From the IMG/VR virus record IMGVR_UViG_3300047445_000186, positions 186,001 through 250,000 of that record: DNA of 64,000 nucleotides. One strand, 5' to 3'. The notes under the pieces are model-generated. The model was not told where the DNA came from. It was given only the letters and a program-made list of their open reading frames with translations, and made no database searches. The position numbers and the translations under genes were made by a program. Of this stretch, positions 1 through 64,000 are shown piece by piece. Each line of letters begins with the position of its first letter. Position 1 is the stretch's first letter.

Positions 1-1
1 G

Positions 2-1327
2 AACAAGGACACGCAAGTCGGCGTGATGAAGGTCGAGCCGGGCGACGAGAACAACCAAGACGTCTCTGTGCTGGTCGGCAAGACTGATCTGCGGAAGCTC
101 GAGAAGTTCAGCCAGAATCACCCGTACGCTTACACATACGGTGGTGGTCTGAATCGCACGAACCAAGGCCTGATGGACTTCGCCGAAATGTTCAAGGCGA
201 ACATCAAGACGCTGAACCCGTTGCTGATGGCTACGCAAGAGCACAACTACAACGGTACCGAAGCGATCCCAGCGATGCCTTACACCGGCATTATCTGCGC
301 GCACAGCAACGAGTCCGAGTGGTTCGCGTTCAAGAACAACAAGACGAACGAAGCGTTCCTTGACCGTGTGTACATCGTGGACGTGCCGTACTGCCTCCGC
401 GTCGACGAAGAAGTGAAGATCTATCAGAAGCTGATCGCGGGCTCCTCGCTCTCGAAGGCACCGATGGCTCCGTACACTCTCGAGCTGCTCGCTCAGTGGA
501 TGGTTCTGACTCGCCTGAAGGAGCCAGAGAACTCGACGCTGATGGCGAAGATGAAGGTCTATAACGGCGAGAACGTGAAGGACACGATGCCGAACGCAAA
601 GCCGTACGAAGAGTACCGCGATGCTGCCGGGAACGACGAAGGTATGAGCGGCCAAAGCACTCGATTCGCGTTCAAGATCCTGTCGCAATCGTTCGATCTG
701 CGCCCTGAAGAACAACAGGCAAACCCTGTGGATCTGATGTACGTGATCGACGCCGCGGTCAAGAAGGAATCGCTGCCGGAAGAAACCGAGAAGAAGCTCC
801 TGACGCTGATCAAGGATCTGCAACGGAAGTACTTCGATTTCCTCGAAAAGGAACTGCGCGCTGCCTACCTCGACTCGTTCAACAGCTTCGGCCAGAACAT
901 GTTCGATCGGTACTTCCTGTTCGCTGAAGCCTGGATTGCTGATGAGCAATGCCGCGATCCGGAAACTCATCAGATGATGAACCGCGAGAAGCTGAACGCA
1001 GCTCTCGAAGAGACCGAAAAGCCGGCTGGGATCGTGAATGCCAAGGACTTCCGGAACGAGATCGTGAACTACGTGCTGCGGTACAAGAACAAGCACGACG
1101 TCGCTCCTCGCTGGAACGAGTACGAGAAGATCAAGGTCGTGCTCGAGAAGCGGATGTTCAGCGCAACCGAGAACATCATGCCAGTCGTGTCGTTCGGTCC
1201 GAAGGGTGACAAGGAAGCTGAAGAGAAGCACACGAAGTTCGTCGAGCGCATGATCGAGAACGGGTACAGCGAAAACCAAGTGAAGATCCTGGTGTCCTGG
1301 TGGTCGCAAAACAAGAAAGCTGCATAA
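2..1327 (+). CDS. yeaG: PrkA/YeaG-family AAA+ ATPase / serine kinase, 5'-truncated by the window edge
   Basis: Frame is open from base 2 (NKDTQVGVMKVEPGDENNQD). Motifs GGLNRTNQGLMDFAEMFK, AHSNESEW and NEAFLDR are typical of PrkA; yeaH and ycgB homologs follow. Confidence 0.9.
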   Translation, partial: NKDTQVGVMKVEPGDENNQDVSVLVGKTDLRKLEKFSQNHPYAYTYGGGLNRTNQGLMDFAEMFKANIKTLNPLLMATQEHNYNGTEAIPAMPYTGIICAHSNESEWFAFKNNKTNEAFLDRVYIVDVPYCLRVDEEVKIYQKLIAGSSLSKAPMAPYTLELLAQWMVLTRLKEPENSTLMAKMKVYNGENVKDTMPNAKPYEEYRDAAGNDEGMSGQSTRFAFKILSQSFDLRPEEQQANPVDLMYVIDAAVKKESLPEETEKKLLTLIKDLQRKYFDFLEKELRAAYLDSFNSFGQNMFDRYFLFAEAWIADEQCRDPETHQMMNREKLNAALEETEKPAGIVNAKDFRNEIVNYVLRYKNKHDVAPRWNEYEKIKVVLEKRMFSATENIMPVVSFGPKGDKEAEEKHTKFVERMIENGYSENQVKILVSWWSQNKKAA

Positions 1328-1349
1328 GCTAAAGCAGCTCTGAGAGGGT

Positions 1350-1389
1350 GAAGGCGGAGTGGAGGATATCCCTCCGCCTTCTTTAGTTT
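1350..1389 (+). terminator. Probable intrinsic terminator after yeaG
   Basis: Stem GAAGGCGGAG (1350-1359) / CTCCGCCTTC (1372-1381), followed by TTTAGTTT. Confidence 0.7.
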
Positions 1390-1404
1390 CGAACTAGGAC
1401 AAGT

Positions 1405-2778
1405 ATGGAAAAGCTTCCAGTAGCAACATATATTTTCGTGGATCGTCGGAAGACGGGCCGCGGCAAGTCGCTTCCGAATCGTCATCGTCTGCTGCGTCGG
1501 ATTAAGGACGCGATCCGCGCATCGCAACCGCAGGACATCGATGCTGGTGGTGTGAAGGGCGCTGCATCTCCGCAATCGGCATCATCTGGGAACGCCGTGA
1601 AGGTCACGCGGAACTCACTGCATGAGCCGACGTTTCATTACGCGAGCGGTACCGGGAATCACAACATCGTTCTGATCGGAAATGATCAGTGGGAACGTGG
1701 TGATGACTTCCCTCTGAGTGATGAAGACTCGGGTGCAGGGAACGGCCAAGGCGGACCAGGCGACGATGGTGAAGACGACTTCATCGTGAACATCTCGCGT
1801 GATGAGTTCTACAATGTGTTCTTCGAAGATTGCGAGCTGCCGAATCTGCAAGAGACGCATGAGAAGGAACTGCCTGAGATGGTTCCAAAGCACGCTGGCT
1901 TCCAGAAGGAAGGTAACCCAGCGCAGCTGAACGTGATTCGCTCGTACAAGAACGCGCTGCCACGCCGTCGTGCGCTGACCACCGAAGCACGTGAACAGCT
2001 CGAGGAACTTGAGGCCGAGTACGAGAAGCTCATGAATGAGCTGGGCTCGCAGTTCACGCTCGCATCGCGCGCTGAAGTGATCCAAGACCGGATGGCCGAG
2101 ATTGAAGAGCAGATCACTGCACTCCGCAGTCGGATCAGTGCTGTGCCGTTCTTCGAGAAGCTCGATCTGCGGTACACGAAGAAAGAGAAGGTCATGGTGA
2201 AGTCGGCTGACGCCGTGTTCATCATGCTCATGGACATCTCTGGTTCGATGGACGAGACCAAGAAGCGTCTTGCACGAAAGTTCTTCTCGCTTCAGTACGC
2301 GTTCATCAAGCGTAAGCACCCAGGTACGGACCTCGTGTTCGTGGCGCACACTGAAACGCCTGTTGAAATGCAGGAAGAAGAGTTCTTCACGACCCGTAAG
2401 AACGGTGGCACGATCGTTTCGCCAGCGTACAAGCTCGTGAATGATATCGTGAAGGCGCGGTACGACGCAACGCAGACGAATCTCTATCTGTCGCAAGCAT
2501 CTGACGGTGACAACTGGGACGATGACAATGCGGAGATCATTCCAGAACTCGAGGACAGTGGCCTGCTCTCAAAGCTCCGTCACATGAGCTACGTTCAGGT
2601 CGGTGTTCCGTACGACTACGGCGGCTACTCGTTCGGTACCTCGATGTTGACGCTGTGGACGACTCTGACGTCGATCGCGAACACATCGAAGAAGCTCTCG
2701 ATGGTCAAGATCGCTGATGACACGCAAGTGTTCGACGCGTTCCACAAGATCTACAAGAAGAGCAATCAGACGAAATGA
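1405..2778 (+). CDS. yeaH: YeaH/YhbH (DUF444) vWA-domain protein
   Basis: N-terminal IFVDRRKTGRGKSLPNRHRLLRR, MIDAS-like DISGSM, and SQASDGDNW; lies between yeaG and ycgB. Confidence 0.9.
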   Translation: MEKLPVATYIFVDRRKTGRGKSLPNRHRLLRRIKDAIRASQPQDIDAGGVKGAASPQSASSGNAVKVTRNSLHEPTFHYASGTGNHNIVLIGNDQWERGDDFPLSDEDSGAGNGQGGPGDDGEDDFIVNISRDEFYNVFFEDCELPNLQETHEKELPEMVPKHAGFQKEGNPAQLNVIRSYKNALPRRRALTTEAREQLEELEAEYEKLMNELGSQFTLASRAEVIQDRMAEIEEQITALRSRISAVPFFEKLDLRYTKKEKVMVKSADAVFIMLMDISGSMDETKKRLARKFFSLQYAFIKRKHPGTDLVFVAHTETPVEMQEEEFFTTRKNGGTIVSPAYKLVNDIVKARYDATQTNLYLSQASDGDNWDDDNAEIIPELEDSGLLSKLRHMSYVQVGVPYDYGGYSFGTSMLTLWTTLTSIANTSKKLSMVKIADDTQVFDAFHKIYKKSNQTK

Positions 2779-2782
2779 AGTC

Positions 2783-2816
2783 ACAACCCGGTCTTCGCAA
2801 GTACCGGGTTGTTTAC
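2783..2816 (+). terminator. Probable intrinsic terminator after yeaH
   Basis: Stem ACAACCCGGT (2783-2792) / ACCGGGTTGT (2803-2812), short T tail. Confidence 0.6.
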
Positions 2817-2847
2817 TGAATATGATAGACTGATCATAAGGACTTAA

Positions 2848-4392
2848 ATGGACAAACTCGTCATTGACTCTCGCACCGACTGGACGCCTGAAATCCTGCG
2901 CCGTGCTTGGGACGAAATTGCAAAGATCTCGGTCGAAGAGCTCGAGCTGGTTCCTGGCAAGGACCTGTACCCGAATCAGTTCGAGATCGTTTCGGCCGAG
3001 CAGATGCTCGATGCGTACGCCTCGATCGGTCTGCCAGTGCACTACAATCACTGGAGCTTCGGCAAGGAATTCCTGCAGAACCAGAAGTCGTACGAGAAGG
3101 GCCAATCCGGCCTGGCGTACGAAATGGTCATTAACAGCAATCCTTGCGTGAACCTGTTGATGGAAGAGAACCTTGCGTACATGCAAGTGATGGTCATGGC
3201 GCACGCTGGCGTCGGCCATAACGCAGTGTTCGCGAACAACGTGTACTTCAAGGAGTGGACGGCTGCAGGTTCGATCATCGACTACATGCTGTTCGCACGT
3301 GACTACATCCGCCATTGCGAAGAGCGGTACGGCGAGCGTGAAGTTGAAGAGGTGCTCGATGCTGCGCACTCCCTCGCATCGCACGGGATTGATAAGTACA
3401 AGCGGAAGCATCGTCCGCATCTGAGCGAAGAGCAACGTCTGAAGAAGCTCATGAGCGCCGATGACCAGCGCCAGCGTGAACTCGACGTGATCATGCTGAA
3501 GACGTCGCTGAATCGCGCCGATGAAGAAGAACTGATGCTCGACGAAGGCGAATCGTTCGAAGACGGCGAAGAGAATCTGCTGTACTTCATCATGAAGAAG
3601 TCGCCGAATCTCGAGCGTTGGAAGCGCGAAGTTATCCGGATCGTGCACAAGATCAATCAGTACTTCTCGCCGCAAGGTCCGACGAAGACTCTGAATGAAG
3701 GTTGCGCCACGTTCTGCCACTGGTACATCATGAAGCGTCTCGAAGAAAAGGGTATTATCACCCCCGACGCGTACATGGCTTATCTGCACTCGCACAGCGG
3801 CGTGGTCTTCCAACCGTCGTACAAGAGCAAGTACTACAGCGGCCCGAACCCGTACGCCCTTGGGTTCAACATCCTGAAGGACGTGAAGCGGATCTGCGAA
3901 GGCGGTGAATGGATCGAGAAGTCTAGTGGTCGTGAATGGGTCGCTATCACCGACGAAGACCGCGCATGGATGCCACATCTGGTCGGCAAGCGCTGGCAAG
4001 ACATGATCAAGGAAGCTTCGTTCGAACACCGTGATGACTCGTTCATCCAGCAGTACCTGTCGCCGAAGGTCATTCGTGACATGAAGCTCTTCACTGTCGG
4101 AATTCGGTACTCGGAAGACGAAGACTACAAGCACCCGACTGCTACGGCTACGGTTGACGAGATTCACGATGACCTCGGTTACGCGAACATTCGGACTGCT
4201 CTGGCTCGCTCGAAGGAACGCGTGAACTACGTCCCGCAGATCGTGGTCGTGGACGCTGATTTGGAAGGTGACCGCACTCTCCATCTGCGGTACGATTCGT
4301 ACATGGGCCGTGAGCTCGATGAGTCTGACGCCGAAGAAGTCGTGCAGTACCTGGACTTCCTCTGGGGTTACCCAGTCAGGCTCGAAGCATGA
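2848..4392 (+). CDS. ycgB: SpoVR/YcgB-family protein
   Basis: Motifs YASIGLPVHYNHWSFGK, LAYEMVINSNP, AHAGVGHNAVFANN, TKTLNEGCATFCH and NPYALGF. Confidence 0.9.
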   Translation: MDKLVIDSRTDWTPEILRRAWDEIAKISVEELELVPGKDLYPNQFEIVSAEQMLDAYASIGLPVHYNHWSFGKEFLQNQKSYEKGQSGLAYEMVINSNPCVNLLMEENLAYMQVMVMAHAGVGHNAVFANNVYFKEWTAAGSIIDYMLFARDYIRHCEERYGEREVEEVLDAAHSLASHGIDKYKRKHRPHLSEEQRLKKLMSADDQRQRELDVIMLKTSLNRADEEELMLDEGESFEDGEENLLYFIMKKSPNLERWKREVIRIVHKINQYFSPQGPTKTLNEGCATFCHWYIMKRLEEKGIITPDAYMAYLHSHSGVVFQPSYKSKYYSGPNPYALGFNILKDVKRICEGGEWIEKSSGREWVAITDEDRAWMPHLVGKRWQDMIKEASFEHRDDSFIQQYLSPKVIRDMKLFTVGIRYSEDEDYKHPTATATVDEIHDDLGYANIRTALARSKERVNYVPQIVVVDADLEGDRTLHLRYDSYMGRELDESDAEEVVQYLDFLWGYPVRLEA

Positions 4393-4589
4393 TCTTCCTT
4401 GTTGCAGGGTCCGTTCGTAAAACGGACTATGAAGGGGAAACCAGAAGCTTCAAGGTAATCCGTCTCGTCGAAGCAGAAGACGAGACGGAAGCTGACCAGA
4501 AGTTCAGCGAGTACTTCAGGGCGAAGACTCGTGAGTACAGCACGTACTACTCGGCAACGGCGGACGAAATTAGTGAAATGATCGTATGA
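4389..4589 (+). CDS. Hypothetical protein (66 aa)
   Basis: ATGA overlaps with both neighbours; phage-like codon usage. Confidence 0.65.
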   Translation: MIFLVAGSVRKTDYEGETRSFKVIRLVEAEDETEADQKFSEYFRAKTREYSTYYSATADEISEMIV

Positions 4590-4948
4590 ATACTGAATTC
4601 CAAACTGGTGACCGCGTGATCGTGAACGGGCACGGCGATCTGTACTTCGAGTACGAATCCCGTGCGTTCATCGGGAACGCGTGCACGGTCCTGAAGAAGA
4701 CGAAAGGTGGTCTGTACCACGTCTCCTTGGACAGCGATCCGAAGAAGACGTACTCGCTGGCGAAGCGCAATCTTGACCCGATTCCCGATTACAGCTTGCC
4801 AGCTTTCGTGCAGGCAACGGAGCCCGGGGCAGTGCAGTACGAGATCATTTACAAGATCCCACCTCGGGGACCGAGACAGGTCTTCTACATCGAGCCTGAT
4901 CCGACCAAGATCAAGCGAGCGAAAATACAGGCATTAGGTGACAAATAG
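4586..4948 (+). CDS. Hypothetical protein, SH3/KOW-like N-terminus
   Basis: FQTGDRVIV motif; coupled to the upstream ORF. Confidence 0.6.
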   Translation: MNTEFQTGDRVIVNGHGDLYFEYESRAFIGNACTVLKKTKGGLYHVSLDSDPKKTYSLAKRNLDPIPDYSLPAFVQATEPGAVQYEIIYKIPPRGPRQVFYIEPDPTKIKRAKIQALGDK

Positions 4949-4978
4949 CGTTCAGCTGTTCCATTGAAAATTCCGTTG

Positions 4979-4984
4979 TAAATA
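4979..4984 (+). promoter_or_regulatory. TAAATA putative late promoter
   Basis: Resembles T4 late TATAAATA and recurs upstream of structural genes; 58 nt before 5043. Confidence 0.55.
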
Positions 4985-4985
4985 G

Positions 4986-5020
4986 AGTTCCACCGTTGCT
5001 TTTGACGGTGGAACTTTTAT
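4986..5020 (+). terminator. Intrinsic terminator hairpin
   Basis: 11-bp stem AGTTCCACCGT / ACGGTGGAACT, 7-nt loop, followed by TTTATT. Confidence 0.7.
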
Positions 5021-5042
5021 TGCTTTTACAAAGGAAAATTTC

Positions 5043-5945
5043 ATGACAGCAATTTCTCAACTCGATCTTTCTACAACCTCGGCAATTCCAGCAACGCCAC
5101 CCACAGGTGAACTCACCGTCACGGCAAAGGTTAGCAACAACAGCGTGCTTTACGGAGCACCGTATACCCGGCTGACAACCACAGATGAGTTTGGCAAAAC
5201 TCGCAGTTTGGTGATCACTGACACGCCATCACTTGTTCTTGAAACTTCCGGTGGCAATGTGACAATCCCGACTGCCACAGCAGCAATTCCTACGTCTAGC
5301 TTCGCAACTGGACACGTACAGTTTGGAAATGCCGGTACCCCCGCAGCATCCCCATATTTCTGGGGTAGTTCAGACAGCACCAGCGCATATCTTGCGCTTG
5401 GGTACGATATGGCTGCAACAGGTTATGGACCCGCATCTGTGCCGACGACGATCATTATTGGTGGCCAACACAACATTATTTCTGATCCAAATTTGACATA
5501 TTCGCCAAATCTGGCGCTTGGTCTGAATGTGCTGTCAAATGGAACGATGCTCTTGCAAGCTAAGTCAAACCCTGGCACGAGCTCGTCGTATGTCACGCTT
5601 CAAGCAAGCACTGGTATCGTCTTCAAGGACAATGCGAACGTGGTTCTGGCGACTGTGACCTCTGCAACAGGCAATCTCACGTTCCTTAAGAGCTCCGGCA
5701 CGATTTCGTACAACGAATCTGGCGGTAACAAGCGGACGGGTGTGGCAACTCTCGTTGGTGGTACTGTGACGATTTCAGTGACAGGTCTTGCGTCCGGCAA
5801 TCGCTTCTTCCTGACGAATCAGAATGGTGGCACAGCCCCTGGTTCGTTGTACGTCTCTTCGTGGAATTCGTCTGGGTTCACGATCAGCTCGACATCGGCA
5901 ACTGACGACTGCAAGGTTGCATGGCTAATCACGAACAGCAACTAA
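5043..5945 (+). CDS. Probable virion structural protein (Ser/Thr/Gly-rich, beta-rich)
   Basis: 300 aa with RBS AAGGAAA, behind TAAATA; composition resembles the tail-associated proteins nearby. Confidence 0.6.
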   Translation: MTAISQLDLSTTSAIPATPPTGELTVTAKVSNNSVLYGAPYTRLTTTDEFGKTRSLVITDTPSLVLETSGGNVTIPTATAAIPTSSFATGHVQFGNAGTPAASPYFWGSSDSTSAYLALGYDMAATGYGPASVPTTIIIGGQHNIISDPNLTYSPNLALGLNVLSNGTMLLQAKSNPGTSSSYVTLQASTGIVFKDNANVVLATVTSATGNLTFLKSSGTISYNESGGNKRTGVATLVGGTVTISVTGLASGNRFFLTNQNGGTAPGSLYVSSWNSSGFTISSTSATDDCKVAWLITNSN

Positions 5946-5966
5946 TCAGGTCCGCCTGAAATGAAC

Positions 5967-5997
5967 GAGGGACCCTAGGGTCCCTTTCTTGTTTAGC
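5967..5997. terminator. Palindromic bidirectional terminator-like element, copy 1
   Basis: AGGGACCCTAGGGTCCCT perfect palindrome at 5968-5985 between convergent genes; same element at 22708-22727. Confidence 0.7.
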
Positions 5998-6050
5998 CTA
6001 TCACCTTCGCCGTTCGAGTGCAACCGGCGTCGCCTGGTGAGACCGAGCCG

Positions 6051-6599
6051 CTATACGACCCAGGTACCGAGCCTGGCCTTCGCCTCGTCGAACGGAATTC
6101 CGAGACCGGACTTCGTATCCCGAAGAACCAGGCTGATCACCCAACGTTCTTCGTTCGTGCTGTTGAACACTGCATGTGGCTGCCCAACGTTCACGAGGGT
6201 TGGTGTGCCAATTGATTGCGCATGTTTTGGCCGAACATCAGCTTCATTGATCTGGCCGTACGAAAATCCACAGATGTTCGTGGACGATTTGATCAACGAA
6301 GGATCATTCAATCGGTACCAGATCATCAAGCTTCCAGCCGCCCCGTAGCAGAAGTTCAGCTTTGCGAAGTTGTTCAGCTCGCCGCTGTCAAGGTGAACCC
6401 TGAGCTTCGCCTTTGGCGGGGTGTGAAAGATCTCGCAGACCGCGACACGCATGCCAATGCGATTCAGGAATTCCAGCAGCTTCATCGGGAGCTTTGCGGC
6501 TCCCATGGTCGTATGCAGGAACGATGTCCGTGGAACTTCACGGACTACGAGTGGTTCAAGATTACACTCGAACGGGAGTTTGATGTTTGCCGCGTACAT
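6051..6599 (-). CDS. Cupin/DSBH Fe(II)/2OG-oxygenase-like protein
   Basis: HxD motif (RVHLD), distal His (NVGQPHAVFN) and RWVISL; paralog of 36455-37027. Start MYAANIK at 6599 is my choice. Confidence 0.6.
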   Translation of the reverse strand: MYAANIKLPFECNLEPLVVREVPRTSFLHTTMGAAKLPMKLLEFLNRIGMRVAVCEIFHTPPKAKLRVHLDSGELNNFAKLNFCYGAAGSLMIWYRLNDPSLIKSSTNICGFSYGQINEADVRPKHAQSIGTPTLVNVGQPHAVFNSTNEERWVISLVLRDTKSGLGIPFDEAKARLGTWVV

Positions 6600-7332
6600 T
6601 TCGTGTCCTAATGACCTTGATGACATACTGGCCTAAATCAAACCTACCGAAACGCGTATCCTTTGGGCGAGCATGATGATGACCATGCTCCCACTCACCG
6701 CCAGTAAAGAGAAGAAATTCCAACCAGCCCTGGTCAAGAGGGCCTTCGGAGTCGTGTGCGAAGACTTGGTGCGCGGACCCCACAAAGTGCAGCCACCCCA
6801 GAGGAATGAGGTAGCAGAACAGGAGAGCGTTCACTCCAAAAGCCAGCAGACCGAGAACTGCTCCAGCGACGACGAGGCTGTAGTAGTTGTGCAGGAATCG
6901 ATGCATCGGATTCCGGTACAGTCGGCTGATTACGCGACGATTGAACGTCGTTGGTCGGTTCTTCTTCCAAAACAGATACTCCCAACCAGTGTAATGCGGA
7001 TCTTTGTCAGTGTCAGAGTACTTGTGGTGCGAAGAGTGCATCCCCGCCCATTGAACCGTGGATCCATAAACGGCAAGTGTGCCTAGGATACCGAACGTCC
7101 AGTGCCAGAACTTGCTCGTCTTGAACGCAGCATGACAGAACAGACGATGCAGGCCGACCGTCACGCCCATCAAAATCCAGAGCGTAAAGAACAGCATTGG
7201 CAGCAGCCAAAGCAGACTAGCCGCGCCCGTGCAAAGCAAGTATCCACCGTACAGCATCGCCGCGAAGCCGACATACGACGCGATTGGCGTCATCAGCAGG
7301 CGGTGTCCGAAGATTTTGTCAGGCCTAGTCAT
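6562..7332 (-). CDS. Membrane fatty-acid (delta-9-type) desaturase
   Basis: Three His boxes (HRLFCH, HSSHH, HGHHH), DPH motif and hydrophobic spans; ATG at 7332 overlaps the upstream stop. Confidence 0.85.
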   Translation of the reverse strand: MTRPDKIFGHRLLMTPIASYVGFAAMLYGGYLLCTGAASLLWLLPMLFFTLWILMGVTVGLHRLFCHAAFKTSKFWHWTFGILGTLAVYGSTVQWAGMHSSHHKYSDTDKDPHYTGWEYLFWKKNRPTTFNRRVISRLYRNPMHRFLHNYYSLVVAGAVLGLLAFGVNALLFCYLIPLGWLHFVGSAHQVFAHDSEGPLDQGWLEFLLFTGGEWEHGHHHARPKDTRFGRFDLGQYVIKVIRTRNVRGKHQTPVRV

Positions 7333-7831
7333 GGAATTCGAGAAGAATGACGTCATGAAGCGCAAGCACTTCACGAGGTTCTGATGTTCTAAATGTTTTT
7401 TCTTCAGTGAACTCTTTGCCGTTCACTTCGACCGAACCGAGACAGACGAGAAAAGCGCCGTGCATTGTCTGCATCTCGCCTTCCTTCAGCTCGTGCTTCG
7501 TAACAGTAGGAAGCTTCCCGTCGTTGATCTTTGCTGGGATGCAGATCCGGGTCGTTGGTTCGACGTACGTGATCTTGAACTCTCCACCTTGACCGACAAC
7601 CTCGTGTTCTGAAGACAGAACACCAGGAACCCGATCCTTGCGGAGAACACCATCCAACTCGAACTGAGCCCGACCCTTAGTGAACAGGGTCAGAGCTTCA
7701 GTCATCATTGAGTCGCCGTCAACCGTCTGCCAACACCCTTCAGGGAAGTCGCGGAACGTGATAATCCATTTGAACGCCCGCTTGATGCGGGTTTCATCTT
7801 TCTTATCTGCTCCGTGGAGGGTCTCGAGCAC
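7325..7831 (-). CDS. Hypothetical protein, possible cupin-like beta-barrel
   Basis: GTG start, 168 aa, beta-strand-rich pattern (AFLVCLGSVEVNG); coupled to the desaturase. Confidence 0.55.
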   Translation of the reverse strand: MLETLHGADKKDETRIKRAFKWIITFRDFPEGCWQTVDGDSMMTEALTLFTKGRAQFELDGVLRKDRVPGVLSSEHEVVGQGGEFKITYVEPTTRICIPAKINDGKLPTVTKHELKEGEMQTMHGAFLVCLGSVEVNGKEFTEEKTFRTSEPREVLALHDVILLEFHD

Positions 7832-7840
7832 GGCAGGACC

Positions 7841-8209
7841 TTAAGCTTGTGCTTCGCGGACTTCTTCGAGCACTTGATAGATCAGAGCGCGAAGGTACTC
7901 TTCTTGCCAGTCGCCAACAGTCTGAGCCACTTCAGGTGTAGCCACTTCCATGCTGGACTTGTCGACGGTAGTTGTGCCACCCAAGCCGACTTGAACGTCC
8001 GCGCTTGGCGTGACGTCTACGACACGCTGCCATTCAGTCGTTGGCGCATAGCTGCGAACGTGTTCTTCAACATTAACTCCCTCAGCAGGAATTGGAATGT
8101 TCAGTGAACGTGCGAGGCCTGGCGCGCCATCAGGCGTGTACTTCACGACCATGTGATGAGTAGCCATGTCAGTCGATTCAACGACCCAAGAGAAAACGAA
8201 AATTGTCAT
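7841..8209 (-). CDS. Hypothetical protein, possible tail-fibre accessory protein
   Basis: RBS AAGGA, TAAATA 22 nt upstream; follows the adhesin genes. Confidence 0.55.
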   Translation of the reverse strand: MTIFVFSWVVESTDMATHHMVVKYTPDGAPGLARSLNIPIPAEGVNVEEHVRSYAPTTEWQRVVDVTPSADVQVGLGGTTTVDKSSMEVATPEVAQTVGDWQEEYLRALIYQVLEEVREAQA

Positions 8210-8248
8210 GATGTTCCTTAGAAGTTCGAACTATTTATTCTGGCCGGA

Positions 8249-9253
8249 TTAGCCGTTCATGGCGCCGTACGTGTTTCCCCAACCTGCGGGCCAGCTGATA
8301 ATACTTGTGTTGTCAACGGCGGTTCCTGGGGGTCCACCACCTGCACCACCTGTTTGGCCGGCGTTCACGCAACAACCGTCAGGTCCACCGCCACCAGCAC
8401 CCCAGTTACCTTGGTTGCCGCCGGCCCCGCCATCACCACCGGCAACAGCCCCACCGATAACTCCGCGACCTCCACCGCCGCCAGCGTAGTCCCAGCTCGC
8501 ATTGCCACCGCCAGCACCGCTTGCAGCGCCAGCACCGCCAGCTGCGTAGCCGCCGCCGCCGCCACTACCGAATCCACGGCCTCCTCCGCCACCGCCTCCT
8601 CCGCCATGATAGTAGTTCGTTGTTGGGTACTTGCCGCCAGTTGAAATACCATTTCGCGCTGCGCCGCCGCCACCGCCACCACCGCCGCCGCCACCAATTT
8701 GGCCGTAGTTATAGAGTGTCATCGACCCGCGAGCAACAAGGGCTGGCCCACCGCCACCACCGCCGCCGGCTCCGCCGAGAGTGCCATTGTTTGAGGAAGC
8801 ACCACCACCGCCGTTTCCACCTCTACCGATGATGTATGAGTTGTTTGTAAGAATGATGTTTGACCCGGCAGCATAACCCTGCCCCATGTCCCACGCCCAG
8901 TTTCCAGTACTACCAGAGTAACAGACGTTGTTGTTCACGATGTCCGCGTAAACGGGGGAACCACCATTCCAGCCGTTCGCGAGAAGCTGATTCCGCAGGT
9001 TGTAATCCTGTGTGGCAGAACCGAGAGTCTGCCAGAATGTGAACGTTCTAGTCACATTCCGGAACGTGCCAACTTGAAGTGCGCCAGATGATGCAATCGT
9101 TCCGTACCCACCGCTTGAAGTACCAGCAGATACGTAATTTCCTGAGCCGTACCCGCCGTTATTTCGGTAGTATTCGCTTAGTGAAATTGGATTACCACCA
9201 CCGAACTCACCCTGGAGCGTGCTGAAAGAAACTGAACCAGTTCCGATCGTCAT
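8249..9253 (-). CDS. Glycine-rich tail-fibre tip adhesin (gp38-like polyglycine protein) B
   Basis: N-terminal SFSTLQGEFGGGNPISLSEYY; multiple GGGGGGG runs separated by aromatic-rich loops. Confidence 0.7.
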   Translation of the reverse strand: MTIGTGSVSFSTLQGEFGGGNPISLSEYYRNNGGYGSGNYVSAGTSSGGYGTIASSGALQVGTFRNVTRTFTFWQTLGSATQDYNLRNQLLANGWNGGSPVYADIVNNNVCYSGSTGNWAWDMGQGYAAGSNIILTNNSYIIGRGGNGGGGASSNNGTLGGAGGGGGGGPALVARGSMTLYNYGQIGGGGGGGGGGGAARNGISTGGKYPTTNYYHGGGGGGGGGRGFGSGGGGGYAAGGAGAASGAGGGNASWDYAGGGGGRGVIGGAVAGGDGGAGGNQGNWGAGGGGPDGCCVNAGQTGGAGGGPPGTAVDNTSIISWPAGWGNTYGAMNG

Positions 9254-9254
9254 C

Positions 9255-10658
9255 TTAGTATCTCCAGTTGTCGGCCTCGATCAGGACGTTATCCGCCAGA
9301 TCGCGCATCTGCATCGCCATACCACCAGGGCCTTCAGAGTTATTGATCTGGATTTCAATCAGATTACCACCTGGAATGAGATTGAATGTGTTCGAAGTGT
9401 ACACTGCGCCGAAGCCCATGTTCGTGGTCAGTCCGATTTGAACACCGTTCACGTACATGTCGGTCATGATATTGTCGGTCGAACCAACAAGCTTACCTGT
9501 GACGTTCCCACCGCGATTATTCCACCAGACTGAACGCCACCAGATTGAACCTGTGACCCCGGCCGCTTGAGCATTCTGATTCACCCACAACCAGTTCCAG
9601 ATACCGGTATTCCAGCCAGGAGAAACGCCGTTCGTGTTGATACCGAGCGTTCTACCTTGGGAGGTGAACATGTTACCGAGAGTCGTCGCGCCCCAGTTGT
9701 TGAAGAAGCCGAGCACACGACCGAAAGAGCCGGCCCAGATCGGATAACCTGCACCTTCAGATGCGATCGCCCAACCAGCACCACCGCCTCCACCACCGCC
9801 AGCTTCCGTGTATCCACCACCAGCATAACCTGGTTGGCCAAGATTACCGCCATTGCCGCCAGCGCCAGACAGTCCGCCGAGATTAGCACCACCAGCACCA
9901 CCACCGTAGAATTCAGAGCGTGCGCCCCATTGGCCAGCGCCCGGTCCACCGAAGTTATTTCCTGGAGCTCCACCGCCACCGCCACCTTGCCAGCCAGCTC
10001 CACCGCCACCACCGCCACCAGAGCCTCGGTTGTAGTACGGAGTCTTGCCACCAACGTATTGACGACCACCTGCACCGCCACCGCCACCACCGCCACCACC
10101 GGCAATGATGCCGTAGTTGATCAGGTATGTTGGGTGACGAAGAACAAGTCCATGACCGCCCGTACCGCCTCCACCACCGCCAGTTGGAGGATCTCCGCCG
10201 TTACCACCGCCTCCGCCCTGACCGCCGCGGCCAACAATGTACCCGTTGTTGTACAGCGTCATCGTTGAACCAGCAGGAAGTGCATCAACGAAGAACGCGG
10301 CATCCGTAGAGCCGTAACCCGAGCTGAACACGCCAACACCTGGATTGACCGTGACGGTCGCAATCAGAGGAACAGCGCCATTCCAACCTGCAGCCACAGC
10401 CGCCGCAGTCACGGAGTATGTCGCGCCTCGGTCAGAATAGATCGTGTCATTGAACACGAAGTTCTTGTTCAGACCTAGGAAGTTGCCGATCGAGATCGTG
10501 CCGGTGTTTGGCACGGCGCCTTGTTGATACGCGCTCGTAGGAGCAGGGTTCGAAACGTACGCGCCACCTTTGTAGTACTCATTCAGGCCGATGGGTCCAC
10601 CACCGCCGAACTCATTTTGGATGTCTAGAAGACTGGCTGGGCCGGTAGGAACTGTCAT
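9255..10658 (-). CDS. Glycine-rich tail-fibre tip adhesin (gp38-like polyglycine protein) A, with extra C-terminal beta domain
   Basis: N-terminal SLLDIQNEFGGGGPIGLNEYY and IIAGGGGGGGGG; directly follows an S74 fibre gene. Confidence 0.7.
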   Translation of the reverse strand: MTVPTGPASLLDIQNEFGGGGPIGLNEYYKGGAYVSNPAPTSAYQQGAVPNTGTISIGNFLGLNKNFVFNDTIYSDRGATYSVTAAAVAAGWNGAVPLIATVTVNPGVGVFSSGYGSTDAAFFVDALPAGSTMTLYNNGYIVGRGGQGGGGGNGGDPPTGGGGGGTGGHGLVLRHPTYLINYGIIAGGGGGGGGGAGGRQYVGGKTPYYNRGSGGGGGGGAGWQGGGGGGAPGNNFGGPGAGQWGARSEFYGGGAGGANLGGLSGAGGNGGNLGQPGYAGGGYTEAGGGGGGGAGWAIASEGAGYPIWAGSFGRVLGFFNNWGATTLGNMFTSQGRTLGINTNGVSPGWNTGIWNWLWVNQNAQAAGVTGSIWWRSVWWNNRGGNVTGKLVGSTDNIMTDMYVNGVQIGLTTNMGFGAVYTSNTFNLIPGGNLIEIQINNSEGPGGMAMQMRDLADNVLIEADNWRY

Positions 10659-13339
10659 GCTTGACCTTTAAGAGCAGCGATTTCTGCTTTCAATGTTTTC
10701 ATCTCGGTATTTAGGTCCTTCAGAGCCTCAATCAAAAGGCCAACCATGTTCCCGTACGCAACAGACAGAGTACCGTCAGCATTCTCAAGGACAGCTTCAG
10801 GCAGAACTGCTTGAACTTCCTGAGCGATCACACCAGTTCCGCGCTGTTCATCTTCGATTCGAGTGAAGTTCACTCCGCGAATCTGCTGAACCCGATCCAT
10901 GGCACCAGTGATAACCTCGATGTCCTTCTTCTTGCGGATATCCGAGAAAGCGGTAATGTCACCAGCCATCGTCAGATTGCCGGACATGTCCATCTGGAGT
11001 CTGTTCGCCGATGCCGACCAACCACCGATACGGAAGACGTTGTCAGAGTCGAGACCCATGTTCAAACCGAACGCACCAACTCGGTGGAACGACATTGTCG
11101 CGCTTGTGGCACTCGGAGCGAATGCGCACATATTACCAGACTGGCCTGTGTAACCGGTTCCATTCGTCGATTGGAAGTTCTGACCGCCAGTCCAGGTGTA
11201 TGTGCCGCCGAGCGCGTTCGAAACGCTGTACGTATTCGATGCGTCAGTTGCAGAGGCTGCGCTTGTCGCGTACCCTGCATTCGTCGCGTACCCTGCGTTT
11301 CCAGTGATGTTGATCGTCCAGGTACCAGAAGCGCCACCGCCAGTTGCTGATGGAGCTCCGATCGAGTTGTACGAAATGGTCGTGTTCGCACCACCATTGA
11401 ATCCTGTACCGGATGCAGCACCTGCTCCGCCATTGTTGAACGTGACGGTGTTCACCAATCCAATGTTGATGCTCGCGCTGCCGTCAAAGGCCACACCGTT
11501 GATGGTGCGGGCTGAAGAAAGCACTGCTGCAGCTGCAGCAGTTCCTGTTACGTTGATACCCCACGTACCAGAAGCGCCAGTACCCGTGAGAGATGGGGCG
11601 CCGATCGAGTTGTACGAGATTGTTCTAGCAGCCGATCCGTTGAACGTGCTGCCAGAAGCTGCGCCACCACCTGCACTTGACAGAGTGAGCGCGAAATTTG
11701 TGTTCACTGCGATGTCAGCAGAACCATCGAACGGAACACCGTTGATGTTCCGCGGCGTTTCCAAACGTGTTGCCGTCGTTGAAGTCGCTGCATTCCCGGT
11801 GATTGAGATACCCCAGGTACCTGTTGCTCCAGTACCATCCAACGCAACAGCTGCTGGATTAGAACCTGCAGTAACGCGACCCTTCGAGTCAACAGTGACC
11901 GATGTGTACGTGCCAGGAGTACCGACGTTCGTCAGAGCAAGTTGAGCATTACCGGCCGTTGAGCTTGCAAGATTGTCAACGGTCGTCATGATACCACCGC
12001 CAACATAAACGTCAACGACAAGATTACCGCCGCCGTCGAATGTCAGTCCATGCGCTTCCTTGATCGAGACAAGACCACCGACTGCAACGTTCACGCCATT
12101 GCCGGCAGAGGTGATAACTGGACCAGAGATCGAGGTGTACGTGATTGGATCAGTGCCAAGAGCCGTGATTGTCGCGATCTGAATGAACGTACCCTTACCA
12201 TTCACTGTACCGCCAGCAAGCGTGAAAACGGCCTGCTGAGTCATCTCATTTGGATCGTTCGCGTCATTTGCGCGTGGCCAGGCACCAGTTGCTGCAGTGT
12301 AGATACCGTTCTGGCTTGCAGATGCTTGGTCCTTCACGAGGACACGATCACCAACCGAGAGAGCAACACCGTCAACAGTTTGCAGACCGCTCAAGGTGAT
12401 TGGAGTTGAAGTCGCGACCCGAACTGGAGTCGTCCAGTGCAGACCTTGAACGTACACGTCCACGTAGTCTTTGTTCACGGCATCAGAGCCGGAAGTCGGA
12501 GTCGGAACACCAGTGATCTTTGCACCACCAGACAAGATCAAGTTCCCAGTGATCGTGTCACCGGACTTCGAGACCTTCGTGCTTGTGAGCGTGCTCAGAG
12601 CCGAGGAAACCGTAGCTTGGCTGATTGATGTCAGGTACGAGTCAATTCCAAGGATACGATTCACGTCAGCAGAAGAAGCCGTCAGAGCAGTCAGGAACGA
12701 GTACATTCCTGTGCTGAGGTGCTTGTTCGTATCTGCGATGTGGCCATTCACTGTCGCAGTCAGAGTCGTCAGATCAGTGAGCGCCTGTGGAACTGCGTTC
12801 AGATTCGCAGCAGTCAGAGTCGGCAGATTCAGCGCATCGAGGAACGTGTTCTGATTCGCTGTCAAGTGCAGCGTCAGATCAGTCATGTGACCTGGAAGCT
12901 GATTCACCGAGGTTGCTGACAGGGTCGGCAGATTCAGACCATCGAGGAACGTGTTCTGATTCGCTGTCAAGTGCAGTGCGACATCAGAAGCGTGTGTACC
13001 GGCAGTCGAGGTGATCGTGTTCAGCTGAGTCTGAATCGACGATGTGACACCGTCAACGTAGTTCAGCTCGGTAGCCGTGAGCGTTCCAGCAAGACCATCC
13101 AGCAGAGTGTTCTGTGCTGGAGTCAAGTGCATCGCGTAATCGGATTCGTGCGCAGCACCGAGGGTACCGACGTTGATGAACGTCCAACCGAGCGTCGTCA
13201 TGTACACGCGGAGCTGTTCAAGGTCCGTGCGATAGAAGAACTCGCCGACGTTAGGCGTAGAAGGATCAACGGTACCAGAAGGTACCGTCAGATTCATAAT
13301 CGCAGAACCTTCTACGATTTGTGGACGGTCAATAAGCAT
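10655..13339 (-). CDS. Long tail fibre with C-terminal peptidase S74 chaperone
   Basis: FSDIRKKKDIE...GVIAQEVQAVLPEAV...VAYGNMVGLLIEALK; PRNINGVPFDGSADI and ARTINGVAFDGS fibre repeats; DAVNKDYVD. Confidence 0.9.
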   Translation of the reverse strand: MLIDRPQIVEGSAIMNLTVPSGTVDPSTPNVGEFFYRTDLEQLRVYMTTLGWTFINVGTLGAAHESDYAMHLTPAQNTLLDGLAGTLTATELNYVDGVTSSIQTQLNTITSTAGTHASDVALHLTANQNTFLDGLNLPTLSATSVNQLPGHMTDLTLHLTANQNTFLDALNLPTLTAANLNAVPQALTDLTTLTATVNGHIADTNKHLSTGMYSFLTALTASSADVNRILGIDSYLTSISQATVSSALSTLTSTKVSKSGDTITGNLILSGGAKITGVPTPTSGSDAVNKDYVDVYVQGLHWTTPVRVATSTPITLSGLQTVDGVALSVGDRVLVKDQASASQNGIYTAATGAWPRANDANDPNEMTQQAVFTLAGGTVNGKGTFIQIATITALGTDPITYTSISGPVITSAGNGVNVAVGGLVSIKEAHGLTFDGGGNLVVDVYVGGGIMTTVDNLASSTAGNAQLALTNVGTPGTYTSVTVDSKGRVTAGSNPAAVALDGTGATGTWGISITGNAATSTTATRLETPRNINGVPFDGSADIAVNTNFALTLSSAGGGAASGSTFNGSAARTISYNSIGAPSLTGTGASGTWGINVTGTAAAAAVLSSARTINGVAFDGSASINIGLVNTVTFNNGGAGAASGTGFNGGANTTISYNSIGAPSATGGGASGTWTINITGNAGYATNAGYATSAASATDASNTYSVSNALGGTYTWTGGQNFQSTNGTGYTGQSGNMCAFAPSATSATMSFHRVGAFGLNMGLDSDNVFRIGGWSASANRLQMDMSGNLTMAGDITAFSDIRKKKDIEVITGAMDRVQQIRGVNFTRIEDEQRGTGVIAQEVQAVLPEAVLENADGTLSVAYGNMVGLLIEALKDLNTEMKTLKAEIAALKGQA

Positions 13340-13371
13340 AAACGTTCTCTGAAGTGACCGTCTATTTATGA

Positions 13372-13713
13372 TCAGCCAGGCATTCCGTTCGCAGCATGCG
13401 TGACGTCACGTTGCTTCGCCAGATGGATGTACAGCGAATGGAGCATCACGTACAGATCGATGTGATTCGCCGTCTGACCGATTTCGTCACCGGTTGCTGG
13501 ATTTACCAGTGGGAACACGCCTTCTGGATTGAATTCAACCCGAACTGCGCCAACTGGAGTAACTGGCTGATTGAAAGTCGTACCATTCAAAGTAACGACG
13601 TCTTCCTCAGTGAACGTGACGGTCTTCGCACCGGTCAGTGGATTGTCAAGAGTCACGCCCTTAGCACGGCGCCATGCCAATGCTTCTGCTACTGTTTCGC
13701 GATAATCAGCCAT
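13372..13713 (-). CDS. Hypothetical tail-associated protein
   Basis: 113 aa between two fibre genes; overlaps the upstream gene end. Confidence 0.65.
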   Translation of the reverse strand: MADYRETVAEALAWRRAKGVTLDNPLTGAKTVTFTEEDVVTLNGTTFNQPVTPVGAVRVEFNPEGVFPLVNPATGDEIGQTANHIDLYVMLHSLYIHLAKQRDVTHAANGMPG

Positions 13714-14620
13714 TTTCGTTTTCCTTCAATTTTGCTTCCAGTGCTTCCACCTTAGCTGTCAATTCTTTAATGGCCTCAATGAAGAGACCTGCCATATTTC
13801 CGTACGCAACAGACAGCGTGCCGTCTGAATCTTCGTGAATCACCTCAGGCAGAACAACTTGAACTTCCTGAGCGATAACTCCGGTACCACGAACATCATC
13901 TTCGATACGAGTGAAGTTCACTCCTCGAAGCTGATTAACCCGAGCCAGAGCATCAGCGATTACCTCGACGTCTTTCTTCTTACGAATGTCAGAGAACGCG
14001 GTGATGTCTCCGGACATTGTCAGATTGCCGGACATGTCCATCTGGAGTCTGTTCGCCGATGCCGACCAACCGCCAATGCGGAAGTAGTTGTCAGGGTCAA
14101 GACCCATATTGATCGCGTACGCGCCACCTCTGTGGAACGACATCGCGGCGGAACCGCCATCAGTAGAGTACGCTTCCAGTGTATACGTGGTTTGACTACC
14201 TGAGTACGAGCCAGATCCTTTGTTTGACCTGAAGTACTGAGTGGCTTCTGGCCAGGTGTACGATAGACCAACTGCACCAGAAATAGAATTCGTGTTCCCA
14301 GCAGTCGTTGCTGAAGTTGCGGTCGTTGCTGTAGTGGCCGTTGTAGCTGATGTGGCGGTCGTTGCCGATCCGGCCGTCGTAGCTGACGTGGCAGTGCTGG
14401 CATTACCATTCAGCGTGCCATTCAACGTGCCATTCAACGTGTTCGTGAACGTGATCTGCCCATCCGCTGCAATCGCCAAGATCGAACTGCCGAGCGCTCC
14501 CAAGTTACCGCGGTACAGAGTCGCAGTGCCATTTGGCGTATCAGGTGTCTTCAGAACGAAGTTGTTCGAAGCAGTGACGCTGTCGCCAAGCTGAATCGCT
14601 CGTAGTTTGAGATTGGACAT
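13706..14620 (-). CDS. Short tail-fibre protein with C-terminal S74 chaperone
   Basis: ATTA/ATSA repeats; C-terminus closely similar to that of 10655-13339. Confidence 0.85.
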   Translation of the reverse strand: MSNLKLRAIQLGDSVTASNNFVLKTPDTPNGTATLYRGNLGALGSSILAIAADGQITFTNTLNGTLNGTLNGNASTATSATTAGSATTATSATTATTATTATSATTAGNTNSISGAVGLSYTWPEATQYFRSNKGSGSYSGSQTTYTLEAYSTDGGSAAMSFHRGGAYAINMGLDPDNYFRIGGWSASANRLQMDMSGNLTMSGDITAFSDIRKKKDVEVIADALARVNQLRGVNFTRIEDDVRGTGVIAQEVQVVLPEVIHEDSDGTLSVAYGNMAGLFIEAIKELTAKVEALEAKLKENENG

Positions 14621-14627
14621 CGGGTAT

Positions 14628-14909
14628 TTATGCCGCTGGGACGAGCATCTTTTCCATCAAACGCAGGTTAGCTTCGTTCCGTTCGAAACCGCTTGGAAGT
14701 TCACTTGCCATGGCCATCTCTTCACGAGTGCCTGAGATAGCGAGGCCATTCTTCAGACGGAACTGGATATCGTCGTTCACGAGCTCGTCAATTGCGAGAC
14801 GGGCGCGTTCACGGATTGCGTTCTGAATCCATTCGTCAGCACTCAGAGCGACATAATTTAGACCCTTGACTTCAATGTCAGTGAGTTCGATAGTGAATGT
14901 TTGAGACAT
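14628..14909 (-). CDS. Hypothetical protein (93 aa)
   Basis: Compact ORF in the tail operon with RBS AAGGA. Confidence 0.7.
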   Translation of the reverse strand: MSQTFTIELTDIEVKGLNYVALSADEWIQNAIRERARLAIDELVNDDIQFRLKNGLAISGTREEMAMASELPSGFERNEANLRLMEKMLVPAA

Positions 14910-14917
14910 AGTTTTCC

Positions 14918-15442
14918 TTATCCAATGAGGGTAATTGTGGTGCTGTTGTGATTTGATCTGTACATGCCTGGGCTGTTACCAGCCGGACTTGGCGCAGTGT
15001 TCACACTGATCTGAATGGTGTCGCCAACAGCGAGCTGCACCATGGTCTGGAATAGTGAAGGGGTCCAAGCATCATTCGTGTACCAGCAATTGAATCCGTA
15101 CACCGCGCCGTTCTTGATGATCCCGATGTAGCCGTACTTGATGTCAGTGGCGACCGTATTGTTCCCCGAGCCATTTACGATATGCGCCGTGGAAACGAAA
15201 TACAACCCAGCTACTGGTGCCGTGAAAGTCGTATTGCCGGTCCAGGCTCCGCTATTGAGCGTTACCGAATTAATGTTCTGCGGGTATTCACTCACGACCG
15301 ATCCGTCAATGATCGTTGAGCCGTGCATGGCCGGGTAATTTGGGCTGATCACTCGCCCACCGCTGTCAATCTTGGCTCCGGCCGCGCCGAAGCTAAAGTC
15401 AGAACCACCCGTGAGTACGAAGCCATTGATGTCCAGTGCCAT
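14918..15442 (-). CDS. C1q-like domain protein 3
   Basis: FTAPVAGLYFVS and VQLAVGDTIQI are C1q/TNF-like motifs. Confidence 0.7.
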   Translation of the reverse strand: MALDINGFVLTGGSDFSFGAAGAKIDSGGRVISPNYPAMHGSTIIDGSVVSEYPQNINSVTLNSGAWTGNTTFTAPVAGLYFVSTAHIVNGSGNNTVATDIKYGYIGIIKNGAVYGFNCWYTNDAWTPSLFQTMVQLAVGDTIQISVNTAPSPAGNSPGMYRSNHNSTTITLIG

Positions 15443-15984
15443 TACTTGACCAATCCACAGAAGAAGTTACCATGTCGATCCCCGCCGTACCAACCGTTTG
15501 CGGAGGACGCAGGACTTGGAGCCAGATTAATCGCGAAGGAAATCGTGTCACCAATTGCGCAGTCAACCACCGCAGACAATGAAACGTGCGAGTAGTGCGT
15601 TGCAGTATTCCAGTGGCTGAACGCCCACGCTCCACCGTTCTTGATGATCGCGAAGTACCCGTACCCAACCGTGTCGTTCCCTTGAGCTAAACCATTCGCA
15701 ATACCGTTCATGCCAGCCAAGTATCGGCCAGCTACAGGGCACGTGAACTTCCCAGTGCTGTTGTTCCAGGCGCCACCAGTGTTCAGATTAACTGAACCCA
15801 TGACCGCAGAAGCAGTCCGTACGTTGTTACCCTGGCTGCCGAAGTGCCCCTGAAAAGCGACGATTTGTTCGCGTGTCAGTCGGCCAGACGAGTCAACTTT
15901 CAACCACGGTGTTCCACCGTTGTCGATCGAGAAGTTCGTTCCTGCTGAAGAGGAGAGAGTAATCCCAGCTACGTTGAAAGCCAT
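15442..15984 (-). CDS. C1q-like domain protein 2
   Basis: GKFTCPVAGRYL and VDCAIGDTISF. Confidence 0.7.
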   Translation of the reverse strand: MAFNVAGITLSSSAGTNFSIDNGGTPWLKVDSSGRLTREQIVAFQGHFGSQGNNVRTASAVMGSVNLNTGGAWNNSTGKFTCPVAGRYLAGMNGIANGLAQGNDTVGYGYFAIIKNGGAWAFSHWNTATHYSHVSLSAVVDCAIGDTISFAINLAPSPASSANGWYGGDRHGNFFCGLVK

Positions 15985-16526
15985 CAGCTAACCCTCGTAA
16001 TCCAAATGTGGTGATGAGAATCAGGATACCAGCCGTAATTGCCCGATGCCGCACCAGCATTAACGTTCTGCAATGGCGCGTTATTCACATGGAACCGAAG
16101 CGTGTCGCCAGCTGCGCAGTCGAACAGTTGGCAGGTACCGCCCTGACCCCACGAGTTCGTCTGTGAAATGTTGAAGTGCATGTACGCGGAGTTCACGTTG
16201 TTCTTAGAGAATCCAGCATACCCGTGCGTGCCGGCCGAGCCGTACCCGTTCATAATCCCAGCAGCCGAGCAGAGATAACGTCCAGCGATCGGGCATGTGA
16301 ACACCCCAGACGCGATGTGACCGGACGTCCACGCGAACTGATTGAGCGGCCATGGACCATTCGAGGGGCTGTACTGATTCGAATCGGAACCGGGTGAGCC
16401 CTTCCATCCGCTGAAACCTGGCTGCTTCGTCACTGGAGCAGCGACACCAGCTGAATTGAACGCCATCCCACCAATAGTGAGTCCACCGCCAGAAACAATG
16501 ATCTGTTGTCCGTTCGCGTCGATCAT
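15984..16526 (-). CDS. C1q-like domain protein 1
   Basis: GVFTCPIAGRYL and FDCAAGDTLRF. Confidence 0.7.
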   Translation of the reverse strand: MIDANGQQIIVSGGGLTIGGMAFNSAGVAAPVTKQPGFSGWKGSPGSDSNQYSPSNGPWPLNQFAWTSGHIASGVFTCPIAGRYLCSAAGIMNGYGSAGTHGYAGFSKNNVNSAYMHFNISQTNSWGQGGTCQLFDCAAGDTLRFHVNNAPLQNVNAGAASGNYGWYPDSHHHIWITRVS

Positions 16527-16960
16527 GATGTCTGCGCCTTCGCTGGAACAACACTTGGATCAACTTCGATCAGAGCGAACTTGAATGTCTTTCCAGACTT
16601 GTTGTTATACAGGAACAGATCCTCTTCACCTTCGACGATCGTGTAGTCACCGATACCATTCGAGAGTTGCAAGTCATTCGTGTAAATGTTTCGCCAGCGA
16701 AGTGAAGCAGATCCGAGATCGGCGACGTTCGTAACTGTCGGGAGGATGTGACTCACGCTGTTCACGTTCCCAACAGCTGCCGTTCCAGATGTGCTGAATC
16801 CACCAGCAACGAACGTGCCAGTCGACGACAGCGTGCCGGAGATTGTCATTGAGAGAGCTGTAGTGATACCAGAGACGGAGTCGATCTTCAGACGATCAAC
16901 GCCATCAACCATGAGGTATACGTCGGTGCCGGAGCCGGCTCTAATTCCTGCTGTTGCCAT
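16523..16960 (-). CDS. Tail-fibre-associated protein
   Basis: DLGSASLRWRNIYTNDL and YTIVEGEEDLFLYNNKSGK, motifs common in T4-like fibre proteins. Confidence 0.7.
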   Translation of the reverse strand: MATAGIRAGSGTDVYLMVDGVDRLKIDSVSGITTALSMTISGTLSSTGTFVAGGFSTSGTAAVGNVNSVSHILPTVTNVADLGSASLRWRNIYTNDLQLSNGIGDYTIVEGEEDLFLYNNKSGKTFKFALIEVDPSVVPAKAQTS

Positions 16961-16963
16961 AAT

Positions 16964-19894
16964 TTATACGATTGTCCAAGTTGAGCCGCTCGGGATTGTC
17001 ACTGTTTTGCCAGATGCGATAGTGATCGGTCCAGCGGACATTGCGTTCTTGTTCGTCGTGACAGTGTAGTCGTTGTTCACGGTGATGTCATTCTCGAAGA
17101 AGATCTTGTCGCTGCCACCGCCTCGTGCAGCGACGGCTGCCGACAATACGTACGCAGTGCTCGCGGCTGTAGTGTCATTCGTGCCTGGTGAAGCGGTTGG
17201 GATCGTGACCGTGCCAGTGAATGTTGGATTCACCTGTGGTGCGAATGCAGCCGTTTGCGCAGTGCTGACCGGCTTATTCACGTCACTCGTGTTATTCACG
17301 TTCCCAAGGCCGACTTGGGCTGCAGTGACAGAGTGCGGATTTGAAGTATTGCTGAAGTGATCAGAGAACTGCTTCTGCAGCTTGCCAAATGCGCTCAGCA
17401 CTGAATCGCCAGCAGTGATTACCGCGTTCGTAGCGGTACTCAGACCAGCCAGGATCGTTCCGAGGACACGAGACTCGGTGAAGTACTTATTCGTGCTACC
17501 TTCGGTCACTGCATCAGTCGAGCCGGGAGATGCAGTGATTTCAACGTACACTGAACCTGTCCAGCGGTACGGCTTGTTCGTATCCAATGCAACGTAGATC
17601 TTACCAGTCTCTCCAGTGCCAGGGAACGCAGCAAGATTCGCGGCTTCGAGAACGTCGTCAACGTAGCTTGGGAGCTGAGCCGTTGGGACCTTACCGCCAG
17701 AATCAAGAGATGCAACACCGTTCGCGGCGCCAACCAAAGAGGTGCTGACCTTAGCAGCCACGTCTGTGAGTGTCGCGAGAGTGCCGGTTGTCGGGAGCGT
17801 GACGTTCGTGCTGCCAGTGGCTGTCAGTGTGATACCACCGCCCGTGGTAGTGAAAGCAGCACCAAGAGTAAGATCACCGCCAATGGTCAGAACACGACTG
17901 GCATTGTTCAGCTTCCAAGTCAGGACCGTACCAGCCGAGGCCGTGTCGTTGTACTGATGAGTCAGGAAGAACGAGCCAGAACCGATGTTCTGCATCTTCA
18001 CGGATGTCAGTGACAGTGCGCCCGTTGCCTTGTCGAACGTGAAGCCTGAATTTCCAGCAAGCGCGCCGCCATCGTTGAACTGAACTTGCTTATCGGTTCC
18101 AGCAACGCCTACAGAAGCTGGTGTCCATGCAGCGTTCTTTCGAACGTAGTTCTGCCCATCTGACGGAGCATCGCCGATCTTCAGTGCGATTGCAGCAGCT
18201 TGCGCTGTGCTGACTGGCTTGTTCGCGTCACTGGTGTTATCCACATTACCGAGACCGACCATGGTGGCCGTGATACCAGACACGGTACCAGTGAAGGTTG
18301 GGTTTGCCTTGTCCGCCTTCAGATCCAACGCGGTTTGCTGAGCCGTGCTGACTGGCTTGTTCGCGTCTGACGTATTCGTCACGTTACCGAGACCGACCAT
18401 AGCGGCCGTGATACCAGACACGGTACCTGTGAAAGTTGGGCTGGCCTTGTCTGCCTTCAGGTCCAACGCCGTTTGCTGCGCTGTGCTGACTGGCTTAGCC
18501 GCATCAGACGTGTTCGTCACGTTACCGAGACCGACCATAGCGGCCGTGATACCCGTTACCGTGCCTGTGAAGGCAGGACTTGCCTTGTCTGCCTTCAGAT
18601 TCAATGCGGACAACTGAGCAGTGCTGACTGGCTTCGCGGCATCGGACGTGTTATCTACCTGATCCAGACCAACAGTAGTCTTCGTCAAACCAATGACCGT
18701 GCTACCCGTGAATGATGTCGTGCCTGTGAAGGTCGGATCGGAAACTACAGGACCTGTCAGATTGGTCGTCGTCCAGCCAACGCCGGCTGCGGCGTCAGGG
18801 TACGCACTAGTTGGTGCAGTGAAGTTCGACGTGTACCGAGCCGCACCCTTTGTCCAGCGCAACTCGTCGATGTAGCCATTGAAGAAAGCGTAAACAGAAG
18901 GATTGTTCGCGTCAGTACCACCACTGGCGCCGAGTCGAGCAGGCTGATCAGTTCGCGTGGTCAACATCCCGTTCGTGCTGCTGCCGAAGTTAGTACCGCT
19001 TACCCACGCACCGGCCTTCTCCACACCGTCGATGAAAATCTTGATCTGTCCGCTAACGAACACTACGGCAATATGGTACCACGTGTTCGCCACAACTTCA
19101 GAACCGGTGTTCAGCGCCCAACGGCAGAACCACCCAGGTACTGTGTTCGCCACCGTGTAGTTCTGGCTAACTGAGACGTACAGACGACCAGTCTGCTCGT
19201 AGATTTCCCAGCCGCCTCGGGCCGTACCGCCAGAGCCAGGCAAGGCGTGCATGAAGATCACTCGCTGCGTGCCGTTCACGACGTTCCAGCGGATGTGCGC
19301 CTCCCAGGTCATGGCCGAGGCCGAAGTCATCGCACCAAGATCGAACTCTGGCCCGTTCGTCGTCAAGGTAATGTAGTCACCTGTACCGTCCAACGAGAGT
19401 GAGGTGCTACCGAATTTGGCTGCAGTTGTGCTCAGCTTCGCATCGCCAGTGGCTGTCCATGACAGACCCTTCTGGTCAGTGAAGGTTGTCGCGTTGTTCG
19501 CACCATCGAAGTGCAACAGCGAAACTACGTACCCGAAGTTCGAATCCATCGACGAACCGGATGCCGAGTACATCCAGAGCTTGTTCGCGGTCGTGTCGAA
19601 TACGATTGGCAGCGATCCAGTCGGCACATTCACTGGAACCCCAGTCGGAGTTCCTGTTGTAGTTGGGATCGTGATGAAGCCACTAGTGGCAGTCGTCAGG
19701 AGCGCAACACCAGCACCGCCATCAAGCTGAATGTTCCCGCCTGGACTTGGTTGGAGCGTGAGATTGCTCGCACCCTTTACCAGACCTGGTGTTACTGTTC
19801 CGGCAACAGTCAGCCCGCCTGCGACGGTCGAAGTGCCTGTCCCTGTAACCTCAAGGAGATTCTTTACCTTGAAGTTCGGATTGATCGTTGCCAT
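16964..19894 (-). CDS. Tail fibre with LamG/concanavalin-like domain and 46-aa tandem repeats
   Basis: SLLHFDG...WYHIAV...GYIDELRWTKGAARYTSNF (LamG-like) plus GLGNVxNTSDxxKPVSTAQ repeats. Confidence 0.85.
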   Translation of the reverse strand: MATINPNFKVKNLLEVTGTGTSTVAGGLTVAGTVTPGLVKGASNLTLQPSPGGNIQLDGGAGVALLTTATSGFITIPTTTGTPTGVPVNVPTGSLPIVFDTTANKLWMYSASGSSMDSNFGYVVSLLHFDGANNATTFTDQKGLSWTATGDAKLSTTAAKFGSTSLSLDGTGDYITLTTNGPEFDLGAMTSASAMTWEAHIRWNVVNGTQRVIFMHALPGSGGTARGGWEIYEQTGRLYVSVSQNYTVANTVPGWFCRWALNTGSEVVANTWYHIAVVFVSGQIKIFIDGVEKAGAWVSGTNFGSSTNGMLTTRTDQPARLGASGGTDANNPSVYAFFNGYIDELRWTKGAARYTSNFTAPTSAYPDAAAGVGWTTTNLTGPVVSDPTFTGTTSFTGSTVIGLTKTTVGLDQVDNTSDAAKPVSTAQLSALNLKADKASPAFTGTVTGITAAMVGLGNVTNTSDAAKPVSTAQQTALDLKADKASPTFTGTVSGITAAMVGLGNVTNTSDANKPVSTAQQTALDLKADKANPTFTGTVSGITATMVGLGNVDNTSDANKPVSTAQAAAIALKIGDAPSDGQNYVRKNAAWTPASVGVAGTDKQVQFNDGGALAGNSGFTFDKATGALSLTSVKMQNIGSGSFFLTHQYNDTASAGTVLTWKLNNASRVLTIGGDLTLGAAFTTTGGGITLTATGSTNVTLPTTGTLATLTDVAAKVSTSLVGAANGVASLDSGGKVPTAQLPSYVDDVLEAANLAAFPGTGETGKIYVALDTNKPYRWTGSVYVEITASPGSTDAVTEGSTNKYFTESRVLGTILAGLSTATNAVITAGDSVLSAFGKLQKQFSDHFSNTSNPHSVTAAQVGLGNVNNTSDVNKPVSTAQTAAFAPQVNPTFTGTVTIPTASPGTNDTTAASTAYVLSAAVAARGGGSDKIFFENDITVNNDYTVTTNKNAMSAGPITIASGKTVTIPSGSTWTIV
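18207..18700 (-). repeat. In-frame 138-nt (46-aa) tandem repeat, about 4 copies
   Basis: GTGCTGACTGGCTT occurs at 18207, 18345, 18483 and 18621 (period exactly 138). Confidence 0.9.
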
Positions 19895-19933
19895 CAGTTT
19901 CCCTATCCACCATTGGCATGATGAGCTAGCTCA

Positions 19934-21370
19934 TCAGTTGTTAAAAATTACAGCTTGAAACTTTAGTTGAGTACTGTTCGTTGATGCTGGCGTAACTAGA
20001 AGACGAACATTTGCGCTGCCGTCGTAATCAGCCGTAAAATCAACGAGATAAGTGCCACTCACAATGGTTCCATACTCTGAGATGTACACGTTATTCGAGT
20101 TCGTTCTACTGACCAGAATCTCTGTGAACATCACTGCACCTGACACAGTGTCAAGTACCTGAACAACATATTTAGCTGAGCGATACGTGCTCACTGGCCA
20201 TGAGTCGAGACTCACTTGCGTTACTGCTGCCGTGGTCAAAGCGCCAGCACGTTCACCGAACATCGCACCTGCTGAGAGCACGGTCGAAGTTGTTGTGCCT
20301 GTACCGAGCGCGATCGTTGGAGCTGCGAGCGAGCCGGCTGTCAGTGCACCTGCTACGGACAACGAACCGGCGATCGACGATGAACCCAGTCCAGACGTGG
20401 TCAGTGTGCCAGCGGTAATTGAAGCCTGAGTGTACAGTGGCAGATAATTCGGAGTGCCAGCCCCGTCGATCATCGTGAACCGATCGTTCGTCTCATCCCA
20501 GATGAACTTCACAATGCCATAATCACCGCGACGGACTTGGAAGCCGGCATCAGCGCTCGGAATACCTGTCGTGAATGAGCTGTTCAGCTCGATGATGTTA
20601 TCGGAGATCAGAACAGTCTGAGTGTTCACTGTAGTGGTCGTGCCAGAGAACGTGACATTTCCAGAGAACGTTTTGTTCCCGGCAATTGTCTGATCACCCG
20701 TAGTCCGAACAATCGTGCTGTCGCTGGAAGTCAGACCGTCAACGTACCCCTTGTTCACACCGTCTGTGGAGGTCGATGGATTCCCTACATTCAGTAGCTT
20801 CCGACCACCAAGGTCAATATCGTTCCCGAACAGGATCTTCACGCCTGCGGTATCGGTGATTACGCTTCCAGAGGTAATGTGTAGCGTGCCCTTGATAATC
20901 ACGGCACCACCAGCACCGGTCTGCAGTTCCAAATTACCGGTGCCAGACGTCTGAATTCGCAGATTCTGATTAATGTCCGTGCTGAACGTGATCGTGTCTG
21001 ACACATCCTCGAGGATCTTCTTGCCATTCATGTAGATCGAACCAGGACCTACGTAAATGTCGCGCCACATCATCGTTGGCGAGCCAAGATCGTACGTGAT
21101 GTTCGCAGTCGGAATGATGCTTGCCGACATGTTCAGATTGCCGGTCATCGTGCCGCCGGCTAGTGGCAGGTAAGCACCAGTAGCGCTCGAAAATCCAAGG
21201 CGTTGCCAAGAACCGTTCACATAAACGTGCATACCTTTGACTGAGGTATCCGCGTCAGAGCGAAAGAACAGTTCTCCTTCATCAGCCGAGCCAGGGAAGG
21301 AAGTGCCAGAGTTGATCACCGGATTGGTGAACTTCGAACCTTCTTCGAGTTGAATGCCGTGGAACTTCAT
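19934..21370 (-). CDS. Tail/baseplate-associated fibre-like structural protein
   Basis: Start MKFHGIQLEEGS (21370) aligns with MLIDRPQIVEGS of 10655-13339; DGVNKGYVD and GDQTIAGNKTF fibre motifs. Confidence 0.7.
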   Translation of the reverse strand: MKFHGIQLEEGSKFTNPVINSGTSFPGSADEGELFFRSDADTSVKGMHVYVNGSWQRLGFSSATGAYLPLAGGTMTGNLNMSASIIPTANITYDLGSPTMMWRDIYVGPGSIYMNGKKILEDVSDTITFSTDINQNLRIQTSGTGNLELQTGAGGAVIIKGTLHITSGSVITDTAGVKILFGNDIDLGGRKLLNVGNPSTSTDGVNKGYVDGLTSSDSTIVRTTGDQTIAGNKTFSGNVTFSGTTTTVNTQTVLISDNIIELNSSFTTGIPSADAGFQVRRGDYGIVKFIWDETNDRFTMIDGAGTPNYLPLYTQASITAGTLTTSGLGSSSIAGSLSVAGALTAGSLAAPTIALGTGTTTSTVLSAGAMFGERAGALTTAAVTQVSLDSWPVSTYRSAKYVVQVLDTVSGAVMFTEILVSRTNSNNVYISEYGTIVSGTYLVDFTADYDGSANVRLLVTPASTNSTQLKFQAVIFNN

Positions 21371-21396
21371 GTCTTGACCTGATGCTGGAACAGGAG

Positions 21397-21412
21397 TATT
21401 TAGGCATAAATA
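21397..21412. promoter_or_regulatory. Back-to-back TAAATA putative late promoters
   Basis: TAAATA on the minus strand at 21397-21402 and on the plus strand at 21407-21412, between divergent genes. Confidence 0.65.
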
Positions 21413-21432
21413 GCCCATACAAGGATTGATCT

Positions 21433-22326
21433 ATGTTCTCACTGCTGAAACAAATTCTCACCGAGGGTGGGAAAGCTACCGAAAAGCTCGGTACCGTTCG
21501 CGCCGATCAGGCTGCCATGAAGGCTGCGATCGAGTTCGTATCGAAGACCACTGGCATGAAGGCCTCTGTTCTGGCCGATCGACTGCTCGGCTCTGCTCGC
21601 CTGACGTACAACGGGAAGCAGAAAGACAGCGGTGACGTGGACATCGCCGTGAATGAAACGGAAGTCGATAAGGACTCGATCGTTCAGAAGATGACCGATG
21701 CATGCGGAAATCCTCCACACGTCACTGGTGGTTCGACGTACAGCTTCGCGGTTCCGGCTGGTGAGATCAAAGTTCAGGTTGACCTGATGTTCGTGCCTGA
21801 TGTCGATTGGGCAAAGTTCTCGCACTTCGCAGCAGAGAACAGCAAGCACAAGAGCGGCGTTCGTAATGAGCTGATTCACTCGGCCCTGAAGTACTCGATG
21901 AAGGCAGGTCAGGACGTTCGTGTGAAGGACAAGGAAGGGAACGACATCGTTCGCGCTTCGCGTGCGTACAAGCTGGACGTTGGTGTCGAGCGCCTGTTCA
22001 AGGTTGCCCCAATCCGCAAGGACGGCAAGGGTCGCGTGAAGGGCGTGAAGCCAGCGAATCCAGACGAAGTCGAGCAGACTCTAAAGGACCTCGGTCTGAA
22101 GCGGAACTTCAGCAAAGAACCTGACATCATTCGCGACCCGACCACGTTCGCGAACATGCTCTTTGGTCCAGACGTTTCGCCAGATGACATGGCCTCGACC
22201 GAGCAGATGATCGCGCTGATCGCGAAGTACAAGAAAAAGTACGCGGCCGAGATCTTCCGTGACGCGGTGAAGGGGATCAAGCGCCTGAAGTTCCCGGTTC
22301 CTGACGAACTGAAACAGTACGAGTAA
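21433..22326 (+). CDS. Pol-beta-superfamily nucleotidyltransferase-like protein
   Basis: LLGS-x9-SGDVDIAV and a later VQVDLMF (third acidic residue). Confidence 0.6.
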   Translation: MFSLLKQILTEGGKATEKLGTVRADQAAMKAAIEFVSKTTGMKASVLADRLLGSARLTYNGKQKDSGDVDIAVNETEVDKDSIVQKMTDACGNPPHVTGGSTYSFAVPAGEIKVQVDLMFVPDVDWAKFSHFAAENSKHKSGVRNELIHSALKYSMKAGQDVRVKDKEGNDIVRASRAYKLDVGVERLFKVAPIRKDGKGRVKGVKPANPDEVEQTLKDLGLKRNFSKEPDIIRDPTTFANMLFGPDVSPDDMASTEQMIALIAKYKKKYAAEIFRDAVKGIKRLKFPVPDELKQYE

Positions 22327-22364
22327 CCGACCGTTACGAAGTCTGGCCGGCCATGGTGTACAAT
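22323..22364 (+). promoter_or_regulatory. GTTAC(G)-N20-TACAAT promoter, copy 1
   Basis: GTAAC 22323, GTTACG 22333-22338, TG-TACAAT 22359-22364, ATG at 22370. Confidence 0.65.
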
Positions 22365-22369
22365 TTACC

Positions 22370-22687
22370 ATGACCAAACCATCTACCCCGCGGCAGATGA
22401 ACAAGACCGTGGCCGAGTACTTCGAGGCCAGTGGGTGGAGTTCGTCCCTGTTCGTCGAGCACGCGAAGTACGTGTTCGCAGAGCTCAAGGAAGCTCAGAT
22501 CATCATCGGCCGGACCGTGATCCACGTCGAAAAAGGTCCGAAGAAGATCAAAGTGTACGTGCACTACGCCGGGAAGTCGCGTGAATTCGTGACGATCACG
22601 GACCGGTACGGCATGCCGATCGAGGTGTACCACTACAAGTCCAGTCCTGAAGCTCTGCTGAAGGCGATCAGGGACCACCTGGTCTGA
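22370..22687 (+). CDS. Hypothetical protein (105 aa)
   Basis: Directly downstream of the TACAAT box; phage-like codon usage. Confidence 0.7.
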   Translation: MTKPSTPRQMNKTVAEYFEASGWSSSLFVEHAKYVFAELKEAQIIIGRTVIHVEKGPKKIKVYVHYAGKSREFVTITDRYGMPIEVYHYKSSPEALLKAIRDHLV

Positions 22688-22696
22688 CGGTGTTTA

Positions 22697-22727
22697 GCTA
22701 AACAAAAGAGGGACCCTAGGGTCCCTC
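22697..22727. terminator. Palindromic bidirectional terminator-like element, copy 2
   Basis: GAGGGACCCTAGGGTCCCTC 20-bp palindrome at 22708-22727 between convergent genes. Confidence 0.7.
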
Positions 22728-22754
22728 GGCTGTTTCTGGTGGCACGGTAAGTGC

Positions 22755-24599
22755 TTAGGCACCGCACTTGCACATGCCGGCCTTCAGCTCGTCGATCTGA
22801 GCTTGCTGGGCCTTCACAGCTTCAACGAGCAGACCAACCAAGTTACCGTACGCGACCGACAGGTAACCTTCTTCGTGCGTTTCAACAGCTTCAGGAGCGA
22901 CAGCAATGACGTCCTGAGCGATCAGACCAGTACCACGGATACCGTCGTGAATGCGGGTGAAGTTCACACCAGTAAGCTTCATGACCTTAGCGATCGCGTC
23001 TTCGATCGGCGTAATGTCCTTCTTAGCGCGGCGGTCAGAGAAAGCCGTGACGTTACCCTGAGCGGTGATCGCGCCACCAGCGTAGATGTTACCCGTCATC
23101 GAAGCGCCACCTGCAACACGAAGAGCGCCGTTGTCAGCGTTCCAGTTACCGGAGTTTGCACCGCTCTGAGCGATCAGGTACTGACCGTACGCGGCGTTCG
23201 TTGCCACGGTGTTCACACCTTGGACGTTACCCGTATTGGAAACGATAGCACCACCACCAGAAGTGATCTGACCAGTTGCGTAGATCGCACCAGCGGTCGA
23301 GATCGCGGATGTTGCGTGCGTGAACGTGATGCCGTTGATGACCAGATTGCCGGACATCGTGGAACCATCGCGACGGACGTAGTTCGCGTTCGCCACGGTT
23401 GCTGAGACGTATCCAACTGCATTGCCGAGCTGGCCAACTTCAGTCAGATTCTGATTGTCCCAGAGCGTTCCCCATGCACCCCACGAGCCGACTGTACCGC
23501 TGTCATCGTTCACACGGAAGCGCAGACCGCGAGCAGCAGTTTCTTCAAGGTTCCAGTTCGCTGCGATCTGCAGACCACGAGCGCCTGCTGGAGCAGATTG
23601 ACCCATCAGCGTCAGACCAACTTGGTATTGGCCGATGTCAGACGTGAAGTAGCTGTCAAAGCCGGAGATCGAGTAAGCGGGGAATGTCGTTGGAGCTGGG
23701 GAAGCGGTGCCTGCATCACCGAAATCATAGAACAGAGTTGGACGGCCGGAGACGCCAGTCCAAGGCACGTTCGATGCGTTCGTTGCATTGATCGCGTTCG
23801 TGGCGTTATTTGCGTTGTTCGCAGTAGATGCGTTCGTCGCGAATCCGACGCTCAGGGCGGATTGGGATGCCCACGTTGGAGCAGCAGCACCACCAGAGAG
23901 CAGGACTTGCAGCGCAACACCAGCGGCTGTCGTACCGATCTGCGAAGTGCTAGCGCCGTAAGCGACACCACCAGCGATCGTCGAAGTAGAACCCGTACCA
24001 CCGCGCGTGACAGCGAGGGTACCAGTCGCCATGTTCGATGCGTTCTGATAAAAAGCGCCTTGTTGACCGTCAAGCAGGTCAGCGTCAAGAGTCGAACCAG
24101 CGCCGTCATTGCCAGCGTGCCAGACTTGTTGACCGAGCCATGTCAGACCCGCATCGAGAGACTGAACGCTGATTCCAAGCCCTGGAGTGAGGGTGCCACC
24201 AGTCGACCAATTCGTACCTTGACCGATATTCAGATTGCCGTTCAGACCTTCGAGAACGACTGGCAGCGCGCCGCCATTCTGATTGCCGATCAGGATACGC
24301 TGAACACCGGTGTTCTTCGTGACGCGCAGAACATCAGGAACTGTCAGTGGGCCTGTCAGGACACCACCACCTGTGCTCAGGTACAGATCAGGCGAAACGG
24401 CCGAGGTCCAACCTTGTTGAACTTGCGAGCCGAACTGGCCTGGGTTCGAGTCCTTGATGAACCCGAACAGGTACAGACCCGACGAACCGCCGATCGCGCT
24501 GTCTGTTTTGTAGAACAATGCACCGTCTGATGCTTGTCCTACGGTAGGCAGCGTCGGACCGTAAGAAATGAGTGCGCCGCCGTTGAGGATCTTTGCCAT
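22755..24599 (-). CDS. Tail fibre with C-terminal S74 chaperone
   Basis: Start MAKILNGG with GGAG RBS and TAAATA at 24635-24640; LDADLLDG, TLAVTRGGTG, FSDRRAKKDI...VAYGNLVGLLVEAVK. Confidence 0.85.
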   Translation of the reverse strand: MAKILNGGALISYGPTLPTVGQASDGALFYKTDSAIGGSSGLYLFGFIKDSNPGQFGSQVQQGWTSAVSPDLYLSTGGGVLTGPLTVPDVLRVTKNTGVQRILIGNQNGGALPVVLEGLNGNLNIGQGTNWSTGGTLTPGLGISVQSLDAGLTWLGQQVWHAGNDGAGSTLDADLLDGQQGAFYQNASNMATGTLAVTRGGTGSTSTIAGGVAYGASTSQIGTTAAGVALQVLLSGGAAAPTWASQSALSVGFATNASTANNANNATNAINATNASNVPWTGVSGRPTLFYDFGDAGTASPAPTTFPAYSISGFDSYFTSDIGQYQVGLTLMGQSAPAGARGLQIAANWNLEETAARGLRFRVNDDSGTVGSWGAWGTLWDNQNLTEVGQLGNAVGYVSATVANANYVRRDGSTMSGNLVINGITFTHATSAISTAGAIYATGQITSGGGAIVSNTGNVQGVNTVATNAAYGQYLIAQSGANSGNWNADNGALRVAGGASMTGNIYAGGAITAQGNVTAFSDRRAKKDITPIEDAIAKVMKLTGVNFTRIHDGIRGTGLIAQDVIAVAPEAVETHEEGYLSVAYGNLVGLLVEAVKAQQAQIDELKAGMCKCGA

Positions 24600-24666
24600 T
24601 TGTGCTCCAGGACTTCTGGGTAAATTCGATCCAGTATTTAGCCCGAACCTCCTCTCTGGACGAACT

Positions 24667-24688
24667 TGTAACGTCTGTTCGTTACAAT
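24667..24688 (+). promoter_or_regulatory. TGTAAC-N8-GTTACAAT promoter/operator
   Basis: Inverted repeat whose right arm overlaps a TACAAT -10 box, 21 nt upstream of 24710. Confidence 0.6.
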
Positions 24689-24709
24689 TGAACATTCATA
24701 GGAGAGTAC

Positions 24710-25762
24710 ATGGAACATATGCAATTGGGGCATCTGAACAACGATTTTCGGACGTGCCTGCATCATCTGAATGCGCACGGCATGACTGCGCACCCACGTG
24801 GAACGACCACGAAAGAGCTGCTGAATTACAACATTTCGCTCGGCGATCCACGCAATCGGATCATCAATTTCCCTGATCGGAAGACCAATCTGAAGTACCT
24901 GCTCGGTGAATTCTGCTGGTATCTCGCTGGTGACAACGACCCTGACAGCATCATCCCGTACAGCAAGTTCTGGGACAACATCCGCAATTCTGGCGACATG
25001 CCGGGATACGCGAAGGGCACGATCAATTCGAACTACGGCTATCGTCTGTTCGGTCTGGACAACGAGATGCTCGTTCCGCATGTCGAGAAGGCAATGACTC
25101 CGTACGGTTGCGATGAGACCGGTGCAGTCGTGATCGAGCCGCATGAGACGACAGTGATTCGTGGTCAGAGCCAGTGGGCAGCAGTAGTCGACATGCTCAA
25201 GGCCGACAAGGATTCGCGTCAAGCGATCATGAACATCCATCGCCCAAGTGATCGTCACGTCGGGAACAAGGACGTTGCATGTACCCTGACCCTGCAGTTC
25301 TTCATTCGTGAGAACAAGTTGTTCATGATCACGAACATGCGATCGAACGACATCATTCTCGGCTTCACGAACGACGTGTTCCAGTTCACGATGCTGCAAG
25401 AAGGCCTGATGGTTCAACTGCGTGAAACGTACCCTGAGCTTGAGCTCGGCGCGTACTACCACAATGCAGGTTCGATGCACATCTACGACAGGCACTTCGA
25501 GATGGCGAACAAGATCGTCGCTGACGAACGAGCACTCGAGCTGTCAATGGTTCCAATGGATCGATTCGACTCCGAGATTCTGGACAGCCTGGTCGAGATT
25601 GAAACTGAGTGGCGCAAGGACGGCATGAAGAAGGACTTCAACTTCAATCTGTACACCTCGTACCAGAAGCTCACACCGTACTGGCAGAACCTGATTCAAA
25701 TGTGCTTCGCCGAAGATGGTGAAGCAATGCACGCCGTGTTCGGCATCCCAGAGGAGCATTGA
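24710..25762 (+). CDS. T4 gp42-like dCMP hydroxymethylase/hydroxylase (thymidylate synthase fold)
   Basis: INSNYG, DSRQAIMNIHRPS, catalytic ACT, MRSNDIILGFTND (Asp at the dCMP-specifying position, like gp42 D179) and NAGSMHIYDRHF. Confidence 0.85.
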   Translation: MEHMQLGHLNNDFRTCLHHLNAHGMTAHPRGTTTKELLNYNISLGDPRNRIINFPDRKTNLKYLLGEFCWYLAGDNDPDSIIPYSKFWDNIRNSGDMPGYAKGTINSNYGYRLFGLDNEMLVPHVEKAMTPYGCDETGAVVIEPHETTVIRGQSQWAAVVDMLKADKDSRQAIMNIHRPSDRHVGNKDVACTLTLQFFIRENKLFMITNMRSNDIILGFTNDVFQFTMLQEGLMVQLRETYPELELGAYYHNAGSMHIYDRHFEMANKIVADERALELSMVPMDRFDSEILDSLVEIETEWRKDGMKKDFNFNLYTSYQKLTPYWQNLIQMCFAEDGEAMHAVFGIPEEH

Positions 25763-25763
25763 A

Positions 25764-25940
25764 ATGGAAATGGCATTTGCGCTGTTGCTAGTTCTGATCG
25801 GAGGCTTCGGCCTTCTGGTCGGCTTGAACTTCAGCCACAAGGAAGGTGACGGCGACATGTCGACGTTGTACGCCATAATTGGCGGTGCTTGGGCTGCTGG
25901 CCTTTGCACGTTCGCAGCGAAAGTGATGCACCTCACATGA
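25764..25940 (+). CDS. Small two-TM membrane protein
   Basis: 58 aa with two hydrophobic spans; ATGA-coupled to the next ORF. Confidence 0.65.
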   Translation: MEMAFALLLVLIGGFGLLVGLNFSHKEGDGDMSTLYAIIGGAWAAGLCTFAAKVMHLT

Positions 25941-26146
25941 GCGATAACCTGGTTGGATATAGAGGCGCGACCACTATGGACACCGGGTATTTCTACTGTC
26001 CTTATCCGTTCGGGTCTACTGAAGAGCAGATCCGAGCGATAAACGCGAGCCTTGAAGCATCGCGTCTGACGGAAGAACAACGTGCGTTCCAGCAGAAGCT
26101 CGCAAAGAGCATCAAAGACACACCGAAGGTTCCATGGAAAAGCTGA
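25937..26146 (+). CDS. Small protein with a gp23 major-capsid-like N-terminal motif
   Basis: LVGYRGATTMDTGYFYCPY versus T4 gp23 VGYKGPNEMDAGIYYAPY (recalled). Confidence 0.6.
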   Translation: MSDNLVGYRGATTMDTGYFYCPYPFGSTEEQIRAINASLEASRLTEEQRAFQQKLAKSIKDTPKVPWKS

Positions 26147-26601
26147 CAATCATTGCGTACTACAGGCCTGAAAGCGATAAGAACGCGTTCGCCATCCGCG
26201 GCGAAGTCTCTGAACGGTACGAGTCGCTATACAAGTGGCTGAGTGGCGGGAAGTGCTCGGCTCGGTCCGTGTACAGCGACATGCCGTGGGACGTGATCGT
26301 TTTCGATGATCCATTCGATGAGCAATCGTTCCTCGTGTTCTATGAAGGTGACATCGAATTCAGCACCATGCAGGGAGACGAGCCGTACCGTCCGCTGCCG
26401 AAGATCAAGTACAAGCAAGGTGTCGTGCCGGCCGAAGAGCGAGTGATCGGTCAGTCGTACCTTGGGAACTGCGGGCACTATCACGTTCATCAGGACCCGA
26501 ACCGGGATTTCATGGGCGAACTTGCAGACACTTTGGCCGCCGAGATCTCTCGGGAGATTGACAACGAGATCCTAGAACAGCTCCGCAAAGAATTCACTTA
26601 A
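26134..26601 (+). CDS. Hypothetical protein with a gp23 major-capsid-like C-terminal helix
   Basis: ELADTLAAEISREIDNEIL versus T4 gp23 ELSGILATEIMLEINREVV (recalled). Confidence 0.6.
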   Translation: MEKLTIIAYYRPESDKNAFAIRGEVSERYESLYKWLSGGKCSARSVYSDMPWDVIVFDDPFDEQSFLVFYEGDIEFSTMQGDEPYRPLPKIKYKQGVVPAEERVIGQSYLGNCGHYHVHQDPNRDFMGELADTLAAEISREIDNEILEQLRKEFT

Positions 26602-26617
26602 AGTCTAGAATACCTCA

Positions 26618-28363
26618 ATGAGATACGAAAAACAAATTCTCGAGGCGTACGATCGCCTTGAGTTCAAACCACGTGGTCGTCAGGTCGAAGACATCGACAC
26701 GATCATGACCTCGTTCCTCGATGAGGGATTCAAGACCGTGATTCTGTCGGCTCCGACTGGCACGGGTAAGTCGATCATTGGTGCCGTTACTGCTGAAGCT
26801 CTGCACCGCATTCGCTGGCCGGATCTGAACGCGAACGCGAGCTTCTTGCTCACGCCAACGAACATTCTGTCTCAGCAGTACCACGACACCTTCCAAGAAG
26901 GACGTGATCCGAATGACACGCGTTTCCGGATGATCAAGGGCGCTGGGAACTTCCCATGCGAGGCTCTTAGCACGGAGTCTGAACCGCAGACCGCCGAGTC
27001 GTGCGCGCTCCGTCTGTTCCAGAAAGAGCAGATGACTTCGATGATCGACACGTTCTGCAATGGATGTGACTTCGCCCATCAGAAGAAGATGCGTGACAAG
27101 TCGCGCCATCTGATCACGAACTACGCGTACTACTTCATCGATCGGATGTACATGGAGATGCTCGCGAAGCGAACCGTGTGCGTGTTCGACGAAGCGCATT
27201 TGCTGAACGATCTGTTCACCGAGCACAACGCGATCTACTTCAGCGATTCGCGTCTGAAGAAGATGGCCGAGGAAATCAACGAAGGCCTATCGCTCGGGCA
27301 CACTGAAGTGTTCAAGATCCTGAAGACGGTGAAGACGGATCTGAATGCCGGGAAGATCAACGATCAGACGTACATGAACTATCTGCACCAGCTTGCAGAC
27401 GCGTACGGGCAAGTCACTGAAGCGGCTCAAGAAGCGGCTGAACGTGAAGTGCGGAATCCGAAGAAGTACCTGCAACTCTCGCGCCTGTCGAAGAAGTACT
27501 TCGGCCTTGGCTGCAAGATTGGTGACCTTGTTGAGTACGGGTACCCACATGCATTCGAGTACAAGGAACGGAATCCGAAGTTCAATCAGCACGAAGACGA
27601 AATCTCCGTGAAGCCAATCTTCGTTGGCGACATGTTCGACAAGCTGATCAACGCAGATTACAACCTACTGATGTCGGCAACGTTCAGCGAGCAGTTCGCT
27701 CGTCGTACCCTGACCCTCGAGAACGCGAAGCACATCCGTCTGCAACCTTCGTTCCCGAAAGAGAACAAGAAGGTCGTGTTCTACAAGCCGCAGAATCTGA
27801 ACTTCACCTCGCTGAAAGAGTCGAAGACAGTGAAGCAGCTTCAAGCGACCTGCTACGAGATCGCGAAGCACCACACCGACAAGGGTGAACGTGGTATCGT
27901 GCTCGCTCCGAGCTTCGCGCTGAATGAAGGCATTGCCGCTGCGTTCGACGTGATGGGTCTGAAGGCACGAGTGTTCGAGCACAAGCGCGGTGAGAAGCTC
28001 GCTGAAGTTCTGGGTCGATTCAAGCGACACACTGACGGACCTGCAGTGATGCTCACTCCGTCTGGCTTCGAGGGTATGGACTTGGCTGGTGATCTGAGCC
28101 GTTATCAGATCATCTTGAAGGCACCGTTCGGTTCGCTGGGTGAAGCGCGGATGAAGAAGATTCTGGCAACGTGGCCTGACATTTACTCGCTGCTTTGCAC
28201 GATGAAGCTCGTTCAAGGTGCTGGTCGTTCGGTCCGTGGGCCAGATGACTACGCCACGACGTACATGCTCGACACGAACATTCAGCGTCTCTGGACAGCG
28301 AAGAACATGGAATGGGCTGATGAGTTCCAGACGATCTTCACTTCGATGCTGAGCGACGACTAA
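26618..28363 (+). CDS. DinG/Rad3-like SF2 helicase
   Basis: SAPTGTGKS, FDEAHLL, LMSATF, GFEGMDL and QGAGRSVRGPDD. Confidence 0.85.
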   Translation: MRYEKQILEAYDRLEFKPRGRQVEDIDTIMTSFLDEGFKTVILSAPTGTGKSIIGAVTAEALHRIRWPDLNANASFLLTPTNILSQQYHDTFQEGRDPNDTRFRMIKGAGNFPCEALSTESEPQTAESCALRLFQKEQMTSMIDTFCNGCDFAHQKKMRDKSRHLITNYAYYFIDRMYMEMLAKRTVCVFDEAHLLNDLFTEHNAIYFSDSRLKKMAEEINEGLSLGHTEVFKILKTVKTDLNAGKINDQTYMNYLHQLADAYGQVTEAAQEAAEREVRNPKKYLQLSRLSKKYFGLGCKIGDLVEYGYPHAFEYKERNPKFNQHEDEISVKPIFVGDMFDKLINADYNLLMSATFSEQFARRTLTLENAKHIRLQPSFPKENKKVVFYKPQNLNFTSLKESKTVKQLQATCYEIAKHHTDKGERGIVLAPSFALNEGIAAAFDVMGLKARVFEHKRGEKLAEVLGRFKRHTDGPAVMLTPSGFEGMDLAGDLSRYQIILKAPFGSLGEARMKKILATWPDIYSLLCTMKLVQGAGRSVRGPDDYATTYMLDTNIQRLWTAKNMEWADEFQTIFTSMLSDD

Positions 28364-28374
28364 CCCGGTACAGG

Positions 28375-28400
28375 GATGGAGGGTGTTCCCCTCCATCTTA
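28375..28400 (+). terminator. Hairpin after the helicase gene
   Basis: GATGGAGGG / CCCTCCATC stem; weak T tail. Confidence 0.45.
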
Positions 28401-28409
28401 GAATGATTC

Positions 28410-29528
28410 ATGGCAAATCAACCTCTCGCAAGAAAAGCAAAGCGCGAGCAGAAGGCAACACGCTCCACCCGCCGCCGACTGTCAGATAATCCCAGACACG
28501 CAGTTTACGAAGACAACTTCATGGATGAACCACAACTAGAAAATTCGCGGAACGCAGGGCCTGATGGCGTTGTGTTCGGTGTGTACGGTCTCGATGACTG
28601 GGTCACGAACACATACCTCCGAAATGCCGTCGAAAAAGGCATGAACACCCTCAGCCTTGAGGGCACATGGATCACCCCGTCGAGCTGGAAGCTCCATGAG
28701 TGGGTCACGGCGAAAGCTGAGCGATTCAACTTCATGTCGGCCAATCGTGCTCTCGCATGGTTCAGCTGGGGCATGATCGAACTGACCCTGACATCGGGTA
28801 AGCTCTGCATCGAGCTGAACGGTACGCCAGAAGAAGTCGTCGCATTCGTTGCATCGGTTGACGGTGAAATGAAGCGCGCCGAGAATCTGATCGAGTGGAT
28901 CTACAACACGAAGGGCGACAGCATCTCGGTTCCGCTGAACTATCGTGCAGCAGTTCCAGGCGCGTACCCTTGGCTCCCAACGGAGATCGGTGAGTACATC
29001 GACGGGTACATGAACTCGAACGCGAGTGTGCTCGTTCTGATCGGCCCTCCAGGCACCGGCAAGACGTCGTTCATCAAGCAGCTCATTCACCGCTCTGGCA
29101 GTGACGCGAAGATCACGTACGACGAGAAGGTCATGAGCGACGACTCGCTGTTCGCAGGGTTCGTGGAAGACGATGCAAAGTTCCTGATCATGGAAGATGC
29201 GGACGCATTCCTGAAGAGCCGAGCCGATGGGAACACGATGATGCATCGCTTCCTGAACGTGTCGGATGGTTTGATCTCGGCCCGCGACAAGAAGCTCGTG
29301 TTCAGCACGAATCTCCCGTCGATCCGTGACATCGATGACGCGCTTCTCCGGGCTGGTCGCTGCTACGACGTGATCGAGTTCCGTGCTCTCACGCGAGCTG
29401 AAGCCGAGCCAGTGGCTGCCGAGCTTGGGCTGGAGCTCCGAGATGGTGCCGAGTTCACACTGGCCGAGCTGTTCAATGAGCAACCTTCCAGTGGTCGTAA
29501 AAATGTTCGAAAGGTCGGATTCGTATGA
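28410..29528 (+). CDS. AAA-family ATPase
   Basis: Walker A GPPGTGKT, Walker B IMEDAD, FSTN sensor and LLRAGRC arginine finger. Confidence 0.85.
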   Translation: MANQPLARKAKREQKATRSTRRRLSDNPRHAVYEDNFMDEPQLENSRNAGPDGVVFGVYGLDDWVTNTYLRNAVEKGMNTLSLEGTWITPSSWKLHEWVTAKAERFNFMSANRALAWFSWGMIELTLTSGKLCIELNGTPEEVVAFVASVDGEMKRAENLIEWIYNTKGDSISVPLNYRAAVPGAYPWLPTEIGEYIDGYMNSNASVLVLIGPPGTGKTSFIKQLIHRSGSDAKITYDEKVMSDDSLFAGFVEDDAKFLIMEDADAFLKSRADGNTMMHRFLNVSDGLISARDKKLVFSTNLPSIRDIDDALLRAGRCYDVIEFRALTRAEAEPVAAELGLELRDGAEFTLAELFNEQPSSGRKNVRKVGFV

Positions 29529-29716
29529 AGAAAGTTCTCCTCTCCCTCGCCGTTCTGACAGCCCTCATGGGCTGTGGCAAGATCGATCGCATGACTGCTG
29601 CATGGGCCGGTGACGGCACGAAGACGTGCGTTGACGGTGTCACGTACCTGCAGTTCACGAGCGGCGCGACTCTCCAAGTGGACCGGACTGGCAAGCCAGT
29701 TCCTTGCGGCAAATGA
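29525..29716 (+). CDS. Small lipoprotein
   Basis: Signal peptide MKKVLLSLAVLTALMG-C (lipobox). Confidence 0.75.
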   Translation: MKKVLLSLAVLTALMGCGKIDRMTAAWAGDGTKTCVDGVTYLQFTSGATLQVDRTGKPVPCGK

Positions 29717-30006
29717 CAACGATCTCGTCCCGCAAGGGGACGACTTCAAATAGCCTGACGTTCGATGACCTAACCGACGCAGAGCTCGAGCTGATCTCGG
29801 CCTTGGTCTACAATGTACGACTCGGCAAGGGAAGTATCTATCGCGAAGCTGCGTACGATCTGATGAACAAGATCGAATCCTTCAAGCAGGACGATGACTA
29901 CATCAGCCGAGCCAGTGCACTCGTGGACCCTGAATGTGATGTGCTTGACAGCCATGGCACGCCAGCGTTCACGATCCGTAATCAAGACTACGAAGTCGTC
30001 GTATGA
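29713..30006 (+). CDS. Hypothetical protein
   Basis: ATGA overlaps on both sides. Confidence 0.65.
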   Translation: MTTISSRKGTTSNSLTFDDLTDAELELISALVYNVRLGKGSIYREAAYDLMNKIESFKQDDDYISRASALVDPECDVLDSHGTPAFTIRNQDYEVVV

Positions 30007-30590
30007 GCATAAACAAATTTCTGATCGAGGGTCTCGATCGTCTCGGCAAAGACACCCTGATCGATGGGATCATGCACCAGCGCGGGTACCATCAGGTCCT
30101 GCACTTCTCGAAGCCACGTCATCTCGCTCGGTACATGCCAAGCCCAACGGGCATGACTGCAGCCGAGATGGAGAGTGTCTCGTTCAAGGAGTACCAAGAG
30201 CAATCGTTCAGGACAATGTTCGCGATGCTCCGCAATCTGCCGTACACTCAGATCATTTGCAATCGGGCGCACCTTGGCGAATGCGTGTACGCTCCCCTGT
30301 ACCGCGGGTACGCAGGCGAGTACGTGTTCGACATCGAGAAGCAGTTCTTGAAGGGCGATTCGCGAACCATTCGTCTGATCCTGCTCACTGAAGACTTCAG
30401 CGTGTCGAAGCACTTCGTCGATGACGGTGAGTCATTCGACATCGCAAAGCGCGAGCAAGAGCAGGACCTGTTCAAGGCTGCGTTCGAGAAGTCGTGCATC
30501 AGTGACAAGCGAATCGTGAACGTCACCGATCGCGAAACTGGCGGCTATCGCTCGAAGCAAGACATTCTGCTTGAGGTCACCTCACTATGA
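30003..30590 (+). CDS. dNMP (thymidylate-kinase-like) kinase
   Basis: P-loop IEGLDRLGKDT, ICNRAHLGECVYAPLYRG. Confidence 0.75.
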   Translation: MSINKFLIEGLDRLGKDTLIDGIMHQRGYHQVLHFSKPRHLARYMPSPTGMTAAEMESVSFKEYQEQSFRTMFAMLRNLPYTQIICNRAHLGECVYAPLYRGYAGEYVFDIEKQFLKGDSRTIRLILLTEDFSVSKHFVDDGESFDIAKREQEQDLFKAAFEKSCISDKRIVNVTDRETGGYRSKQDILLEVTSL

Positions 30591-30979
30591 TCCGCGCACC
30601 ATTCAAGGGGACGATCTCGATCAATCGCCGCTCTGACGACAAGATCAGCGTCTCGTTCGTCGACGATGCATCGCGAACCGAATTCCTCGATGTTCAGCTC
30701 TCAATGTCAGAAATGATGAGCGCCCTCACTGGCCTGGCGTACGTGCCGGTTAAAGGTGAGGTTCGCGGGCTTGACGTGGTCGGCAAGGAGCGTGTTCGCG
30801 AGAAGCGCTCGATCACCTACCCTGGAAGATCATCCGATCGCAGTGTCATGCAAAAGTGGCTCACTGAGAACGCCCAAGAAGAGGGCTGGACCGTTGACTC
30901 GTACCTTGGTTCGCAGTCGTCGATCTCGTACAAGGACGGCGAAACGATCCTGAACTACGCGGTGTTCAAGTTCGTCTGA
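30587..30979 (+). CDS. Hypothetical protein
   Basis: Coupled ORF, 130 aa. Confidence 0.65.
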   Translation: MIRAPFKGTISINRRSDDKISVSFVDDASRTEFLDVQLSMSEMMSALTGLAYVPVKGEVRGLDVVGKERVREKRSITYPGRSSDRSVMQKWLTENAQEEGWTVDSYLGSQSSISYKDGETILNYAVFKFV

Positions 30980-30982
30980 ACG

Positions 30983-31010
30983 GGAAAAGGGCCCATCAGG
31001 GCCCAGTTCC
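30983..31010. terminator. Hairpin between convergent genes
   Basis: GGGCCC-ATCA-GGGCCC, with TTTT on the minus-strand side. Confidence 0.55.
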
Positions 31011-31024
31011 GGTAGCGCGGTCGA

Positions 31025-31207
31025 TCAGACGTCGAGCAGAGCCTTCAGCTTGTCGATGTGCTTCTCGATGCCCTCGAGCTGCTCCTTCGAGATCTTCGCG
31101 CGGATCGCCGCCGTGGTGAGCTGCGTCTTCATGCGCTCGTGGATCGGGGGCGGTGCACGACGTTCACGTGCGGGTTTTGCTTCCTTGGTGGCAGTGGCTG
31201 TGGCCAT
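31025..31207 (-). CDS. Small basic protein (60 aa)
   Basis: RBS CAGGAG and a TACATT box upstream; Lys/Arg/Ala-rich. Confidence 0.7.
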   Translation of the reverse strand: MATATATKEAKPARERRAPPPIHERMKTQLTTAAIRAKISKEQLEGIEKHIDKLKALLDV

Positions 31208-31352
31208 GATCAATCTCCTGGTTTAATCGACCACCATCGGCCGATGTGTCTAATGTATCCCGAACCTGGCCAAACGTGTTTGGCGAATTGTAATGAACTG
31301 TAACAGCCGGCCAACTCAGTATTTCATCGTCCCAATTTGGCCCCGAGAAGCC

Positions 31353-31371
31353 TGAACAATTCGGTTACAAT
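31353..31371 (+). promoter_or_regulatory. TGAAC-N6-GTTACAAT promoter/operator variant
   Basis: TGAACAATTCGGTTACAAT closely resembles TGTAACGATTTCGGTTACAAT at 44390. Confidence 0.55.
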
Positions 31372-31394
31372 CTCCTTTGGATTTGGGGAACTCT

Positions 31395-31835
31395 ATGACA
31401 CTAATATTTGAAATCAAAGCGGCCCAATTGGCCGCTCGTAAAGAACGTCGGGCAGCGGATGTTGCTGTGCTGACGACCCTGATCGGTGAGGCGGAAATCA
31501 TCGGCAAGAACGATGGAAATCGCGCAGTCACGGACCAGGAAGTGCAGGCCGTAATTAAGAAGTTCATCAAGAATATCGATGAGGTTCTGAAGGTCGTAAA
31601 TCCTGGGTCTGATCAATTCACGACCGCTCAGGAAGAGAAGATTCTTCTGAGCACGTTCCTGCCTGTGCAGCTCTCTGAAGCTGACCTGCGGCTGATCATT
31701 CAAACCGTGATCGATGCACATCAGCTCGTGGCTCCAAAGGGTCTCGGTGTTCTGATGAAGGAACTGAAGGACTCGCATAACGGCACGTACGATGGTGCGC
31801 TTGCCTCGAAACTTGCAAAGGAATTGTTGAAGTGA
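31395..31835 (+). CDS. GatB/YqeY-domain protein
   Basis: EEKILLSTFLPVQLSEADL, GVLMKELK and YDGALAS match the YqeY pattern. Confidence 0.8.
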   Translation: MTLIFEIKAAQLAARKERRAADVAVLTTLIGEAEIIGKNDGNRAVTDQEVQAVIKKFIKNIDEVLKVVNPGSDQFTTAQEEKILLSTFLPVQLSEADLRLIIQTVIDAHQLVAPKGLGVLMKELKDSHNGTYDGALASKLAKELLK

Positions 31836-33001
31836 AAGTTGGTGTAGTTAAACTTGGTGCTCGCATTACCTGGGAAACCGACGCAGCTGTCGGTCCTGGT
31901 GAAGCGATCTCGATCTGCAAGGCACTCACGCGAGGTGGGGCTGAGGTCCATGTGTTCACGAAGATTCTGGCGAAGGACACGCTCGATCCGTCGATTCAGT
32001 GGCACAATACGGTTGGCAGCGATGCACGTTCAATCCATGCAGGTCAAGACCTCGACACGACCGGTCTCGATGCTCTGCTCGTGATTAACGGGAATGTGAA
32101 CTTCTTCGGTGGCGCCGAAGATCGTGCTCAGATTCTGAATTACACGATCATCAATCGGTTCGCGGGTCCGGTGATCTACGTGATGTGCGACCCTGAACTG
32201 CCGATGCTGCAGATCTGGGAGAACGTCTCGAAGAAGCAAGTCGATCCGAAGTACAACTGGGAGAACGTGTACGCTGAGTCGGACATTCGTGTCACGAAGC
32301 CGATCAATGTGCTCTGCCAGCCGTTCAATGTTCAGGCAATGCAGGAAACGTGGAAGAGCAAGAAGGGCGCTGTGCCACTCGGCACGATGTTCCACTTCCC
32401 GATGGAACGCTTCCCGCTCCTGAACGAGTGGCTAGATTACGCCGAAACTCCGGCAGTCGATCTGCTCTACGGCGGTACGGCTCGTGGTGGGCGCCGCATT
32501 CCGAATCTGTACAAGTGGTACTGCGGTCTGCCTGAAGATCTGAACGTCGAAATCTTCGGCAAGATCGACAATGAAGACTTCGAGAAGCACAACAAGATCG
32601 GGAAGCTTCCAGTGAAACGGTACCCAACGTTCACGGGTATGGTGAAGTACTCTGAAGTGCTACCAAAGATGAACAACGCTCTTGCGCATCTGGTCACTGG
32701 CGATCCGTCGTACGAAACGCTCGATCTGATTCCTCAACGCGTTGCCGAGTGCATCGCCGCTGGGAACATCGTGTTCATCGACGCGAACATCGACAAGAGC
32801 CGTCGGATCTATCCTGTTGGAACCGAGGCGCATGACTTCCTGTACGTGCAGACGCAAGATGAACTCGTCGAGCGACTGCGTGTGCTGAAGGAAGAGCCAA
32901 GTCTGCGCTCCACTCTGTGGCAGCAACAGACGATCGCAACGAACTTCAACGCCGACACGTTCACAAAGTCGTTGGTCACGAAGATCGCGGAGTTCGTATG
33001 A
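31832..33001 (+). CDS. bgt: T4 beta-glucosyltransferase-family DNA glycosyltransferase (GT-B)
   Basis: Colinear with T4 BGT: LLVINGNVNFFGG, DLLYGGTARGGRR, VEIFGK, PTFTG, FIDANIDKSRRI. The sugar donor is not established. Confidence 0.85.
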   Translation: MKVGVVKLGARITWETDAAVGPGEAISICKALTRGGAEVHVFTKILAKDTLDPSIQWHNTVGSDARSIHAGQDLDTTGLDALLVINGNVNFFGGAEDRAQILNYTIINRFAGPVIYVMCDPELPMLQIWENVSKKQVDPKYNWENVYAESDIRVTKPINVLCQPFNVQAMQETWKSKKGAVPLGTMFHFPMERFPLLNEWLDYAETPAVDLLYGGTARGGRRIPNLYKWYCGLPEDLNVEIFGKIDNEDFEKHNKIGKLPVKRYPTFTGMVKYSEVLPKMNNALAHLVTGDPSYETLDLIPQRVAECIAAGNIVFIDANIDKSRRIYPVGTEAHDFLYVQTQDELVERLRVLKEEPSLRSTLWQQQTIATNFNADTFTKSLVTKIAEFV

Positions 33002-33186
33002 CCAGGAAGCAGGAGCTCGAATCTCTTGCTCGCAAGAAGGATGCATTCATGACACAACACGAAATTATCGAAGCGCTCGAAGAGATCATCCGTGAAGCGG
33101 ATGAGCGGGATGATTTTCCCGAAGTGCCACAAGGCATGGTTGAGACCTGGACTCTACAAAGTCTGATCAACAGGATCAAGAAGTAA
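32998..33186 (+). CDS. Hypothetical protein (62 aa)
   Basis: ATGA-coupled to bgt. Confidence 0.65.
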   Translation: MTRKQELESLARKKDAFMTQHEIIEALEEIIREADERDDFPEVPQGMVETWTLQSLINRIKK

Positions 33187-33198
33187 TAAAATGGGGTC

Positions 33199-33693
33199 AT
33201 GCCTTCTCTGAACCAATTCAAGAAGCTTGACCCCGAGCTTCGTAAAGACCTGATCGAGCGAGTGATCCTTCGTAAGAAGCGATTCCTCGCTCTGACTGGC
33301 AAGCGTGGTACGTTCGATCCGTCGACGTGCGACGTTCTGCTGGTTGGCGATCGACCGGCCCCATCGGCCCCTGATGACGCGAATTTCCATTACACTCCAT
33401 TCGGTGCCCTCTGGAACTCCTCGTTGTACGTGAACATGGAACTACACAAGGGCGGAATCGATGAAGCTCGGTTGGCCTGGGTGAACTCGGCCGACTTCCA
33501 TGGCGTGCCTCAAGACTATTCGGTTCTCGATCTGCCGTGGAAACACGTGATCGCTCTCGGAGGAGCGGGATCGAAGTGGCTGAAAAAATCGCCGCAGAAA
33601 ATTCCGCACGAAATTTTTCACCACCCCAGTTCTTGGAAACGATTCCACTCCAAGGAACCGTACCCGCTGATTGACTACCTGAAGACGATATGA
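33199..33693 (+). CDS. Uracil-DNA-glycosylase-superfamily fold protein
   Basis: Ordered motifs DVLLVGDRP, PF, WVNS, VIALG and HHPS. Confidence 0.6.
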   Translation: MPSLNQFKKLDPELRKDLIERVILRKKRFLALTGKRGTFDPSTCDVLLVGDRPAPSAPDDANFHYTPFGALWNSSLYVNMELHKGGIDEARLAWVNSADFHGVPQDYSVLDLPWKHVIALGGAGSKWLKKSPQKIPHEIFHHPSSWKRFHSKEPYPLIDYLKTI

Positions 33694-33974
33694 CCCCGAA
33701 GATTCTTGCGCGCATGATCACCCCACGTCCGTTCTACGCGATGTGGCAGCGGGGGCTTGTCACGCAAGATGGTCGAACATTCGAGTGGATGAACCGTCAG
33801 CCGTATTACACACGCAATCTCGAGGTTGGTGATCGCGTATGGATCGCGAAGCGCCTCCCTGTTTCAGGATACGACTGGTGCTTTGAGGTCTATCAGATCA
33901 CGATCGAGCAGACCGATTACGGCACGCCAAAGCTCTGGCTTGGCAAAGGTCGGCAACTGCTCTTGCCCACCTGA
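33690..33974 (+). CDS. Hypothetical protein, possible PUA/ASCH/EVE-like fold
   Basis: LEVGDRVWIAK motif; weak. Confidence 0.5.
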   Translation: MTPKILARMITPRPFYAMWQRGLVTQDGRTFEWMNRQPYYTRNLEVGDRVWIAKRLPVSGYDWCFEVYQITIEQTDYGTPKLWLGKGRQLLLPT

Positions 33975-34042
33975 TCCTCCTCTCAGGACGCCGCGAAGGT
34001 GTCCGAATGTAACAATGCTTCTATTCCCACGGAGCATTGTGA

Positions 34043-34729
34043 ATGCACTTCAACACCCCTACACTGGTCACTCTGACCGCCCCATCTTGCGCTGGCAAGA
34101 GTTACCTGCTCGAGGCAATGGTTGACAGCCTTGGCATGCAGCGTATTGTGTCCACCACTGATCGCGCTCCACGAGCCGGTGAAATCGAAGGTGTGCACTA
34201 CAACTTCATCACGACGAACGAATCTCTGCAGTACGAAGCTGAAGGAAAGTTCGCCGAGCTTGTGACGTTCAATGGCACTCGGTACGGTGTCACTCACGAG
34301 GAAATGGAGAAGAAGCTCGTTCCTGGTGCACCAGCTCCGATCGTGATTCTCGAGCCGAACGGTGTGAACATCTACCGCCAGTACTGTGGTTCGAAGAACT
34401 GGTCGATCTTCACCGTGTTCGTCTCGACGCCTGAAGCCGTTCGCCTTGAACGCCTCGCTGCTCGTACCACTGCTGATCTGCTGAACATTGCAGTGAATGG
34501 CGGTGATCTGGAGAAGAGCCTTCTTGCACGCGGCAATTTGTTCGACCGGTTCGAGAAGATCGTTCACGCGAACAACAAGCGCCTGAAGGCGATCATCGAA
34601 CAAGAACGTCTCTGGGCTGCCACGAACCTGTGGGATGCGCAGATCACAGGTCAAGACCTGAACGTTGCACTCTCGCACCTGAAGCAATCGATCGCCAGCC
34701 GTAACGCCCGCTCCGCAATCTACGCCTAA
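34043..34729 (+). CDS. gmk: Guanylate-kinase-family NMP kinase
   Basis: APSCAGKS P-loop, STTDRAPRAGEIEGVHYNF and TFNGTRYG. Confidence 0.85.
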   Translation: MHFNTPTLVTLTAPSCAGKSYLLEAMVDSLGMQRIVSTTDRAPRAGEIEGVHYNFITTNESLQYEAEGKFAELVTFNGTRYGVTHEEMEKKLVPGAPAPIVILEPNGVNIYRQYCGSKNWSIFTVFVSTPEAVRLERLAARTTADLLNIAVNGGDLEKSLLARGNLFDRFEKIVHANNKRLKAIIEQERLWAATNLWDAQITGQDLNVALSHLKQSIASRNARSAIYA

Positions 34730-34731
34730 TC

Positions 34732-35061
34732 ATGAAAACCCTCGCCGTAGTACTGTTCATGCTCGGTTCGCACGCTTATGCAGGTGCATTCCTCACTGGG
34801 AAAGACCTGCTTCGCCAATCAACTGAATTCACGACTGGCTTTGTGGCCGGTGCGGTGGACAGCTTGAGTGGTGCTGGTCTCGTGTGCGTCCCGCCGCAGA
34901 CCAAGCTCGGTGAGGTTCATGAGCTGGTAATCGCATGGGTGAAGAACAAGCCAGAACGTCGTGATGGAGCAGCAGTTGAGCTGTTGTTCGAGGTTCTGAC
35001 GAATCGCTACCCATGCGTAAAGCAAGCCCCGACTCTGTCAGCACGTCGGGCAGACGTTTAA
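34732..35061 (+). CDS. Secreted Rap1a-like (T6SS amidase immunity) protein
   Basis: Signal peptide, then TGKDLL, GFVAGAVD, CVP, KNKPE and RYPC. Confidence 0.7.
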   Translation: MKTLAVVLFMLGSHAYAGAFLTGKDLLRQSTEFTTGFVAGAVDSLSGAGLVCVPPQTKLGEVHELVIAWVKNKPERRDGAAVELLFEVLTNRYPCVKQAPTLSARRADV

Positions 35062-35101
35062 CTCTCGGCGAAAATCGCCGTTTTAACCACTGAAGGAAAC
35101 T

Positions 35102-35383
35102 ATGACAAAAGCAATCAACAAAGCACTGCAAACCCCTGAAGCCCAAGCTCTCCTGGCCGCTGGCCTGAAGCTGAAGTCGACCAAGCGTCAACTCGCGAAC
35201 GGCACGATCGCCCTGACCGGCCGCGTGAAGAAGCGCGCTGTGTCGTACAAGATCACGGCCACTGGTTCGGTCTTGAGCAATGAGTTCGTCGCTCGTCGCG
35301 TTCTCGAATCCACCGAAGGTCAACTGTACCGCGCTGGTCTCCGCGCTGCTGCTGAACTGCTCGCCAAGCGCAAGGCTGCCTGA
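35102..35383 (+). CDS. Hypothetical basic protein
   Basis: RBS AAGGAA; strong codon bias. Confidence 0.75.
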   Translation: MTKAINKALQTPEAQALLAAGLKLKSTKRQLANGTIALTGRVKKRAVSYKITATGSVLSNEFVARRVLESTEGQLYRAGLRAAAELLAKRKAA

Positions 35384-35904
35384 TGCAGTTGTACACCGCT
35401 CCCGAGCCCGTACCGTTCGGCCTTGATCCAGTTCCGTCTGTGTTCTTGGCTGGTTCGATCGAGCAGGGTACCGCAATTGACTGGCAGCACGAAGTGCTGG
35501 ACGAGATCAGCGATCTGCGGGTAGTGGTGTTCAACCCACGACGCAAGGCATGGGACGCGTCGTGGGTGCAATCAATCGACAACCCTCAGTTCAACAAGCA
35601 AGTGAACTGGGAGCTCGACAATCTGTCTCGTTCAGACATCGCGTTCTTCTACTTCGATCCAAAGACGAAGTCGCCAATCACGCTCATGGAACTTGGTTTC
35701 ATGCTTGGCCAATCCATGCAAGGTGGATGGTACGAGATCATCGTGGTTTGCCCAGACGGCTTTTGGCGTCAAGGGAATGTCGAGATCATGTGTGCTCGAG
35801 CCGTCGTGGCTGATGGCACTCGCGTTTCGTACGTGACCGAGCTTGACGCAGGGATTTCGATTCTACGCGACGACATTGAACGCCAGCTGGAACGCGCGAT
35901 TTAA
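35383..35904 (+). CDS. Nucleoside 2-deoxyribosyltransferase-like protein (NDT/DNPH1/MilB superfamily)
   Basis: SVFLAGSI, FNPRR, QVNWELDNL and SPITLMELG. Confidence 0.8.
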   Translation: MQLYTAPEPVPFGLDPVPSVFLAGSIEQGTAIDWQHEVLDEISDLRVVVFNPRRKAWDASWVQSIDNPQFNKQVNWELDNLSRSDIAFFYFDPKTKSPITLMELGFMLGQSMQGGWYEIIVVCPDGFWRQGNVEIMCARAVVADGTRVSYVTELDAGISILRDDIERQLERAI

Positions 35905-36458
35905 AGTCCCGTATCAGACGAGATCAGACGGAGCGGAGCTCCGTTGTTCTTGAACGTGAACGCAAGTTCTAAGAGTTGCTTGACTGCTTCGGTGGTCAAG
36001 CACTTTTTCGTATCGAAGCCAGGGTGATGCTTCAAAAATAGCTCAGTAGCGACCATGCCAAATCGGACCGTCGTGACTTTGCATGCGTAAGTCGAGTTGT
36101 TCGTCAATTTCGCTGCTTCCTCAAGACCGATCTTCGCGATTCGGTACTCCCACCATCTCTGATTCTCCGTGACCGCATCGACGACCGTGCTCGATGACGT
36201 GACCATGTGTGTTTTCCGGCTCTTGTTCGCGGCTGCCCATTCCAGAGCGAGCTTCGTCTGCGCAGAGACATGGTACGCATTGTTCAAGAACACGTCAGCG
36301 ATCAGAGATTTCTCGATGATCTGTTTCTGAACGTCCTCAAGCGAGATGTCCTGCCCATCTGATTTATCGAAGCCGATTACTTCGTAGCCAAGTCCGCTTA
36401 GGACTTCAGCGCCAAGCTTACCGATTCCGGCCAGATGGCCCGTGATTACGGCGATCAT
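35901..36458 (-). CDS. Short-chain dehydrogenase/reductase
   Basis: TGxxxGIG (ITGHLAGIG), NNA and YxxxK (YRIAK). Confidence 0.8.
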   Translation of the reverse strand: MIAVITGHLAGIGKLGAEVLSGLGYEVIGFDKSDGQDISLEDVQKQIIEKSLIADVFLNNAYHVSAQTKLALEWAAANKSRKTHMVTSSSTVVDAVTENQRWWEYRIAKIGLEEAAKLTNNSTYACKVTTVRFGMVATELFLKHHPGFDTKKCLTTEAVKQLLELAFTFKNNGAPLRLISSDTGL

Positions 36459-37027
36459 GTGATCAAGTGCCCGATAGGTTCGCTGAATCGCAGCGAAAGA
36501 GAAACACGGATCGTGTTCTTGAAGTTCTGAACGTTGTGCGCGGTGCCGACGTTCAGCCAGTACGGTTTGTTCAGCTCAACGCGCGAGATCTCGGTTGCGT
36601 TCTCGTACTTCGCGTACCCAAGCGTGCGTCTTGCGTTCGTGCCACCGTCGAACGGATCATCTTGCACGTCAACATGTACGTGCAGTTTCTCGGCCTTGCC
36701 TTCGGGCTCGTAGAACACGGTGTGCGTGCCATCGCAGTGATGGATCGGAAAGTTCAGCGCCAGGAACCGATCGTCCTCTAGATCTGCGTGAACAGGAATG
36801 TCGCTGTTCGGCATGATCACAATCAGCTGCGCAGCATCGACGAACGGTAGAACACCGCTTACCTCGAGAGCTTCCGAGAGTTCAGGCGCGGCCGCCAAGA
36901 GCTTCGGTAGATCTAGCGTCAGGAAGCGAGGAACCTTGATCGAATAGAAGTTCACCTGACGCAGAATGGCACGCGTTAACGCGCTCTTGAACGTGTACTC
37001 GGGCTGGAATGGTTTGAAACGGAACAT
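36455..37027 (-). CDS. Cupin/DSBH Fe(II)/2OG-oxygenase-like protein
   Basis: PVHAD, NVGTAHNVQN and RVS; paralog of 6051-6599; TAAATA 4 nt before the ATG. Confidence 0.65.
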   Translation of the reverse strand: MFRFKPFQPEYTFKSALTRAILRQVNFYSIKVPRFLTLDLPKLLAAAPELSEALEVSGVLPFVDAAQLIVIMPNSDIPVHADLEDDRFLALNFPIHHCDGTHTVFYEPEGKAEKLHVHVDVQDDPFDGGTNARRTLGYAKYENATEISRVELNKPYWLNVGTAHNVQNFKNTIRVSLSLRFSEPIGHLIT

Positions 37028-37102
37028 CGGGTATTTACCAAGTCGTTACGACGTTACAGATTCGTCGTCCCAGATCCTCGGCGCTGGTATAAGATGCCAG
37101 TC

Positions 37103-37486
37103 ATGCTACAAACGACCTACAAACTGAACACGCTCACGGCCACCGGCTGGGTCCGTTCGGAAACGACCGAGCTGAACGTGGGCGACAAGATCACGTTCAG
37201 GTGCAATGGCCGCGGTCGTGGTGGTCACTTCAACGTCACGGCGATCGTGACGAAGATCAAGCGGAAGACGATCGACTGCACGGAAGCCGAGCGCTCGTAC
37301 CGCCCAGGAACTCCCTGGTGCGTGAACAAGGAAGATGTCACGATTATGCGTGAAGCGCCGACCGTGTTCCTTCCGCTCGAGATGTCCGAGCGCGCGATCA
37401 AGCGCAGGATGGAAACCGCGTGGGACCTGCCCGGTGGATTTCTCGACAAGATCAATCTCGACATTCCCGTGCGGGAAATGAAATGA
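37103..37486 (+). CDS. Hypothetical protein, SH3-like
   Basis: LNVGDKITF; start is 37094 or 37103. Confidence 0.65.
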   Translation: MLQTTYKLNTLTATGWVRSETTELNVGDKITFRCNGRGRGGHFNVTAIVTKIKRKTIDCTEAERSYRPGTPWCVNKEDVTIMREAPTVFLPLEMSERAIKRRMETAWDLPGGFLDKINLDIPVREMK

Positions 37487-37563
37487 AAAACCTCGTTCGC
37501 GTTCTCGCGCTCCTGCTCGCGTGCGCGATCGTTCTCTCTGGCGTAATTTGGGTGACACGATGA
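37483..37563 (+). CDS. 26-aa membrane micro-protein
   Basis: MKNLVRVLALLLACAIVLSGVIWVTR; ATGA overlaps at both ends. Confidence 0.6.
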   Translation: MKNLVRVLALLLACAIVLSGVIWVTR

Positions 37564-37835
37564 GACTTGTGCTTTTCTTCACGGACGGCGATGGCTGCTC
37601 CTGGTCCGCAGACACGACCCTCCCGTTCGAGTGGGAGTCGGCCGAAGCTGCGATCGTCGAGTTCGAGCGAGCCTGCAAGACCGCGTTCGCCGAGCGTCAG
37701 CAGACATTCATGTTCGCAGGTCACGAGCTCTCGCCGGACGCATTCTACCCGCGCGATTCGTACTTGCAACCGAAGTACCAAGCTCCGTCGATCATGACGG
37801 TCGATGAGTGGTTCGAAAACTACGGAGGTCAATGA
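37560..37835 (+). CDS. Hypothetical protein
   Basis: Coupled small ORF. Confidence 0.6.
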   Translation: MRLVLFFTDGDGCSWSADTTLPFEWESAEAAIVEFERACKTAFAERQQTFMFAGHELSPDAFYPRDSYLQPKYQAPSIMTVDEWFENYGGQ

Positions 37836-38218
37836 TGGCTGCAACAATCCAGTGGCAGAAGAACTGCTACGGCTGCACGGAAGCGGAACTTCGTGACGGC
37901 CTTGCGCGAGCGATCGCGCTGAGCGGACCGGCGATGATCGCGATGTCGATCCTGTCGGACTCGCAGGAAATTCTCGAGGGGCCGAAGGGCGACAAGGATC
38001 TCGCGAGACAGTTCATGAACCGCGCGAAGTGGGTAATCGCCGAGCACATGCCGCGGATGATCCACGCGGGCTGGGAAGGTCGCCAGCTCTACCATGACGA
38101 GAACGTCTGGAGCTCGTGGAAGCCGATCGAAAAGGGCGATCTCGAAAGGTGGATGGCGCGTCAAGGCGACCGGAACTACGAGATGCGCAAACTGTTCATT
38201 GAAGAAAAGAGGGACTGA
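37832..38218 (+). CDS. Hypothetical protein
   Basis: RBS GGAGG, coupled. Confidence 0.65.
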   Translation: MMAATIQWQKNCYGCTEAELRDGLARAIALSGPAMIAMSILSDSQEILEGPKGDKDLARQFMNRAKWVIAEHMPRMIHAGWEGRQLYHDENVWSSWKPIEKGDLERWMARQGDRNYEMRKLFIEEKRD

Positions 38219-38219
38219 C

Positions 38220-38615
38220 ATGAAAGCTTGGGACAAATACAAGACGAACCTGCCGTACCCGTCGAAGAGCGAGTTCACGACCACGTACTACTACCGTCGT
38301 GGCGAGCTGATCGCGAAGAAGCTCGGTGATGCAACGGCGGTTTACGAGCCGAACTGCATGACCGTCGCGCTCGACCAGTGCGTGACCGAGAAGGTCGTCG
38401 ACGAAGCCGCATTCAAGAAAGCGCGGAATGAGTACGGCACGGAAGAGCGCCGGCTGCAGGAAGAATTCGAGAAAGATCTGTACGAAGATCTCGGCATCGT
38501 CGGCCACCCAAAGGCCTCGCGCCTGTACGGCATGGCCTGGGAAGACGGACACGCGAACGGGTACAGCGAGGTGTACAGCCGTGCTGCGGTGCTGGTCGAT
38601 CTGATCAAGGACTGA
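38220..38615 (+). CDS. Hypothetical protein
   Basis: C-terminal LYGMAWEDGHANGYSEV; strong codon bias. Confidence 0.7.
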   Translation: MKAWDKYKTNLPYPSKSEFTTTYYYRRGELIAKKLGDATAVYEPNCMTVALDQCVTEKVVDEAAFKKARNEYGTEERRLQEEFEKDLYEDLGIVGHPKASRLYGMAWEDGHANGYSEVYSRAAVLVDLIKD

Positions 38616-38618
38616 CGC

Positions 38619-38822
38619 GTGCACAGGCAGAAAATCCTGATCGACAAGGTTCGGCCTGTGCACTCTGGCGGGCGATTGCACGCGCTGATCCACACGATCC
38701 CCGAGCCGTACCAATCGCAGTTCTTGGCGGATACCGATCCAGCGCTGCTTGTTCGCTCGAATCGAGGGAAGGTCATGATTCCGTTCCTCGTGTGGCAGCG
38801 CTGGATGCAGAAACAGGTGTGA
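38619..38822 (+). CDS. Hypothetical protein
   Basis: GTG start directly after the previous stop. Confidence 0.5.
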   Translation: MHRQKILIDKVRPVHSGGRLHALIHTIPEPYQSQFLADTDPALLVRSNRGKVMIPFLVWQRWMQKQV

Positions 38823-39183
38823 CATGGGAACACGTCAATATCAACTAGGATTGCGGCACGCTGAGAAAGGCGTGCCGTACATGAGCCATCGGAAATTCCC
38901 GTACAACGGAAGATCCGATCAACGCAGTTACGACCACGGATATCGAGATGGTAAGAGCCCTCCTCACAGCAGAACGAATTCGACAAATCGGAACGGTCCA
39001 GCCGTTTAACGTGTCGCTTGATGCTCTCCAGTACGTGGCTGGTCAGCTCTCGGCGCGGTGCAGCACCTTCGAGGAAGTTCTCGAGCAGGAGTCGTATCTC
39101 GAAGATCTCGAGAACGCGGTTCGGAAACTGCGCCTCGCGTACGAAACAGCAAAGGCGTTAGCGCCAGTCAAAGGAAGAAGATC

Positions 39184-39456
39184 ATGAGTTTGCCAGTTCA
39201 GATGGAAGCAATCAAGAAGAGCATGCAGAAAGACACGATCTCGTCTTTCTGGACGATGCTTCAAGAACTCGACTCCGTTGCTCGAGATACGAAGGACAAG
39301 GTCCTGATGCACTGGGTCGTGTGCTGGTACAAGCAGTGGAATGCGATCACGAACGACGAGAAGGTTCCGTCGTGGCTGCGTGATCAAGCGAACACGTACA
39401 CCGACACGCTGATCGACAAGCTCACGGAATCGGCAGCCAAGAATCTCGAGGGCTAG
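39184..39456 (+). CDS. Hypothetical protein
   Basis: RBS AAGGAAG; start MSLPVQM. Confidence 0.6.
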   Translation: MSLPVQMEAIKKSMQKDTISSFWTMLQELDSVARDTKDKVLMHWVVCWYKQWNAITNDEKVPSWLRDQANTYTDTLIDKLTESAAKNLEG

Positions 39457-39459
39457 ACT

Positions 39460-39549
39460 ATGAACTGGCATCTTGTCTGGACTCTGTCTCCAGTCTGGGG
39501 ACCCATTCTCGTACTTGGCCTCGCGCTGATCGTGAAAGGGGAGTTGTAA
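39460..39549 (+). CDS. 29-aa membrane micro-protein
   Basis: MNWHLVWTLSPVWGPILVLGLALIVKGEL fills the intergenic gap. Confidence 0.5.
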   Translation: MNWHLVWTLSPVWGPILVLGLALIVKGEL

Positions 39550-39595
39550 CGGTGCCGATCACCGTTACAGATTGACCCTGCAAGTGTGGTACAAT
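39545..39595 (+). promoter_or_regulatory. TGTAAC-N13-GTTACA-N20-TACAAT promoter, copy 2
   Basis: TGTAACGGT / ACCGTTACA inverted repeat; GTTACA 39564-39569, TACAAT 39590-39595. Confidence 0.7.
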
Positions 39596-39601
39596 TCACC
39601 C

Positions 39602-41143
39602 ATGAACACCACACTGAACCCTGTCGCCGAAGCTGCTGCCGCAGTCTTCCTGCCCAGCCCTCAGCAAGCGGACTTCTTCAAGTGGATCCTTGAAGGCGTT
39701 GGCTCCTGCGTTCTGGAAGCTGTCGCTGGTGCCGGCAAGACGACCACGCTGATTCAAGCGCTTGGCCTGATGGTCGGAACGATCTTCCTCGGTGCATTCT
39801 CGAAGAACATCGCGGTCGAGATCGAAGCACGCGCGCCGAAGAAGCCGGGTCTGTTCATCAGCACGATGCATGCTGCTGGTTTCAGGGCCTGGCGCCGCGC
39901 CGCTCCGAAGGTCCGCATCGACGAAGACAAGTGCCGGAACATCTTCCGCAATGCGTGCCTGAAGTACCCCGAGTACAAGCCATTCGAGCAGCCGGTCCTG
40001 AAGCTCGTCGAAATGGCAAAGCAATCCGCCGTCGGTATCACGAAGTCCGAAGCTGACCGGAACGTGTGGGTCGAGATCATCGAGCACTTCGACATCGAGA
40101 CTTTCGACGAAGAACTCGGCGTCGACAACACGAACAAGATCATCAGCCTCGCTCGCAAGACCCTGCAACGTTCGCAAGAGATGGACATGGACGCCGTTGA
40201 CTTCAACGACATGATCTACGCGCCGCTGTTCCACAACGTGCGTATGTTCGAACACGACTGGGTGCTGGTTGATGAAGCCCAAGACACGAACGAGATTCGT
40301 CGCCTTCTCGCCCTGCGGATGCTGAAGCGCGGTGGACGTCTGGTCGCAGTTGGTGATCGTCACCAAGCGATCTTCGGTTTCACCGGTGCCGATTCGAAGG
40401 CACTCGAGATGATCGCGACGGCCGTGAACGCGAAGCTCCTCCCGCTCACGATCACGTATCGCTGCCCGAAGTCAGTCGTTGCTTACGCAAAGCAATGGGT
40501 GAACCACATCGAAGCTGCCGAAACCGCGCCTGAAGGCGTCGTGTCCCACGGTGATGTGAACAACCTGTTCAGCCTCGCGGTTCCTGGTGACGCAATCCTC
40601 TGCCGCTTCAACGCGCCGCTGATCAAGTATGTGTATCAGTTCATCGCCCGCGGTATTCCCGCGAAGGTCGAAGGTCGCGAAATTGGCGAAGGTCTGAAGG
40701 TCCTCGCACGTCGCTGGAAGGTCAAGAAGCTCGCTGCCATGACCGACAAGCTCGACGCGTACCTCGAGCGTGAAGTCGCGAAATGGCGCGTGAAGGAACA
40801 AGAAGCGAAGGCCGCCGCGGTCGAAGACAAGGTGAACTGCCTCCGCGTGATCATCGATCGCGTCGCCAAGATCGATCCGAACTGCGCGAATCCGGTCGAA
40901 CGCGTTTGTGAAGAAGTCGACGCGATCTTCACCCAAGAAAAGGGACAGAAGGTCGTGCTGTTCAGCTCGATCCACAAGGCCAAGGGTCGCGAATGGCACA
41001 AGGTTGTTTGGCTCCAAACCGGTCCTTCTGCTTGGGCTCGCAAGGAATGGGAACAAGAGCAAGAGGATAACCTCTGCTACGTTGCAGCAACTCGTGCAAA
41101 GCACGAACTCTGCCTGGTCGATATCTCGAAGGAAGAAAAGTGA
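39602..41143 (+). CDS. UvrD/Rep-like SF1 helicase
   Basis: AVAGAGKTT, LVDEAQD, VGDRHQAIFGF, TYRCP, SIHKAKGREW and YVAATRAK. Confidence 0.9.
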   Translation: MNTTLNPVAEAAAAVFLPSPQQADFFKWILEGVGSCVLEAVAGAGKTTTLIQALGLMVGTIFLGAFSKNIAVEIEARAPKKPGLFISTMHAAGFRAWRRAAPKVRIDEDKCRNIFRNACLKYPEYKPFEQPVLKLVEMAKQSAVGITKSEADRNVWVEIIEHFDIETFDEELGVDNTNKIISLARKTLQRSQEMDMDAVDFNDMIYAPLFHNVRMFEHDWVLVDEAQDTNEIRRLLALRMLKRGGRLVAVGDRHQAIFGFTGADSKALEMIATAVNAKLLPLTITYRCPKSVVAYAKQWVNHIEAAETAPEGVVSHGDVNNLFSLAVPGDAILCRFNAPLIKYVYQFIARGIPAKVEGREIGEGLKVLARRWKVKKLAAMTDKLDAYLEREVAKWRVKEQEAKAAAVEDKVNCLRVIIDRVAKIDPNCANPVERVCEEVDAIFTQEKGQKVVLFSSIHKAKGREWHKVVWLQTGPSAWARKEWEQEQEDNLCYVAATRAKHELCLVDISKEEK

Positions 41144-41502
41144 AAATTCAAATTCAAGGAAAGCCAGAGTTCGAGATCAGCCTGACGAAGGAGCACGTGC
41201 TCCTTCTCATGAAGCTCTCAAGCTGCCACTACGATTCGCGTTGCAAGAACGCCAGCCAGCCTCGCGGTTTCCTGTTCGGCTGGAACAACATCCTCGGCCT
41301 CACGCCCGACGGCGAGACCCTCCCGATTCGCGCGACTTGGCACGAACTCGACACGGTCCTGAAGATCATCGAGATGCCGCCGCCCCTGACCGCGGACGAG
41401 ATCCATCTCCGCGCCGAAATGCAGCGCTGCTTTTTCGCAGCTTTCCGCCTGGCAAACGAGGTCTACAGTGCGTGGACAGTGACACTCGAGGACCCAGCCT
41501 AA
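41140..41502 (+). CDS. Hypothetical protein
   Basis: GTGA overlap with the helicase stop. Confidence 0.6.
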   Translation: MKIQIQGKPEFEISLTKEHVLLLMKLSSCHYDSRCKNASQPRGFLFGWNNILGLTPDGETLPIRATWHELDTVLKIIEMPPPLTADEIHLRAEMQRCFFAAFRLANEVYSAWTVTLEDPA

Positions 41503-41586
41503 GAACCTATCACTGAGCGCGACGAAAGTTCCCTGACGTCACCTCGTGTCGCCGAGCCTACCTTCAAACCACCTTAGGAGAATGCA

Positions 41587-41844
41587 ATGCCGAAAGAGAA
41601 AGCAGTGATCTTCCGTGTTCTGATCGAGCCGAAGTCCCTCGCCCGCGTGCTTGTCCACGCTGTTGAGCTCGACGCTCAGAACTTCCATGTTCAGGACGAT
41701 CGTGGTGGCACGGGTTACTGGCACGTGAACTTCACCGACATCCAACGGAACGTCGTTCGACAGATCGTCGGTCCTGGCGTCGACATTCAAGATCTCGACG
41801 AACATGGCCGCCCGATCCGGGTGCTAGCCTTCGCTGAGGAGTGA
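41587..41844 (+). CDS. Hypothetical protein
   Basis: RBS AGGAG. Confidence 0.65.
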   Translation: MPKEKAVIFRVLIEPKSLARVLVHAVELDAQNFHVQDDRGGTGYWHVNFTDIQRNVVRQIVGPGVDIQDLDEHGRPIRVLAFAEE

Positions 41845-42053
41845 ACATGGACGAGTTCTACCAATACCACCTGAGCGAACAAGGTCGGGCAGAGATTGCC
41901 AAGAAAGCCGAGGAACTCAGGAAGAAGCTCGAAGAAAGCCGCGAGAAGCGCGTGCCATTCAAGCTGCACGACATCGGCCAGCGCGGGGTTGCTGAAAGCT
42001 GAACGCTATCTGCCACCTAATGCCTGTATAACTCGCACCTCATGGAGAATTGA

Positions 42054-42275
42054 ATGGCTTCGATAGGAAACGGACGATGCTGCTGGGTTCTAGTTCCCGC
42101 GAAAGCAGGACAAGAAGCAGTGTTCTGCGAGAAGCCGACGGGGTACGACATGCCTCGCGACGACGATGGAAATCGACATCGCAAGTACCGCACGTTCTGC
42201 CCAGAGCACGAGGTGATCGCAAGTAAACAGGACGAGGATGAGACTCGTTCGCATGAGGACTACGGGGACTCTTGA
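42054..42275 (+). CDS. Small Cys/His-rich protein (possible Zn finger)
   Basis: CC...C...CPEH pattern; RBS GGAG. Confidence 0.5.
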   Translation: MASIGNGRCCWVLVPAKAGQEAVFCEKPTGYDMPRDDDGNRHRKYRTFCPEHEVIASKQDEDETRSHEDYGDS

Positions 42276-42287
42276 TCCCGAACCCAA

Positions 42288-42806
42288 ATGAAGGTTGCAT
42301 ATGACGTCGTGATTGGTCGGCCAGCGTGTATAGTTCTAGCTATGCGCCTAGGCGCCGACATTGCGACTTCGTTGATCTTCGACAAGAAGCACTGGTTGAT
42401 GGAACAGACCGCGAACATGAGAGTACACGACGTATCGTTCGCGACCCTTCGAAATATGGTGTACCTCTCAGAGGCGCGCTGGAACCAATGGAGCAGAGAG
42501 ATGGACAAACCGCTGGACAAATCTGAAATCACGATTCGCAAGGGTGGTGGAATGTCGATCGTCGGCGCAGACGCCACGAACCTCTACCGCGCCGTGATGC
42601 TCGGGCAGGCACTGAGGATGTACGCGAAGACCAAGATGCTCGCGACACGGAATGCGACTCCGAGCGTGATGCTCAGGATGGCGGCCGAATACTCTGGCAA
42701 GACGTACAAGCGTGGCCAGTACGTGCAGGCGGCCGATGATCTCCAGATCTGGATCGACACCATGAAGGCCGCGTTGCCGATCAACTACGAGGACGAGAAG
42801 TCATGA
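42288..42806 (+). CDS. Hypothetical protein
   Basis: The C-terminal half has strong phage codon bias; the start is uncertain. Confidence 0.55.
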   Translation: MKVAYDVVIGRPACIVLAMRLGADIATSLIFDKKHWLMEQTANMRVHDVSFATLRNMVYLSEARWNQWSREMDKPLDKSEITIRKGGGMSIVGADATNLYRAVMLGQALRMYAKTKMLATRNATPSVMLRMAAEYSGKTYKRGQYVQAADDLQIWIDTMKAALPINYEDEKS

Positions 42807-43027
42807 CCTGGCTGAAGCTCTACCGCTGGTGGAAAGGCGGTCGGTGGGTGAAACACGAGAACAAGTGGTACCTCGCTGACGTGAACGGCTACATCCGCGG
42901 CGAGTGTCTGAGCGACGAAGGGCGACCATCGTACTTCTCATGCCACGCCGATTTCAAGGGGAACCAAGCGGTCGAAGACTACCGCGCCCCGTACAAGAAT
43001 TCCCCATTCAACAAGAAAGCAAAATGA
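42803..43027 (+). CDS. Hypothetical Trp-rich protein
   Basis: ATGA overlaps. Confidence 0.55.
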   Translation: MTWLKLYRWWKGGRWVKHENKWYLADVNGYIRGECLSDEGRPSYFSCHADFKGNQAVEDYRAPYKNSPFNKKAK

Positions 43028-43485
43028 GCTACCGCCTTTACACCTTCGTGAACCACATCTACATGAGCGAGAAGCAGTTCGGTATCCAGACCGCGCACCT
43101 CGTCTCGACGATGATGAACAACGTCGCCGAACTCAAGGGCGAAGACATGCGGTCGTACCACAAGGTGCATGCATGGGCCGCTGAGTCACCAACGATCATC
43201 ATGTGTCAGGGTGGGAACGTTGCAATGCTGACTGAGTTGTACGAGAAGTTGAAGCCTCTCGCAGCCGATCTGCAGTTGCCCGTCGCGAAGTTCCACGAAG
43301 ATGAACAGAGCCTTGGTGGTGTAATCACCTGCGTCGGGGTTCTCGTTCCTGAGTACCTGTTCGACGCTGAAGTGGTATGGATCGCTGGTTCTCCAGTGTT
43401 CACGATCACGCAAGACAACCCGCGCCCTGCAACTCTGCTCGAGAACGAGTTCCTGGGGATCGTGAAGATCGCGCGTCTCGCGTAA
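43024..43485 (+). CDS. PTH2-like (peptidyl-tRNA hydrolase 2 fold) protein
   Basis: GIQTAH, a W..ESPTII segment, FHEDEQSLGGVITCVG. Confidence 0.55.
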   Translation: MSYRLYTFVNHIYMSEKQFGIQTAHLVSTMMNNVAELKGEDMRSYHKVHAWAAESPTIIMCQGGNVAMLTELYEKLKPLAADLQLPVAKFHEDEQSLGGVITCVGVLVPEYLFDAEVVWIAGSPVFTITQDNPRPATLLENEFLGIVKIARLA

Positions 43486-43495
43486 GGAGTCTCCC

Positions 43496-43981
43496 ATGAC
43501 TGATGACAACATTGACAAGTTCTTCAACGATGCAGGGTTCGCCGCTTGGCACGCCAAGATCGCGCTCACGATCGCTAAAAGTGGTCATCAGCTCATGGGC
43601 GTGTTCGATCATGAAGGCACCATGGCAAGCTTCACGTATACGATTGGTCTTGAGAAACAACTCGGATTCGAGCTGATCGTGTTCGGCCTCCCGTACAAAT
43701 ATGCAGGTCTACTTCTGAATTACATCGCGGCTCAAGTGAAAGCTGGCGAAAAGCTGGTCCTCGATGTACCAGATCAGCGGTGGGCGCAGATTCCGCTGCT
43801 GTTCAAGAAGGCCGATGAAAGAGCGCGAGGATACGTGTGCCAAGCTGATCGGTACTACGGGCACGATGTGCAGACCGTCCAGATCGTGCTACCCGATAAG
43901 AATGCTCGTTTTCCTGGAGACGCGGAGTACGATATTGAGTACATGGAACCCCGCCAATCTCTGCTCTATGACCCAACATAA
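43496..43981 (+). CDS. DUF4262-like protein
   Basis: FTYTIGL, ELIVFGLP and VQIVLPD...FP. Confidence 0.65.
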   Translation: MTDDNIDKFFNDAGFAAWHAKIALTIAKSGHQLMGVFDHEGTMASFTYTIGLEKQLGFELIVFGLPYKYAGLLLNYIAAQVKAGEKLVLDVPDQRWAQIPLLFKKADERARGYVCQADRYYGHDVQTVQIVLPDKNARFPGDAEYDIEYMEPRQSLLYDPT

Positions 43982-44360
43982 AATCGTTCACGTCCTCGTT
44001 CCAGTCCATGATCAGGGCCGCAAGGGCCCTGTCGGGGTTTTGATTCTGCATCATGTCGAAACAGAGATGTGGTTCATGCCTGCCGATTACCTTGGCGACG
44101 AGACGGCGAAGGAAGCGGCCTCGAGAATTCTACGGGACCGAACGTTCATCGACATTCCGTCTTCGCAGTTCCGGTTCGTTGCGCATCGTGGAGGCATGAC
44201 TGAAGTGTTCATGCTCTCTCAGACACCCCTGACGGTGGCCGAGGTGGACCGAGTGACACCGACCGGCGAGTATGATATGGCTACACTAGGCTCGCCAGTC
44301 GATGTCCTCGGCTCACGTGTCGAGACTGACATTCTCAGGGATCTTTCGTACTGGTCCTGA
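43968..44360 (+). CDS. Degenerate Nudix-fold protein
   Basis: WFMPADYLGDETAKEAASRILRDRT resembles a Nudix box lacking the REUxEE glutamates. Confidence 0.45.
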   Translation: MTQHKIVHVLVPVHDQGRKGPVGVLILHHVETEMWFMPADYLGDETAKEAASRILRDRTFIDIPSSQFRFVAHRGGMTEVFMLSQTPLTVAEVDRVTPTGEYDMATLGSPVDVLGSRVETDILRDLSYWS

Positions 44361-44389
44361 ACCCGACATCCCGGGTGTGAGGTTCAAGT

Positions 44390-44410
44390 TGTAACGATTT
44401 CGGTTACAAT
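44390..44410 (+). promoter_or_regulatory. TGTAAC-N7-GTTACAAT promoter/operator
   Basis: Inverted repeat overlapping TACAAT, upstream of the isomerase gene. Confidence 0.6.
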
Positions 44411-44438
44411 TACATGCATAGCTTACTGGGAGACATGC

Positions 44439-45179
44439 ATGTCAACAAACCTCGCACTTCAGTGCATTGAACGTCAAATCGAAGCGCTTCGTGCGCTTCC
44501 CACCCTCGTCGAAACCTCGGAGGAATACAAGAAGATCGTCACGATCGTCACTGAGGTCGCGTTGAGCGAGCACGGAGCTCGTGTCCTGCTTGCCGGCGTC
44601 GGCAAGAACTCGAACATCGCGTCCAAGGTCAGTCAGACCATGGCCAGCCTCGGCATTCCGTCGATGCCGTTGAATGTCTCGCACCTTGGTCACGGCGACT
44701 ACGGCTTCATTGGGAAGTACGATGTGATCATTCACATCAGCCGTTCTGGCATGACCCGTGAAATGCTGGAAGGGATCGAGCACATCTCGCTCATTCGCCC
44801 ATTCGTGACGCAAATCCTGATTCACTGCAAGGCCGGCAAGGTCAAGAACGAGCATGCCGAGATTGAGCTCTTCCTGCCTGATGTCCTCGAAGGCGATGAG
44901 CATGGTCTTGCACCAACAACCTCGACGACCGCGCTGCTCTGCATTCTGGATTGCATCTCGGTTCAAGCATCGGCGAACATCGAGTTCGAACGTCTGGACT
45001 TCCTGAAGTTCCACCCTGATGGCGCACTCGGCGAAATGCTGAAGGCCGAGAAGGCGAAGAAGGTTCACACTGATATTTCGGCCGCCGTTCCTGTCGAAGG
45101 CGTGCCAATCAATGATCCAGCGATCGCAGCATTGGTCACTCCTGAATCCGCTGAAGCAGCACGAAAGTTGGTTGTATGA
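44439..45179 (+). CDS. kdsD: SIS-domain D-arabinose-5-phosphate isomerase (KdsD/GutQ-like, no CBS pair)
   Basis: GVGKNSNIASK, HGDYGFI, ISRSGMTRE, APTTSTT and FHPDGALG. Confidence 0.85.
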   Translation: MSTNLALQCIERQIEALRALPTLVETSEEYKKIVTIVTEVALSEHGARVLLAGVGKNSNIASKVSQTMASLGIPSMPLNVSHLGHGDYGFIGKYDVIIHISRSGMTREMLEGIEHISLIRPFVTQILIHCKAGKVKNEHAEIELFLPDVLEGDEHGLAPTTSTTALLCILDCISVQASANIEFERLDFLKFHPDGALGEMLKAEKAKKVHTDISAAVPVEGVPINDPAIAALVTPESAEAARKLVV

Positions 45180-45337
45180 ACGTCGTAAACATTGGCCTCA
45201 AGACCTTTGACGACGCGGGCCTGGATTGGGATGCGTTCGTGTCGCTGAAACACGAGAATGGAAACACTGAAGACATCCGCCTCACTGAACTTATTGAACG
45301 GATCGTAGAGCGGAAGATCAAGGAAAAACAAGAATGA
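45176..45337 (+). CDS. Hypothetical protein (53 aa)
   Basis: ATGA overlaps with both kdsD and the NTP transferase gene. Confidence 0.6.
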   Translation: MNVVNIGLKTFDDAGLDWDAFVSLKHENGNTEDIRLTELIERIVERKIKEKQE

Positions 45338-46944
45338 ATATCGTGATTGTTGCGGGTGGGCTTGGTTCCCGCCTCGCTCCACTGACAAACAACGTGCCGA
45401 AGTTCCTCGTGAACATCGGGAAGAACACGGGGTATGTGGAGCAAGTTCGGTACTGGGCGAAGCAAATTGATTTTTCTCCGTTCAGCGAAACAAATGACAC
45501 GCTCACCGTGATCGTTCACAGCGCGTACGAAGCTCTGATCAATGCGTACCACAAGGTGTACTTCCCGAACATTCCGCTGATCGTGCAAACGGTTGACGTG
45601 GCGAACGGCTCTGCACACGCGATCTTGAGTACATGTCGTCATTTGAACGGCAAGCCAGTGGTCTTCCAGTGGTGCGACGTTATGCCTGCCGTTCCGCTTC
45701 CAGATTTCGACAAGGAACAGAACGCGATCTTCACGAACTACGATCACTCAAATCGCTATGGCCTTTCGTATGCGAAGACTCCAGGCGGTGGGTGCATTCC
45801 TACACCTCAGCCGGATGGCAAGGGTGGTGTGTTCGGCATGTACTACATCGCGAACTTCCACACGAGTGTGACGTCCCATGATGGTGAAGACTTCGTTGAC
45901 GTGATCACCCAGTACGGCAAGATCCAAGAAGTGAAGCTTGATGGCATCATCGACTGGGGCGACATGCCTAAGCTGAATCAGACCCGTGATACGGCTGATG
46001 CCGCACGTGAGTTCAACAGCATCTCGGTCCAAGGGAACTTGGTCATGAAGTCCGCGCTGAACAAGCAGGGCGAAACGCTGATCGCTCGTGAGATCAATTG
46101 GTACCGCAAGGTCCACAAGGATGGGTACGGCGTTTCGATCCCTGAGATCTGGCCAGCAGATGACGGCAAGAGCTTCATCATGGACAAGGTCGAAGGCGAG
46201 CCGATCTTCAAGGTCTGGCCTGCACTTGATCCTCAAGGACGTGGAATCGTTCTGCGGAAGATCTTCGAGCAGCTCGATCGCCTCCATGACGATGGTGATC
46301 TGTTCGCCGTAGGGACTGACACTGTTCTGCGTGACGTGAAGATCGAAGCTTGTGACAAGCTCCTTGCTCGCTATCGCGAAATCAAGGACGTGATCAAGGC
46401 GTTCGGCCCTATCACGCACGTGAACGGTCTGTACATCGGCGATCTGAATCCAGAGGTCACGATCCACAAGCTGTACGCACGTCTGCACGAGCACTATGCT
46501 GGCACAGAAGATTACAGCATGATCCACGGTGATCTGCAGATGTCGAACAGCATGATCGATACCAGCAATCTCGAAGTGTCGTTCATCGACCCACGCGGTT
46601 ATTTCGGCAAGAGCGAGCTCATGGGTCTGCCAGATTACGACATCGCGAAGGTTTACTACAGCCTGAGCGGGTACGATCTGTTTAACTACAGCCGCGATTT
46701 CCACATCAAGGAACTCGCTGACGGACATCTGGAGTTCGAGATTCCGAAGCCGAATCTCGATGGATGCGAAGACGTGATGGGTGAGCGATTCTGGCACCAA
46801 CATCGCCTGTGGCTCGCGGTGATCTGGATCGGTCTTGCAGGGTACATCAAGAACGACCCGGTGAAATCACTGTGCGCGCACTACCACGGCCTCGCGATCG
46901 CGGAACAAATCTTCCGCGACACGTTCGATCCGTTCAAGCCATGA
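45334..46944 (+). CDS. Bifunctional sugar nucleotidyltransferase + APH/choline-kinase-family kinase
   Basis: N-terminal VAGGLGSRLAPLT...PKFLV and WCD; C-terminal IHGDLQMSN, FIDPRG and YDIAK. Confidence 0.85.
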   Translation: MNIVIVAGGLGSRLAPLTNNVPKFLVNIGKNTGYVEQVRYWAKQIDFSPFSETNDTLTVIVHSAYEALINAYHKVYFPNIPLIVQTVDVANGSAHAILSTCRHLNGKPVVFQWCDVMPAVPLPDFDKEQNAIFTNYDHSNRYGLSYAKTPGGGCIPTPQPDGKGGVFGMYYIANFHTSVTSHDGEDFVDVITQYGKIQEVKLDGIIDWGDMPKLNQTRDTADAAREFNSISVQGNLVMKSALNKQGETLIAREINWYRKVHKDGYGVSIPEIWPADDGKSFIMDKVEGEPIFKVWPALDPQGRGIVLRKIFEQLDRLHDDGDLFAVGTDTVLRDVKIEACDKLLARYREIKDVIKAFGPITHVNGLYIGDLNPEVTIHKLYARLHEHYAGTEDYSMIHGDLQMSNSMIDTSNLEVSFIDPRGYFGKSELMGLPDYDIAKVYYSLSGYDLFNYSRDFHIKELADGHLEFEIPKPNLDGCEDVMGERFWHQHRLWLAVIWIGLAGYIKNDPVKSLCAHYHGLAIAEQIFRDTFDPFKP

Positions 46945-47171
46945 ACGAAGGCACGTTCAGTGCCGAAGATTTGGTAGCGTGCTATGCGCCGCCAAATCTT
47001 CGCTCAGTAATGCCTGGGAACAAAGTGATGCTCCGCTCTGGCGGGCCAGAGATGATCGTTACTGGCGTTGACGCCGGTGGCTACGCAATTTGCGTGTGGC
47101 CAAATGACGCTGGGATCCTACAGCGCCGAGCATTCGCTCTCGAATGCTTGACTTGTTATGGTGCTAAGTAA
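46941..47171 (+). CDS. YodC/DUF2158-like protein
   Basis: VMLRSGGPEMIV...ICVW. Confidence 0.7.
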   Translation: MNEGTFSAEDLVACYAPPNLRSVMPGNKVMLRSGGPEMIVTGVDAGGYAICVWPNDAGILQRRAFALECLTCYGAK

Positions 47172-47224
47172 GGCGCTTGCCACCGCGAAGCCACCACAAC
47201 CAAAGGTTCCAACCGTGTGCCATA

Positions 47225-47773
47225 TCAGACCTTGATCTCTTTGCCGTTGCAGTAGTACATCTTTGCATCAGGCTTAACCGTCTGCGTTCCGCGCTCTACC
47301 ACAATCCCGTGTTCTTCGATGAACTTGAAGAACTCGGGCGTCAGGTCACGAGCGCGAAGCCCGTAGAAGTGGAACTGCACTGGCATTGGAATCTGGCCAT
47401 TGATTGCAGCGAACGCATCTGAACGAGCGCGGCCTTCATGGCCCTTGACCTTCACGGCTTCAGGAGCTTCTGGCTCTCCTTCGATGTCCAAGATCAGAAA
47501 TGGCGCGCCGATCGCCTTCCCATCACGCATCTTCTGCTCGAGGTTCTTCGCGTCATCGGCGCGATCCGCTTCCAACGCAAGCTTGCGGAACGTGTTCGGC
47601 TTCATCCAAGCCACGCAGCCGCGGTACATCACGTTCGCGTTATTAGGCGTTGCGCCCAGACCATCCACATTGTCGAACGTCGTATTTCCAACGTTGTAAA
47701 CGCCGTCCACGTTGTTCGGCGACGGCAGGGATTCGTTCAGGTTCGAGACTTCTTGGAGCAGTTTCATGATCAT
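47225..47773 (-). CDS. Hypothetical protein, possible ParB/Srx-like domain
   Basis: APFL...GHEGRAR motif; TAAATA at 47792-47797. Confidence 0.5.
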   Translation of the reverse strand: MIMKLLQEVSNLNESLPSPNNVDGVYNVGNTTFDNVDGLGATPNNANVMYRGCVAWMKPNTFRKLALEADRADDAKNLEQKMRDGKAIGAPFLILDIEGEPEAPEAVKVKGHEGRARSDAFAAINGQIPMPVQFHFYGLRARDLTPEFFKFIEEHGIVVERGTQTVKPDAKMYYCNGKEIKV

Positions 47774-47859
47774 GCAAGGTATGTGAACCCGTATTTACGC
47801 TGCCAGAACGAGGTTACGCGATGTACGATTCACCATCGCATCACTAACCTGGAGACAAA

Positions 47860-48141
47860 ATGCGTTCTGGCAGTTTTGGTTACCGTGAAAATGGCGGCTC
47901 GAAGGTCACAAAGGCCTCGCTGCAAGAAGGAATCTTCTCGATGGATTTCATCAGCACGCTGCAGCACCAGCCGCTGGACATCGCGAAACAGGTCTGTCTC
48001 GAGCGAATCGACAATTCGACCGCCACGCCCGAGAACAAGATGAAGGCGCAACAAGCGGTCACGAAGGCAGCCAGCCTGAAGAATCTTCTCCTCACGACTT
48101 CGAACTTCAGCCTCGCGCATCAAGGCATGAAAGTTCTGTAA
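47860..48141 (+). CDS. Hypothetical protein
   Basis: TG-TACGAT box and RBS TGGAG upstream. Confidence 0.65.
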   Translation: MRSGSFGYRENGGSKVTKASLQEGIFSMDFISTLQHQPLDIAKQVCLERIDNSTATPENKMKAQQAVTKAASLKNLLLTTSNFSLAHQGMKVL

Positions 48142-48186
48142 CGGTTACCGACTCGTTACAGAGTCGGCCCAGGTTTGGTGTACAAT
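48137..48186 (+). promoter_or_regulatory. TGTAAC-N12-GTTACA-N20-TACAAT promoter, copy 3
   Basis: GTTACA 48155-48160, TG-TACAAT 48181-48186. Confidence 0.7.
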
Positions 48187-48214
48187 GCACCATCGCATCA
48201 AACCTGGAGCTTGA

Positions 48215-48439
48215 ATGCCGCGAACGCAAGACGAACTCTCGGCTGCTTTTGACCTCGTCAAGAACAGCACGCACTGGAAGAAGCCGATCAACGCACGTGT
48301 CGCCCTGACGGATGAGCAGGTCGACGCCGTGCACGAAGCCGTGATCCACTTCACTGGCTCGATCGCCACGATCACGAACCTCCCGAACGGCAAGCGCCAC
48401 GTCCGCGCCGCCGGGTACTACGCCACGATCGGAGCTTGA
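48215..48439 (+). CDS. Hypothetical protein
   Basis: RBS TGGAG; C-terminal VRAAGYYATIG. Confidence 0.7.
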   Translation: MPRTQDELSAAFDLVKNSTHWKKPINARVALTDEQVDAVHEAVIHFTGSIATITNLPNGKRHVRAAGYYATIGA

Positions 48440-48440
48440 C

Positions 48441-48728
48441 ATGCTGAAGTTCAAACTGGGCCAGCGCGTCGTCGCGACCCGCACGATCCACAAAGGCGCC
48501 GTTGGCACGATCGCGATGATCCCCTCCTCGCTGCGCGAAGGCAAACGCTGGGTGTACGTCCAGCGCGATGATCGCGTGTCGCCGACCTGGTTCTTCGAGG
48601 ACGAGCTCGAGGCGACGACCGAGCGCGTTCAAGACCTTCGCGCTCGCCTTGCCGTGATGCAGAACGACCCCACGCACGCCTTGATGGCGACCACCATTTC
48701 CAAACTGATCGGAGAACCGAATGTCTGA
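48441..48728 (+). CDS. Hypothetical protein, SH3/KOW-like
   Basis: FKLGQRVV...KGAVGTI. Confidence 0.6.
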   Translation: MLKFKLGQRVVATRTIHKGAVGTIAMIPSSLREGKRWVYVQRDDRVSPTWFFEDELEATTERVQDLRARLAVMQNDPTHALMATTISKLIGEPNV

Positions 48729-49017
48729 CTTCCACATCGACCTCGATTTCGTGCTCGAAGAAACGCGGAACAAGATGAACCGCGTGTGCGTCCAAGGCGA
48801 GCTGCGCGCGGAGCTGAAGAAGCGCGCGATCACGAGCCGCGTTCTCCAGGAGAACGGCCCGGCCGGCGGGAACCCGCTCGTTCGTTTGTACGGCACGCGC
48901 CGCGCGCTCGAGACGTACGTTCGTGAAGAGTACTGCAAGGAAAACGGGGCCGAAGACGCCGAGTTCCACATCGGGTTCATCAAGCGAAACGAGGGTCGCA
49001 GCCATGGCCAAGTCTAA
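48721..49017 (+). CDS. Hypothetical protein
   Basis: RBS GGAG; contains GPAGGNP. Confidence 0.65.
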   Translation: MSDFHIDLDFVLEETRNKMNRVCVQGELRAELKKRAITSRVLQENGPAGGNPLVRLYGTRRALETYVREEYCKENGAEDAEFHIGFIKRNEGRSHGQV

Positions 49018-49276
49018 GTTGCTCAGCATCAACGACGTCTGGGACGCTCGTCGTGTCTCGAAGTACCTCGGGCCCATGCTGGTCGATCTCGAAGATTCGA
49101 TTATGAAGACCCCGACGGGGCCGGCCCGCGACGTCCTGACCGAGGCGAACATCCTCGTGATGCAGGCCCAGGCGCTCCTTCACGCGTTCGATGGGCGATG
49201 CGTGAAGGAGCACTACCAGCGCACGCCAGAAGATTGGGCGGCCGAGCTCCCAAAGGACGGAGGGCATGATGCCTGA
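49004..49276 (+). CDS. Hypothetical protein
   Basis: RBS GAGGG; overlaps both neighbours. Confidence 0.6.
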   Translation: MAKSKLLSINDVWDARRVSKYLGPMLVDLEDSIMKTPTGPARDVLTEANILVMQAQALLHAFDGRCVKEHYQRTPEDWAAELPKDGGHDA

Positions 49277-50132
49277 AGGACCTGAAGTGAAACGGATCGC
49301 GGCGGGCCTCGAGTCCCTCCAAGGGAAGACGATCGCAAGCGGGCAAGTCGTGTCGGGCCGTTATCTGCGCGGCCAAGAGATCACGTTCGAGACGATCATC
49401 GGCGCGAAGGTCGAGCGCGTGATCTGCAAGGGGAAGCTGATCGCGTTTCACTTGAAGGGTGCCGAGGGGCCGCTGGCGATCTTGAGCACGATGGGGATGA
49501 TGGGCCGTTGGATCGTCTTGACCGAGGCGAACAGCGACTTGGATGCGCACCGTCGTGTCGAGCTCACGTTCGATGACGGCACAATCGCCGCGTTCTTCGA
49601 CCCTCGGAATTTCGGCACGTTCAAGATCGTGTCGTACGCCGAGATGAAGCGGAAAATGCAGGAGCTCGGCCCCGACATCCTCACGGCGCCAGGGCACTGG
49701 CATGCAATCGCCCTGCCCGAGTTCTACGAGCGCGTTCGCCGATTTGGCAAGGATCTCTCGCTTGCCGAAGGGCTTCTGGACCAACGAATCTGCTCTGGCT
49801 GTGGGAACTACATCAGGGCCGACGCGATGTGGCTGGCGCGCTTCTCGCCCAAACGGCGCATGTCCGAGATGACTGACGCCGATCTGAAGCGGATCTGGAT
49901 CGCGATGCATGAAATCGCGATCGCGGCGGCCGAGAACAAGGTCCCACCACTGCACATGGACGGCGAAGGGCATCACAGCGCTCTGATCCAGATCTCGAAA
50001 GAGATCAGCGCCGTCGGCGAATTCTTCAACCTCGCTTATGGCCAGCCCGAAACTGCAAGTGGCGGTATGATCGAGTCTTACAAGGACTCGAATGGTCGCA
50101 CGGTGTGGTGGTGCCCCAAGGAACAGAAATGA
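49269..50132 (+). CDS. Fpg/Nei-family DNA glycosylase/AP lyase
   Basis: N-terminal MPEGPEV, KGK, MGMMG and H2TH LLDQRICSGCGNYIRADAMW; no four-Cys zinc finger. Confidence 0.9.
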   Translation: MPEGPEVKRIAAGLESLQGKTIASGQVVSGRYLRGQEITFETIIGAKVERVICKGKLIAFHLKGAEGPLAILSTMGMMGRWIVLTEANSDLDAHRRVELTFDDGTIAAFFDPRNFGTFKIVSYAEMKRKMQELGPDILTAPGHWHAIALPEFYERVRRFGKDLSLAEGLLDQRICSGCGNYIRADAMWLARFSPKRRMSEMTDADLKRIWIAMHEIAIAAAENKVPPLHMDGEGHHSALIQISKEISAVGEFFNLAYGQPETASGGMIESYKDSNGRTVWWCPKEQK

Positions 50133-50326
50133 AAATCGACAATCTCTCGAAAATCCTCGCAGTTATCACCGCTGCTGGCAAAGGTGAGCACACGATCTGC
50201 GCCGAGCATGACGCAATCTTCTTGTTGCCGTCAGATGAAATCGAAGAAGACAGCGTCGCTGGGAAACAGCTCATCGAGCTTGACTGTTTTTACGACGAAA
50301 GCTCGGGCTGGGCGGTCTTCGTATGA
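50129..50326 (+). CDS. Hypothetical protein
   Basis: ATGA overlaps. Confidence 0.6.
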   Translation: MKIDNLSKILAVITAAGKGEHTICAEHDAIFLLPSDEIEEDSVAGKQLIELDCFYDESSGWAVFV

Positions 50327-50592
50327 GCGTGTGGTTCGGCGGCTGTAGCAGCCCTCCAATGGAGGACCCGAATGAGTACGATGTCGTGCTCACCAAGATC
50401 ACGGCTGAAGATCGATTCAAGGTCTGGTGGCGAGTGCGCTATCTCACGCTCCTCGATGGAGTGAGCGCGAAACGGCTGATCGACAATCTGCCGCAGACGT
50501 TGAAGACACACGTGACAGATTGGCGAGCTGAAAGCATTCGTCAAGAATTTGCCGAGGTTGGTGGGATAATCGAAGTGAAGCGATCAAAATGA
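50323..50592 (+). CDS. Ribosomal protein bL12 (L7/L12) C-terminal-domain homolog
   Basis: EYDVVL...VRYLTLLDGVSAKRLIDNLPQTLKTHVTDWRAESIRQEFAEVGGIIEVK is colinear with the bL12 CTD (EFDVIL...EAGAEVEVK). Confidence 0.7.
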   Translation: MSVWFGGCSSPPMEDPNEYDVVLTKITAEDRFKVWWRVRYLTLLDGVSAKRLIDNLPQTLKTHVTDWRAESIRQEFAEVGGIIEVKRSK

Positions 50593-50990
50593 AGAAGTGC
50601 AAACACATCACCGCGTGGACGGACTACCCTTTCGTCGAACTCGGCGATACTGCGGGTGAGCTCGCGCCGATTCGCCACGTGAACGTGATCTCATACGATG
50701 GTGACAAGTACGTCACGGTCTCGTTCGAAGATAACGGGTCGCATCTCGAAGTCAAGGCCGGGTACCTGTACCAGAAGGCCACTCGATACGGCGGCTCGAA
50801 GCAGATCAGCACGCTGAAACTCGCACGCATGGGCGATGGCAAGGTCTATCGCCACCATGTTCGCTGGGAGCGCGAGTTCGCGAGACGTGAACGGCAGTTC
50901 ATGCAACATTGCCGTGAAACGCCGTGGTGCGAAGATGACGTGCATCTCGTGACCGCAACCGACCCAATCGCCATCTACGAAGGAGCGTGA
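50589..50990 (+). CDS. Hypothetical protein
   Basis: Coupled ORF. Confidence 0.6.
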   Translation: MKKCKHITAWTDYPFVELGDTAGELAPIRHVNVISYDGDKYVTVSFEDNGSHLEVKAGYLYQKATRYGGSKQISTLKLARMGDGKVYRHHVRWEREFARRERQFMQHCRETPWCEDDVHLVTATDPIAIYEGA

Positions 50991-51250
50991 TGTTCTCACC
51001 AATAGAAAAAGAAATCTTCGCCAAAATCCTCAGCGAGGCAGAAGATGCAATGAGCAACAACGGGTGCAATGACTTCGAGGTCAAAGTCACACGAAAGAAC
51101 AAAGCTGATCTGTTGGTCTTCATCAATGAGATGTGTCCGAACAGCGACGAGGAAGAGCGCCTGGTTGAACAGGTCGAAACCGGCACCGTGTACTTCGTCG
51201 ACTGGTTGCTACTCGCGTACCTGAAGCACAAGATTCTGAACACGAAATGA
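50987..51250 (+). CDS. Hypothetical protein
   Basis: Coupled ORF. Confidence 0.6.
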   Translation: MMFSPIEKEIFAKILSEAEDAMSNNGCNDFEVKVTRKNKADLLVFINEMCPNSDEEERLVEQVETGTVYFVDWLLLAYLKHKILNTK

Positions 51251-51459
51251 GCACTCCACGCTTTACAATCGAGGTCGAGTGGCAAGTGCTCGCGACCCAA
51301 AAGGCCGTGCTCGTTGTCACTGACCAGCAGGACATGCTGAATCAACTTGCTGCGCACGACGCGCAGATTCGCAGCACTGCGCTAGTGACCAAGGCGAAAC
51401 GTGACAAGCACGGAAAGTACGAATTCCATGAACTGAGCAAGGACTGGGACCTGCCATGA
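51247..51459 (+). CDS. Hypothetical protein
   Basis: Coupled ORF. Confidence 0.55.
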   Translation: MSTPRFTIEVEWQVLATQKAVLVVTDQQDMLNQLAAHDAQIRSTALVTKAKRDKHGKYEFHELSKDWDLP

Positions 51460-51641
51460 GCCGCGGAACCGGCGTTCTGACGCTGAACACGATGTGGCCC
51501 GATGATTTCGGGAACGTGTACGTGCAGTACATTCCTCTGTGTGTGGACGACTTCGGCAATCAGTGGGCGGAGCGCTGGGTTTTCGGCGACTGGTGGGGAT
51601 CGCGTTATTACTTCTTTACAGGAGAGCCAGATGGAGATTGA
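51456..51641 (+). CDS. Hypothetical protein with an internal DDFGN repeat
   Basis: PDDFGNVY and VDDFGNQW. Confidence 0.5.
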   Translation: MSRGTGVLTLNTMWPDDFGNVYVQYIPLCVDDFGNQWAERWVFGDWWGSRYYFFTGEPDGD

Positions 51642-52092
51642 AGACTTCTACACGTACCTGTACAACGGTGCGGCGGCCGTAGTTGCTGACAAGACGGAGC
51701 ACGTGCCGATGATGTTCGCCCTGCTTGACTCAGGTGGAATCGCGGTCATACCGACTCCAGGCATGACGAAATCACAGATGGAATCGTTTCAAGAGTACCT
51801 TGTGCAGCAGCCGCCAATTCGAGCGGCTGCTCTGGTATTCGAAGCGTACGGAGTTCGCGTTCAACATCCTGAGGAGCTCCCTCGGAACACGAGCATCGCA
51901 AATCACCCAGGCAGATTCGAAGCGGTCGTGATCAGCATTCTCACGCATGGCCGTCAGGCATTCATTCAATGCGAGATCGATCGCACGAATGACACACTCG
52001 CGAAAGCACCGTTCAAGTGGATGAACGAGAAAGGTGGTGGTCCAGTCGGGGTTGGTCGCTTCATTCGAGGTTCAGGATTGAATGGCTCATGA
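51631..52092 (+). CDS. Hypothetical protein
   Basis: RBS AGGAG before MEIEDFY. Confidence 0.65.
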   Translation: MEIEDFYTYLYNGAAAVVADKTEHVPMMFALLDSGGIAVIPTPGMTKSQMESFQEYLVQQPPIRAAALVFEAYGVRVQHPEELPRNTSIANHPGRFEAVVISILTHGRQAFIQCEIDRTNDTLAKAPFKWMNEKGGGPVGVGRFIRGSGLNGS

Positions 52093-52132
52093 AGCACGAT
52101 AGAATAGCGACTGAATTTCATCCGAAAGCTAC

Positions 52133-54037
52133 ATGACAAAACACATCGCACAAACGTACCAGGTGCTCGACGAGATCGAACACGTCCGTCGCAGAACGGG
52201 CATGTACGCAGGCAGCACCGAGCTGCAGACCGCCAGTGAGTGGGTGTACGACCCGATCGAAAAGAAGATGGTCAAGCGGACTATCTCGTACATCCCAGCG
52301 CTGGTGAAGGTCTTCTCCGAAATTCTGGACAACGCAATCGACGAGCATCGTCGCCAGCCCATGGATTCGATTCGCGTCGAGTTCGATCCAAGCGGCATGA
52401 TCAGCGTTCAAGACTCTGGCCGAGGCATTCCAGTCGAGATTCACCCGCAGACCGGGAAGTACGTCGCTGAGACGATCTTCTCGAACATGCGAGCTGGCTC
52501 GAACTTCAATGACAGCGAAGACCAACAACTGATCGGCACGAACGGCGTCGGCTCGACCCTGACGAACATTCTGTCGAAGCACTTCCGCGTCGAATCTTGC
52601 GATGGCAAGAAGCTTCTCACGCAAGACTTCTATGACGGTCTGCGCGAGCGCACCGAGCCGAAGATCAAGCCTGACACGAAGAACCGCACGAAGATCTCAT
52701 TCGTTCCTGACTACGAGTTCTTCAAGCTCCAAGGTCTCGATGGTGATCACGCGCTGAAGATGACGAAGAAGATCGTCGATGCAGCCGCATGTAATCCCGC
52801 TGTGAAGTTCTACGTGAACGGCGAGCGGATCAACGTGCGCGACTTCGGCGATTACATCGGCCTGTACTCAGACGAGTACGTGTACGACGACACCGAAGAC
52901 TGGAAAGTCGGGGTCTCGGCATCGGACGGTTTCGAGCAGATCTCGTTCGTGAACTCGGTCGAGACATACCAAGGCGGAACGCACGTGTTCTACGTGATGG
53001 ACCAGATCACGGAAGCTGTCCGTGCATTCATCAAGAAGAAGCACAAGATCGAGGTGAAGCCAGCCGACATTCGGAATCACATGCGCGTTTACATCAGCGC
53101 GAACGTGAACCGTCCGAAGTTCTCCAGCCAGACGAAGGAGAACATGATCAGCCAGCCCGGCACTTACAAGACCACGTGGTCAGTGCCAGACAAGATGATC
53201 AACAAGCTCTTGAAGAGCCCAATCATTCAGTCCGTTCTGGATTGGGTCACGGCGAAGAGCAAGGCGGCCGAGCTCGCGGAACTGCGGAAAGCTGGTAAGG
53301 ACATCGCGAAGGCGAATCCAAAGCGCGTTGACAAGTTCACTGATGCAGTCGAGAAGCGCGATCGCCACCTGTGCGAATGCTACTTCACCGAAGGCGACTC
53401 TGCTCGGAACTCGATTCAATCGGCTCGAGGGAAGAACAAACTGATCGGCTCGTTCTCGCTGCGTGGCAAGCCACTGAATGTGTACGACACCGAGACGAAG
53501 GAAATCCTGGCGCCCCGCAAGAACGGCGACATGAGTGAATTCGCGAACGTGATGGTCGTCACAGGTTTGCAGTTCGGTGAAACGATCAATCACGTCAGCC
53601 AGCTCCGGTTCGGTAAGCTCGTTGTTCTGTCTGATCAGGACTTGGACGGCTTCCACGTGACCTCGCTGGTCCTGAGCTTCTTCGCGAAGTACTGGCCAGA
53701 ACTGTTCAAGCTTGGCGTGATCTACCGGATGAACACCCCGTTGTACATCGCGACCACGACCAAGGGCGATGTGTTCGAGTTCTTCACCGAAGAAGAGTAC
53801 GAGACCTGGGCAGCCACGGCACCGAAGCACAAGGCCGATTACTTCAAGGGTCTGGGTGGTTTCGATACCGAGACGTTCGAGCGCTTCCTCGAGAATCGCG
53901 AGCGTTATCTGACCCGCATCACTGCGCTCGAAGCCGCCGACTTGGCGAAATTCGAACTCGCGTTCTCGAACACTGAACAGGACGCTCGTAAAGAGTGGCT
54001 CCAAGACATTCGGTACTTCGAGCCAATCGGAGAATAA
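52133..54037 (+). CDS. Type IIA topoisomerase large subunit (T4 gp39+gp60 / GyrB-like, uninterrupted)
   Basis: EHVRRRTGMY, EILDNAIDE, GRGIP, GTNGVGS, EGDSA, LRGKPLN and DQDLDG. Confidence 0.95.
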   Translation: MTKHIAQTYQVLDEIEHVRRRTGMYAGSTELQTASEWVYDPIEKKMVKRTISYIPALVKVFSEILDNAIDEHRRQPMDSIRVEFDPSGMISVQDSGRGIPVEIHPQTGKYVAETIFSNMRAGSNFNDSEDQQLIGTNGVGSTLTNILSKHFRVESCDGKKLLTQDFYDGLRERTEPKIKPDTKNRTKISFVPDYEFFKLQGLDGDHALKMTKKIVDAAACNPAVKFYVNGERINVRDFGDYIGLYSDEYVYDDTEDWKVGVSASDGFEQISFVNSVETYQGGTHVFYVMDQITEAVRAFIKKKHKIEVKPADIRNHMRVYISANVNRPKFSSQTKENMISQPGTYKTTWSVPDKMINKLLKSPIIQSVLDWVTAKSKAAELAELRKAGKDIAKANPKRVDKFTDAVEKRDRHLCECYFTEGDSARNSIQSARGKNKLIGSFSLRGKPLNVYDTETKEILAPRKNGDMSEFANVMVVTGLQFGETINHVSQLRFGKLVVLSDQDLDGFHVTSLVLSFFAKYWPELFKLGVIYRMNTPLYIATTTKGDVFEFFTEEEYETWAATAPKHKADYFKGLGGFDTETFERFLENRERYLTRITALEAADLAKFELAFSNTEQDARKEWLQDIRYFEPIGE

Positions 54038-54038
54038 G

Positions 54039-54254
54039 ATGTTCATACACGGCAAGCGGTACTACACCGATGGGAAGACGACTGCGCAGTTGGAGCACAT
54101 GCTTCAGCTCGCGAAAGACGAACTCGTTCATTACAGGATCGCTTGCCGGAACTATCCTCCTGGTCGCATGGAGCGGCATGGAACGCCGTTCATCATGCGG
54201 CTCGAAGCGAACATCAATGAAATCCAGACTGCATTGAAGGACGATCACTCGTGA
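54039..54254 (+). CDS. Hypothetical protein
   Basis: First of three small ORFs between the topoisomerase genes. Confidence 0.6.
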   Translation: MFIHGKRYYTDGKTTAQLEHMLQLAKDELVHYRIACRNYPPGRMERHGTPFIMRLEANINEIQTALKDDHS

Positions 54255-54496
54255 CAGCAGACCTCCCAGGAAATCCGTGGACGATCACGTACGTTGCTCG
54301 CCACCCGCGCACTGCAAGCGACGTCGAAAAGAAGTACGTCCAATTCGGCCGGCACGCGAACAACGCCGCGATCTTCAAGGAAGTTCGGCGTGATCTGGCC
54401 GAGATCCGTCTGTGGGACATCTATGATGGACACACGAACGAGGCACGTGAAGGCGCGAAGGCCGCACTCCGCCGAATTCTCGATCGGGAACCATGA
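54251..54496 (+). CDS. Hypothetical protein
   Basis: GTGA overlap. Confidence 0.55.
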   Translation: MTADLPGNPWTITYVARHPRTASDVEKKYVQFGRHANNAAIFKEVRRDLAEIRLWDIYDGHTNEAREGAKAALRRILDREP

Positions 54497-54684
54497 TCGA
54501 CGCTAAGACACTCGAGTTCATCAAGACAACTCTGAACGAATCGCAGCAAGAGCATCACTATCTTCCGGGTCATCATGCGGCGAATGTGGAGCATTGCCGC
54601 CGGATCTTGAATCGCGAGATCAAGATCCAAAAGAACCTGAAATTGCTCGGGCAGACTGCAGAACAAGAACATAAAATTCAATAA
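54493..54684 (+). CDS. Hypothetical protein
   Basis: Overlaps both neighbours. Confidence 0.6.
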   Translation: MIDAKTLEFIKTTLNESQQEHHYLPGHHAANVEHCRRILNREIKIQKNLKLLGQTAEQEHKIQ

Positions 54685-56060
54685 TGGCAAAAGAACTTCC
54701 GAACTACAAATTCACGATGGCGGCGTCAGCGCTTGAGCTGAGCGCGTCTCAGTTCATCGACGACAAGCTTCGCCTATATTCCGCGCACTCGAATATCCGT
54801 GGCATTCCATTCATTGGTGACGGCTTCAAGCAGTCCCATCGGAAAGCTCTATGGGGCATGATGCGCCGCGGCGAGAACGCCGACAAGGACACCGTCGAGC
54901 GTATCGCAGCAGCTGGTGCTTCAGCAACCGATTACCACCACGGTGTCGGCTCGTTCGAAGGCACGATCGTTGGGATGGCGCAGGACTATGCGGGCTCGAA
55001 CAATCTGCCGCTCTTCGAAGCGCATGGCCAGTTCGGCAATCGTCTGAACAAGCTCGCGTCTGCTTCGCGGTACATCAAGACGAAGTTCAGCCCGATCTTC
55101 CGTCAACTCTTCCGCAAGGAAGATGACCTGATCTTCGAGCACAACATGTCAAATGGCATGGCCGTCGAACCGAAGTACTTCACACCGATTCTGCCGCTCG
55201 TGCTGATCAACGGCGCCGAAGGCATGGGCACTGGTCACAGCACGTACATCTTGTCGTACAAACCCGACGACATTCGCGCCGCTGTCTTGAAGCTCCTCGA
55301 TGGAAAGACCCTGAAGCCGAACGGCCTGCTCCCATGGTGGCGCGGTTTCAACGGCACGGTTTCTCGCGATCCAGTGTCTGGCCAGATCTCGATCGAAGGG
55401 AAGTACGAGCTGAAGGAAGGGCGATCGCCGACAATCACGATCACCGAGCTTCCGATTGGCGCGCAGTCCGATTCGTACGAAGCCGTTCTGCAGAAGCTCG
55501 AAGACAAGGGTGTGATCGTCTCGTACGACAATCTGTCTGACAAGCGTGGCTTCGAGTTCATCGTGTCCATTCCCCGGATCGCGACAATGATGTCCGACGA
55601 GGAGATCAAGAAGACGTTCAAGCTCATTAGCCGTGAAACCGAGAACCTCACGGTCTGGGACGGTGATGGTGTCCTCACTCGGTACGAAACGGTTGAAGAC
55701 CTCCTCACTGAGTGGACCGTATGGCGTGTCGAGCGGTACGAAGACCGTCGCCTTGCACTGATCAAGAAGATCGAGGCCGACATCACGTGGGCCAGCCTGA
55801 AGATCCGCTTCATTCGGTTCTACCTCGCGAACTACAAGTACTTCCGTGACACGGCGAACAAGGAGCTGAACGCTCGTCTGATCGCTGAAGGGTTTGATCG
55901 CCATGACGAGCTGCTTGCGATGCCGATGCGGAACCTCACGCACGACAAGATCAAGGAACTCGAGGCGGACGTCGAAGATCTGAAGCTGAAGTTGGCCAGT
56001 CTGCAGAAGGACAACGCGATCGAGATGTTCAAGCGCGAGCTGAAAGAACTGAAGCTGTGA
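54684..56060 (+). CDS. Type IIA topoisomerase DNA-cleavage subunit (T4 gp52 / GyrA-like)
   Basis: DGFKQSHRK, YHHG, GQFG, catalytic SRY, LINGAEGMGTG and ITELP. Confidence 0.95.
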   Translation: MAKELPNYKFTMAASALELSASQFIDDKLRLYSAHSNIRGIPFIGDGFKQSHRKALWGMMRRGENADKDTVERIAAAGASATDYHHGVGSFEGTIVGMAQDYAGSNNLPLFEAHGQFGNRLNKLASASRYIKTKFSPIFRQLFRKEDDLIFEHNMSNGMAVEPKYFTPILPLVLINGAEGMGTGHSTYILSYKPDDIRAAVLKLLDGKTLKPNGLLPWWRGFNGTVSRDPVSGQISIEGKYELKEGRSPTITITELPIGAQSDSYEAVLQKLEDKGVIVSYDNLSDKRGFEFIVSIPRIATMMSDEEIKKTFKLISRETENLTVWDGDGVLTRYETVEDLLTEWTVWRVERYEDRRLALIKKIEADITWASLKIRFIRFYLANYKYFRDTANKELNARLIAEGFDRHDELLAMPMRNLTHDKIKELEADVEDLKLKLASLQKDNAIEMFKRELKELKL

Positions 56061-56269
56061 TCTACTCCCGACCACAGGCGGCTCCCGCGTTCGCGCAAAA
56101 GGAGCTCGTGATCACGGACGATCGCACTGTCGATCCAGCGGTTCTGACTGTTGAGCTTGATGGGCAGCTCATCCTGGCGAAACCATCTGGTGATCCGTTC
56201 TCGATGTTCGATCTATTCTCGATCGTCGGGGCCCTTGGGCACGGGGTTGACTACTCCGAGATCCACTGA
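56057..56269 (+). CDS. Hypothetical protein
   Basis: GTGA overlap. Confidence 0.5.
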   Translation: MIYSRPQAAPAFAQKELVITDDRTVDPAVLTVELDGQLILAKPSGDPFSMFDLFSIVGALGHGVDYSEIH

Positions 56270-56296
56270 CCAGAAACTGAAGTTCACTCTGAACTC

Positions 56297-56334
56297 AGGG
56301 CGGTAGAATGAAAGTTCTACCGCCCTTTTGGTTT
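56297..56334 (+). terminator. Intrinsic terminator
   Basis: 12-bp stem AGGGCGGTAGAA / TTCTACCGCCCT followed by TTTGGTTT. Confidence 0.8.
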
Positions 56335-56339
56335 CTGAT

Positions 56340-56648
56340 ATGTCCTTTTCAAAACTGCAACCCGCCCACAAGTACGTGACCGAGATCGCGCAGATGCCGA
56401 CGACCGAACACTGGGCCGTCGTGTACGACGAATCATTCACGTATGACGATGGGTACGGCGACGATCGTCATGGCAAGAGCTACTCCACGAAGTCATACAT
56501 GACGTACCTGTCGTTCGACAATGTCGAGCAGGTCATTGCGTGGATCCATGAGAACGAGAACACGAAGTACGGCTCGCCAAAGACCTTCCGCGTTCTGCAT
56601 GTGAAGCCAGGTGCCGTGAACAAGCAAGTGTCGATCTCGATCGAATGA
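56340..56648 (+). CDS. Hypothetical protein
   Basis: Coupled to the J-domain gene. Confidence 0.65.
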   Translation: MSFSKLQPAHKYVTEIAQMPTTEHWAVVYDESFTYDDGYGDDRHGKSYSTKSYMTYLSFDNVEQVIAWIHENENTKYGSPKTFRVLHVKPGAVNKQVSISIE

Positions 56649-57556
56649 ATCCGTACCTCGTTCTCGGTCTTGAACGGACAGCTACCAAGAAGCAAGCCAA
56701 GGTAGCGTACCGCAAGCTCGCCATGATCCATCACCCGGATCGGGGCGGGGACAAGGCGCGCTTTCAAGAAATTCAGGCCGCCTGGGCCTGGATCGAGAGC
56801 GACAAGCCGGTGCCCCCGGAGACACCCGAGCCGGCCGTTGAGAAGACATACACGTCTTCGTTCACAGACCCACAGGGCCGCACGAGGCCACCTCCACGAC
56901 CGTCTCCGGGCTTTCAGTCCGATCGCCCGACGCAGACCAGAGCCGGTAAGCCGGCTCCAGGTTACGAGGCGAAGGGTCCGCCAAAGCTGCCGAAGACGAA
57001 GACGCACGGTCGAGATCACTCGGTTGTTCTCGAGGTCACGCCACAGCAAGCCGCTCTTGGCTGTATGGTTCCGTTCTTACATACAGATTACGGACGGCCT
57101 TCAAAGCTCGAGCACTGGGTTGCTCCAGGCTCTGGCCCGTACACGGTGTACTGCAGATTCGTGACGGACGAGATGATCGGCTCGCAAGCGCATTCGGTCG
57201 GAATTCATGTCACGGTCAAGATCATCACGCCGAACACGCATGAGTTCATGCACGAGTCGGAGCTGAACGAGAAACCAACTGGGAACATGAAGGTCACGCT
57301 TCGCGTTTCAGCATTGGCGCTTTTCACCGGTGGTCTGCTCGAGACGAAGGACTACCTTGGTGAGACGGTTCCTGTGGTGATGCCACCTGGGTACGATCCA
57401 AGCAAGCCGCTCGTGGTGAACAACAAGGGGTATGGACCGAAGAATAATCGAGGAGATCTGTACGTGCACGTCGAACCGGTCTTCAAGGATCCGAGCAAGT
57501 TAACAACAAGTGATAAGACGCTCTTGACGCGTCTTTACGAACAGGTGAACAGATGA
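56645..57556 (+). CDS. J-domain (DnaJ/CbpA-like) protein 1
   Basis: YLVLGL...[15 protein letters not shown], Pro-rich linker, DnaJ-C-like [13 protein letters not shown]. Confidence 0.85.
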
Positions 57557-58401
57557 GTGATTTGTACGCGACGCTAGGTGTCGCAAAGAATGCGTCGCAA
57601 GACGAGATCAAGAAGGCATACCGAAAGCTTGCGCAGACGCATCACCCTGACAAGGGCGGTGACGAAGCGAAGTTCAAGGAAATCCAGACTGCGTACGACA
57701 CGCTTGGCGACGAGCAGAAGCGAGCTCAACATGATCGCGGTGGGAACGGTCACCAACCATTCGGCGCGTACGGAAATTCGCAGATGGACGACATCTTGCG
57801 GCAGATGCGTGAGTCCATGCATCGAGCGCAGCAAACGTTGCACATGCAGATTCGCGTTCCAATCGCGAAGGCATTCAAGGGCGAGAAGCTTCCGATCACT
57901 GTGAACGGCCGCTCGATCGCGTACCAAGTGAAGGCAGGTATTCCGCAAGGCGTGACGTACATCGACGAGATCCCGTTCGAAGACAAGATGCTCCGCGCCG
58001 AAGTCTCGATCGTGATCGATGGTGGACCATTCCGCTTCATTCGCCCAGGCACGATGGACGGCAGATTCTTCAGCGGCGATCTCGAAGCCGATATCGAAGT
58101 CGACGCGCTTGATCTGATCCTCGGTGGCTGGACTGTCGTGACTGACTTCCTTGGTAAGCAACTTCAAGTCCGCATTCCTGAAGGGTTCGATCTCGCTACT
58201 CGTCTACGCGTTGCTGGCCACGGGTACTCGCACTGGGTCGGCGATGCGCAAAGCGAACGCGGTGATCTGCATCTGCGCGTGATTCCGAAGTTCGGCACAA
58301 TCAAGGATCTCGACGTGAAGAAGATTGAGGACCTCGCAGCTCGAGTTGTTGCAGCGCATGCCGAGCCTGAAGCTCCCGCTGCGGCTGAAGGAGAAGTGTA
58401 A
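57553..58401 (+). CDS. J-domain (DnaJ/CbpA-like) protein 2
   Basis: [32 protein letters not shown]; DnaJ-C-like LRVAGHG...RGDLHL; no Zn finger. Confidence 0.9.
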
Positions 58402-58447
58402 CGCCCATTACACTCGTTACAAACTCGACCGGCGGATGTAGTACAAT
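58397..58447 (+). promoter_or_regulatory. TGTAAC-N13-GTTACA-N20-TACAAT promoter, copy 4
   Basis: GTTACA 58416-58421, TACAAT 58442-58447. Confidence 0.7.
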
Positions 58448-58476
58448 CAACCCATCGCACAACGATGGAGTTCCAA

Positions 58477-58689
58477 ATGAAGCTTGCTTATCTGCCAGTC
58501 GCATCCAATCCCGCTGCACTGGACGTGTTCCTGGCCCGCGACGCTGGTCCTCACCACGTCGGGTACGTCGAACTCGAAGATGGCGTTTTCAAGTTCCGCC
58601 CGAACGACGCTGGCGCGGACATCGGCTTCATGGAAGCGCACAGCGAAACCTCCGCTGCCACAGCAGTCTCGGTCGGCCGCCCACTCTAA
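58477..58689 (+). CDS. Hypothetical protein
   Basis: RBS TGGAG. Confidence 0.6.
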   Translation: MKLAYLPVASNPAALDVFLARDAGPHHVGYVELEDGVFKFRPNDAGADIGFMEAHSETSAATAVSVGRPL

Positions 58690-58701
58690 AGGAGCACGAA
58701 C

Positions 58702-58971
58702 ATGGGAAAGCTCAATCTCACTTTCACCCTCCTGAAGACCGAGAACCTCACGGTCAAGGCCGGGAAGAAGATGAAGACCGAGGAGGCGTACTTCTACCAG
58801 GGCTCGAACGGCGCGAAGGTCGCGTTCCACGCTCATCCCACCCGCGCCTGGAACTGGGTGCTCGTTCCCGAAGGTTCGAACGAGCTCGGTCAGGTGATGG
58901 CGAACGCGGTGATCGACGAATTCTGCCGAGTCGGCGCCGAGCCCGAAGCGATCAAGTCCCTGTCCGTCTGA
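58702..58971 (+). CDS. Hypothetical protein
   Basis: RBS AAGGAG. Confidence 0.7.
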   Translation: MGKLNLTFTLLKTENLTVKAGKKMKTEEAYFYQGSNGAKVAFHAHPTRAWNWVLVPEGSNELGQVMANAVIDEFCRVGAEPEAIKSLSV

Positions 58972-58980
58972 GGAGTTCCC

Positions 58981-59265
58981 ATGAGCTTCAACATCCCTCC
59001 GCATGACCATGTCCTGCGCCCGTTCATCGATCTCGAGCAGATCGCGAGCTTGCAGTTCGCCGAGAATCGCATGAAGCTCCGCGGAATCGTGAAGACCCGC
59101 GTCGAGGGACGGAAGATGCTCGCTGCGAACAAGGAAATCAAGTTCCTGTTCATGCTCGCGGAAACCGTGCATGACGATCTGGTCCTGATCCGCGTGGACA
59201 AATTCTCGCAAACCGTCGAATGGAACTTCGGTTCCCTGTTGCAATTCCAAGGAGATCAAGTATGA
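58981..59265 (+). CDS. Hypothetical protein
   Basis: RBS GAGGAG. Confidence 0.65.
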   Translation: MSFNIPPHDHVLRPFIDLEQIASLQFAENRMKLRGIVKTRVEGRKMLAANKEIKFLFMLAETVHDDLVLIRVDKFSQTVEWNFGSLLQFQGDQV

Positions 59266-59397
59266 CCGGTCGCGAACTCTTCCGCAAGTACGTTCTGGCA
59301 GGTCTCTGCACGAACACCGTGTACCTCTGGGACGATCTGTCTCCTGTGATGCAGGAGCGCTGGAACCTCCTCGCCACTCAGCTCAAGGAAGTCTGAC

Positions 59398-60021
59398 ATG
59401 TCGCTCTTGAACGACAAAACGTGGCTGATGGAACAAGCCCTCCCCCTCCCCAAACAGAGAGTCGAAAAGATGTACGCAGGACTTCGCAAGGTTATCAGTG
59501 GCGGCCAAACGGGCGCTGATCAAGCAGGGCTGATCGCTGCTGCGAAGATGAAGATTCCGACTGGTGGCACTGCCCCAGCGAATTGGATGACGCAAGCGGG
59601 TCCGAACCCCCTGCTCGAAGTTCTCGGCCTGAAGGCGGAAGGCACGCTCAGAACTCGCACGATCAAGAACATCACGGACTCCGTCGGCACCGTGCTCCTG
59701 ACCGTCTCGCCGAACTCGCCTGGTTCGGTCCTCACGCGGAACGAGTGCAAGCGCCAAGGGAAGCCGATCCTCGAGATCGACCTGGTGCCTGTTCTCGAAG
59801 GCCTGCAGAAGGGTGGTGGTCAAGACTTCGCGAACCTCGTGCAGAAAGAAAGCGCGAAGGTCACGCAGTGGATGATCACGGAAGGCGTCACGGTCTTGAA
59901 CGTCGCCGGCAACCGCGAACGCGGCGAAGCCCTGATGACGACCACAGCCGTCACGACGATCTTGACGAACGCGTTCAAGGCACTCGACAACGTCGACGCA
60001 ATCGTGCGGGAATTCGCATGA
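59398..60021 (+). CDS. SLOG-superfamily (MoCo-carrier-like) protein
   Basis: KVISGGQTGADQAGL, RTIKNITDSVGT and VLNVAGNRE. Confidence 0.75.
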   Translation: MSLLNDKTWLMEQALPLPKQRVEKMYAGLRKVISGGQTGADQAGLIAAAKMKIPTGGTAPANWMTQAGPNPLLEVLGLKAEGTLRTRTIKNITDSVGTVLLTVSPNSPGSVLTRNECKRQGKPILEIDLVPVLEGLQKGGGQDFANLVQKESAKVTQWMITEGVTVLNVAGNRERGEALMTTTAVTTILTNAFKALDNVDAIVREFA

Positions 60022-60218
60022 GCACGAAACTGCACGTACTCGTGAAGGTCGTTTACAGCGACTTCGACATCGCGGTGCCCACGCCGATCGCTGTTTCGGC
60101 GAACGTGGAACGCCTTCGCATCGAAGCGGCTGAGCTGAACACGAAGCTCACGGCCGAAGAGCGTCGCGTGGAAACGCACTACAAGGTGCAGGGCCAGGTG
60201 AAGTTCCTCGATGTCTGA
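60018..60218 (+). CDS. Hypothetical protein
   Basis: ATGA overlap. Confidence 0.55.
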   Translation: MSTKLHVLVKVVYSDFDIAVPTPIAVSANVERLRIEAAELNTKLTAEERRVETHYKVQGQVKFLDV

Positions 60219-60423
60219 GTTCACACCAGGAACGGACGAGGACATCGAGCATCTTGAGTTCCGTGTCAGGACTGCCGCGAAGGTCCTTGCTGACGTGGAT
60301 GTCCAAGACCAGCTCGCGTTCATGGCGAATCTGATGTGGCTGAAGCAGAACCATGAGAATCTCGAGATCAGCCGAATGCTTCGCCATCGAATCCGTGAAG
60401 AGGAAGCGCGATTCCCTAAATAA
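60211..60423 (+). CDS. Hypothetical protein
   Basis: Overlapping small ORF. Confidence 0.55.
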   Translation: MSEFTPGTDEDIEHLEFRVRTAAKVLADVDVQDQLAFMANLMWLKQNHENLEISRMLRHRIREEEARFPK

Positions 60424-60427
60424 GGGC

Positions 60428-60847
60428 ATGCTGATCACTGAACTCTTCTCCAAAGACACGACTCTCACAGTCGTGAAAGACACGCCACAGGAATTCTCGA
60501 CTCGATCCAAGATTGCTGGGCGCGTCATTGAGTTCACCGCAAAGCTCGCTGCAGGCAGCTGGTTGATCTTCTTCGTCGAGAAAGATCCTGACGGCAAGAG
60601 CATTTACGACACCACGACCCCCACTGGAAATGGTGCTGAGTTCGAAGTGTTCTCGATGGTCTTCCAAAGCCTTCGCGAGTTCATCAAGAAGCGCAATCCA
60701 GAGAAGATGGACTTCGCTGCCGCTGGAACCAATCGCGCAAGTCTGTACCGTCGGATGCTGAAGCGTTTGGTGGGGTATGACTTCACCGAAACCAAGCCGC
60801 AACCTGGCGTTTCAGGGTTCAAGATCTTCAAGCAACCCAAGACCTGA
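60428..60847 (+). CDS. Hypothetical protein (putative late)
   Basis: TAAATA 5 nt upstream; MLITELF start; NRASLYRRMLKR. Confidence 0.65.
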   Translation: MLITELFSKDTTLTVVKDTPQEFSTRSKIAGRVIEFTAKLAAGSWLIFFVEKDPDGKSIYDTTTPTGNGAEFEVFSMVFQSLREFIKKRNPEKMDFAAAGTNRASLYRRMLKRLVGYDFTETKPQPGVSGFKIFKQPKT

Positions 60848-60882
60848 TGTAGCTCAGGTTTCATGCGCCTTACAATAGGTGC

Positions 60883-61431
60883 ATGACACTCACAGACAAA
60901 AGCAAGTTCCTCGCGTTCTTGCTGAGGCATAAGCCGCAAGAAGCAAACCTGATTCTCGACAAGCAGGGCTGGTGCCCGATCGCTGACATCACAGCGAACA
61001 CCGAGATCACCTTCGAAGATTTGATCTCGATTGTCGACACCGATAAAAAGGGTCGGTACTCGTTCGATCAGCCGAAGCAGTCCTCGCAAGCGCCGACAAA
61101 AATCCGCGCAAATCAAGGGCACAGCACCGACAAGGTCAAGCTCTCGTTCAAGACGGCCGTTCCTCCAGTCGTTCTGTACCATGGCACTTCAGCCGAAGCT
61201 GCCGTTCAAATCTGCCGCATTGGCCTGCTCGCGATGAGCCGCCATCACGTCCATCTCTCTGCTGACATCGAGACTGCCCGCACCGTCGCATCCCGGCGTA
61301 AGGGCAAGACAGCGATGTTCCTCGTGGACGCTAAGCGAATGCTCGCCGACGGGTTGAAGTTCCAGCTCTCTGAGAATGGAGTCTGGTTGGTTGACGCCGT
61401 ACCCGCTAAGTACCTTACACAGGAAACTTAA
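60883..61431 (+). CDS. kptA: RNA 2'-phosphotransferase (KptA/Tpt1)
   Basis: SKFLAFLLRH, IRANQGHS, LYHGT, RHHVHLS and SENGVWLV. Confidence 0.92.
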   Translation: MTLTDKSKFLAFLLRHKPQEANLILDKQGWCPIADITANTEITFEDLISIVDTDKKGRYSFDQPKQSSQAPTKIRANQGHSTDKVKLSFKTAVPPVVLYHGTSAEAAVQICRIGLLAMSRHHVHLSADIETARTVASRRKGKTAMFLVDAKRMLADGLKFQLSENGVWLVDAVPAKYLTQET

Positions 61432-62369
61432 TGGATAACATGTACACCTTCGAAGACGAATACCTGGATCTGCTCGATTTCATTCTGAAGCGCGGCGAAG
61501 ACCGCGGTGATCGCACTGGAACTGGAACACGCGCCGTGTTCGGCCAGCGCCTGCAGATTGATTTGAAGCAGGGTTTTCCGATCATGACGACCAAGAAGGT
61601 CGGTCTGAAGTCAATCATCTCTGAGCTCCTCTGGTTCGTTGAAGGCAGTGGTGATGAGCGGCGTCTGTGTGAGATTCTGTACGGTACCCGTGACGCTGCA
61701 AAGCGCACAATCTGGACCGACAATGCGAACTCCTCGTACTGGAAGCCGAACGCAGAATTTGAGGGTGACCTCGGACGCGTCTACGGTGTTCAGTGGAGGC
61801 ACTGGAAGAGTCTTACACTGAAAGAATCCGGGGCCCACGTCGATCATTCTGGTGGTTCCGAGACACATTTCGACGCGAAGGTTCTCGTGCAAGAGGTCGA
61901 TCAACTGAAGCGAGTGATCGATACCCTGAAGACGAACCCGACCGATCGTCGTCTCGTCCTGACGGCCTGGAACCCAGGCGAACTCGGCTCGATGGCTCTG
62001 CCACCATGCCACATGTTCGCGCAGTTCTTCTTGTCGAACAAGAACGAGCTGAGCTGCCAAATGTACCAGCGCTCGGTTGACGTGTTCCTCGGCTTGCCGT
62101 ACAACATCGCGTCGTACGCAGCACTGACGCACATGATTGCTCGAGTGATCGGTGCTGAGGTTGGTGAGCTGATCATGGTTCTCGGCGACACGCACATTTA
62201 TCAGAATCACATCGATCAAGTGAAGCTCCAGCTCAGCCGCGAACGATTCGATCTGCCAAAGCTCGTGATCAGCGGTGAGCAAAAATCCATTGACGATTTC
62301 AAGCTCGCCGATTTCTCCCTTGAAGGTTACCAGTGTCACGAAGCGATCAACGCCACAATGGCGATCTGA
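61431..62369 (+). CDS. thyA: Thymidylate synthase (canonical, dUMP-specific)
   Basis: DRTGTGT, ELLWF, PTDRR, MALPPCH, YQRSVDVFLGLPYNIASY (Asn) and DTHIYQNH. Confidence 0.95.
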   Translation: MDNMYTFEDEYLDLLDFILKRGEDRGDRTGTGTRAVFGQRLQIDLKQGFPIMTTKKVGLKSIISELLWFVEGSGDERRLCEILYGTRDAAKRTIWTDNANSSYWKPNAEFEGDLGRVYGVQWRHWKSLTLKESGAHVDHSGGSETHFDAKVLVQEVDQLKRVIDTLKTNPTDRRLVLTAWNPGELGSMALPPCHMFAQFFLSNKNELSCQMYQRSVDVFLGLPYNIASYAALTHMIARVIGAEVGELIMVLGDTHIYQNHIDQVKLQLSRERFDLPKLVISGEQKSIDDFKLADFSLEGYQCHEAINATMAI

Positions 62370-62854
62370 AGCCATCGGTTTTCTATCGGTACATCCGCCC
62401 GGCTCGGTTCCTTGAGAACCGCGCTGAGGTCGTCGTATCGCCGAACGGTGGGGTGTGTCTTCGTTTCGAGATCTACAGCGGTCAGCTCTGGTTCACGTTC
62501 GCTCGTGGATCTTCAAAGGACCGATTCTCAAAGGACGTCGCTAAGAAGATCGCGGATCATCGCTCGATGTCGGCACGAATCGTTCCAATCGGCGATATCA
62601 CTCCGTTCGCAGGAATTCTGCCAAAGGTCACGAAGGATACGGACGAGCTGATCACGCTCGTGATCGACTGGTGCCTGACTTGGTCAGCCCCTGAAACGCC
62701 AACTGGGAAATTCCTTCAGGTCGAGTACGATGAGCTCGCGAAACAGCTCGCGGAAATTCGCTTGAAAAATTCCCAGCAAGAAAAAACCGCCGAAGAATGG
62801 AAATCCATTCAGGCTGCAGCAAATTTCGCAGGACAATATCGTGCTCCAACGTGA
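62333..62854 (+). CDS. Hypothetical protein (start uncertain)
   Basis: Fills the gap between thyA and the macro-domain gene. Confidence 0.55.
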   Translation: MSRSDQRHNGDLKPSVFYRYIRPARFLENRAEVVVSPNGGVCLRFEIYSGQLWFTFARGSSKDRFSKDVAKKIADHRSMSARIVPIGDITPFAGILPKVTKDTDELITLVIDWCLTWSAPETPTGKFLQVEYDELAKQLAEIRLKNSQQEKTAEEWKSIQAAANFAGQYRAPT

Positions 62855-63362
62855 AGGCAATCTCCTTGACCATGTCAAGGCTGGGATCATCGTTCAACAA
62901 GTGAACGCCCAAGGCGTAATGGGATCTGGGATCGCGAAATCGATTCGAGATAAGTGGCCGGTCGTCTGGGAAGAGTACTCAAGGGTGGTTCGTCAGAGCA
63001 CGATTGACATGGGCGCCGGGTACATGGGGATGATCATTCCAGTCGAAGTCGAGAAGAACCTCTGGGTCGTGAACATCGTCGGCCAACAGTTCTATGGTCG
63101 TGAACCTGGGAAACGACCTGGCGGACGGTACACCTCGTACGACGCGCTTGACCTCGGCTTCCAGCGACTAGGCGCATTCGCTCTCGAGAACATGATCGTC
63201 GAAGATGGGCACTACACTGGATACCCGCAAATTCACTTCCCCTTGATCGGCTGCGGTCTTGGTGGCGGTAAGTGGAGTGTCGTTCAGGCGCTGATCAAGG
63301 ATCGGCTGCCTGGATTCCACAAGTTCCTTTGGACCCTTCCGGGGACGAAGGTACCGGCCTGA
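62841..63362 (+). CDS. Macro-domain (ADP-ribose / Appr-1''-p processing) protein
   Basis: GNLL, QQVNAQGVMGSGIA and PLIGCGLGGGKW. Confidence 0.88.
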   Translation: MLQREGNLLDHVKAGIIVQQVNAQGVMGSGIAKSIRDKWPVVWEEYSRVVRQSTIDMGAGYMGMIIPVEVEKNLWVVNIVGQQFYGREPGKRPGGRYTSYDALDLGFQRLGAFALENMIVEDGHYTGYPQIHFPLIGCGLGGGKWSVVQALIKDRLPGFHKFLWTLPGTKVPA

Positions 63363-63403
63363 CGCCTAAATATCAGGTCAAGAACACCGCTTAGCGGGAT
63401 TAT

Positions 63404-63577
63404 ATGGGACAACACATCAACACAAAGTCTACCAAGCGCAAGGTCAAAGAGCACGACGAAGGTGCTCGCCGTCAGCGCACGTCTTTCAAGCAGTACCTCC
63501 GGAATCTGGAAGAGTCCCTGCTTGAAGAAGAACTGGAAGACGACCTCGACGACTTGACAGGCTTGAACGACGAGTAA
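63404..63577 (+). CDS. 57-aa protein with a basic N-half and acidic C-half
   Basis: Translated by hand: MGQHINTKSTKRKVKEH...EESLLEEELEDDLDDLTGLNDE; TAAATA at 63367-63372. Confidence 0.65.
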   Translation: MGQHINTKSTKRKVKEHDEGARRQRTSFKQYLRNLEESLLEEELEDDLDDLTGLNDE

Positions 63578-63632
63578 CCCGGTTGGATTGAGGTTTGGTC
63601 TGTAAATAGCAGATCAAACTCCGAGTCCAACC

Positions 63633-64000
63633 ATGTTCGTCGTTCCCCTGATCGGTGACAGCATTGATGTCGGTGCAGGTGTTACGCACACTGTACTGTC
63701 TTATGCTGCGCTCAAAGATCAACCTGCAGTGTACGTTGAAAGCGAAGGTGCTGACACGCAAAGTGTCGAGTTCTCCGCGATCAAGAAAATCAACGGCACC
63801 CCAGTCACCCTGAGCACCAGCAAGATCTTCACTGCTAGTTCGCTCGTGAAGCGCACTGTCCAGCTCCCGCAGCCGGGTGACAAGGTCACTGTTGGCGGCC
63901 AGGTCCTGAAGGTAAAGGCTCTGAAACTCCGAGAACATGGAAAGCTGACGAACGGTCTGCTGGTAGCAGGTGTACCAGAAGGCTCGGACGAAGTAACCAC
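63633..64000 (+). CDS. Hypothetical protein, 3'-truncated by the window edge
   Basis: Open frame MFVVPLIGDSIDVG... to the window end; TAAATA at 63603-63608. Confidence 0.65.
   Translation, partial: MFVVPLIGDSIDVGAGVTHTVLSYAALKDQPAVYVESEGADTQSVEFSAIKKINGTPVTLSTSKIFTASSLVKRTVQLPQPGDKVTVGGQVLKVKALKLREHGKLTNGLLVAGVPEGSDEVT

What the first reader, a model, noticed from the sequence alone, without database searches (positions are those of the whole stretch)
24710..46944. Dispersed cytosine hypermodification pathway, probably pentose (arabinose-type) glycosylation, in a jumbo phage
Seen in sequence: a gp42-like dCMP-modifying enzyme (24710), a dNMP kinase (30003), a T4 BGT-family glycosyltransferase (31832), an arabinose-5-phosphate isomerase (44439) and a nucleotidyltransferase-kinase fusion (45334). 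Established: T4 makes hmdCMP with gp42 and glucosylates it with BGT using host UDP-glucose, so it needs no sugar-pathway genes. The T4-like phage RB69 arabinosylates modified cytosine and carries an A5P isomerase and an NTP transferase. Inference: this phage makes its own NDP-pentose donor and transfers it to a 5-modified cytosine. The genes are spread over 22 kb rather than clustered, and the glycosyltransferase is BGT-type. This could be an undescribed pathway variant or an undescribed base, with consequences for restriction and CRISPR evasion.
Basis: partly seen in the sequence, partly recalled or inferred. Interest (0 to 1): 0.9.

Follow-up and report, generated by a model that had tools for sequence, protein, structure and literature searches.

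The report
Jumbo-phage arabinosyl-hydroxymethylcytosine DNA modification genes
An uncultured 332-kb phage carries T4-style genes for making and glycosylating hydroxymethylcytosine together with RB69-style genes for making UDP-arabinose, a combination that predicts a DNA base (arabinosyl-5-hydroxymethylcytosine) not yet shown to exist in nature.

Summary
All five genes are real and correctly named. The window is bases 186,001-250,000 of a 331,776-bp viral contig, so this is a jumbo phage.

New here:
- **Acceptor base.** The thymidylate-synthase homolog matches T4 gp42 at all 12 active-site positions. It keeps Asp169, so it lacks the D169N mark of the RB69/DLP3 5-hydroxy-dCMP synthases. The predicted acceptor is 5-hydroxymethylcytosine, not 5-hydroxycytosine.
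- **Glycosyltransferase.** It is a true T4 BGT-family enzyme by Pfam, predicted fold (TM 0.78/0.86) and catalytic residues.
- **Donor genes.** The isomerase and the nucleotidyltransferase-kinase fusion are full-length homologs of the proven phage UDP-arabinofuranose enzymes.
- **Co-occurrence.** The same genes recur in the same order and spacing across a clade of uncultured jumbo phages. Six of 6 IMG/VR contigs with this glycosyltransferase clade carry the fusion. None of 30 sister-clade contigs do.
- **Independent link.** Another jumbo lineage has isomerase, fusion, phosphatase and BGT-type transferase in one operon.

Not shown: that this transferase uses UDP-arabinose. No pathway phosphatase or dCTPase was found in the window, and 268 kb of the genome was not read.

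Verdict: a new variant of a known kind of system, predicted from sequence only.

The parts
24710..25762 (+). Thymidylate-synthase homolog, predicted dCMP hydroxymethylase (T4 gp42 type)
   Evidence: Pfam PF00303 8e-22. The 12 active-site positions read WYDCTMRSNDGD, identical to T4 gp42. The RB69/DLP3 5-hydroxy-dCMP synthases read AYECTMRSQNVD. 116 of 120 metagenome relatives share the gp42 signature.
30003..30590 (+). Thymidylate-kinase-like nucleotide monophosphate kinase, predicted to phosphorylate 5hm-dCMP
   Evidence: phrog_761 1.6e-5. P-loop IEGLDRLGKD. The AlphaFold model (pLDDT 92) best matches thymidylate kinases, YorR 3kb2 and 2axp. These are the same PDB hits reported for DLP3 gp78 and RB69 gp45 in PMC13326640. 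Homologs lie next to the TS and GT genes in RsoM2USA, LR756500.1 and most of the IMG/VR GT loci.
31832..33001 (+). T4 beta-glucosyltransferase-family (GT-B) DNA glycosyltransferase, predicted to glycosylate 5hmC in DNA
   Evidence: PF09198 3.7e-17, phrog_7922 4e-46. Model pLDDT 91.7. Best PDB matches are the six T4 BGT entries, E 8e-23 to 2e-20, TM 0.70-0.87; the next folds score TM about 0.5. T4 BGT E22, D100, R191, R195, Y261, R269 and E272 are all conserved.
44439..45179 (+). SIS-domain arabinose-5-phosphate isomerase (ribulose-5-P to arabinose-5-P)
   Evidence: phrog_5670 9e-66. NCBIfam KpsF/GutQ 3e-23, KdsD 2e-22. 48% identity to DLP3 gp83 and 45% to RB69 gp55. It lies just upstream of the fusion gene in all 13 clade relatives examined.
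45334..46944 (+). AfhE-like bifunctional enzyme: N-terminal sugar-1-phosphate nucleotidyltransferase plus C-terminal APH-type sugar kinase, predicted to make UDP-arabinofuranose
   Evidence: PF00483 plus PF01636, phrog_4098 1e-115. 35% identity over residues 5-495 of DLP3 gp82. Motifs GGLGSRL, HGDLQMSN and IDPRG are shared with DLP3 gp82 and RB69 gp52/53.
45176..45337 (+). 53-codon ORF between isomerase and fusion gene, function unknown
   Evidence: Called as a gene on all six contigs that carry this locus. Absent in L015 and L016, where the two genes abut. Membership in the pathway is uncertain.
33199..33693 (+). 164-aa protein downstream of the glycosyltransferase, conserved in the clade, function unknown
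   Evidence: Homologs at 48-55% identity follow the GT in 4 of 6 clade A IMG/VR loci. No Pfam, PHROG, NCBIfam or PDB sequence hit. Membership is uncertain.
61431..62369 (+). Canonical thymidylate synthase (context only: shows the 24710 gene is a second, specialised paralog)
   Evidence: PF00303 6e-100. Its active-site signature WYLCHQRSVDGN resembles E. coli ThyA.

Best explanation
The phage replaces or supplements dC with 5-hydroxymethyl-dC, then decorates it on the DNA with a phage-made pentose.

Proposed steps:
1. The gp42-type enzyme (24710) converts dCMP to 5hm-dCMP.
2. The thymidylate-kinase-like kinase (30003) and host NDP kinase raise it to the triphosphate, which the polymerase incorporates.
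3. In parallel, the isomerase (44439) turns ribulose-5-phosphate from the pentose-phosphate pathway into arabinose-5-phosphate.
4. The AfhE-like fusion (45334) phosphorylates C1. After loss of the 5-phosphate, it couples arabinofuranose-1-phosphate to UTP.
5. The BGT-family transferase (31832) moves the arabinosyl group from UDP-arabinose to the hydroxymethyl oxygen of 5hmC in duplex DNA. The product is arabinosyl-5-hydroxymethylcytosine, which should block restriction and Cas nucleases.

What is shown by sequence or structure: family membership, catalytic residues, and co-occurrence of the genes. What is inferred: the choice of donor by the transferase, the identity of the 5-phosphatase, and how completely dC is replaced.
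For: - **Acceptor.** The 12 residues within 6 A of C5 are identical to T4 gp42. They differ from the 5-hydroxy-dCMP synthases at W80, D169 and G173 (criterion from PMC13326640).
- **Transferase.** BGT family by Pfam, fold and catalytic residues.
- **Donor genes.** Full-length homology to the DLP3 and RB69 enzymes, with shared motifs. The biochemistry of these enzymes is reported in PMC13326640.
- **Conserved core.** TS, kinase and GT form a trio that also occurs in RsoM2USA and LR756500.1.
- **Co-occurrence by name.** By IMG/VR contig name, 6 of 6 clade A GT contigs of at least 38 kb also carry the fusion, against 0 of 30 sister-clade contigs. Fisher p = 5e-7, not corrected for phylogeny.
- **Conserved layout.** Gene order and spacing are the same on all of them: TS, then GT 6-7 kb on, then the fusion 9-15 kb further.
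- **Independent lineage.** L080/L202 (contigs of 278 and 306 kb) has isomerase, fusion, HAD phosphatase and a BGT-family GT as one operon with 4-bp overlaps.
- **DNA role of the donor module.** In L200 it sits inside a cytosine-modification cluster with a TS homolog and an EndoIV-like nuclease.
Against: - No experiment exists. The phage is uncultured.
- T4 BGT uses UDP-glucose, and no residue pattern separating pentose users from hexose users could be found.
- The GT-fusion correlation could be plain vertical inheritance within one phage lineage.
- No AfhF-type or KdsC-type phosphatase is in the window or next to the fusion in any of 13 clade relatives. It is adjacent in T4-like phages and in two other jumbo lineages.
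- No dCTPase was found in the window or in 6.5 kb beyond it.
- 268 kb of the genome was not read, so another glycosyltransferase may exist.
- Some relatives (L016, L201) carry the isomerase and fusion but lack TS, kinase and GT at the syntenic place.
Confidence: 0.5

Rival explanations
1. Two-layer modification. The BGT-type enzyme makes beta-glucosyl-5hmC from host UDP-glucose, exactly as in T4. The phage-made UDP-arabinose is used by a second, unseen glycosyltransferase. That enzyme adds arabinose onto the glucose or onto the remaining hmC.
For: - All T4 BGT catalytic and UDP-binding residues are kept.
- Sister-clade phages (RsoM2USA type) have the same TS, kinase and GT core without arabinose genes, so the core can work with a host donor.
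- Known arabinosylating phages use several transferases in series (PMC13326640).
- 268 kb of the genome is unread.
Against: - No second glycosyltransferase is in the 64-kb window. tblastn with DLP3 gp76, gp77, gp79 and RB69 gp46/47 found nothing.
- In L080/L202 the only transferase in the arabinose operon is BGT-type.
Confidence: 0.27
2. The isomerase and the fusion serve something other than DNA, for example glycosylation of virion proteins or interference with host envelope sugar metabolism (arabinose-5-phosphate is the Kdo precursor). The DNA then carries only glucosyl-hmC or plain hmC.
For: - The pair lies 11-13 kb from the transferase rather than beside it.
- Relatives L016 and L201 keep the pair without TS, kinase or GT at the syntenic position.
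- Fusion homologs at about 28% identity also occur in giant-virus MAGs.
Against: - Wherever the pair's context is informative, it sits with cytosine-modification genes: T4-like phages, L200, L057 and L080/L202.
- The pair co-occurs strictly with GT clade A on long contigs.
Confidence: 0.13
3. Same base as RB69 and DLP3: arabinosyl-5-hydroxycytosine, made by a flavin-dependent 5-hydroxy-dCMP synthase.
For: The donor genes are homologous to those of RB69 and DLP3. A jumbo phage with a D169N TS homolog does exist (L200).
Against: - The window's enzyme keeps D169, W80 and G173 and is identical to T4 gp42 at all 12 active-site positions.
- Its transferase family is the one that acts on hmC in T4, not the GT4-like family of RB69 and DLP3.
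Confidence: 0.05

Closest known systems
Arabinosyl-5-hydroxycytosine pathway of RB69, DLP3, HY126 and related Straboviridae (PMC13326640; PMC6024577)
   Same: Arabinose-5-phosphate isomerase and the bifunctional nucleotidyltransferase/kinase (AfhE type). Identities to DLP3 gp83/gp82 and RB69 gp55 are 45-48% for the isomerase and 35% for the fusion. Also shared: a thymidylate-kinase-like kinase beside a TS homolog, and glycosylation on DNA after replication.
   Different: - The TS homolog is the gp42 (hydroxymethyl) type, not the D169N hydroxylase type.
- The transferase is BGT family, not GT4-like.
- No AfhF phosphatase was found.
- The genes are spread over 22 kb instead of sitting in one cluster of roughly 7-8 kb.
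- The genome is 332 kb, not 165-175 kb.
T4 glucosyl-hydroxymethylcytosine system (gp42, gp1, beta-glucosyltransferase)
   Same: The dCMP hydroxymethylase active site is identical at 12 of 12 positions. The transferase has the BGT fold (TM 0.78/0.86) with catalytic residues conserved. A separate canonical thymidylate synthase is present.
   Different: - Only 26-27% sequence identity.
- The kinase is thymidylate-kinase-like, not the gp1 family.
- The phage encodes its own NDP-sugar pathway, which T4 lacks.
- No alpha-glucosyltransferase or gp56 dCTPase was seen in the window.
RsoM2USA / LR756500.1-type jumbo phages (sister glycosyltransferase clade; modification uncharacterised)
   Same: The TS homolog, kinase and BGT-type transferase trio is shared (37-42% identity to RsoM2USA gp10, gp6 and gp2). 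It lies in the same genome region, upstream of the topoisomerase genes.
   Different: These phages have a CofD-like protein plus a MobA-like nucleotidyltransferase next to the transferase. No isomerase or fusion genes were detected.
Rhizobium phage RL38J1 (hexosylated 5-hydroxycytosine with a phage-encoded UDP-galactose mutase; PMC13326640)
   Same: A precedent for a phage that tailors its own NDP-sugar donor for cytosine glycosylation, with the genes dispersed along the genome.
   Different: Different acceptor (5-hydroxycytosine), different sugars and different enzymes.

Membership tests
T4 gp42-type dCMP hydroxymethylase (thymidylate synthase superfamily) | Thymidylate synthase fold with the catalytic cysteine (E. 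coli ThyA C146) | tested here: met
   PF00303 8e-22. The cysteine is invariant in alignment A1.
T4 gp42-type dCMP hydroxymethylase (thymidylate synthase superfamily) | N177 replaced by Asp (cytosine rather than uracil substrate), and L143 replaced by an acidic residue (water access, giving a hydroxymethyl product) | tested here: met
   Both positions are Asp. The criteria are quoted from PMC13326640.
T4 gp42-type dCMP hydroxymethylase (thymidylate synthase superfamily) | Produces 5hm-dCMP from dCMP and methylene-tetrahydrofolate | not testable with these tools
   Needs the in vivo or in vitro assay.
5-hydroxy-dCMP synthase (RB69 gp48 / DLP3 gp80 type) | D169N substitution (E. coli ThyA numbering) | tested here: not met
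   The window protein reads RSNDI with Asp at 169. RB69, DLP3 and PspYZU05 read RSQN or RSEN.
T4 beta-glucosyltransferase family (Pfam PF09198; GT-B fold) | Sequence family and two-domain GT-B fold closest to T4 BGT | tested here: met
   PF09198 at 63 bits against a cut-off of 27. Foldseek top six hits are all T4 BGT, E down to 8e-23, TM 0.78/0.86.
T4 beta-glucosyltransferase family (Pfam PF09198; GT-B fold) | Catalytic base Asp100 and UDP-binding Arg191, Arg195, Arg269 and Glu272 (residue roles recalled from the T4 BGT structural literature) | tested here: met
   All are invariant in 69 clade A and 51 clade B sequences, except one E272Q in clade B.
T4 beta-glucosyltransferase family (Pfam PF09198; GT-B fold) | Donor is UDP-glucose and acceptor is 5hmC in duplex DNA | not testable with these tools
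   Clade-specific residues next to E272 exist, but they do not track the arabinose genes once L080 is added.
Phage UDP-arabinofuranose pathway (isomerase, AfhE, AfhF) | SIS-domain arabinose-5-phosphate isomerase | tested here: met
   phrog_5670 9e-66, KpsF/GutQ 3e-23, 48% identity to DLP3 gp83.
Phage UDP-arabinofuranose pathway (isomerase, AfhE, AfhF) | Bifunctional nucleotidyltransferase plus kinase (AfhE) | tested here: met
   Both domains are present. 35% identity over the full length of DLP3 gp82, with shared motifs.
Phage UDP-arabinofuranose pathway (isomerase, AfhE, AfhF) | HAD-type phosphatase (AfhF) that removes the 5-phosphate | tested here: inconclusive
   Absent from the 64-kb window by tblastn, by HMM over six frames, and by Pfam/PHROG of the neighbours. 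Two pattern scans of IMG/VR do not hit this contig. 268 kb of the genome was not read directly.
Phage UDP-arabinofuranose pathway (isomerase, AfhE, AfhF) | GT4-like DNA arabinosyltransferase (DLP3 gp79 / RB69 gp46:47 type) | tested here: not met
   No tblastn hit in the window at E up to 1 apart from chance-level fragments.
Thymidylate-kinase-like nucleotide kinase of hypermodifying phages (DLP3 gp78 / RB69 gp45 analog) | P-loop NMP kinase fold, encoded beside the TS homolog and the transferase | tested here: met
   The model matches thymidylate kinases, YorR 3kb2 and 4s35. Synteny with TS and GT holds in both clades. Sequence similarity to DLP3 gp78 is only chance-level (E 0.12).

The most novel reading that the evidence does not exclude
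Clade A phages have really dispensed with the 5-phosphatase. In that case the fusion enzyme would uridylylate arabinose-1,5-bisphosphate. The BGT-type enzyme would then transfer arabinose-5-phosphate. The DNA would carry a negatively charged phospho-pentosyl-hydroxymethylcytosine, a type of base never described.

The less extreme reading is plain arabinosyl-5hmC made by a BGT-family enzyme that has switched donor. That is my best explanation, and it too would be an undescribed natural base.
Probability: 0.05. Interest if true: 0.85.

Novelty: new variant of a known kind. Interest (0 to 1): 0.62.

Why it matters
Arabinosyl-hmC was the structure first proposed for RB69 in 2018. In 2026 it was corrected to arabinosyl-5-hydroxycytosine. 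A phage clade that pairs a true gp42-type hydroxymethylase with the arabinose donor genes suggests the originally proposed base may exist after all, in uncultured jumbo phages.

If true, it would show three things:
- DNA-sugar donor modules and acceptor/transferase modules are mixed and matched between very different phage families.
- The BGT family is not restricted to glucose.
- Defence systems that read glucosyl-hmC or arabinosyl-5-hydroxy-C would face a third target.

A BGT-type enzyme that accepts UDP-arabinose would also be a useful reagent for labelling 5hmC. The claim can be tested directly with synthetic genes in E. coli laboratory strains.

Tried and rejected
- **Near-identity DNA search** of the 23.5-kb region against GenBank phages: no match.
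- **AfhF phosphatase.** tblastn, an HMM of three AfhF proteins over six-frame translations of the window and four relatives, and an IMG/VR scan found only T4-like contigs.
- **KdsC-like HAD phosphatase** from L200, L080 and L057: tblastn and an IMG/VR scan did not hit the window's contig.
- **dCTPase/MazG.** Not found among the ORFs near the canonical thymidylate synthase or in the 6.5 kb beyond the window. The RsoM2USA NTP-PPase gave no tblastn hit in the window.
- **Kinase sequence searches.** Pfam, NCBIfam and a PDB profile search of the kinase gave nothing. Only the predicted fold resolved it.
- **Donor-specificity residues in the transferase.** Positions 18, 20, 98, 190, 271, 273, 275 and 276 (T4 numbering) separate clades A and B. 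The operon-linked L080 enzyme carries a mixture of both states, so I dropped the idea.
- **The 182-aa and 164-aa conserved neighbours.** No family or PDB sequence hit.
- **Promoter and terminator scan** of 24-34 kb: fewer sites than in shuffles. **tRNA scan:** none.
- **RsoM2USA coverage.** I read only 1-65 kb and 333-344 kb directly. Absence of the arabinose genes elsewhere rests on the published annotation table and on the IMG/VR scan.
- **Rejected: the 5-hydroxycytosine reading**, because D169 is retained.

Full report
**1. What is there**

- The window has about 55% G+C.
- It is bases 186,001-250,000 of a 331,776-bp metagenomic viral contig: JGI 3300047445 Ga0495677_0000003, which is IMGVR_UViG_3300047445_000186.
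- Gene layout:
  - Bases 7-24.7 kb carry minus-strand tail-fibre genes.
  - From 24.7 kb a long plus-strand block of replication and nucleotide-metabolism genes begins.
- There is no near-identical DNA in GenBank phages.
- The nearest cultured relative is the 344-kb Ralstonia phage RsoM2USA, at 37-56% protein identity for shared genes.
- 'Jumbo phage' is therefore correct.

**2. The five genes**

All five ORFs are at the stated coordinates and hit the stated families.

- **Kinase.** This was the weakest call: a single PHROG hit at 1.6e-5, with no Pfam, NCBIfam or PDB sequence match.
  - A pLDDT 92 model built on 14 homologs best matches thymidylate kinases and the SPbeta protein YorR.
  - Those are the same structures reported for the 'nucleotide kinase' next to the TS homolog in DLP3 and RB69 (PMC13326640).
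- **Glycosyltransferase.** The model (pLDDT 91.7) matches the six T4 BGT entries at E 8e-23 to 2e-20 and TM up to 0.86. Every other GT-B protein scores TM about 0.5.
  - T4 BGT E22, D100, R191, R195, Y261, R269 and E272 are conserved.
- **Fusion protein.** It aligns over its full length with DLP3 gp82 and with the two halves of the RB69 gene. It shares the nucleotide-binding, HGDxxxSN and IDPRG motifs.

**3. Which base**

- RB69 and DLP3 carry arabinose on 5-hydroxycytosine. The precursor is made by a flavin-dependent TS homolog.
- The diagnostic change in that enzyme is D169N in E. coli ThyA numbering (PMC13326640).

I aligned the window protein with E. coli ThyA, T4 gp42, RB69 gp48, DLP3 gp80 and others. 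I then read the 12 residues that lie within 6 A of C5.

| Protein | 12-residue signature |
|---|---|
| Window 24710, and 116 of its 120 closest metagenome relatives | WYDCTMRSNDGD |
| T4 gp42 | WYDCTMRSNDGD |
| RB69 gp48 and DLP3 gp80 (5-hydroxy-dCMP synthases) | AYECTMRSQNVD |
| Window 61431-62369 (second TS gene) | WYLCHQRSVDGN |

- The window's second TS gene is an ordinary thymidylate synthase (Pfam 6e-100).
- The predicted product of 24710 is therefore 5hm-dCMP, as in T4, and not 5-hydroxy-dCMP.

**4. Relatives and co-occurrence**

*Metagenome protein searches.* All three proteins have many relatives, and many of those sit on contigs of 270-385 kb:
- the fusion: more than 100 relatives at 43-65% identity;
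- the transferase: 70 relatives at 55-77%, then a second tier at or below 48%;
- the TS homolog: 120 relatives listed at 57% or more.

*Transferase tree.*
- It splits into clade A, which holds the window, and clade B, which holds RsoM2USA and LR756500.1.
- Every fusion-bearing contig falls in clade A.
- Local support for the clade A node is low (0.19). Support for clade B is 0.88.

*Independent IMG/VR scans, matched by contig name*:
- 6 of 6 clade A contigs of at least 38 kb carry the fusion.
- 0 of 30 clade B contigs do, and 13 of those are longer than 100 kb.
- Fisher p = 5e-7.

*Conserved layout.* The order TS, then GT 6-7 kb on, then the fusion 9-15 kb further, recurs on all of them. The dispersed layout is therefore a conserved feature and not an accident of this genome.

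*Caveat.* All of this could be vertical inheritance within one lineage. It shows that the genes are retained together. It does not show that they are biochemically coupled.

**5. Other lineages sharpen the picture**

- **Clade B.** The transferase is followed immediately by a CofD-like protein and a MobA-like nucleotidyltransferase in 27 of 30 loci. It is never followed by them in clade A. The common core is TS, kinase and BGT-type transferase, with alternative accessory modules.
- **L200 (350 kb).** This contig has a tight cluster: isomerase, GT2, fusion, KdsC-like HAD phosphatase, a TS homolog with D169N, an EndoIV-like nuclease and a DLP3 gp79-like transferase. That is the RB69 chemistry in a jumbo phage.
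- **L080/L202 (278 and 306 kb).** Isomerase, fusion, HAD phosphatase and a BGT-family transferase form one operon with overlapping stop and start codons. This transferase branches outside clades A and B. It is the best independent indication that BGT-family enzymes can be partners of the arabinose donor pathway.
- **T4-like phages.** The fusion gene is followed by AfhF and the hydroxylase-type TS.

**6. Gaps**

- No AfhF-type or KdsC-type phosphatase is in the window or next to the fusion in any of 13 clade A loci.
- No dCTPase was located.
- I could not read the other 268 kb of the genome.
- Relatives L016 and L201 keep the isomerase and fusion but lack TS, kinase and GT at the syntenic position. 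The donor pair is therefore not tied to this core everywhere.
- No residue pattern in the transferase predicts the donor.

**7. Conclusion**

- Most likely product, at about 0.5: arabinosyl-5-hydroxymethylcytosine, made by a T4-type acceptor branch and an RB69-type donor branch.
- Main rival, at about 0.27: glucosyl-hmC with arabinose added by an unseen second transferase.
- I found no report of this combination in the searched literature.
- It is a new variant of a known kind of system, predicted from sequence only, and testable with synthetic genes.

Noticed in passing
L001:11992-14983 and L043:10045-10794 (RsoM2USA ORF2, ORF1, ORF486); L005:14475-23467 (LR756500.1); IMG/VR loci L131-L160: In the sister clade of jumbo phages, the BGT-type transferase is followed directly by two genes in 27 of 30 loci. 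One is a 610-620-aa CofD-like protein (PF01933 about 4e-22, with a weak phosphomannomutase-like C-terminus). The other is a MobA-like nucleotidyltransferase. This resembles the CofC/CofD pair, which activates and transfers a phospho-compound. It may mark a different, undescribed hypermodification of glycosyl-hmC.
   Followed up: partly
L200:7135-14770 (JGI 3300056750 Ga0558064_0000047, 350,564 bp); also L057: A jumbo-phage contig carries a compact cluster: isomerase, GT2 transferase, fusion, KdsC-like HAD phosphatase, TS homolog with the D169N (5-hydroxycytosine) signature, T4 EndoIV-like nuclease, and a DLP3 gp79-like transferase. The RB69-type pathway therefore exists outside Straboviridae.
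   Followed up: partly
L080:2255-6397 and L202:7064-11191 (contigs of 278,473 and 305,891 bp): Four genes form one operon with 4-bp overlaps: isomerase, fusion, HAD-like protein and a BGT-family transferase (PF09198 3e-12). No TS homolog lies within 10 kb on either side.
   Followed up: partly
L016:9348-14477 (NCBI GCA_040384225.1 contig, 383,404 bp) and L201:9381-16659: These contigs are syntenic with the window and keep the isomerase and fusion. They lack the TS homolog, kinase and BGT-type transferase at the corresponding places. After YqeY they encode a 472-507-aa protein with no Pfam hit. Its N-terminus resembles RsoM2USA gp11 (32% identity), the neighbour of that phage's TS homolog.
   Followed up: partly
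IMG/VR loci L083, L085, L086, L088, L091, L093-L095, L099, L100, L102, L103, L107 and others: Full-length homologs of the nucleotidyltransferase-kinase fusion, at 26-30% identity, occur on giant-virus metagenome-assembled contigs (names beginning GVMAG). A few have a SIS-domain gene nearby.
   Followed up: no
window 35383-35904: A nucleoside 2-deoxyribosyltransferase-like protein (PF15891 2e-29) sits in the nucleotide-metabolism block near a guanylate kinase (34043-34729). To my recollection, relatives of this fold hydrolyse modified nucleotide monophosphates. A role in pool control is possible but untested.
   Followed up: no
window 49266-50132: A phage-encoded Fpg/Nei-type DNA glycosylase (PF01149 4e-20 plus H2TH). 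It is conserved at 49% identity in relative L015, a few kb downstream of the fusion gene.
   Followed up: no
window 59398-63362: A run of RNA and ADP-ribose-related genes flanks the canonical thymidylate synthase: a circularly permuted YpsA SLOG protein, Tpt1/KptA RNA 2'-phosphotransferase (9e-45) and a Macro domain protein. An Rnl1-type RNA ligase lies about 5 kb past the window end (L041).
   Followed up: no
window 47225-47773 (minus strand): A 182-aa protein with no family hit is encoded on the opposite strand directly after the fusion gene. It is conserved at 50-64% identity in that position in five relatives (L015, L046, L047, L049 and this phage's own contigs).
   Followed up: partly
window 34732-35061, 50323-50592, 56645-58401: Three oddities for a phage: a Rap1a-like type VI immunity-protein domain (1.6e-14), a ribosomal L7/L12-like small protein (precomputed Pfam on L008), and two adjacent DnaJ-domain genes.
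   Followed up: no
window 10655-13339, 16964-19894, 22755-24695 (minus strand): Three large tail-fibre genes. Two of them end in the endosialidase-chaperone (Peptidase_S74) type C-terminus, which suggests several receptor-binding fibres.
   Followed up: no

What the first reader, a model, noticed from the sequence alone, without database searches (positions are those of the whole stretch)
24710..25762. Second thymidylate-synthase-fold enzyme with a dCMP-type Asp, an internal insertion and a C-terminal extension
Seen: RSNDIILGFTND has Asp where the canonical ThyA at 61431 has Asn (RSVDVFLGLPYN). Relative to T4 gp42 as I recall it, there are roughly 30 extra residues after NSNYGYRLFG and roughly 70 extra at the C-terminus. 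Established: this Asn/Asp position sets dUMP versus dCMP preference. Inference: the enzyme modifies dCMP, but hydroxymethylation versus hydroxylation cannot be read from motifs. The extra segments may bind partners such as the dNMP kinase.
Basis: partly seen in the sequence, partly recalled or inferred. Interest (0 to 1): 0.6.

Follow-up and report, generated by a model that had tools for sequence, protein, structure and literature searches.

The report
Jumbo-phage dCMP hydroxymethylase with sugar module
This gene of a 332-kb soil (rhizosphere) phage most likely makes 5-hydroxymethyl-dCMP, the first step in replacing cytosine in the phage DNA with a sugar-decorated base. It sits beside a T4-like DNA glycosyltransferase and arabinose-activating enzymes, so it is an ordinary enzyme type in an interesting, untested pathway.

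Summary
Window 24710-25762 (+) encodes a 350-aa thymidylate-synthase-fold protein with Asp where the window's canonical ThyA (61431-62369) has Asn. Relative to T4 gp42 it has about 34 extra internal residues and about 63 extra C-terminal residues.

Published signatures separate methylation, hydroxymethylation, 5-hydroxylation and ribo/deoxy preference. This protein carries the complete folate-dependent dCMP hydroxymethylase signature (E. coli numbering):
- Asp at L143, three residues before the catalytic Cys
- Ser-x-Tyr
- Asp169 retained
- Asp at N177
- Arg/Ser at the deoxyribose discriminators

The signature was invariant in all 120 retrieved homologs examined.

The C-terminal extension is the helical domain of MilA, the best structural match (Z 30 against about 22 for all other structures). 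The insertion is a variable β-hairpin at a known indel hotspot, not a conserved partner site.

Context supports a glycosylated-hmC pathway:
- a conserved YorR/Tmk-like nucleotide kinase
- a T4 β-glucosyltransferase homolog (E 8e-30)
- homologs of the RB69 arabinose-5-P isomerase and sugar-kinase/NDP-sugar pyrophosphorylase

In 11 related viral records this module alternates, without overlap, with a UDP-galactopyranose mutase. I found no gp56-type dCTPase. I file it as a new member of a known enzyme kind. The predicted arabinosyl-hmC product would be new.

The parts
24710..25762 (+). TS-fold enzyme (350 aa, P0001), predicted folate-dependent dCMP 5-hydroxymethylase with MilA-type architecture
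   Evidence: ORF. PF00303 8e-22. PDB by sequence: MilA 7e-27, T4 gp42 1e-16. AF2 model pLDDT 93, pTM 0.90. MilA Z 30.2, rmsd 2.7 A over 289 residues.
25271..25282 (+). Codons for Asp188-Val-Ala-Cys191: water-activating Asp (E. coli L143, T4 Asp145) and the catalytic Cys (C146)
   Evidence: Alignment; both invariant in 120 homologs. Their roles are taken from PMC6400193 and PMC13326640.
25028..25036 (+). Codons for Ser107-Asn-Tyr109, the Ser-x-Tyr pair of the hydroxymethylation signature (T4 Ser94/Tyr96)
   Evidence: (invariant). The signature is defined in PMC6400193.
25340..25375 (+). Codons for residues 211-222 (the RSND...TND motif): Arg166/Ser167 equivalents, Asp214 (= Asp169, retained) and Asp222 (= Asn177 position, dCMP type)
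   Evidence: Controls read as published: RB69 gp48 has Asn at 169, SP8 dUMP HMase and the window's ThyA have Asn at 177.
25061..25168 (+). Lineage-variable insertion (residues 118-153), predicted as beta-strands 122-129, 140-142 and 146-153
   Evidence: Gapped in 70-90% of family members and 8-24 residues long in relatives. Block pLDDT is 88-93. It lies at the same site as a 30-residue insert in the window's ThyA.
25520..25759 (+). C-terminal helical domain (residues 271-350), equivalent to the extra C-terminal domain of MilA
   Evidence: Gap-free and conserved across the family. Helices at 288-303, 316-319, 323-334 and 337-344. The model range 4-346 aligns to MilA 4-318. The MilA domain is described in PMC5175136.
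30003..30590 (+). YorR/thymidylate-kinase-like nucleotide kinase, candidate hm-dCMP kinase, always syntenic with the TS homolog
   Evidence: phrog_761 1.6e-5, the same PHROG as RB69 gp45. Conserved P-loop. AF2 pLDDT 92.6. 3kb2 YorR Z 15.7, Tmk Z about 13. Present in all 20 family loci that have enough flank.
31832..33001 (+). Homolog of T4 DNA beta-glucosyltransferase (389 aa)
   Evidence: PF09198 3.7e-17. PDB 1bgt 8.3e-30 over residues 72-364 against 52-325 of 351. phrog_7922 4e-46.
34043..34729 (+). Guanylate-kinase-like NMP kinase
   Evidence: PF00625 4.8e-15. phrog_1815 1.4e-28. Syntenic in most relatives.
44439..45179 (+). SIS-domain sugar-phosphate isomerase, homolog of RB69 gp55 (arabinose-5-phosphate isomerase)
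   Evidence: phmmer against RB69 gp55 1.4e-52. SIS domain. Role in RB69 from PMC13326640 Table 1.
45334..46944 (+). Fusion of an NDP-sugar pyrophosphorylase (N-terminal) and a sugar kinase (C-terminal), homolog of RB69 gp53+gp52 and DLP3 gp82
   Evidence: phmmer 8e-21 to gp53 and 1.3e-45 to gp52. PF00483 covers residues 4-106 and PF01636 covers 246-420.
42904..43485 (+). Hydrolase of unknown specificity, a weak candidate for the sugar-phosphate phosphatase step
   Evidence: phrog_3668 'hydrolase' 2.6e-22. No Pfam or PDB match. The assignment rests on position only.
61431..62369 (+). Canonical thymidylate synthase ThyA (the comparison gene)
   Evidence: PF00303 6e-100 and TIGR03284 1.2e-94. Signature Leu143/Asp169/Asn177.

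Best explanation
The gene encodes a folate-dependent deoxycytidylate 5-hydroxymethylase (5hm-dCMP synthase) built on the MilA-type long architecture.

Proposed mechanism, by homology with T4 gp42: Cys191 attacks C6 of dCMP, and Asp222 reads and protonates the cytosine N3/N4 face. Glu67 activates 5,10-methylene-THF, whose pterin is positioned with the help of Asp214. After THF leaves, Asp188 together with Ser107/Tyr109 places a water on the exocyclic methylene instead of allowing hydride transfer, which gives 5hm-dCMP. Arg170 and Ser212 set the preference for the deoxy sugar.

The product is then presumably phosphorylated by the syntenic YorR/Tmk-like kinase (30003-30590) and/or the Gmk-like kinase (34043-34729) and incorporated into DNA by the phage T4-type polymerase. 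In DNA it would be O-glycosylated by the T4 beta-glucosyltransferase homolog (31832-33001). The likely sugar donor is a phage-made NDP-arabinose from the isomerase (44439-45179) and the kinase/pyrophosphorylase fusion (45334-46944).

Shown here: the fold, the residue signature, the homologies, the synteny and the co-occurrence. Inferred: the enzyme activity, the kinase substrate, the sugar identity, and whether cytosine is fully replaced.
For: - Signature: Asp188, Cys191, Ser107-x-Tyr109, Asp214, Asp222, Glu67, Arg170, Ser212, His257 and Tyr259 are all present and invariant in 120 homologs and in all 20 IMG/VR family loci. The same alignment reads four controls correctly: RB69 gp48 hydroxylase E/N/D, T4-type gp42 D/D/D, SP8 dUMP HMase D/D/N, the window's ThyA L/D/N. 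The rules come from PMC13326640, PMC6400193 and PMC5175136.
- Relatives: MilA at 7e-27 and T4 gp42 at 1e-16 rank ahead of all thymidylate synthases by sequence. MilA scores Z 30.2 against at most 22.5 for every other chain, including the flavin dCMP monooxygenase 9iqc at Z 21.9.
- Context: a T4 BGT homolog at 8e-30, a Tmk/YorR-like kinase syntenic in every relative, and RB69 arabinose-pathway homologs at 1e-52 and 1e-45.
- Co-occurrence: the BGT homolog, the isomerase and the kinase/pyrophosphorylase occur together in exactly 5 of 11 related records and in this genome. The other 6 records all carry UDP-galactopyranose mutase instead.
- D/D/D-signature homologs in Lactobacillus phage ATCCB and Klebsiella phage 17-11 also sit next to annotated glucosyltransferases.
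Against: - There is no biochemical or DNA-composition data for this phage or any family member.
- The Asp169->Asn rule is recent. It was validated in one direction only: every D169N enzyme tested hydroxylates.
- Arg127, the second phosphate-binding Arg contributed by the partner subunit, is an invariant Gln.
- I found no gp56-type dCTPase, MazG, dUTPase or gp1-type dNMP kinase in the 94%-complete genome, so complete replacement of C is not supported.
- The deep phylogeny is unresolved, so assignment rests on residues and structure rather than on clade membership.
- The sugar pathway of RB69 is itself partly a computational inference.
- The perfect co-occurrence may largely reflect two sub-lineages rather than independent events.
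Confidence: 0.82

Rival explanations
1. It is a flavin-dependent 5-hydroxy-dCMP synthase of the RB69 gp48 / DLP3 gp80 type, and the arabinose genes serve arabinosyl-5-hydroxycytosine as in RB69.
For: The genome carries close homologs of the RB69 arabinose-5-P isomerase and of the kinase/pyrophosphorylase. Every arabinosylated cytosine proven so far derives from 5hoC. Asp at N177 and an acidic residue at L143 are shared with those enzymes.
Against: - The diagnostic Asp169->Asn change is absent: Asp214 is invariant in 120 homologs.
- The folate-site Trp80 equivalent is kept (Trp88), whereas RB69 gp48 does not align a Trp there (Ala, Ile).
- The flavin enzyme 9iqc scores Z 21.9 over residues 3-271 only, against 30.2 for MilA.
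- RB69 gp48 matches the query only at 2.7e-7.
- The partner transferase is a homolog of T4 BGT, an hmC-specific enzyme, and not of the RB69 arabinosyltransferases. RB69 gp3 and gp46:47 have no homolog here.
Confidence: 0.05
2. It is a dCMP methyltransferase that makes 5-methyl-dCMP, in the manner reported for Xanthomonas phage XP12.
For: The dCMP-type Asp222 and retained Asp214 are compatible with a folate-dependent methyl transfer. The closest cultured relatives by topoisomerase infect Ralstonia, Pseudomonas and Xanthomonas hosts.
Against: The position three residues before the catalytic Cys is Asp, not the hydrophobic residue that excludes water in methyl-forming enzymes. In T4 dCH even the D145N mutant abolishes product. 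The Ser-x-Tyr water-holding pair is present. A DNA O-glycosyltransferase homolog would have no acceptor on 5mC. No XP12 reference sequence was available to me for comparison.
Confidence: 0.03
3. It is a ribonucleotide (CMP) hydroxymethylase like MilA/BcmA, feeding a free-base or nucleoside product together with the nearby nucleoside-deoxyribosyltransferase-like protein (35383-35904), rather than a DNA precursor.
For: MilA is the best sequence and structure match and shares the C-terminal domain. A PF15891-type protein lies 10 kb downstream in this phage and in several relatives, which is reminiscent of the MilA/MilB pair.
Against: The two residues that give MilA its CMP preference, Lys133 and Ala176, are Arg170 and Ser212 here, the deoxy-type residues. 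The MilA A176S/K133R double mutant switches to dCMP. The genomic setting is a lytic jumbo phage replication block with a DNA glycosyltransferase homolog.
Confidence: 0.04
4. It is a dUMP hydroxymethylase (SPO1 gp29 / SP8 type) that leads to 5hmU-derived thymidine hypermodification.
For: It shares the Gln at the Arg127 position and a long C-terminus with the SP8 enzyme. The deep tree does not exclude a common origin.
Against: Asp222 occupies the Asn177 position in all family members, whereas SP8 and the SP8-like IMG/VR homologs L047 and L052 have Asn. In the tree SP8 groups with phage G gp319 and a Pelagibacter phage, not with this family. The genome keeps a canonical ThyA and a dCMP deaminase.
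Confidence: 0.02

Closest known systems
T4 gp42 deoxycytidylate 5-hydroxymethyltransferase (PDB 1b49/1b5e/6a9b)
   Same: Every catalytic and specificity residue matches: Asp at Cys-3, catalytic Cys, Ser-x-Tyr, Asp171/Asp169, Asp179/Asn177 position, Glu60, and the Arg/Ser deoxy discriminators. In both phages the gene accompanies a DNA beta-glucosyltransferase, a canonical td/ThyA and a T4-type replication core.
   Different: Identity is only about 26%. gp42 has 246 aa, with no C-terminal helical domain and no 36-residue insertion. Arg124 of T4 (Arg127 of E. coli) is Gln here. This genome lacks homologs of the T4 partner enzymes gp1 and gp56.
MilA, CMP 5-hydroxymethylase of Streptomyces rimofaciens (PDB 5b6d/5jnh/5jp9)
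   Same: It is the best match by sequence (7e-27) and by structure (Z 30.2, 30% identity over 289 aligned residues), and the match includes the extra C-terminal helical domain. Both have Asp at the L143 and N177 positions.
   Different: MilA's ribose-specifying Lys133 and Ala176 are Arg and Ser here. MilA works in antibiotic biosynthesis with the N-glycosidase MilB, not in DNA precursor synthesis. The query has about 37 extra residues in the small-domain loop.
5-hydroxy-dCMP synthases (RB69 gp48, DLP3 gp80, RL38J1 gp216; HY126 enzyme, PDB 9iqc)
   Same: They share the TS fold, the dCMP-type Asp and an acidic residue at L143. They also share the cluster logic: a TS homolog plus a Tmk-like 'nucleotide kinase', NDP-sugar synthesis genes and DNA glycosyltransferases. 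The sugar genes are directly homologous, and UDP-galactopyranose mutase appears in relatives as it does in RL38J1.
   Different: Those enzymes carry Asp169->Asn and use a flavin and O2, whereas the query keeps Asp169 and the folate-site residues. Their transferases are GT-B enzymes unrelated to T4 BGT. The predicted linkage here is through a CH2-O bridge rather than a direct C5-O ether.
Long-form TS homologs of other phages (Bacillus phage G gp319; Ralstonia jumbo phage RsoM2USA gp10)
   Same: These are the closest named phage proteins, at 33-37% identity, with the same D/D/D signature. Phage G gp319 (348 aa) aligns over query residues 13-332, so it shares the C-terminal domain. RsoM2USA is also the closest cultured relative by topoisomerase, at 46%.
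   Different: Neither is characterised; both are annotated as hypothetical protein or thymidylate synthase. RsoM2USA gp10 is the short form (278 aa).

Membership tests
Thymidylate synthase superfamily (Pfam PF00303) | TS fold and a profile match above the curated cut-off | tested here: met
   PF00303 scores 78.1 bits against a cut-off of 24.3. The AF2 model aligns to many TS chains at Z about 22.
Thymidylate synthase superfamily (Pfam PF00303) | Catalytic Cys146, Glu58, and nucleotide-binding Arg166, Ser167, His207 and Tyr209 | tested here: met
   Cys191, Glu67, Arg211, Ser212, His257 and Tyr259 are invariant in 120 homologs.
Thymidylate synthase superfamily (Pfam PF00303) | Obligate homodimer contributing Arg126' and Arg127' to the partner's phosphate site | tested here: inconclusive
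   The Arg126 equivalent (Arg170) is present, but the Arg127 equivalent is an invariant Gln171. Dimerisation was not modelled.
Canonical thymidylate synthase ThyA (dUMP to dTMP) | Asn177 for uracil and a hydrophobic Leu143 that excludes water | tested here: not met
   Both positions are Asp, whereas the window's own ThyA has Leu and Asn. All NCBIfam ThyA equivalogs score far below their cut-offs.
dCMP 5-hydroxymethylase (T4 gp42 type, EC 2.1.2.8) | Asp at the Asn177 position (cytosine recognition) | tested here: met
   Asp222. Rule.
dCMP 5-hydroxymethylase (T4 gp42 type, EC 2.1.2.8) | Asp or Glu three residues before the catalytic Cys, plus the Ser-x-Tyr water-holding pair | tested here: met
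   Asp188 and Ser107-Asn-Tyr109, invariant. Signature as defined in PMC6400193.
dCMP 5-hydroxymethylase (T4 gp42 type, EC 2.1.2.8) | Folate-site Asp169 (T4 Asp171) and Trp80 (T4 Trp82) retained | tested here: met
   Asp214 and Trp88.
dCMP 5-hydroxymethylase (T4 gp42 type, EC 2.1.2.8) | Deoxyribose preference residues Arg (T4 Arg123) and Ser (E. coli Ser167) | tested here: met
   Arg170 and Ser212. Rule from the MilA paper.
dCMP 5-hydroxymethylase (T4 gp42 type, EC 2.1.2.8) | Catalytic conversion of dCMP plus CH2-THF to 5hm-dCMP plus THF | not testable with these tools
   This needs an enzyme assay.
5-hydroxy-dCMP synthase (flavin-dependent, RB69 gp48 type) | Asp169->Asn substitution | tested here: not met
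   Asp214 is retained in the query and in all 120 + 20 family members. The RB69 gp48 control shows Asn in the same alignment.
MilA-type CMP hydroxymethylase | Extra C-terminal helical domain | tested here: met
   Model range 4-346 aligns to MilA 4-318 with Z 30.2. Helices at 288-344.
MilA-type CMP hydroxymethylase | Lys133 and Ala176, which confer ribonucleotide preference | tested here: not met
   The query has Arg170 and Ser212 instead.
dUMP hydroxymethylase (SPO1/SP8 type) | Asn at position 177 together with Asp at position 143 | tested here: not met
   Position 177 is Asp, whereas the SP8 control has Asn.
T4-like glycosyl-hmC DNA modification system | DNA hmC glycosyltransferase | tested here: met
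   The protein at 31832-33001 is homologous to T4 BGT at 8.3e-30 over nearly its full length. Its acceptor and donor were not tested.
T4-like glycosyl-hmC DNA modification system | dCTPase (gp56) that excludes dCTP, and gp1 dNMP kinase | tested here: not met
   There is no phmmer or PHROG-profile match and no MazG or dUTPase. Other kinase types are present instead. The genome is estimated to be 94% complete.

The most novel reading that the evidence does not exclude
This rhizosphere jumbo-phage lineage builds genuinely hydroxymethyl-bridged glycosyl-cytosines with unusual sugars. This phage and five relatives would carry arabinosyl-5-hydroxymethylcytosine, with a T4-BGT-like enzyme using phage-made NDP-arabinose. 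Sister genomes that carry UDP-galactopyranose mutase would carry a galactofuranosyl-hmC variant. Ara-hmC was originally claimed for RB69 and has since been withdrawn in favour of ara-5-hydroxy-C, so this would be the first real case. It would also show that the same sugar modules have been combined with both the folate (hmC) and the flavin (hoC) branches of the TS superfamily.
Probability: 0.4. Interest if true: 0.75.

Novelty: new member of a known kind. Interest (0 to 1): 0.55.

Why it matters
The enzyme on its own is an expected type. It shows that published residue signatures now allow substrate and chemistry to be called for TS-fold enzymes in uncultured phages, and that the long MilA-type architecture is used by a large, uncharacterised phage family. 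More than 1,700 homologs were found, many of them on 150-375 kb contigs.

The wider interest is the pathway. A hydroxymethylase-signature enzyme is linked to arabinose-activating genes and a T4-BGT-like transferase, and in sister genomes to a galactofuranose gene. This predicts DNA bases that have not been described. They are relevant to restriction, CRISPR and type IV defence evasion, and to enzymes useful for 5hmC labelling. The prediction is directly testable with two or three recombinant proteins.

Tried and rejected
- Nucleotide search of the phage collection with the locus found nothing; there is no close cultured relative.
- A maximum-likelihood tree of 30 TS homologs left the deep nodes open, with many long branches. 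I therefore do not use clade membership as evidence. I note only that the SP8 dUMP hydroxymethylase did not join the family.
- MilA could not be put in the tree because no referenced sequence was available. I used the PDB sequence and structure comparisons instead.
- Searching the ENA and NCBI contigs of P0003 and P0065 as whole records failed because they are not held. I used IMG/VR relatives instead.
- Searches for a gp56-type dCTPase, MazG, trimeric dUTPase, gp1-type dNMP kinase, an RB69 gp51-type phosphatase and the RB69 arabinosyltransferases in the genome were all negative. These are profile or sequence negatives in a 94%-complete record, not proof of absence.
- The hydrolase at 42904-43485 gave no Pfam or PDB match, so its role as the sugar phosphatase is only positional.
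- The promoter and terminator scan around the gene was at background level.
- I did not run the large representative-protein search, because the word search and family scans left nothing open.
- I ran no complex prediction, because I make no binding claim.
Full report
**The observation**

Window 24710-25762 (+) is an open frame of 350 codons. It matches the thymidylate synthase family PF00303 at 8e-22 over residues 14-280 and several phage 'thymidylate synthase' PHROGs. It falls far below the cut-offs of every NCBIfam ThyA equivalog.

The window lies at 186001-250000 of a 331,776-bp viral record estimated to be 94% complete. That record has exactly two TS-fold genes: this one and a canonical ThyA at window 61431-62369, which scores 6e-100.

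Its last residue, Asp222, aligns with Asn177 of E. coli ThyA, where the window's own ThyA has Asn.

Against a T4-type gp42 (246 aa), the query differs in three places:
- It has 36 residues where gp42 has two, directly after the NSNYGY segment.
- It has a 7-residue extra loop just before that segment.
- It has about 63 extra C-terminal residues.

**What the residues say**

Three papers give testable rules.
- PMC13326640, in E. coli numbering:
  - Asn177 selects dUMP and Asp selects dCMP.
  - Leu143 goes with methyl products and Asp/Glu with non-methyl products.
  - Asp169->Asn marks the flavin- and O2-dependent 5-hydroxy-dCMP synthases of RB69, DLP3, RL38J1 and nine further enzymes that were tested.
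- PMC6400193 defines the hydroxymethylation signature of T4 gp42:
  - The signature is an Asp three residues before the catalytic Cys (D145N is dead) plus a Ser-x-Tyr pair that holds the catalytic waters.
  - Asp171/Asp169 contacts the pterin.
- PMC5175136: MilA prefers CMP because it has Lys133 and Ala176 where dCMP- and dUMP-using enzymes have Arg and Ser. The double mutant switches to dCMP.

The query has Asp188-x-x-Cys191, Ser107-x-Tyr109, Asp214 (=169), Asp222 (=177), Glu67 (=58), Trp88 (=80), Arg170 and Ser212. All of these are invariant in the 120 homologs retrieved and in 20 further IMG/VR family loci.

The same alignment reads the controls as published:

| Enzyme | Position 143 | Position 169 | Position 177 |
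|---|---|---|---|
| RB69 gp48 (5-hydroxy-dCMP synthase) | Glu | Asn | Asp |
| T4-type gp42 (dCMP hydroxymethylase) | Asp | Asp | Asp |
| SP8 (dUMP hydroxymethylase) | Asp | Asp | Asn |
| Window's ThyA | Leu | Asp | Asn |
| Query | Asp | Asp | Asp |

The signature is therefore that of a folate-dependent dCMP hydroxymethylase. It is not that of a hydroxylase, methylase, CMP enzyme or dUMP enzyme. One departure is unexplained: the Arg127 equivalent is an invariant Gln, as it also is in SP8 and in phage G gp319.

**The two extra segments**

An AlphaFold2 model built from 63 homologs is confident (pLDDT 93, pTM 0.90).

MilA is the best solved relative by sequence (7e-27, against 1e-16 for T4 gp42 and 1e-13 or weaker for thymidylate synthases). 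It is also the best by structure. Foldseek gives 1e-19. VIA-align gives Z 30.2, rmsd 2.7 A, 289 residues aligned and 30% identity, with model 4-346 matched to chain 4-318. Every other entry scores Z 22.5 or less, including the flavin dCMP monooxygenase 9iqc at 21.9 over residues 3-271.

The C-terminal 80 residues form helices. They are gap-free and conserved across the family and correspond to the extra five-helix domain of MilA. In MilA that domain lies away from the active site and is needed for solubility. Phage G gp319 and mycobacteriophage homologs align through it as well. It is therefore an inherited feature of a 'long-form' subfamily, not a novelty of this gene.

The internal insertion behaves quite differently:
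- It is predicted as beta-strands.
- It is gapped in 70-90% of family members.
- It is 8-24 residues long in relatives against 36 here.
- It lies at the small-domain loop, where the window's own ThyA also has a 30-residue insert.

I read it as a lineage-variable surface hairpin. Nothing supports a conserved partner-binding role, and I tested no binding.

**Phylogeny**

A tree of 30 sequences left the deep nodes open. The family does not group with the SP8 dUMP hydroxymethylase. SP8 joins phage G gp319, which is an Asp177 enzyme, so the Asn/Asp state has switched within clades. Clade membership is therefore weak evidence in either direction.

**Context**

The phage has a T4-type replication core: homologs of gp43, gp41, UvsX, gp44, gp39 and gp4. 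Its closest cultured relatives by topoisomerase are Ralstonia phage RsoM2USA (46%), Pseudomonas phage pf16 and Xanthomonas phages. The gene is found in rhizosphere metagenomes.

The gene opens a rightward block after a leftward tail-fibre gene. The order TS-homolog, DinG-like helicase, AAA ATPase, small kinase is conserved in all 20 family loci that have enough flank.

That small kinase (30003-30590) shows the following:
- It has a Tmk/dNK-type P-loop.
- It hits phrog_761, the family of RB69 gp45.
- It folds (pLDDT 92.6) like B. subtilis YorR (Z 15.7) and thymidylate kinases (Z about 13).

Those are the same top matches reported for the 'nucleotide kinase' of the DLP3 and RB69 modification clusters.

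Further downstream lie:
- a homolog of T4 DNA beta-glucosyltransferase (31832-33001; PF09198 3.7e-17, PDB 1bgt 8.3e-30 over nearly its full length, phrog_7922 4e-46)
- a guanylate-kinase-like protein (34043-34729)
- a PF15891-type protein (35383-35904)
- a homolog of RB69 gp55 arabinose-5-P isomerase (44439-45179; 1.4e-52)
- a fusion homologous to RB69 gp53 plus gp52, carrying NTP-transferase and APH kinase domains (45334-46944)

In RB69 and DLP3 the last two are assigned to UDP-arabinose synthesis.

In the alignment, the T4 BGT segments around the residues I recall as the catalytic base (Asp100) and the phosphate-binding arginines (Arg191, Arg195) are matched by Asp and Arg in the query. Those residue roles come from my memory of the T4 BGT structure papers and were not checked here.

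**Co-occurrence**

I searched eleven related IMG/VR records as whole records. The BGT homolog, the isomerase and the kinase/pyrophosphorylase fusion are all present in the same five records. UDP-galactopyranose mutase is present in exactly the other six and is absent from this genome. One such relative also has an NAD-dependent epimerase next to the mutase.

All of these genomes carry the same hydroxymethylase signature. One conserved base-modifying enzyme is therefore followed by one of two alternative sugar modules. The pattern may reflect two sub-lineages, so it counts as few independent events.

**What is missing**

I found none of the following: gp56-type dCTPase, MazG, dUTPase, gp1-type dNMP kinase, RB69 gp51-type phosphatase, or RB69-type arabinosyltransferase. 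A dCMP deaminase is present. How, or whether, dCTP is excluded remains open.

**Verdict**

The gene is most likely a dCMP 5-hydroxymethylase with MilA-type architecture (confidence about 0.8), which makes it a new member of a known enzyme kind. All proven arabinosyl-cytosines derive from 5-hydroxycytosine, and the earlier ara-hmC assignment for RB69 is now regarded as an error. The combination seen here would therefore predict a base not yet described, arabinosyl-hydroxymethylcytosine. I rate that reading at about 0.4.

Noticed in passing
Related IMG/VR records G001-G011 (loci L024-L042), and window 31832-33001 and 44439-46944: Two mutually exclusive sugar modules follow the same hydroxymethylase-signature enzyme. 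Five records and this genome have the T4-BGT-like transferase, the arabinose-5-P isomerase and the kinase/pyrophosphorylase fusion. The other six have UDP-galactopyranose mutase, with an epimerase next to it in L021. The transferase that serves the mutase-type genomes was not identified.
   Followed up: partly
L015:274-1272 (Mycobacterium phage Candle gp74; also Send513, Papyrus and related phages): This long-form TS homolog has an odd signature: Arg at the Glu58 position, Asn at the Asp169 position (the flavin-hydroxylase mark), but Asn at position 177 (uracil type). It could be a dUMP-directed, non-folate enzyme. It is annotated only as thymidylate synthase.
   Followed up: no
L043 and L051 (IMG/VR contigs), match at 10001 onward: These are TS homologs of 504 aa with the D/D/D signature and a C-terminal extension of about 280 residues, which suggests fusion to a further domain. 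L047 and L052 are 377-aa SP8-like enzymes with Asn177. L046 has Asn at the L143 position.
   Followed up: no
window 35383-35904 (+): A PF15891 (nucleoside 2-deoxyribosyltransferase-like) protein matches the uncharacterised PDB entry 4mcj at 8e-19 and is syntenic in several relatives. Next to a MilA-like enzyme it recalls the MilA/MilB pair. It might instead hydrolyse canonical dNMPs in a genome that lacks a recognisable dCTPase.
   Followed up: partly
window 59398-63362 (+): The canonical ThyA is flanked by a circularly permuted YpsA SLOG protein (59398-60021), an RNA 2'-phosphotransferase Tpt1/KptA (60883-61431, 9e-45) and a Macro-domain protein (62841-63362). Together these form a nucleotide / ADP-ribose-related cluster.
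   Followed up: no
window 49266-50132 (+): The phage encodes an Fpg/Nei-type DNA glycosylase (Fapy_DNA_glyco 4e-20 plus H2TH). This is unusual in a phage predicted to carry modified cytosines.
   Followed up: no
window 1405-4392 (+), with the ORF running in from before the window start to 1327: DUF444 (3e-111) and SpoVR (2e-131) homologs are present. These are the YeaH/YcgB-type partners of PrkA found in bacterial stress operons. The upstream 652-aa ORF was not scanned.
   Followed up: no
window 56645-58401 (+) and 52133-56060 (+): Two adjacent DnaJ-domain paralogs follow the topoisomerase II large subunit (52133-54037) and its topoisomerase IV subunit-A-like partner (54684-56060).
   Followed up: no
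Genome C1:128844-129176 (outside the window): A 389-aa open frame gives a weak Glycos_transf_1 match (1.1e-5, below the cut-off). It is a possible second glycosyltransferase.
   Followed up: no
window 22755-24695 (-) and 24696-24709: As listed, the tail-fibre ORF starts only 14 bases from the TS-homolog start on the opposite strand. Its true start is probably an internal Met about 32 codons downstream (judged from the sequence, not tested). That would leave a divergent intergenic region of about 110 bases, in which the sigma-70 scan found nothing above background.
   Followed up: partly
window 31377-31835 (+): A YqeY-like protein (PF09424, 3.6e-15) overlaps the start of the BGT homolog by 4 bases. 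It accompanies the BGT homolog in several relatives but also occurs in a mutase-type genome (L042).
   Followed up: no

What the first reader, a model, noticed from the sequence alone, without database searches (positions are those of the whole stretch)
25937..26601. Two small ORFs each carry an isolated major-capsid (gp23) motif: possible capsid decoys
Seen: 25937-26146 begins LVGYRGATTMDTGYFYCPY, and 26134-26601 ends ELADTLAAEISREIDNEIL. Established, from recall of T4 gp23: VGYKGPNEMDAGIYYAPY and ELSGILATEIMLEINREVV are conserved capsid segments. My manual alignments give about 10/18 identities, and about 9/23 when the second is extended by four residues upstream. The motifs lie in the reverse of their gp23 order, are embedded in unrelated sequence, and follow a TACAAT-type promoter rather than TAAATA. 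Inference: these are capsid-mimic peptides made before the real capsid protein. They could titrate host defences that sense capsid proteins, modulate head assembly, or interfere with co-infecting phages.
Basis: partly seen in the sequence, partly recalled or inferred. Interest (0 to 1): 0.8.

Follow-up and report, generated by a model that had tools for sequence, protein, structure and literature searches.

The report
Capsid-protein fragments on small phage proteins
Two small genes of an uncultured giant phage each carry a true copy of one core piece of the phage's major capsid protein; one copy, a long helix, is the conserved heart of a previously undescribed protein family, so it is probably a working capsid-derived module, though what it does is untested.

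Summary
ORF1 (25937-26146, 69 aa) matches Pfam Gp23 above its curated cut-off. It carries the capsid protein's C-terminal strand-turn-strand (GY.G..MD.GYFYCPY). ORF2 (26134-26601, 155 aa) ends in a 29-residue helix that specifically matches the capsid "spine helix": profile-profile probability 96%, E 9e-9. Column-shuffled controls score no more than 7 bits, against 37 for the real profile.

The two ORFs differ in status. ORF2 belongs to an unannotated family that sits in a fixed slot (thymidylate-synthase-like gene, ORF2, DinG-like helicase, AAA ATPase) in related uncultured phages. The helix is its best-conserved part. In one lineage only the helix and a small Cys/His knuckle remain. ORF1 is an orphan found only in this phage, inserted in a variable slot.

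More capsid-fragment small ORFs turned up, one in this genome and four in two other phages. Capsid mimicry is therefore plausible and recurrent. The "immune decoy" reading is untested and not favoured. My best guess is a capsid-derived docking helix that engages head-assembly partners. A function unrelated to the capsid is nearly as likely. The promoter claim holds only as a recurring TACAAT motif upstream of the operon.

The parts
24666..24688 (+). Promoter-like motif TTGTAAC-N9-GTTACAAT, 22 nt upstream of the first gene of the operon
   Evidence: Read from the sequence. The same motif occurs at 44388-44410, before the gene at 44439. A related GTTAC-N~18-TGnTACAAT motif occurs at 22359, 39590, 48181 and 58442. 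12 of 13 TACAAT hexamers are on the + strand. Function not shown.
24710..25762 (+). Divergent thymidylate-synthase-like gene (probable pyrimidine hydroxymethylase), first gene of the array
   Evidence: Pfam Thymidylat_synt E 8e-22; phrog_160 E 1e-43. It is the conserved left neighbour of the ORF2 slot in relatives.
25764..25940 (+). 58-aa protein with two hydrophobic stretches (reading from the translation); its stop overlaps the ORF1 start (ATGA)
   Evidence: Sequence and gene calls. A homologue in relative L004 abuts the ORF2 homologue directly, with no ORF1 between them.
25937..26146 (+). ORF1, 69 aa: orphan chimera made of a capsid-derived N-terminal segment and an unrelated tail that the ESM Atlas's own low-confidence model (mean pLDDT 0.53) matches only to helical segments
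   Evidence: Pfam Gp23 above cut-off. The only database matches are identical copies from the same phage in five contigs. Codon statistics single out its frame as the coding one, but usage is atypical: +0.11, against +0.43 +/- 0.12 for genes and -0.55 off frame. ESM Atlas structure rows align only residues about 22-65, to helical or coiled-coil proteins.
25949..26005 (+). ORF1 residues 5-23, LVGYRGATTMDTGYFYCPY: copy of the capsid protein's C-terminal P-domain strand-turn-strand
   Evidence: 12/19 aa and 37/57 nt identical to this phage's own capsid gene. Best match is 16/19 aa and 45/57 nt, to another phage's capsid gene (L012). There is a one-residue deletion in the variable loop.
26134..26601 (+). 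ORF2, 155 aa: member of a conserved unannotated family. Its start lies 13 nt inside the end of ORF1
   Evidence: Homologues at 48-65% identity and more distant ones at 26-40%. AlphaFold2 mean pLDDT 93.3. No significant fold match.
26146..26361 (+). ORF2 N-terminal beta-beta-alpha-beta-beta-alpha domain (about residues 5-76), which also exists as stand-alone 70-90 aa proteins
   Evidence: Secondary structure. Stand-alone homologues. Weak, non-significant resemblance to ClpS (E 0.13) and eIF1/SUI1 (Foldseek E 0.02).
26449..26490 (+). ORF2 Cys/His knuckle (GQSYLGNCGHYHVH; WC.RC..FH in distant members)
   Evidence: Family alignments. Metal binding is inferred only.
26503..26598 (+). ORF2 C-terminal helix (residues 124-155): copy of the capsid spine helix, and the best conserved part of the family
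   Evidence: Helix 126-154 with block-mean pLDDT 93-98. hhalign 95.7%, E 8.8e-9. Specificity and shuffle controls. 13/24 aa identical to the own capsid helix, including EIDNEIL, but only 7 of 13 identical residues use the same codon. 40% identity between distant family groups, against 15-32% for the other regions.
26618..28363 (+). DinG/XPD-like helicase, conserved right neighbour of the ORF2 slot
   Evidence: Pfam ResIII, DEAD_2 and Helicase_C_2; phrog_2488 E 2e-75. Synteny.
28410..29528 (+). AAA-type ATPase, next conserved gene of the array
   Evidence: PF00004 AAA on record for this gene in its contig; phrog_14322 (unknown function) E 1e-60. Synteny.

Best explanation
What it is. ORF1 and ORF2 are real genes of an early- or middle-type gene array: TS-like gene, 58-aa protein with two hydrophobic stretches, ORF1, ORF2, DinG-like helicase, AAA ATPase. 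The array belongs to an uncultured 332-kb jumbo phage of the T4 superfamily. Each ORF carries a homologous copy of one core element of the P domain of this phage class's gp23-type major capsid protein (MCP). ORF1 has the C-terminal strand-turn-strand. ORF2 has the spine helix.

The two are of different age. ORF2's helix, together with a small Cys/His knuckle, is the ancient, best-conserved and sometimes only surviving part of a family fixed at this genomic slot. ORF1 is a lineage-specific chimera that landed next to it.

How it most likely works (inferred). The helix is a capsid-derived docking module. Because it keeps the residue pattern of the MCP spine helix, it binds what that helix binds. 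That would be either the P-domain sheet or N-arm of unassembled MCP, or the scaffold/core that contacts this face. A protein made before the late genes could thereby engage the head-assembly machinery. It might hold back or poison premature or competitor assembly, or it might be carried into proheads as cargo. ORF1, whose stop overlaps the ORF2 start, may supply the complementary P-domain strand.

Shown: homology, specificity, conservation, synteny, and that the genes look real. Inferred: timing, binding partner, effect.
For: - Specific homology of both segments to the MCP.
- The own MCP was retrieved (L139:1593-2846, Pfam Gp23 E 2e-83) and aligned. It shares EIDNEIL and GYFYCPY with the ORFs, while synonymous sites differ. 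These are therefore not recent duplications.
- The helix is the best conserved region of the family. It is retained when the N-domain is lost (69-aa form in the same slot) or split off into a separate gene.
- The same helix appears on unrelated N-terminal parts, and alone, in other phages: L141 446-817 and L144 7324-7473. PHROG phrog_14392, a 47-residue profile, is hit by ORF2 (E 4.7e-4), by 7 of the 31 family members (best E 3.6e-5) and, more weakly, by the own MCP helix (E 0.0087).
- Fragment-bearing small ORFs cluster in three independent cases: ORF1+ORF2 here, helix+strand in L144, helix+N-arm in L141.
- In an all-against-all control over the window plus the MCP locus, the MCP supplies three of the nine hits at E<0.01, including the strongest (E 8e-13 and 4e-6). 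Only two unrelated pairs score in that range (1e-5 and 1e-4); the rest are weak.
- From established knowledge of the HK97 fold and the T4 gp23/gp24 structures (PMC9546572): the segment before the E-loop, the spine helix and the C-terminal strands together build the P domain. C-terminal helices are the usual way scaffolds and cargo dock on HK97-fold shells.
Against: - No binding, timing or virion data exist; the phage is uncultured.
- ORF2's strict synteny is with DNA-metabolism genes, not head genes.
- I found no sign that ORF2 helices co-vary with the MCP helix of their own phage. Only one true pair was available.
- ORF1 has no relatives, and its codon usage is atypical.
- The third fragment in this genome (N-arm on a phrog_34511 protein, L139:6032-6586) evolves faster than its core and is truncated in relatives. 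At least some fragments are therefore decaying relics.
- The AlphaFold2 model of the own MCP was poor (pLDDT 46). Placing the motifs in the 3D fold rests on alignment to T4 gp23 and on the literature.
Confidence: 0.38

Rival explanations
1. Exapted helix with a job unrelated to the capsid. The helix was captured from a capsid gene long ago. It now serves as an oligomerisation or docking helix for the neighbouring DinG-like helicase or AAA ATPase, within the DNA replication and hypermodification module. On this view the capsid likeness is only inherited.
For: - The slot between the TS-like gene and the helicase/AAA genes is invariant even at 27-32% identity.
- The cluster also holds a glucosyltransferase, a YqeY-like gene and, in a relative, a 5-hmdU DNA kinase domain.
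- A promoter-like motif and a same-strand array shared with DNA-metabolism genes.
- A Cys/His knuckle precedes the helix.
Against: - After exaptation the pattern would be expected to drift away from the capsid consensus. Family helices still share 10-15 of 24 positions with capsid helices.
- The same helix occurs in other genomic contexts and right next to other capsid fragments.
- In one relative the right-hand neighbour is an AAA gene with no helicase.
Confidence: 0.3
2. Immune decoy or sponge. The fragments are made early and occupy host sensors that recognise capsid protein, blunting abortive infection.
For: - Capsid proteins are frequent triggers of defence systems (PMC9712102; reviewed in PMC13728456).
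- The fragments copy the most conserved capsid elements.
- Early-type genomic placement.
Against: - No sensor is known for these elements in this phage group.
- For Lit, the isolated Gol peptide suffices to activate the sensor (PMC3014915). For CapRel, binding of the capsid protein activates it (as summarised in PMC13728456). A plain copy would trigger rather than block.
- No paper describing such decoys was found.
- ORF2's position is conserved like a core gene, not variable like typical anti-defence accessory genes.
Confidence: 0.1
3. ORF1 specifically is a neutral by-product. An illegitimate-recombination event created a chimera that captured about 20 codons of a capsid gene, possibly from another phage. 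It persists in a variable slot without a capsid-related function.
For: - It is a singleton among 5.8 billion proteins.
- It is absent from the same slot in relatives, where other small ORFs sit instead.
- Its codon usage is atypical.
- It is closer to other phages' capsid genes than to its own.
- The N-arm fragment elsewhere in this genome shows a decay series in relatives.
Against: - Its junctions fit the array exactly: an ATGA overlap upstream and a 13-nt overlap with ORF2.
- A 69-codon open frame in the coding-like frame.
- The invariant capsid residues are kept while the variable loop changed.
- It lies directly beside the one other capsid-fragment gene in the window.
Confidence: 0.35
4. 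In-situ wreck of a capsid paralogue. The region would be what is left of a tandem g23-g24-like pair: the 3' end of one copy followed by the middle of the next.
For: - The strand-then-helix order is what a tandem pair would leave.
- In L144, helix and strand mini-ORFs sit directly after the capsid gene, where T4 has g24.
Against: - The ORF2 N-domain and knuckle are a separate conserved fold with stand-alone homologues.
- Relatives have ORF2 without ORF1.
- No capsid similarity appears in any other frame or in the sequence between the motifs.
Confidence: 0.03
5. Chance or compositional resemblance of an acidic amphipathic helix and a short Gly/Tyr-rich strand.
For: The segments are short, and ORF2 on its own is below the Pfam cut-off.
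Against: - Shuffle control: 36.7 bits for the real profile against at most 7.2.
- No hits to the acidic coiled-coil scaffold proteins in the same loci.
- In PDB, the best helix matches among 177,635 sequences are the T4 gp24 entries.
- ORF1 scores above the Pfam cut-off.
Confidence: 0.02

Closest known systems
T4-type major capsid protein gp23 / vertex protein gp24 (Pfam PF07068, HK97 fold)
   Same: The ORF1 segment and the ORF2 helix are homologous to two P-domain elements of this family. They are closest to the subclass used by the jumbo phages in this sample (EID.EI helix, GYFYCPY strand).
   Different: Only about 20 and about 30 residues are shared. Neither ORF can form an HK97 fold. The rest of each protein is unrelated.
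Capsid-targeting and cargo-loading peptides: the T4 internal-protein capsid targeting sequence, encapsulin C-terminal cargo-loading peptides, and the C-terminal helices of scaffolding proteins and SaPI CpmB (PMC5644958)
   Same: A short, conserved terminal peptide or helix occurs on different small proteins in phages with HK97-fold shells. Its modular distribution across different N-terminal parts resembles that of a tag.
   Different: The known tags bind the shell and do not copy a shell element. The T4 tag is N-terminal and cleaved. No encapsidation evidence exists here. The comparison rests on my own knowledge plus PMC5644958.
Gol peptide of T4 gp23, the trigger of the Lit protease (PMC3014915)
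   Same: It shows that an isolated conserved gp23 segment can be biologically active on its own. The third fragment in this genome (L139:6032-6586) copies the segment that aligns to T4 gp23* chain residues 21-75. I recall that segment as the Gol region.
   Different: ORF1 and ORF2 copy other segments. Gol acts as a trigger of host defence, not as a phage countermeasure.
PHROG phrog_14392 (47-residue profile, unknown function) and phrog_12830 (128-residue profile annotated as major head protein)
   Same: Short phage ORF families already in PHROGs match capsid elements. phrog_14392 is hit by the ORF2 helix, by 7 family members, and more weakly (E 0.0087) by the own MCP helix. phrog_12830 is hit by the N-arm fragment ORF (E 2e-4).
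   Different: Neither family is characterised. I could not inspect their members.

Membership tests
Major capsid protein Gp23 (PF07068) | Score above the curated gathering threshold | tested here: met
   ORF1 scores 27.6 bits against a cut-off of 24.4. ORF2 does not meet it (15.2 bits).
Major capsid protein Gp23 (PF07068) | Coverage of the HK97-fold core (N-arm, E-loop, P and A domains; about 376 profile positions) | tested here: not met
   ORF1 covers profile positions 304-340 and ORF2 covers 169-195. No other part or frame matches. They are fragments, not capsid proteins.
ORF2 family (unannotated; defined here) | N-terminal beta-beta-alpha-beta-beta-alpha domain with the F.IRG..Y..W and D.PW.Y..F motifs | tested here: met
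ORF2 family (unannotated; defined here) | Cys/His knuckle followed by the C-terminal helix L[SA].EI..EID.EIL | tested here: met
ORF2 family (unannotated; defined here) | Syntenic slot between the TS-like gene and the DinG-like helicase / AAA genes | tested here: met
   Exception: relative L001 has an AAA gene but no helicase as right neighbour.
ClpS adaptor | Significant sequence or fold match to the ClpS core | tested here: not met
   Profile search against PDB gives E 0.13 over 51 residues. No ClpS entry among the 50 Foldseek PDB matches shown.
eIF1/SUI1/YciH fold | Structural match with TM above 0.5 and a significant E-value | tested here: inconclusive
   Best Foldseek E 0.02; TM 0.27 normalised to the query and 0.36-0.42 to the target. 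Topology is similar, with no sequence support.
Capsid targeting / cargo-loading tags | The tagged protein is found inside proheads or virions, and the tag binds the shell or scaffold | not testable with these tools
   Uncultured phage, no proteomics.
Anti-defence decoy or sponge | Binds a host sensor or its signal and relieves defence | not testable with these tools
   No host, no sensor identified. No precedent found in the literature searches.

The most novel reading that the evidence does not exclude
Jumbo phages of this group use a set of small proteins that each display one element of the capsid protein's P domain (N-arm strand, spine helix, C-terminal strand). The elements dock on one another or on unassembled capsid protein, forming a split pseudo-P-domain. 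Made ahead of the late genes, this would be a capsid-mimic system. It could interfere with a competitor's head assembly, or present or occlude the capsid epitope seen by host sensors. The ORF2 helix family would be its conserved core, and ORF1 a newly recruited partner.
Probability: 0.12. Interest if true: 0.85.

Novelty: new variant of a known kind. Interest (0 to 1): 0.6.

Why it matters
If the helix really works as a capsid-derived docking or mimic module, it would be a new way for phage accessory proteins to tap into head assembly or capsid sensing. It would also give a simple sequence signature for finding such proteins: a small ORF with an isolated capsid P-domain element.

Even on the conservative reading, three things stand:
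- A conserved, widespread small-protein family of jumbo phages is now defined.
- Its functional core is traced to an exapted fragment of the capsid gene.
- Pfam Gp23 hits on short ORFs are shown to be neither noise nor mis-called capsid genes.

Tried and rejected
- **Close relatives in GenBank phages:** megablast of the region found none, and tblastn of ORF2 found nothing at all. The nearest cultured relative is Ralstonia phage RsoM2USA, by topoisomerase at only 46% identity.
- **ClpS lead for the ORF2 N-domain:** rejected.
- **Fold and language-model searches:** Foldseek against PDB and BFVD, and the ESM Atlas, gave nothing significant.
- **AlphaFold2 of the own capsid protein:** failed (pLDDT 46). 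I did not use it for mapping beyond noting a 30-residue helix at 192-221.
- **Co-variation of ORF2 helices with the capsid helix of the same phage:** only one true pair was available. A same-sample pair (P0015 and L112) showed no special match. Attempts to find more ORF2 loci on capsid-bearing IMG/VR contigs found only the window's own contig or unrelated contigs, mostly short.
- **Recent-duplication origin:** rejected. Nucleotide identity to the own capsid gene is 59-65% and synonymous codons differ. No near-identical donor was found among 169 capsid genes.
- **ORF1's tail as a frameshifted capsid 3' end:** no support in any frame.
- **Generic sigma-70 and terminator scan:** at chance level.
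- **Possible helicase fragment at 5997-6212:** a blastp hit (E 1e-4) to the helicase at 39572-41143 had no DNA-level support and was dropped.
- **Operators' note on "read laying":** no tool of that name was offered, so it had no effect.
Full report
**Where the window comes from.** The window is bases 186001-250000 of a 331,776-bp contig from a JGI metagenome. The same contig is held as IMGVR_UViG_3300047445_000186. Its genes identify a jumbo phage of the T4 superfamily:
- topoisomerase II large and medium subunits;
- a Dda-like helicase and a beta-glucosyltransferase;
- two thymidylate-synthase-like genes;
- several tail-fibre genes matching long-tail-fibre PHROG families at their C-termini; Peptidase_S74 is on record for the one at 22755-24695.

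No close relative exists among 50,697 GenBank phages. The nearest by topoisomerase is Ralstonia phage RsoM2USA, at 46% identity.

**The locus.** On the + strand, a promoter-like motif lies at 24666-24688. After it the genes run head to tail:
- a divergent TS-like gene (24710-25762);
- a 58-aa protein with two hydrophobic stretches (25764-25940);
- ORF1 (25937-26146);
- ORF2 (26134-26601);
- a DinG/XPD-like helicase (26618-28363);
- an AAA ATPase (28410-29528).

The stop of the 58-aa gene overlaps the ORF1 start (ATGA). The ORF2 start lies 13 nt inside ORF1. Five contigs from different samples carry this stretch with identical DNA, so there is no within-species variation to analyse.

ORF1 residues 5-55 hit Pfam Gp23 above the curated threshold (27.6 against 24.4 bits, E 2.5e-6). 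tblastn places residues 5-36 on annotated major capsid genes of 1445 phage records.

ORF2 alone is sub-threshold (15.2 bits, E 0.014), but its family settles the matter:
- Profile-profile comparison with the capsid family gives 95.7% probability and E 8.8e-9 over 34 columns (an independent run).
- An HMM of the helix alone was searched against 24,448 six-frame segments from 227 loci. After the ORF2 relatives it finds only capsid spine helices (E to 4e-9) plus two small ORFs discussed below. It finds none of the acidic coiled-coil scaffold proteins encoded next to those capsid genes.
- One hundred column-shuffled profiles reach at most 7.2 bits, against 36.7 for the real one.
- Eleven of 31 family members hit Pfam Gp23 on their own, and no other family recurs.
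- In PDB, the best matches to the helix among 177,635 sequences are the T4 gp24 entries.

**The phage's own capsid gene.** I found it with a degenerate DNA pattern for the most conserved capsid motif. It is L139:1593-2846, 417 aa, Pfam Gp23 E 2e-83. It belongs to a capsid subclass shared by many uncultured jumbo phages. That subclass has the spine-helix consensus LSAEIVSEIDNEII and the C-terminal consensus GYKGG.GE.D.GYFYCPY.

Both ORF motifs are nearer to this subclass than to T4:
- ORF2 shares 13 of 24 helix positions with its own capsid protein, including the run EIDNEIL.
- ORF1 shares 12 of 19 positions with its own capsid protein and 16 of 19 with another phage's.

Nucleotide identity to the own capsid gene is only 59-65%. 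More than 40% of identical residues use different codons. These are therefore not recent duplications.

**ORF2 is a conserved family whose core is the helix.** Searches of the large protein collections found:
- six close homologues at 48-65% identity;
- 59 cluster representatives at E up to 0.001; the more distant ones put into the family alignment are 26-40% identical to ORF2.

None is annotated. Even at 27-32% identity the gene sits in the same slot, after the TS-like gene and before the helicase or AAA genes.

AlphaFold2 with the family alignment gives a confident model (pLDDT 93.3). It has a beta-beta-alpha-beta-beta-alpha domain, a short hairpin carrying the Cys/His knuckle, and a 29-residue C-terminal helix, 126-154. 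Foldseek finds no significant relative; the weak resemblances are to eIF1/SUI1. A ClpS lead did not hold.

The parts are modular:
- The N-domain occurs alone in 70-90 aa proteins.
- In one lineage the gene is split into an 81-aa and a 69-aa gene.
- In an abundant lineage only the 69-aa knuckle-plus-helix form remains in the slot.

Between distant family groups the helix is the best conserved region: 40% identity, against 15-32% elsewhere. The helix is therefore under selection and is probably the business end of the protein.

**ORF1 is an orphan.** The 5.8-billion-protein collection holds only identical copies. In relatives the space between the TS-like gene and ORF2 holds other things:
- an unrelated 75-aa ORF (L003);
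- only the 58-aa protein's homologue (L004);
- an AAA gene (L224).

ORF1's frame is clearly the coding-like one (+0.11, against -0.5 for the other two frames). It falls 2.7 SD below typical genes of this phage and has lower GC3. That fits a recently acquired or weakly selected gene. It keeps most of the capsid family's invariant residues here (G, Y, G, then MD.GYFYCPY), though the invariant Lys is Arg. It differs in the variable loop by a one-residue deletion. Its remaining 46 residues match nothing. The Atlas's own low-confidence model aligns them only to helical proteins.

**The phenomenon is wider than the finding.** The capsid HMM picked up further small ORFs.

(i) In this genome, 3.2 kb downstream of the capsid gene, L139:6032-6586 (184 aa) starts with a copy of the capsid N-arm segment. 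It shares 24 of 36 residues with the own capsid protein and hits Pfam Gp23 at 39 bits. That segment is fused to a phrog_34511 core. It aligns to T4 gp23* chain residues 21-75, which I recall as the Gol region (PMC3014915 describes Gol as the most conserved part of gp23). Most of the 68 homologues lack this extension. Those that have it show it in progressively truncated and faster-evolving forms. This looks like a decaying relic.

(ii) In contig L141, inside a non-structural gene neighbourhood, an ORF ending in a spine-helix copy (446-817) lies one gene away from an ORF ending in an N-arm copy (1034-1378).

(iii) In contig L144, directly after the capsid gene, a 49-aa ORF consists essentially of the helix (7324-7473). 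It overlaps a 55-aa ORF carrying an IYCPYVP strand (7181-7348).

PHROGs already contains a 47-residue family (phrog_14392). It is hit by ORF2, by seven family members and, more weakly, by the own capsid helix.

As a control, I compared all 1392 small six-frame segments with all 53 segments of 250 aa or more from the window plus the capsid locus. Nine hits passed E<0.01. Three of them are the capsid fragments, including the strongest (E 8e-13 and 4e-6). Only two unrelated pairs scored in that range (1e-5 and 1e-4); the rest were weak.

**What the three elements are.** By alignment to T4 gp23 and established knowledge of the HK97 fold and the T4 head structures (PMC9546572), three segments are the discontinuous pieces that build the P domain:
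- the segment before the E-loop;
- the long spine helix;
- the C-terminal strands after the A domain.

I could not verify contacts myself, because my model of the own capsid protein was poor.

**Mechanism.** Nothing here measures function, so what follows is inference.

The reading I favour (0.38) is that the ORF2 helix is a capsid-derived docking module. It still recognises what the spine helix recognises: the capsid P-domain sheet or N-arm in unassembled subunits, or the scaffold face. This would let a protein made ahead of the late genes engage head assembly, as a brake, a poison for competitors, or cargo. ORF1 may contribute the complementary strand. The support for this reading is:
- retention of the capsid residue pattern over long divergence;
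- the tag-like modular distribution of the helix;
- the repeated side-by-side occurrence of complementary fragments.

Nearly as likely (0.30) is that the helix was simply exapted. On that reading it now serves the DNA-metabolism module in which it is so strictly embedded.

The immune-decoy idea (0.10) has no evidence. It also faces a logical problem: for Lit the isolated peptide is enough to trigger the sensor, and for CapRel binding of the capsid protein triggers it.

For ORF1 taken alone, a neutral chimeric by-product remains a serious possibility (0.35).

An in-situ wreck of a capsid paralogue is effectively excluded for the window. So is chance resemblance.

**Promoter claim.** The generic scan is at chance. 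However, TACAAT at 24683-24688 is part of TTGTAAC-N9-GTTACAAT, which recurs before the gene at 44439. A second motif, GTTAC-N~18-TGnTACAAT, recurs at four other sites, mostly intergenic. Twelve of 13 TACAAT hexamers are on the + strand. TATAAATA is absent from the window, but the late promoter of this phage group is unknown. Early or middle expression of the array is plausible, not shown.

**Verdict.** The decoy function is untested. I found no description of such capsid-fragment modules in the literature searched.

Noticed in passing
window 22359, 24666-24688, 39590, 44388-44410, 48181, 58442: Two recurring promoter-like motifs on the + strand: TTGTAAC-N9-GTTACAAT (two copies, each just upstream of a gene start) and GTTAC-N~18-TGnTACAAT (four copies). 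They may be this phage's early or middle promoter classes.
   Followed up: partly
L139:6032-6586 (same contig as the window, outside it): A 184-aa protein whose first ~40 residues copy the capsid N-arm segment (which I recall as the Gol region), fused to a phrog_34511 core. Most homologues (131 aa) lack the extension, and a few show it in decaying form.
   Followed up: yes
L141:446-817 and L141:1034-1378; L144:7324-7473 and L144:7181-7348: Other uncultured phages carry small ORFs with isolated capsid elements. In L141, helix and N-arm copies sit near a 2H-phosphoesterase-like gene and an HNH gene (my reading of the translations). In L144, a helix-only 49-aa ORF overlaps a strand-bearing 55-aa ORF right after the capsid gene, where T4 has g24.
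   Followed up: partly
window 24710-25762, 61431-62369 and 31832-33001: The window holds a divergent and a canonical thymidylate-synthase-like gene plus a beta-glucosyltransferase. A relative has a 5-hmdU DNA kinase domain nearby. This suggests hypermodified pyrimidines in the DNA.
   Followed up: no
window 10655-13339, 13706-14620, 22755-24695 (all - strand): Three tail-fibre genes whose C-terminal parts match the same long-tail-fibre PHROG families (Peptidase_S74 is on record for the third). This points to several receptor-binding fibres.
   Followed up: no
slot between the TS-like gene and ORF2: window 25764-26133; L003:1874-2101; L004:348-554; L224:3367-4275: This slot is variable among relatives. 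It holds, in turn, the 58-aa protein plus ORF1, an unrelated 75-aa ORF, the 58-aa protein's homologue only, or an AAA gene. It appears to be a local hot spot for gene gain and loss.
   Followed up: partly
L010:3370-4824; L015:3284-4831: A large (484-515 aa) Cys-rich ORF lies immediately beside the capsid gene in several related contigs, on either strand. It may be a mobile endonuclease-like gene. Such an element could explain how capsid-gene pieces get moved.
   Followed up: no
window 5997-6212 versus 39572-41143: A weak protein-level resemblance (E 1e-4, 41 aa) between a small frame and the Dda-like helicase, with no DNA-level similarity. Probably spurious.
   Followed up: yes
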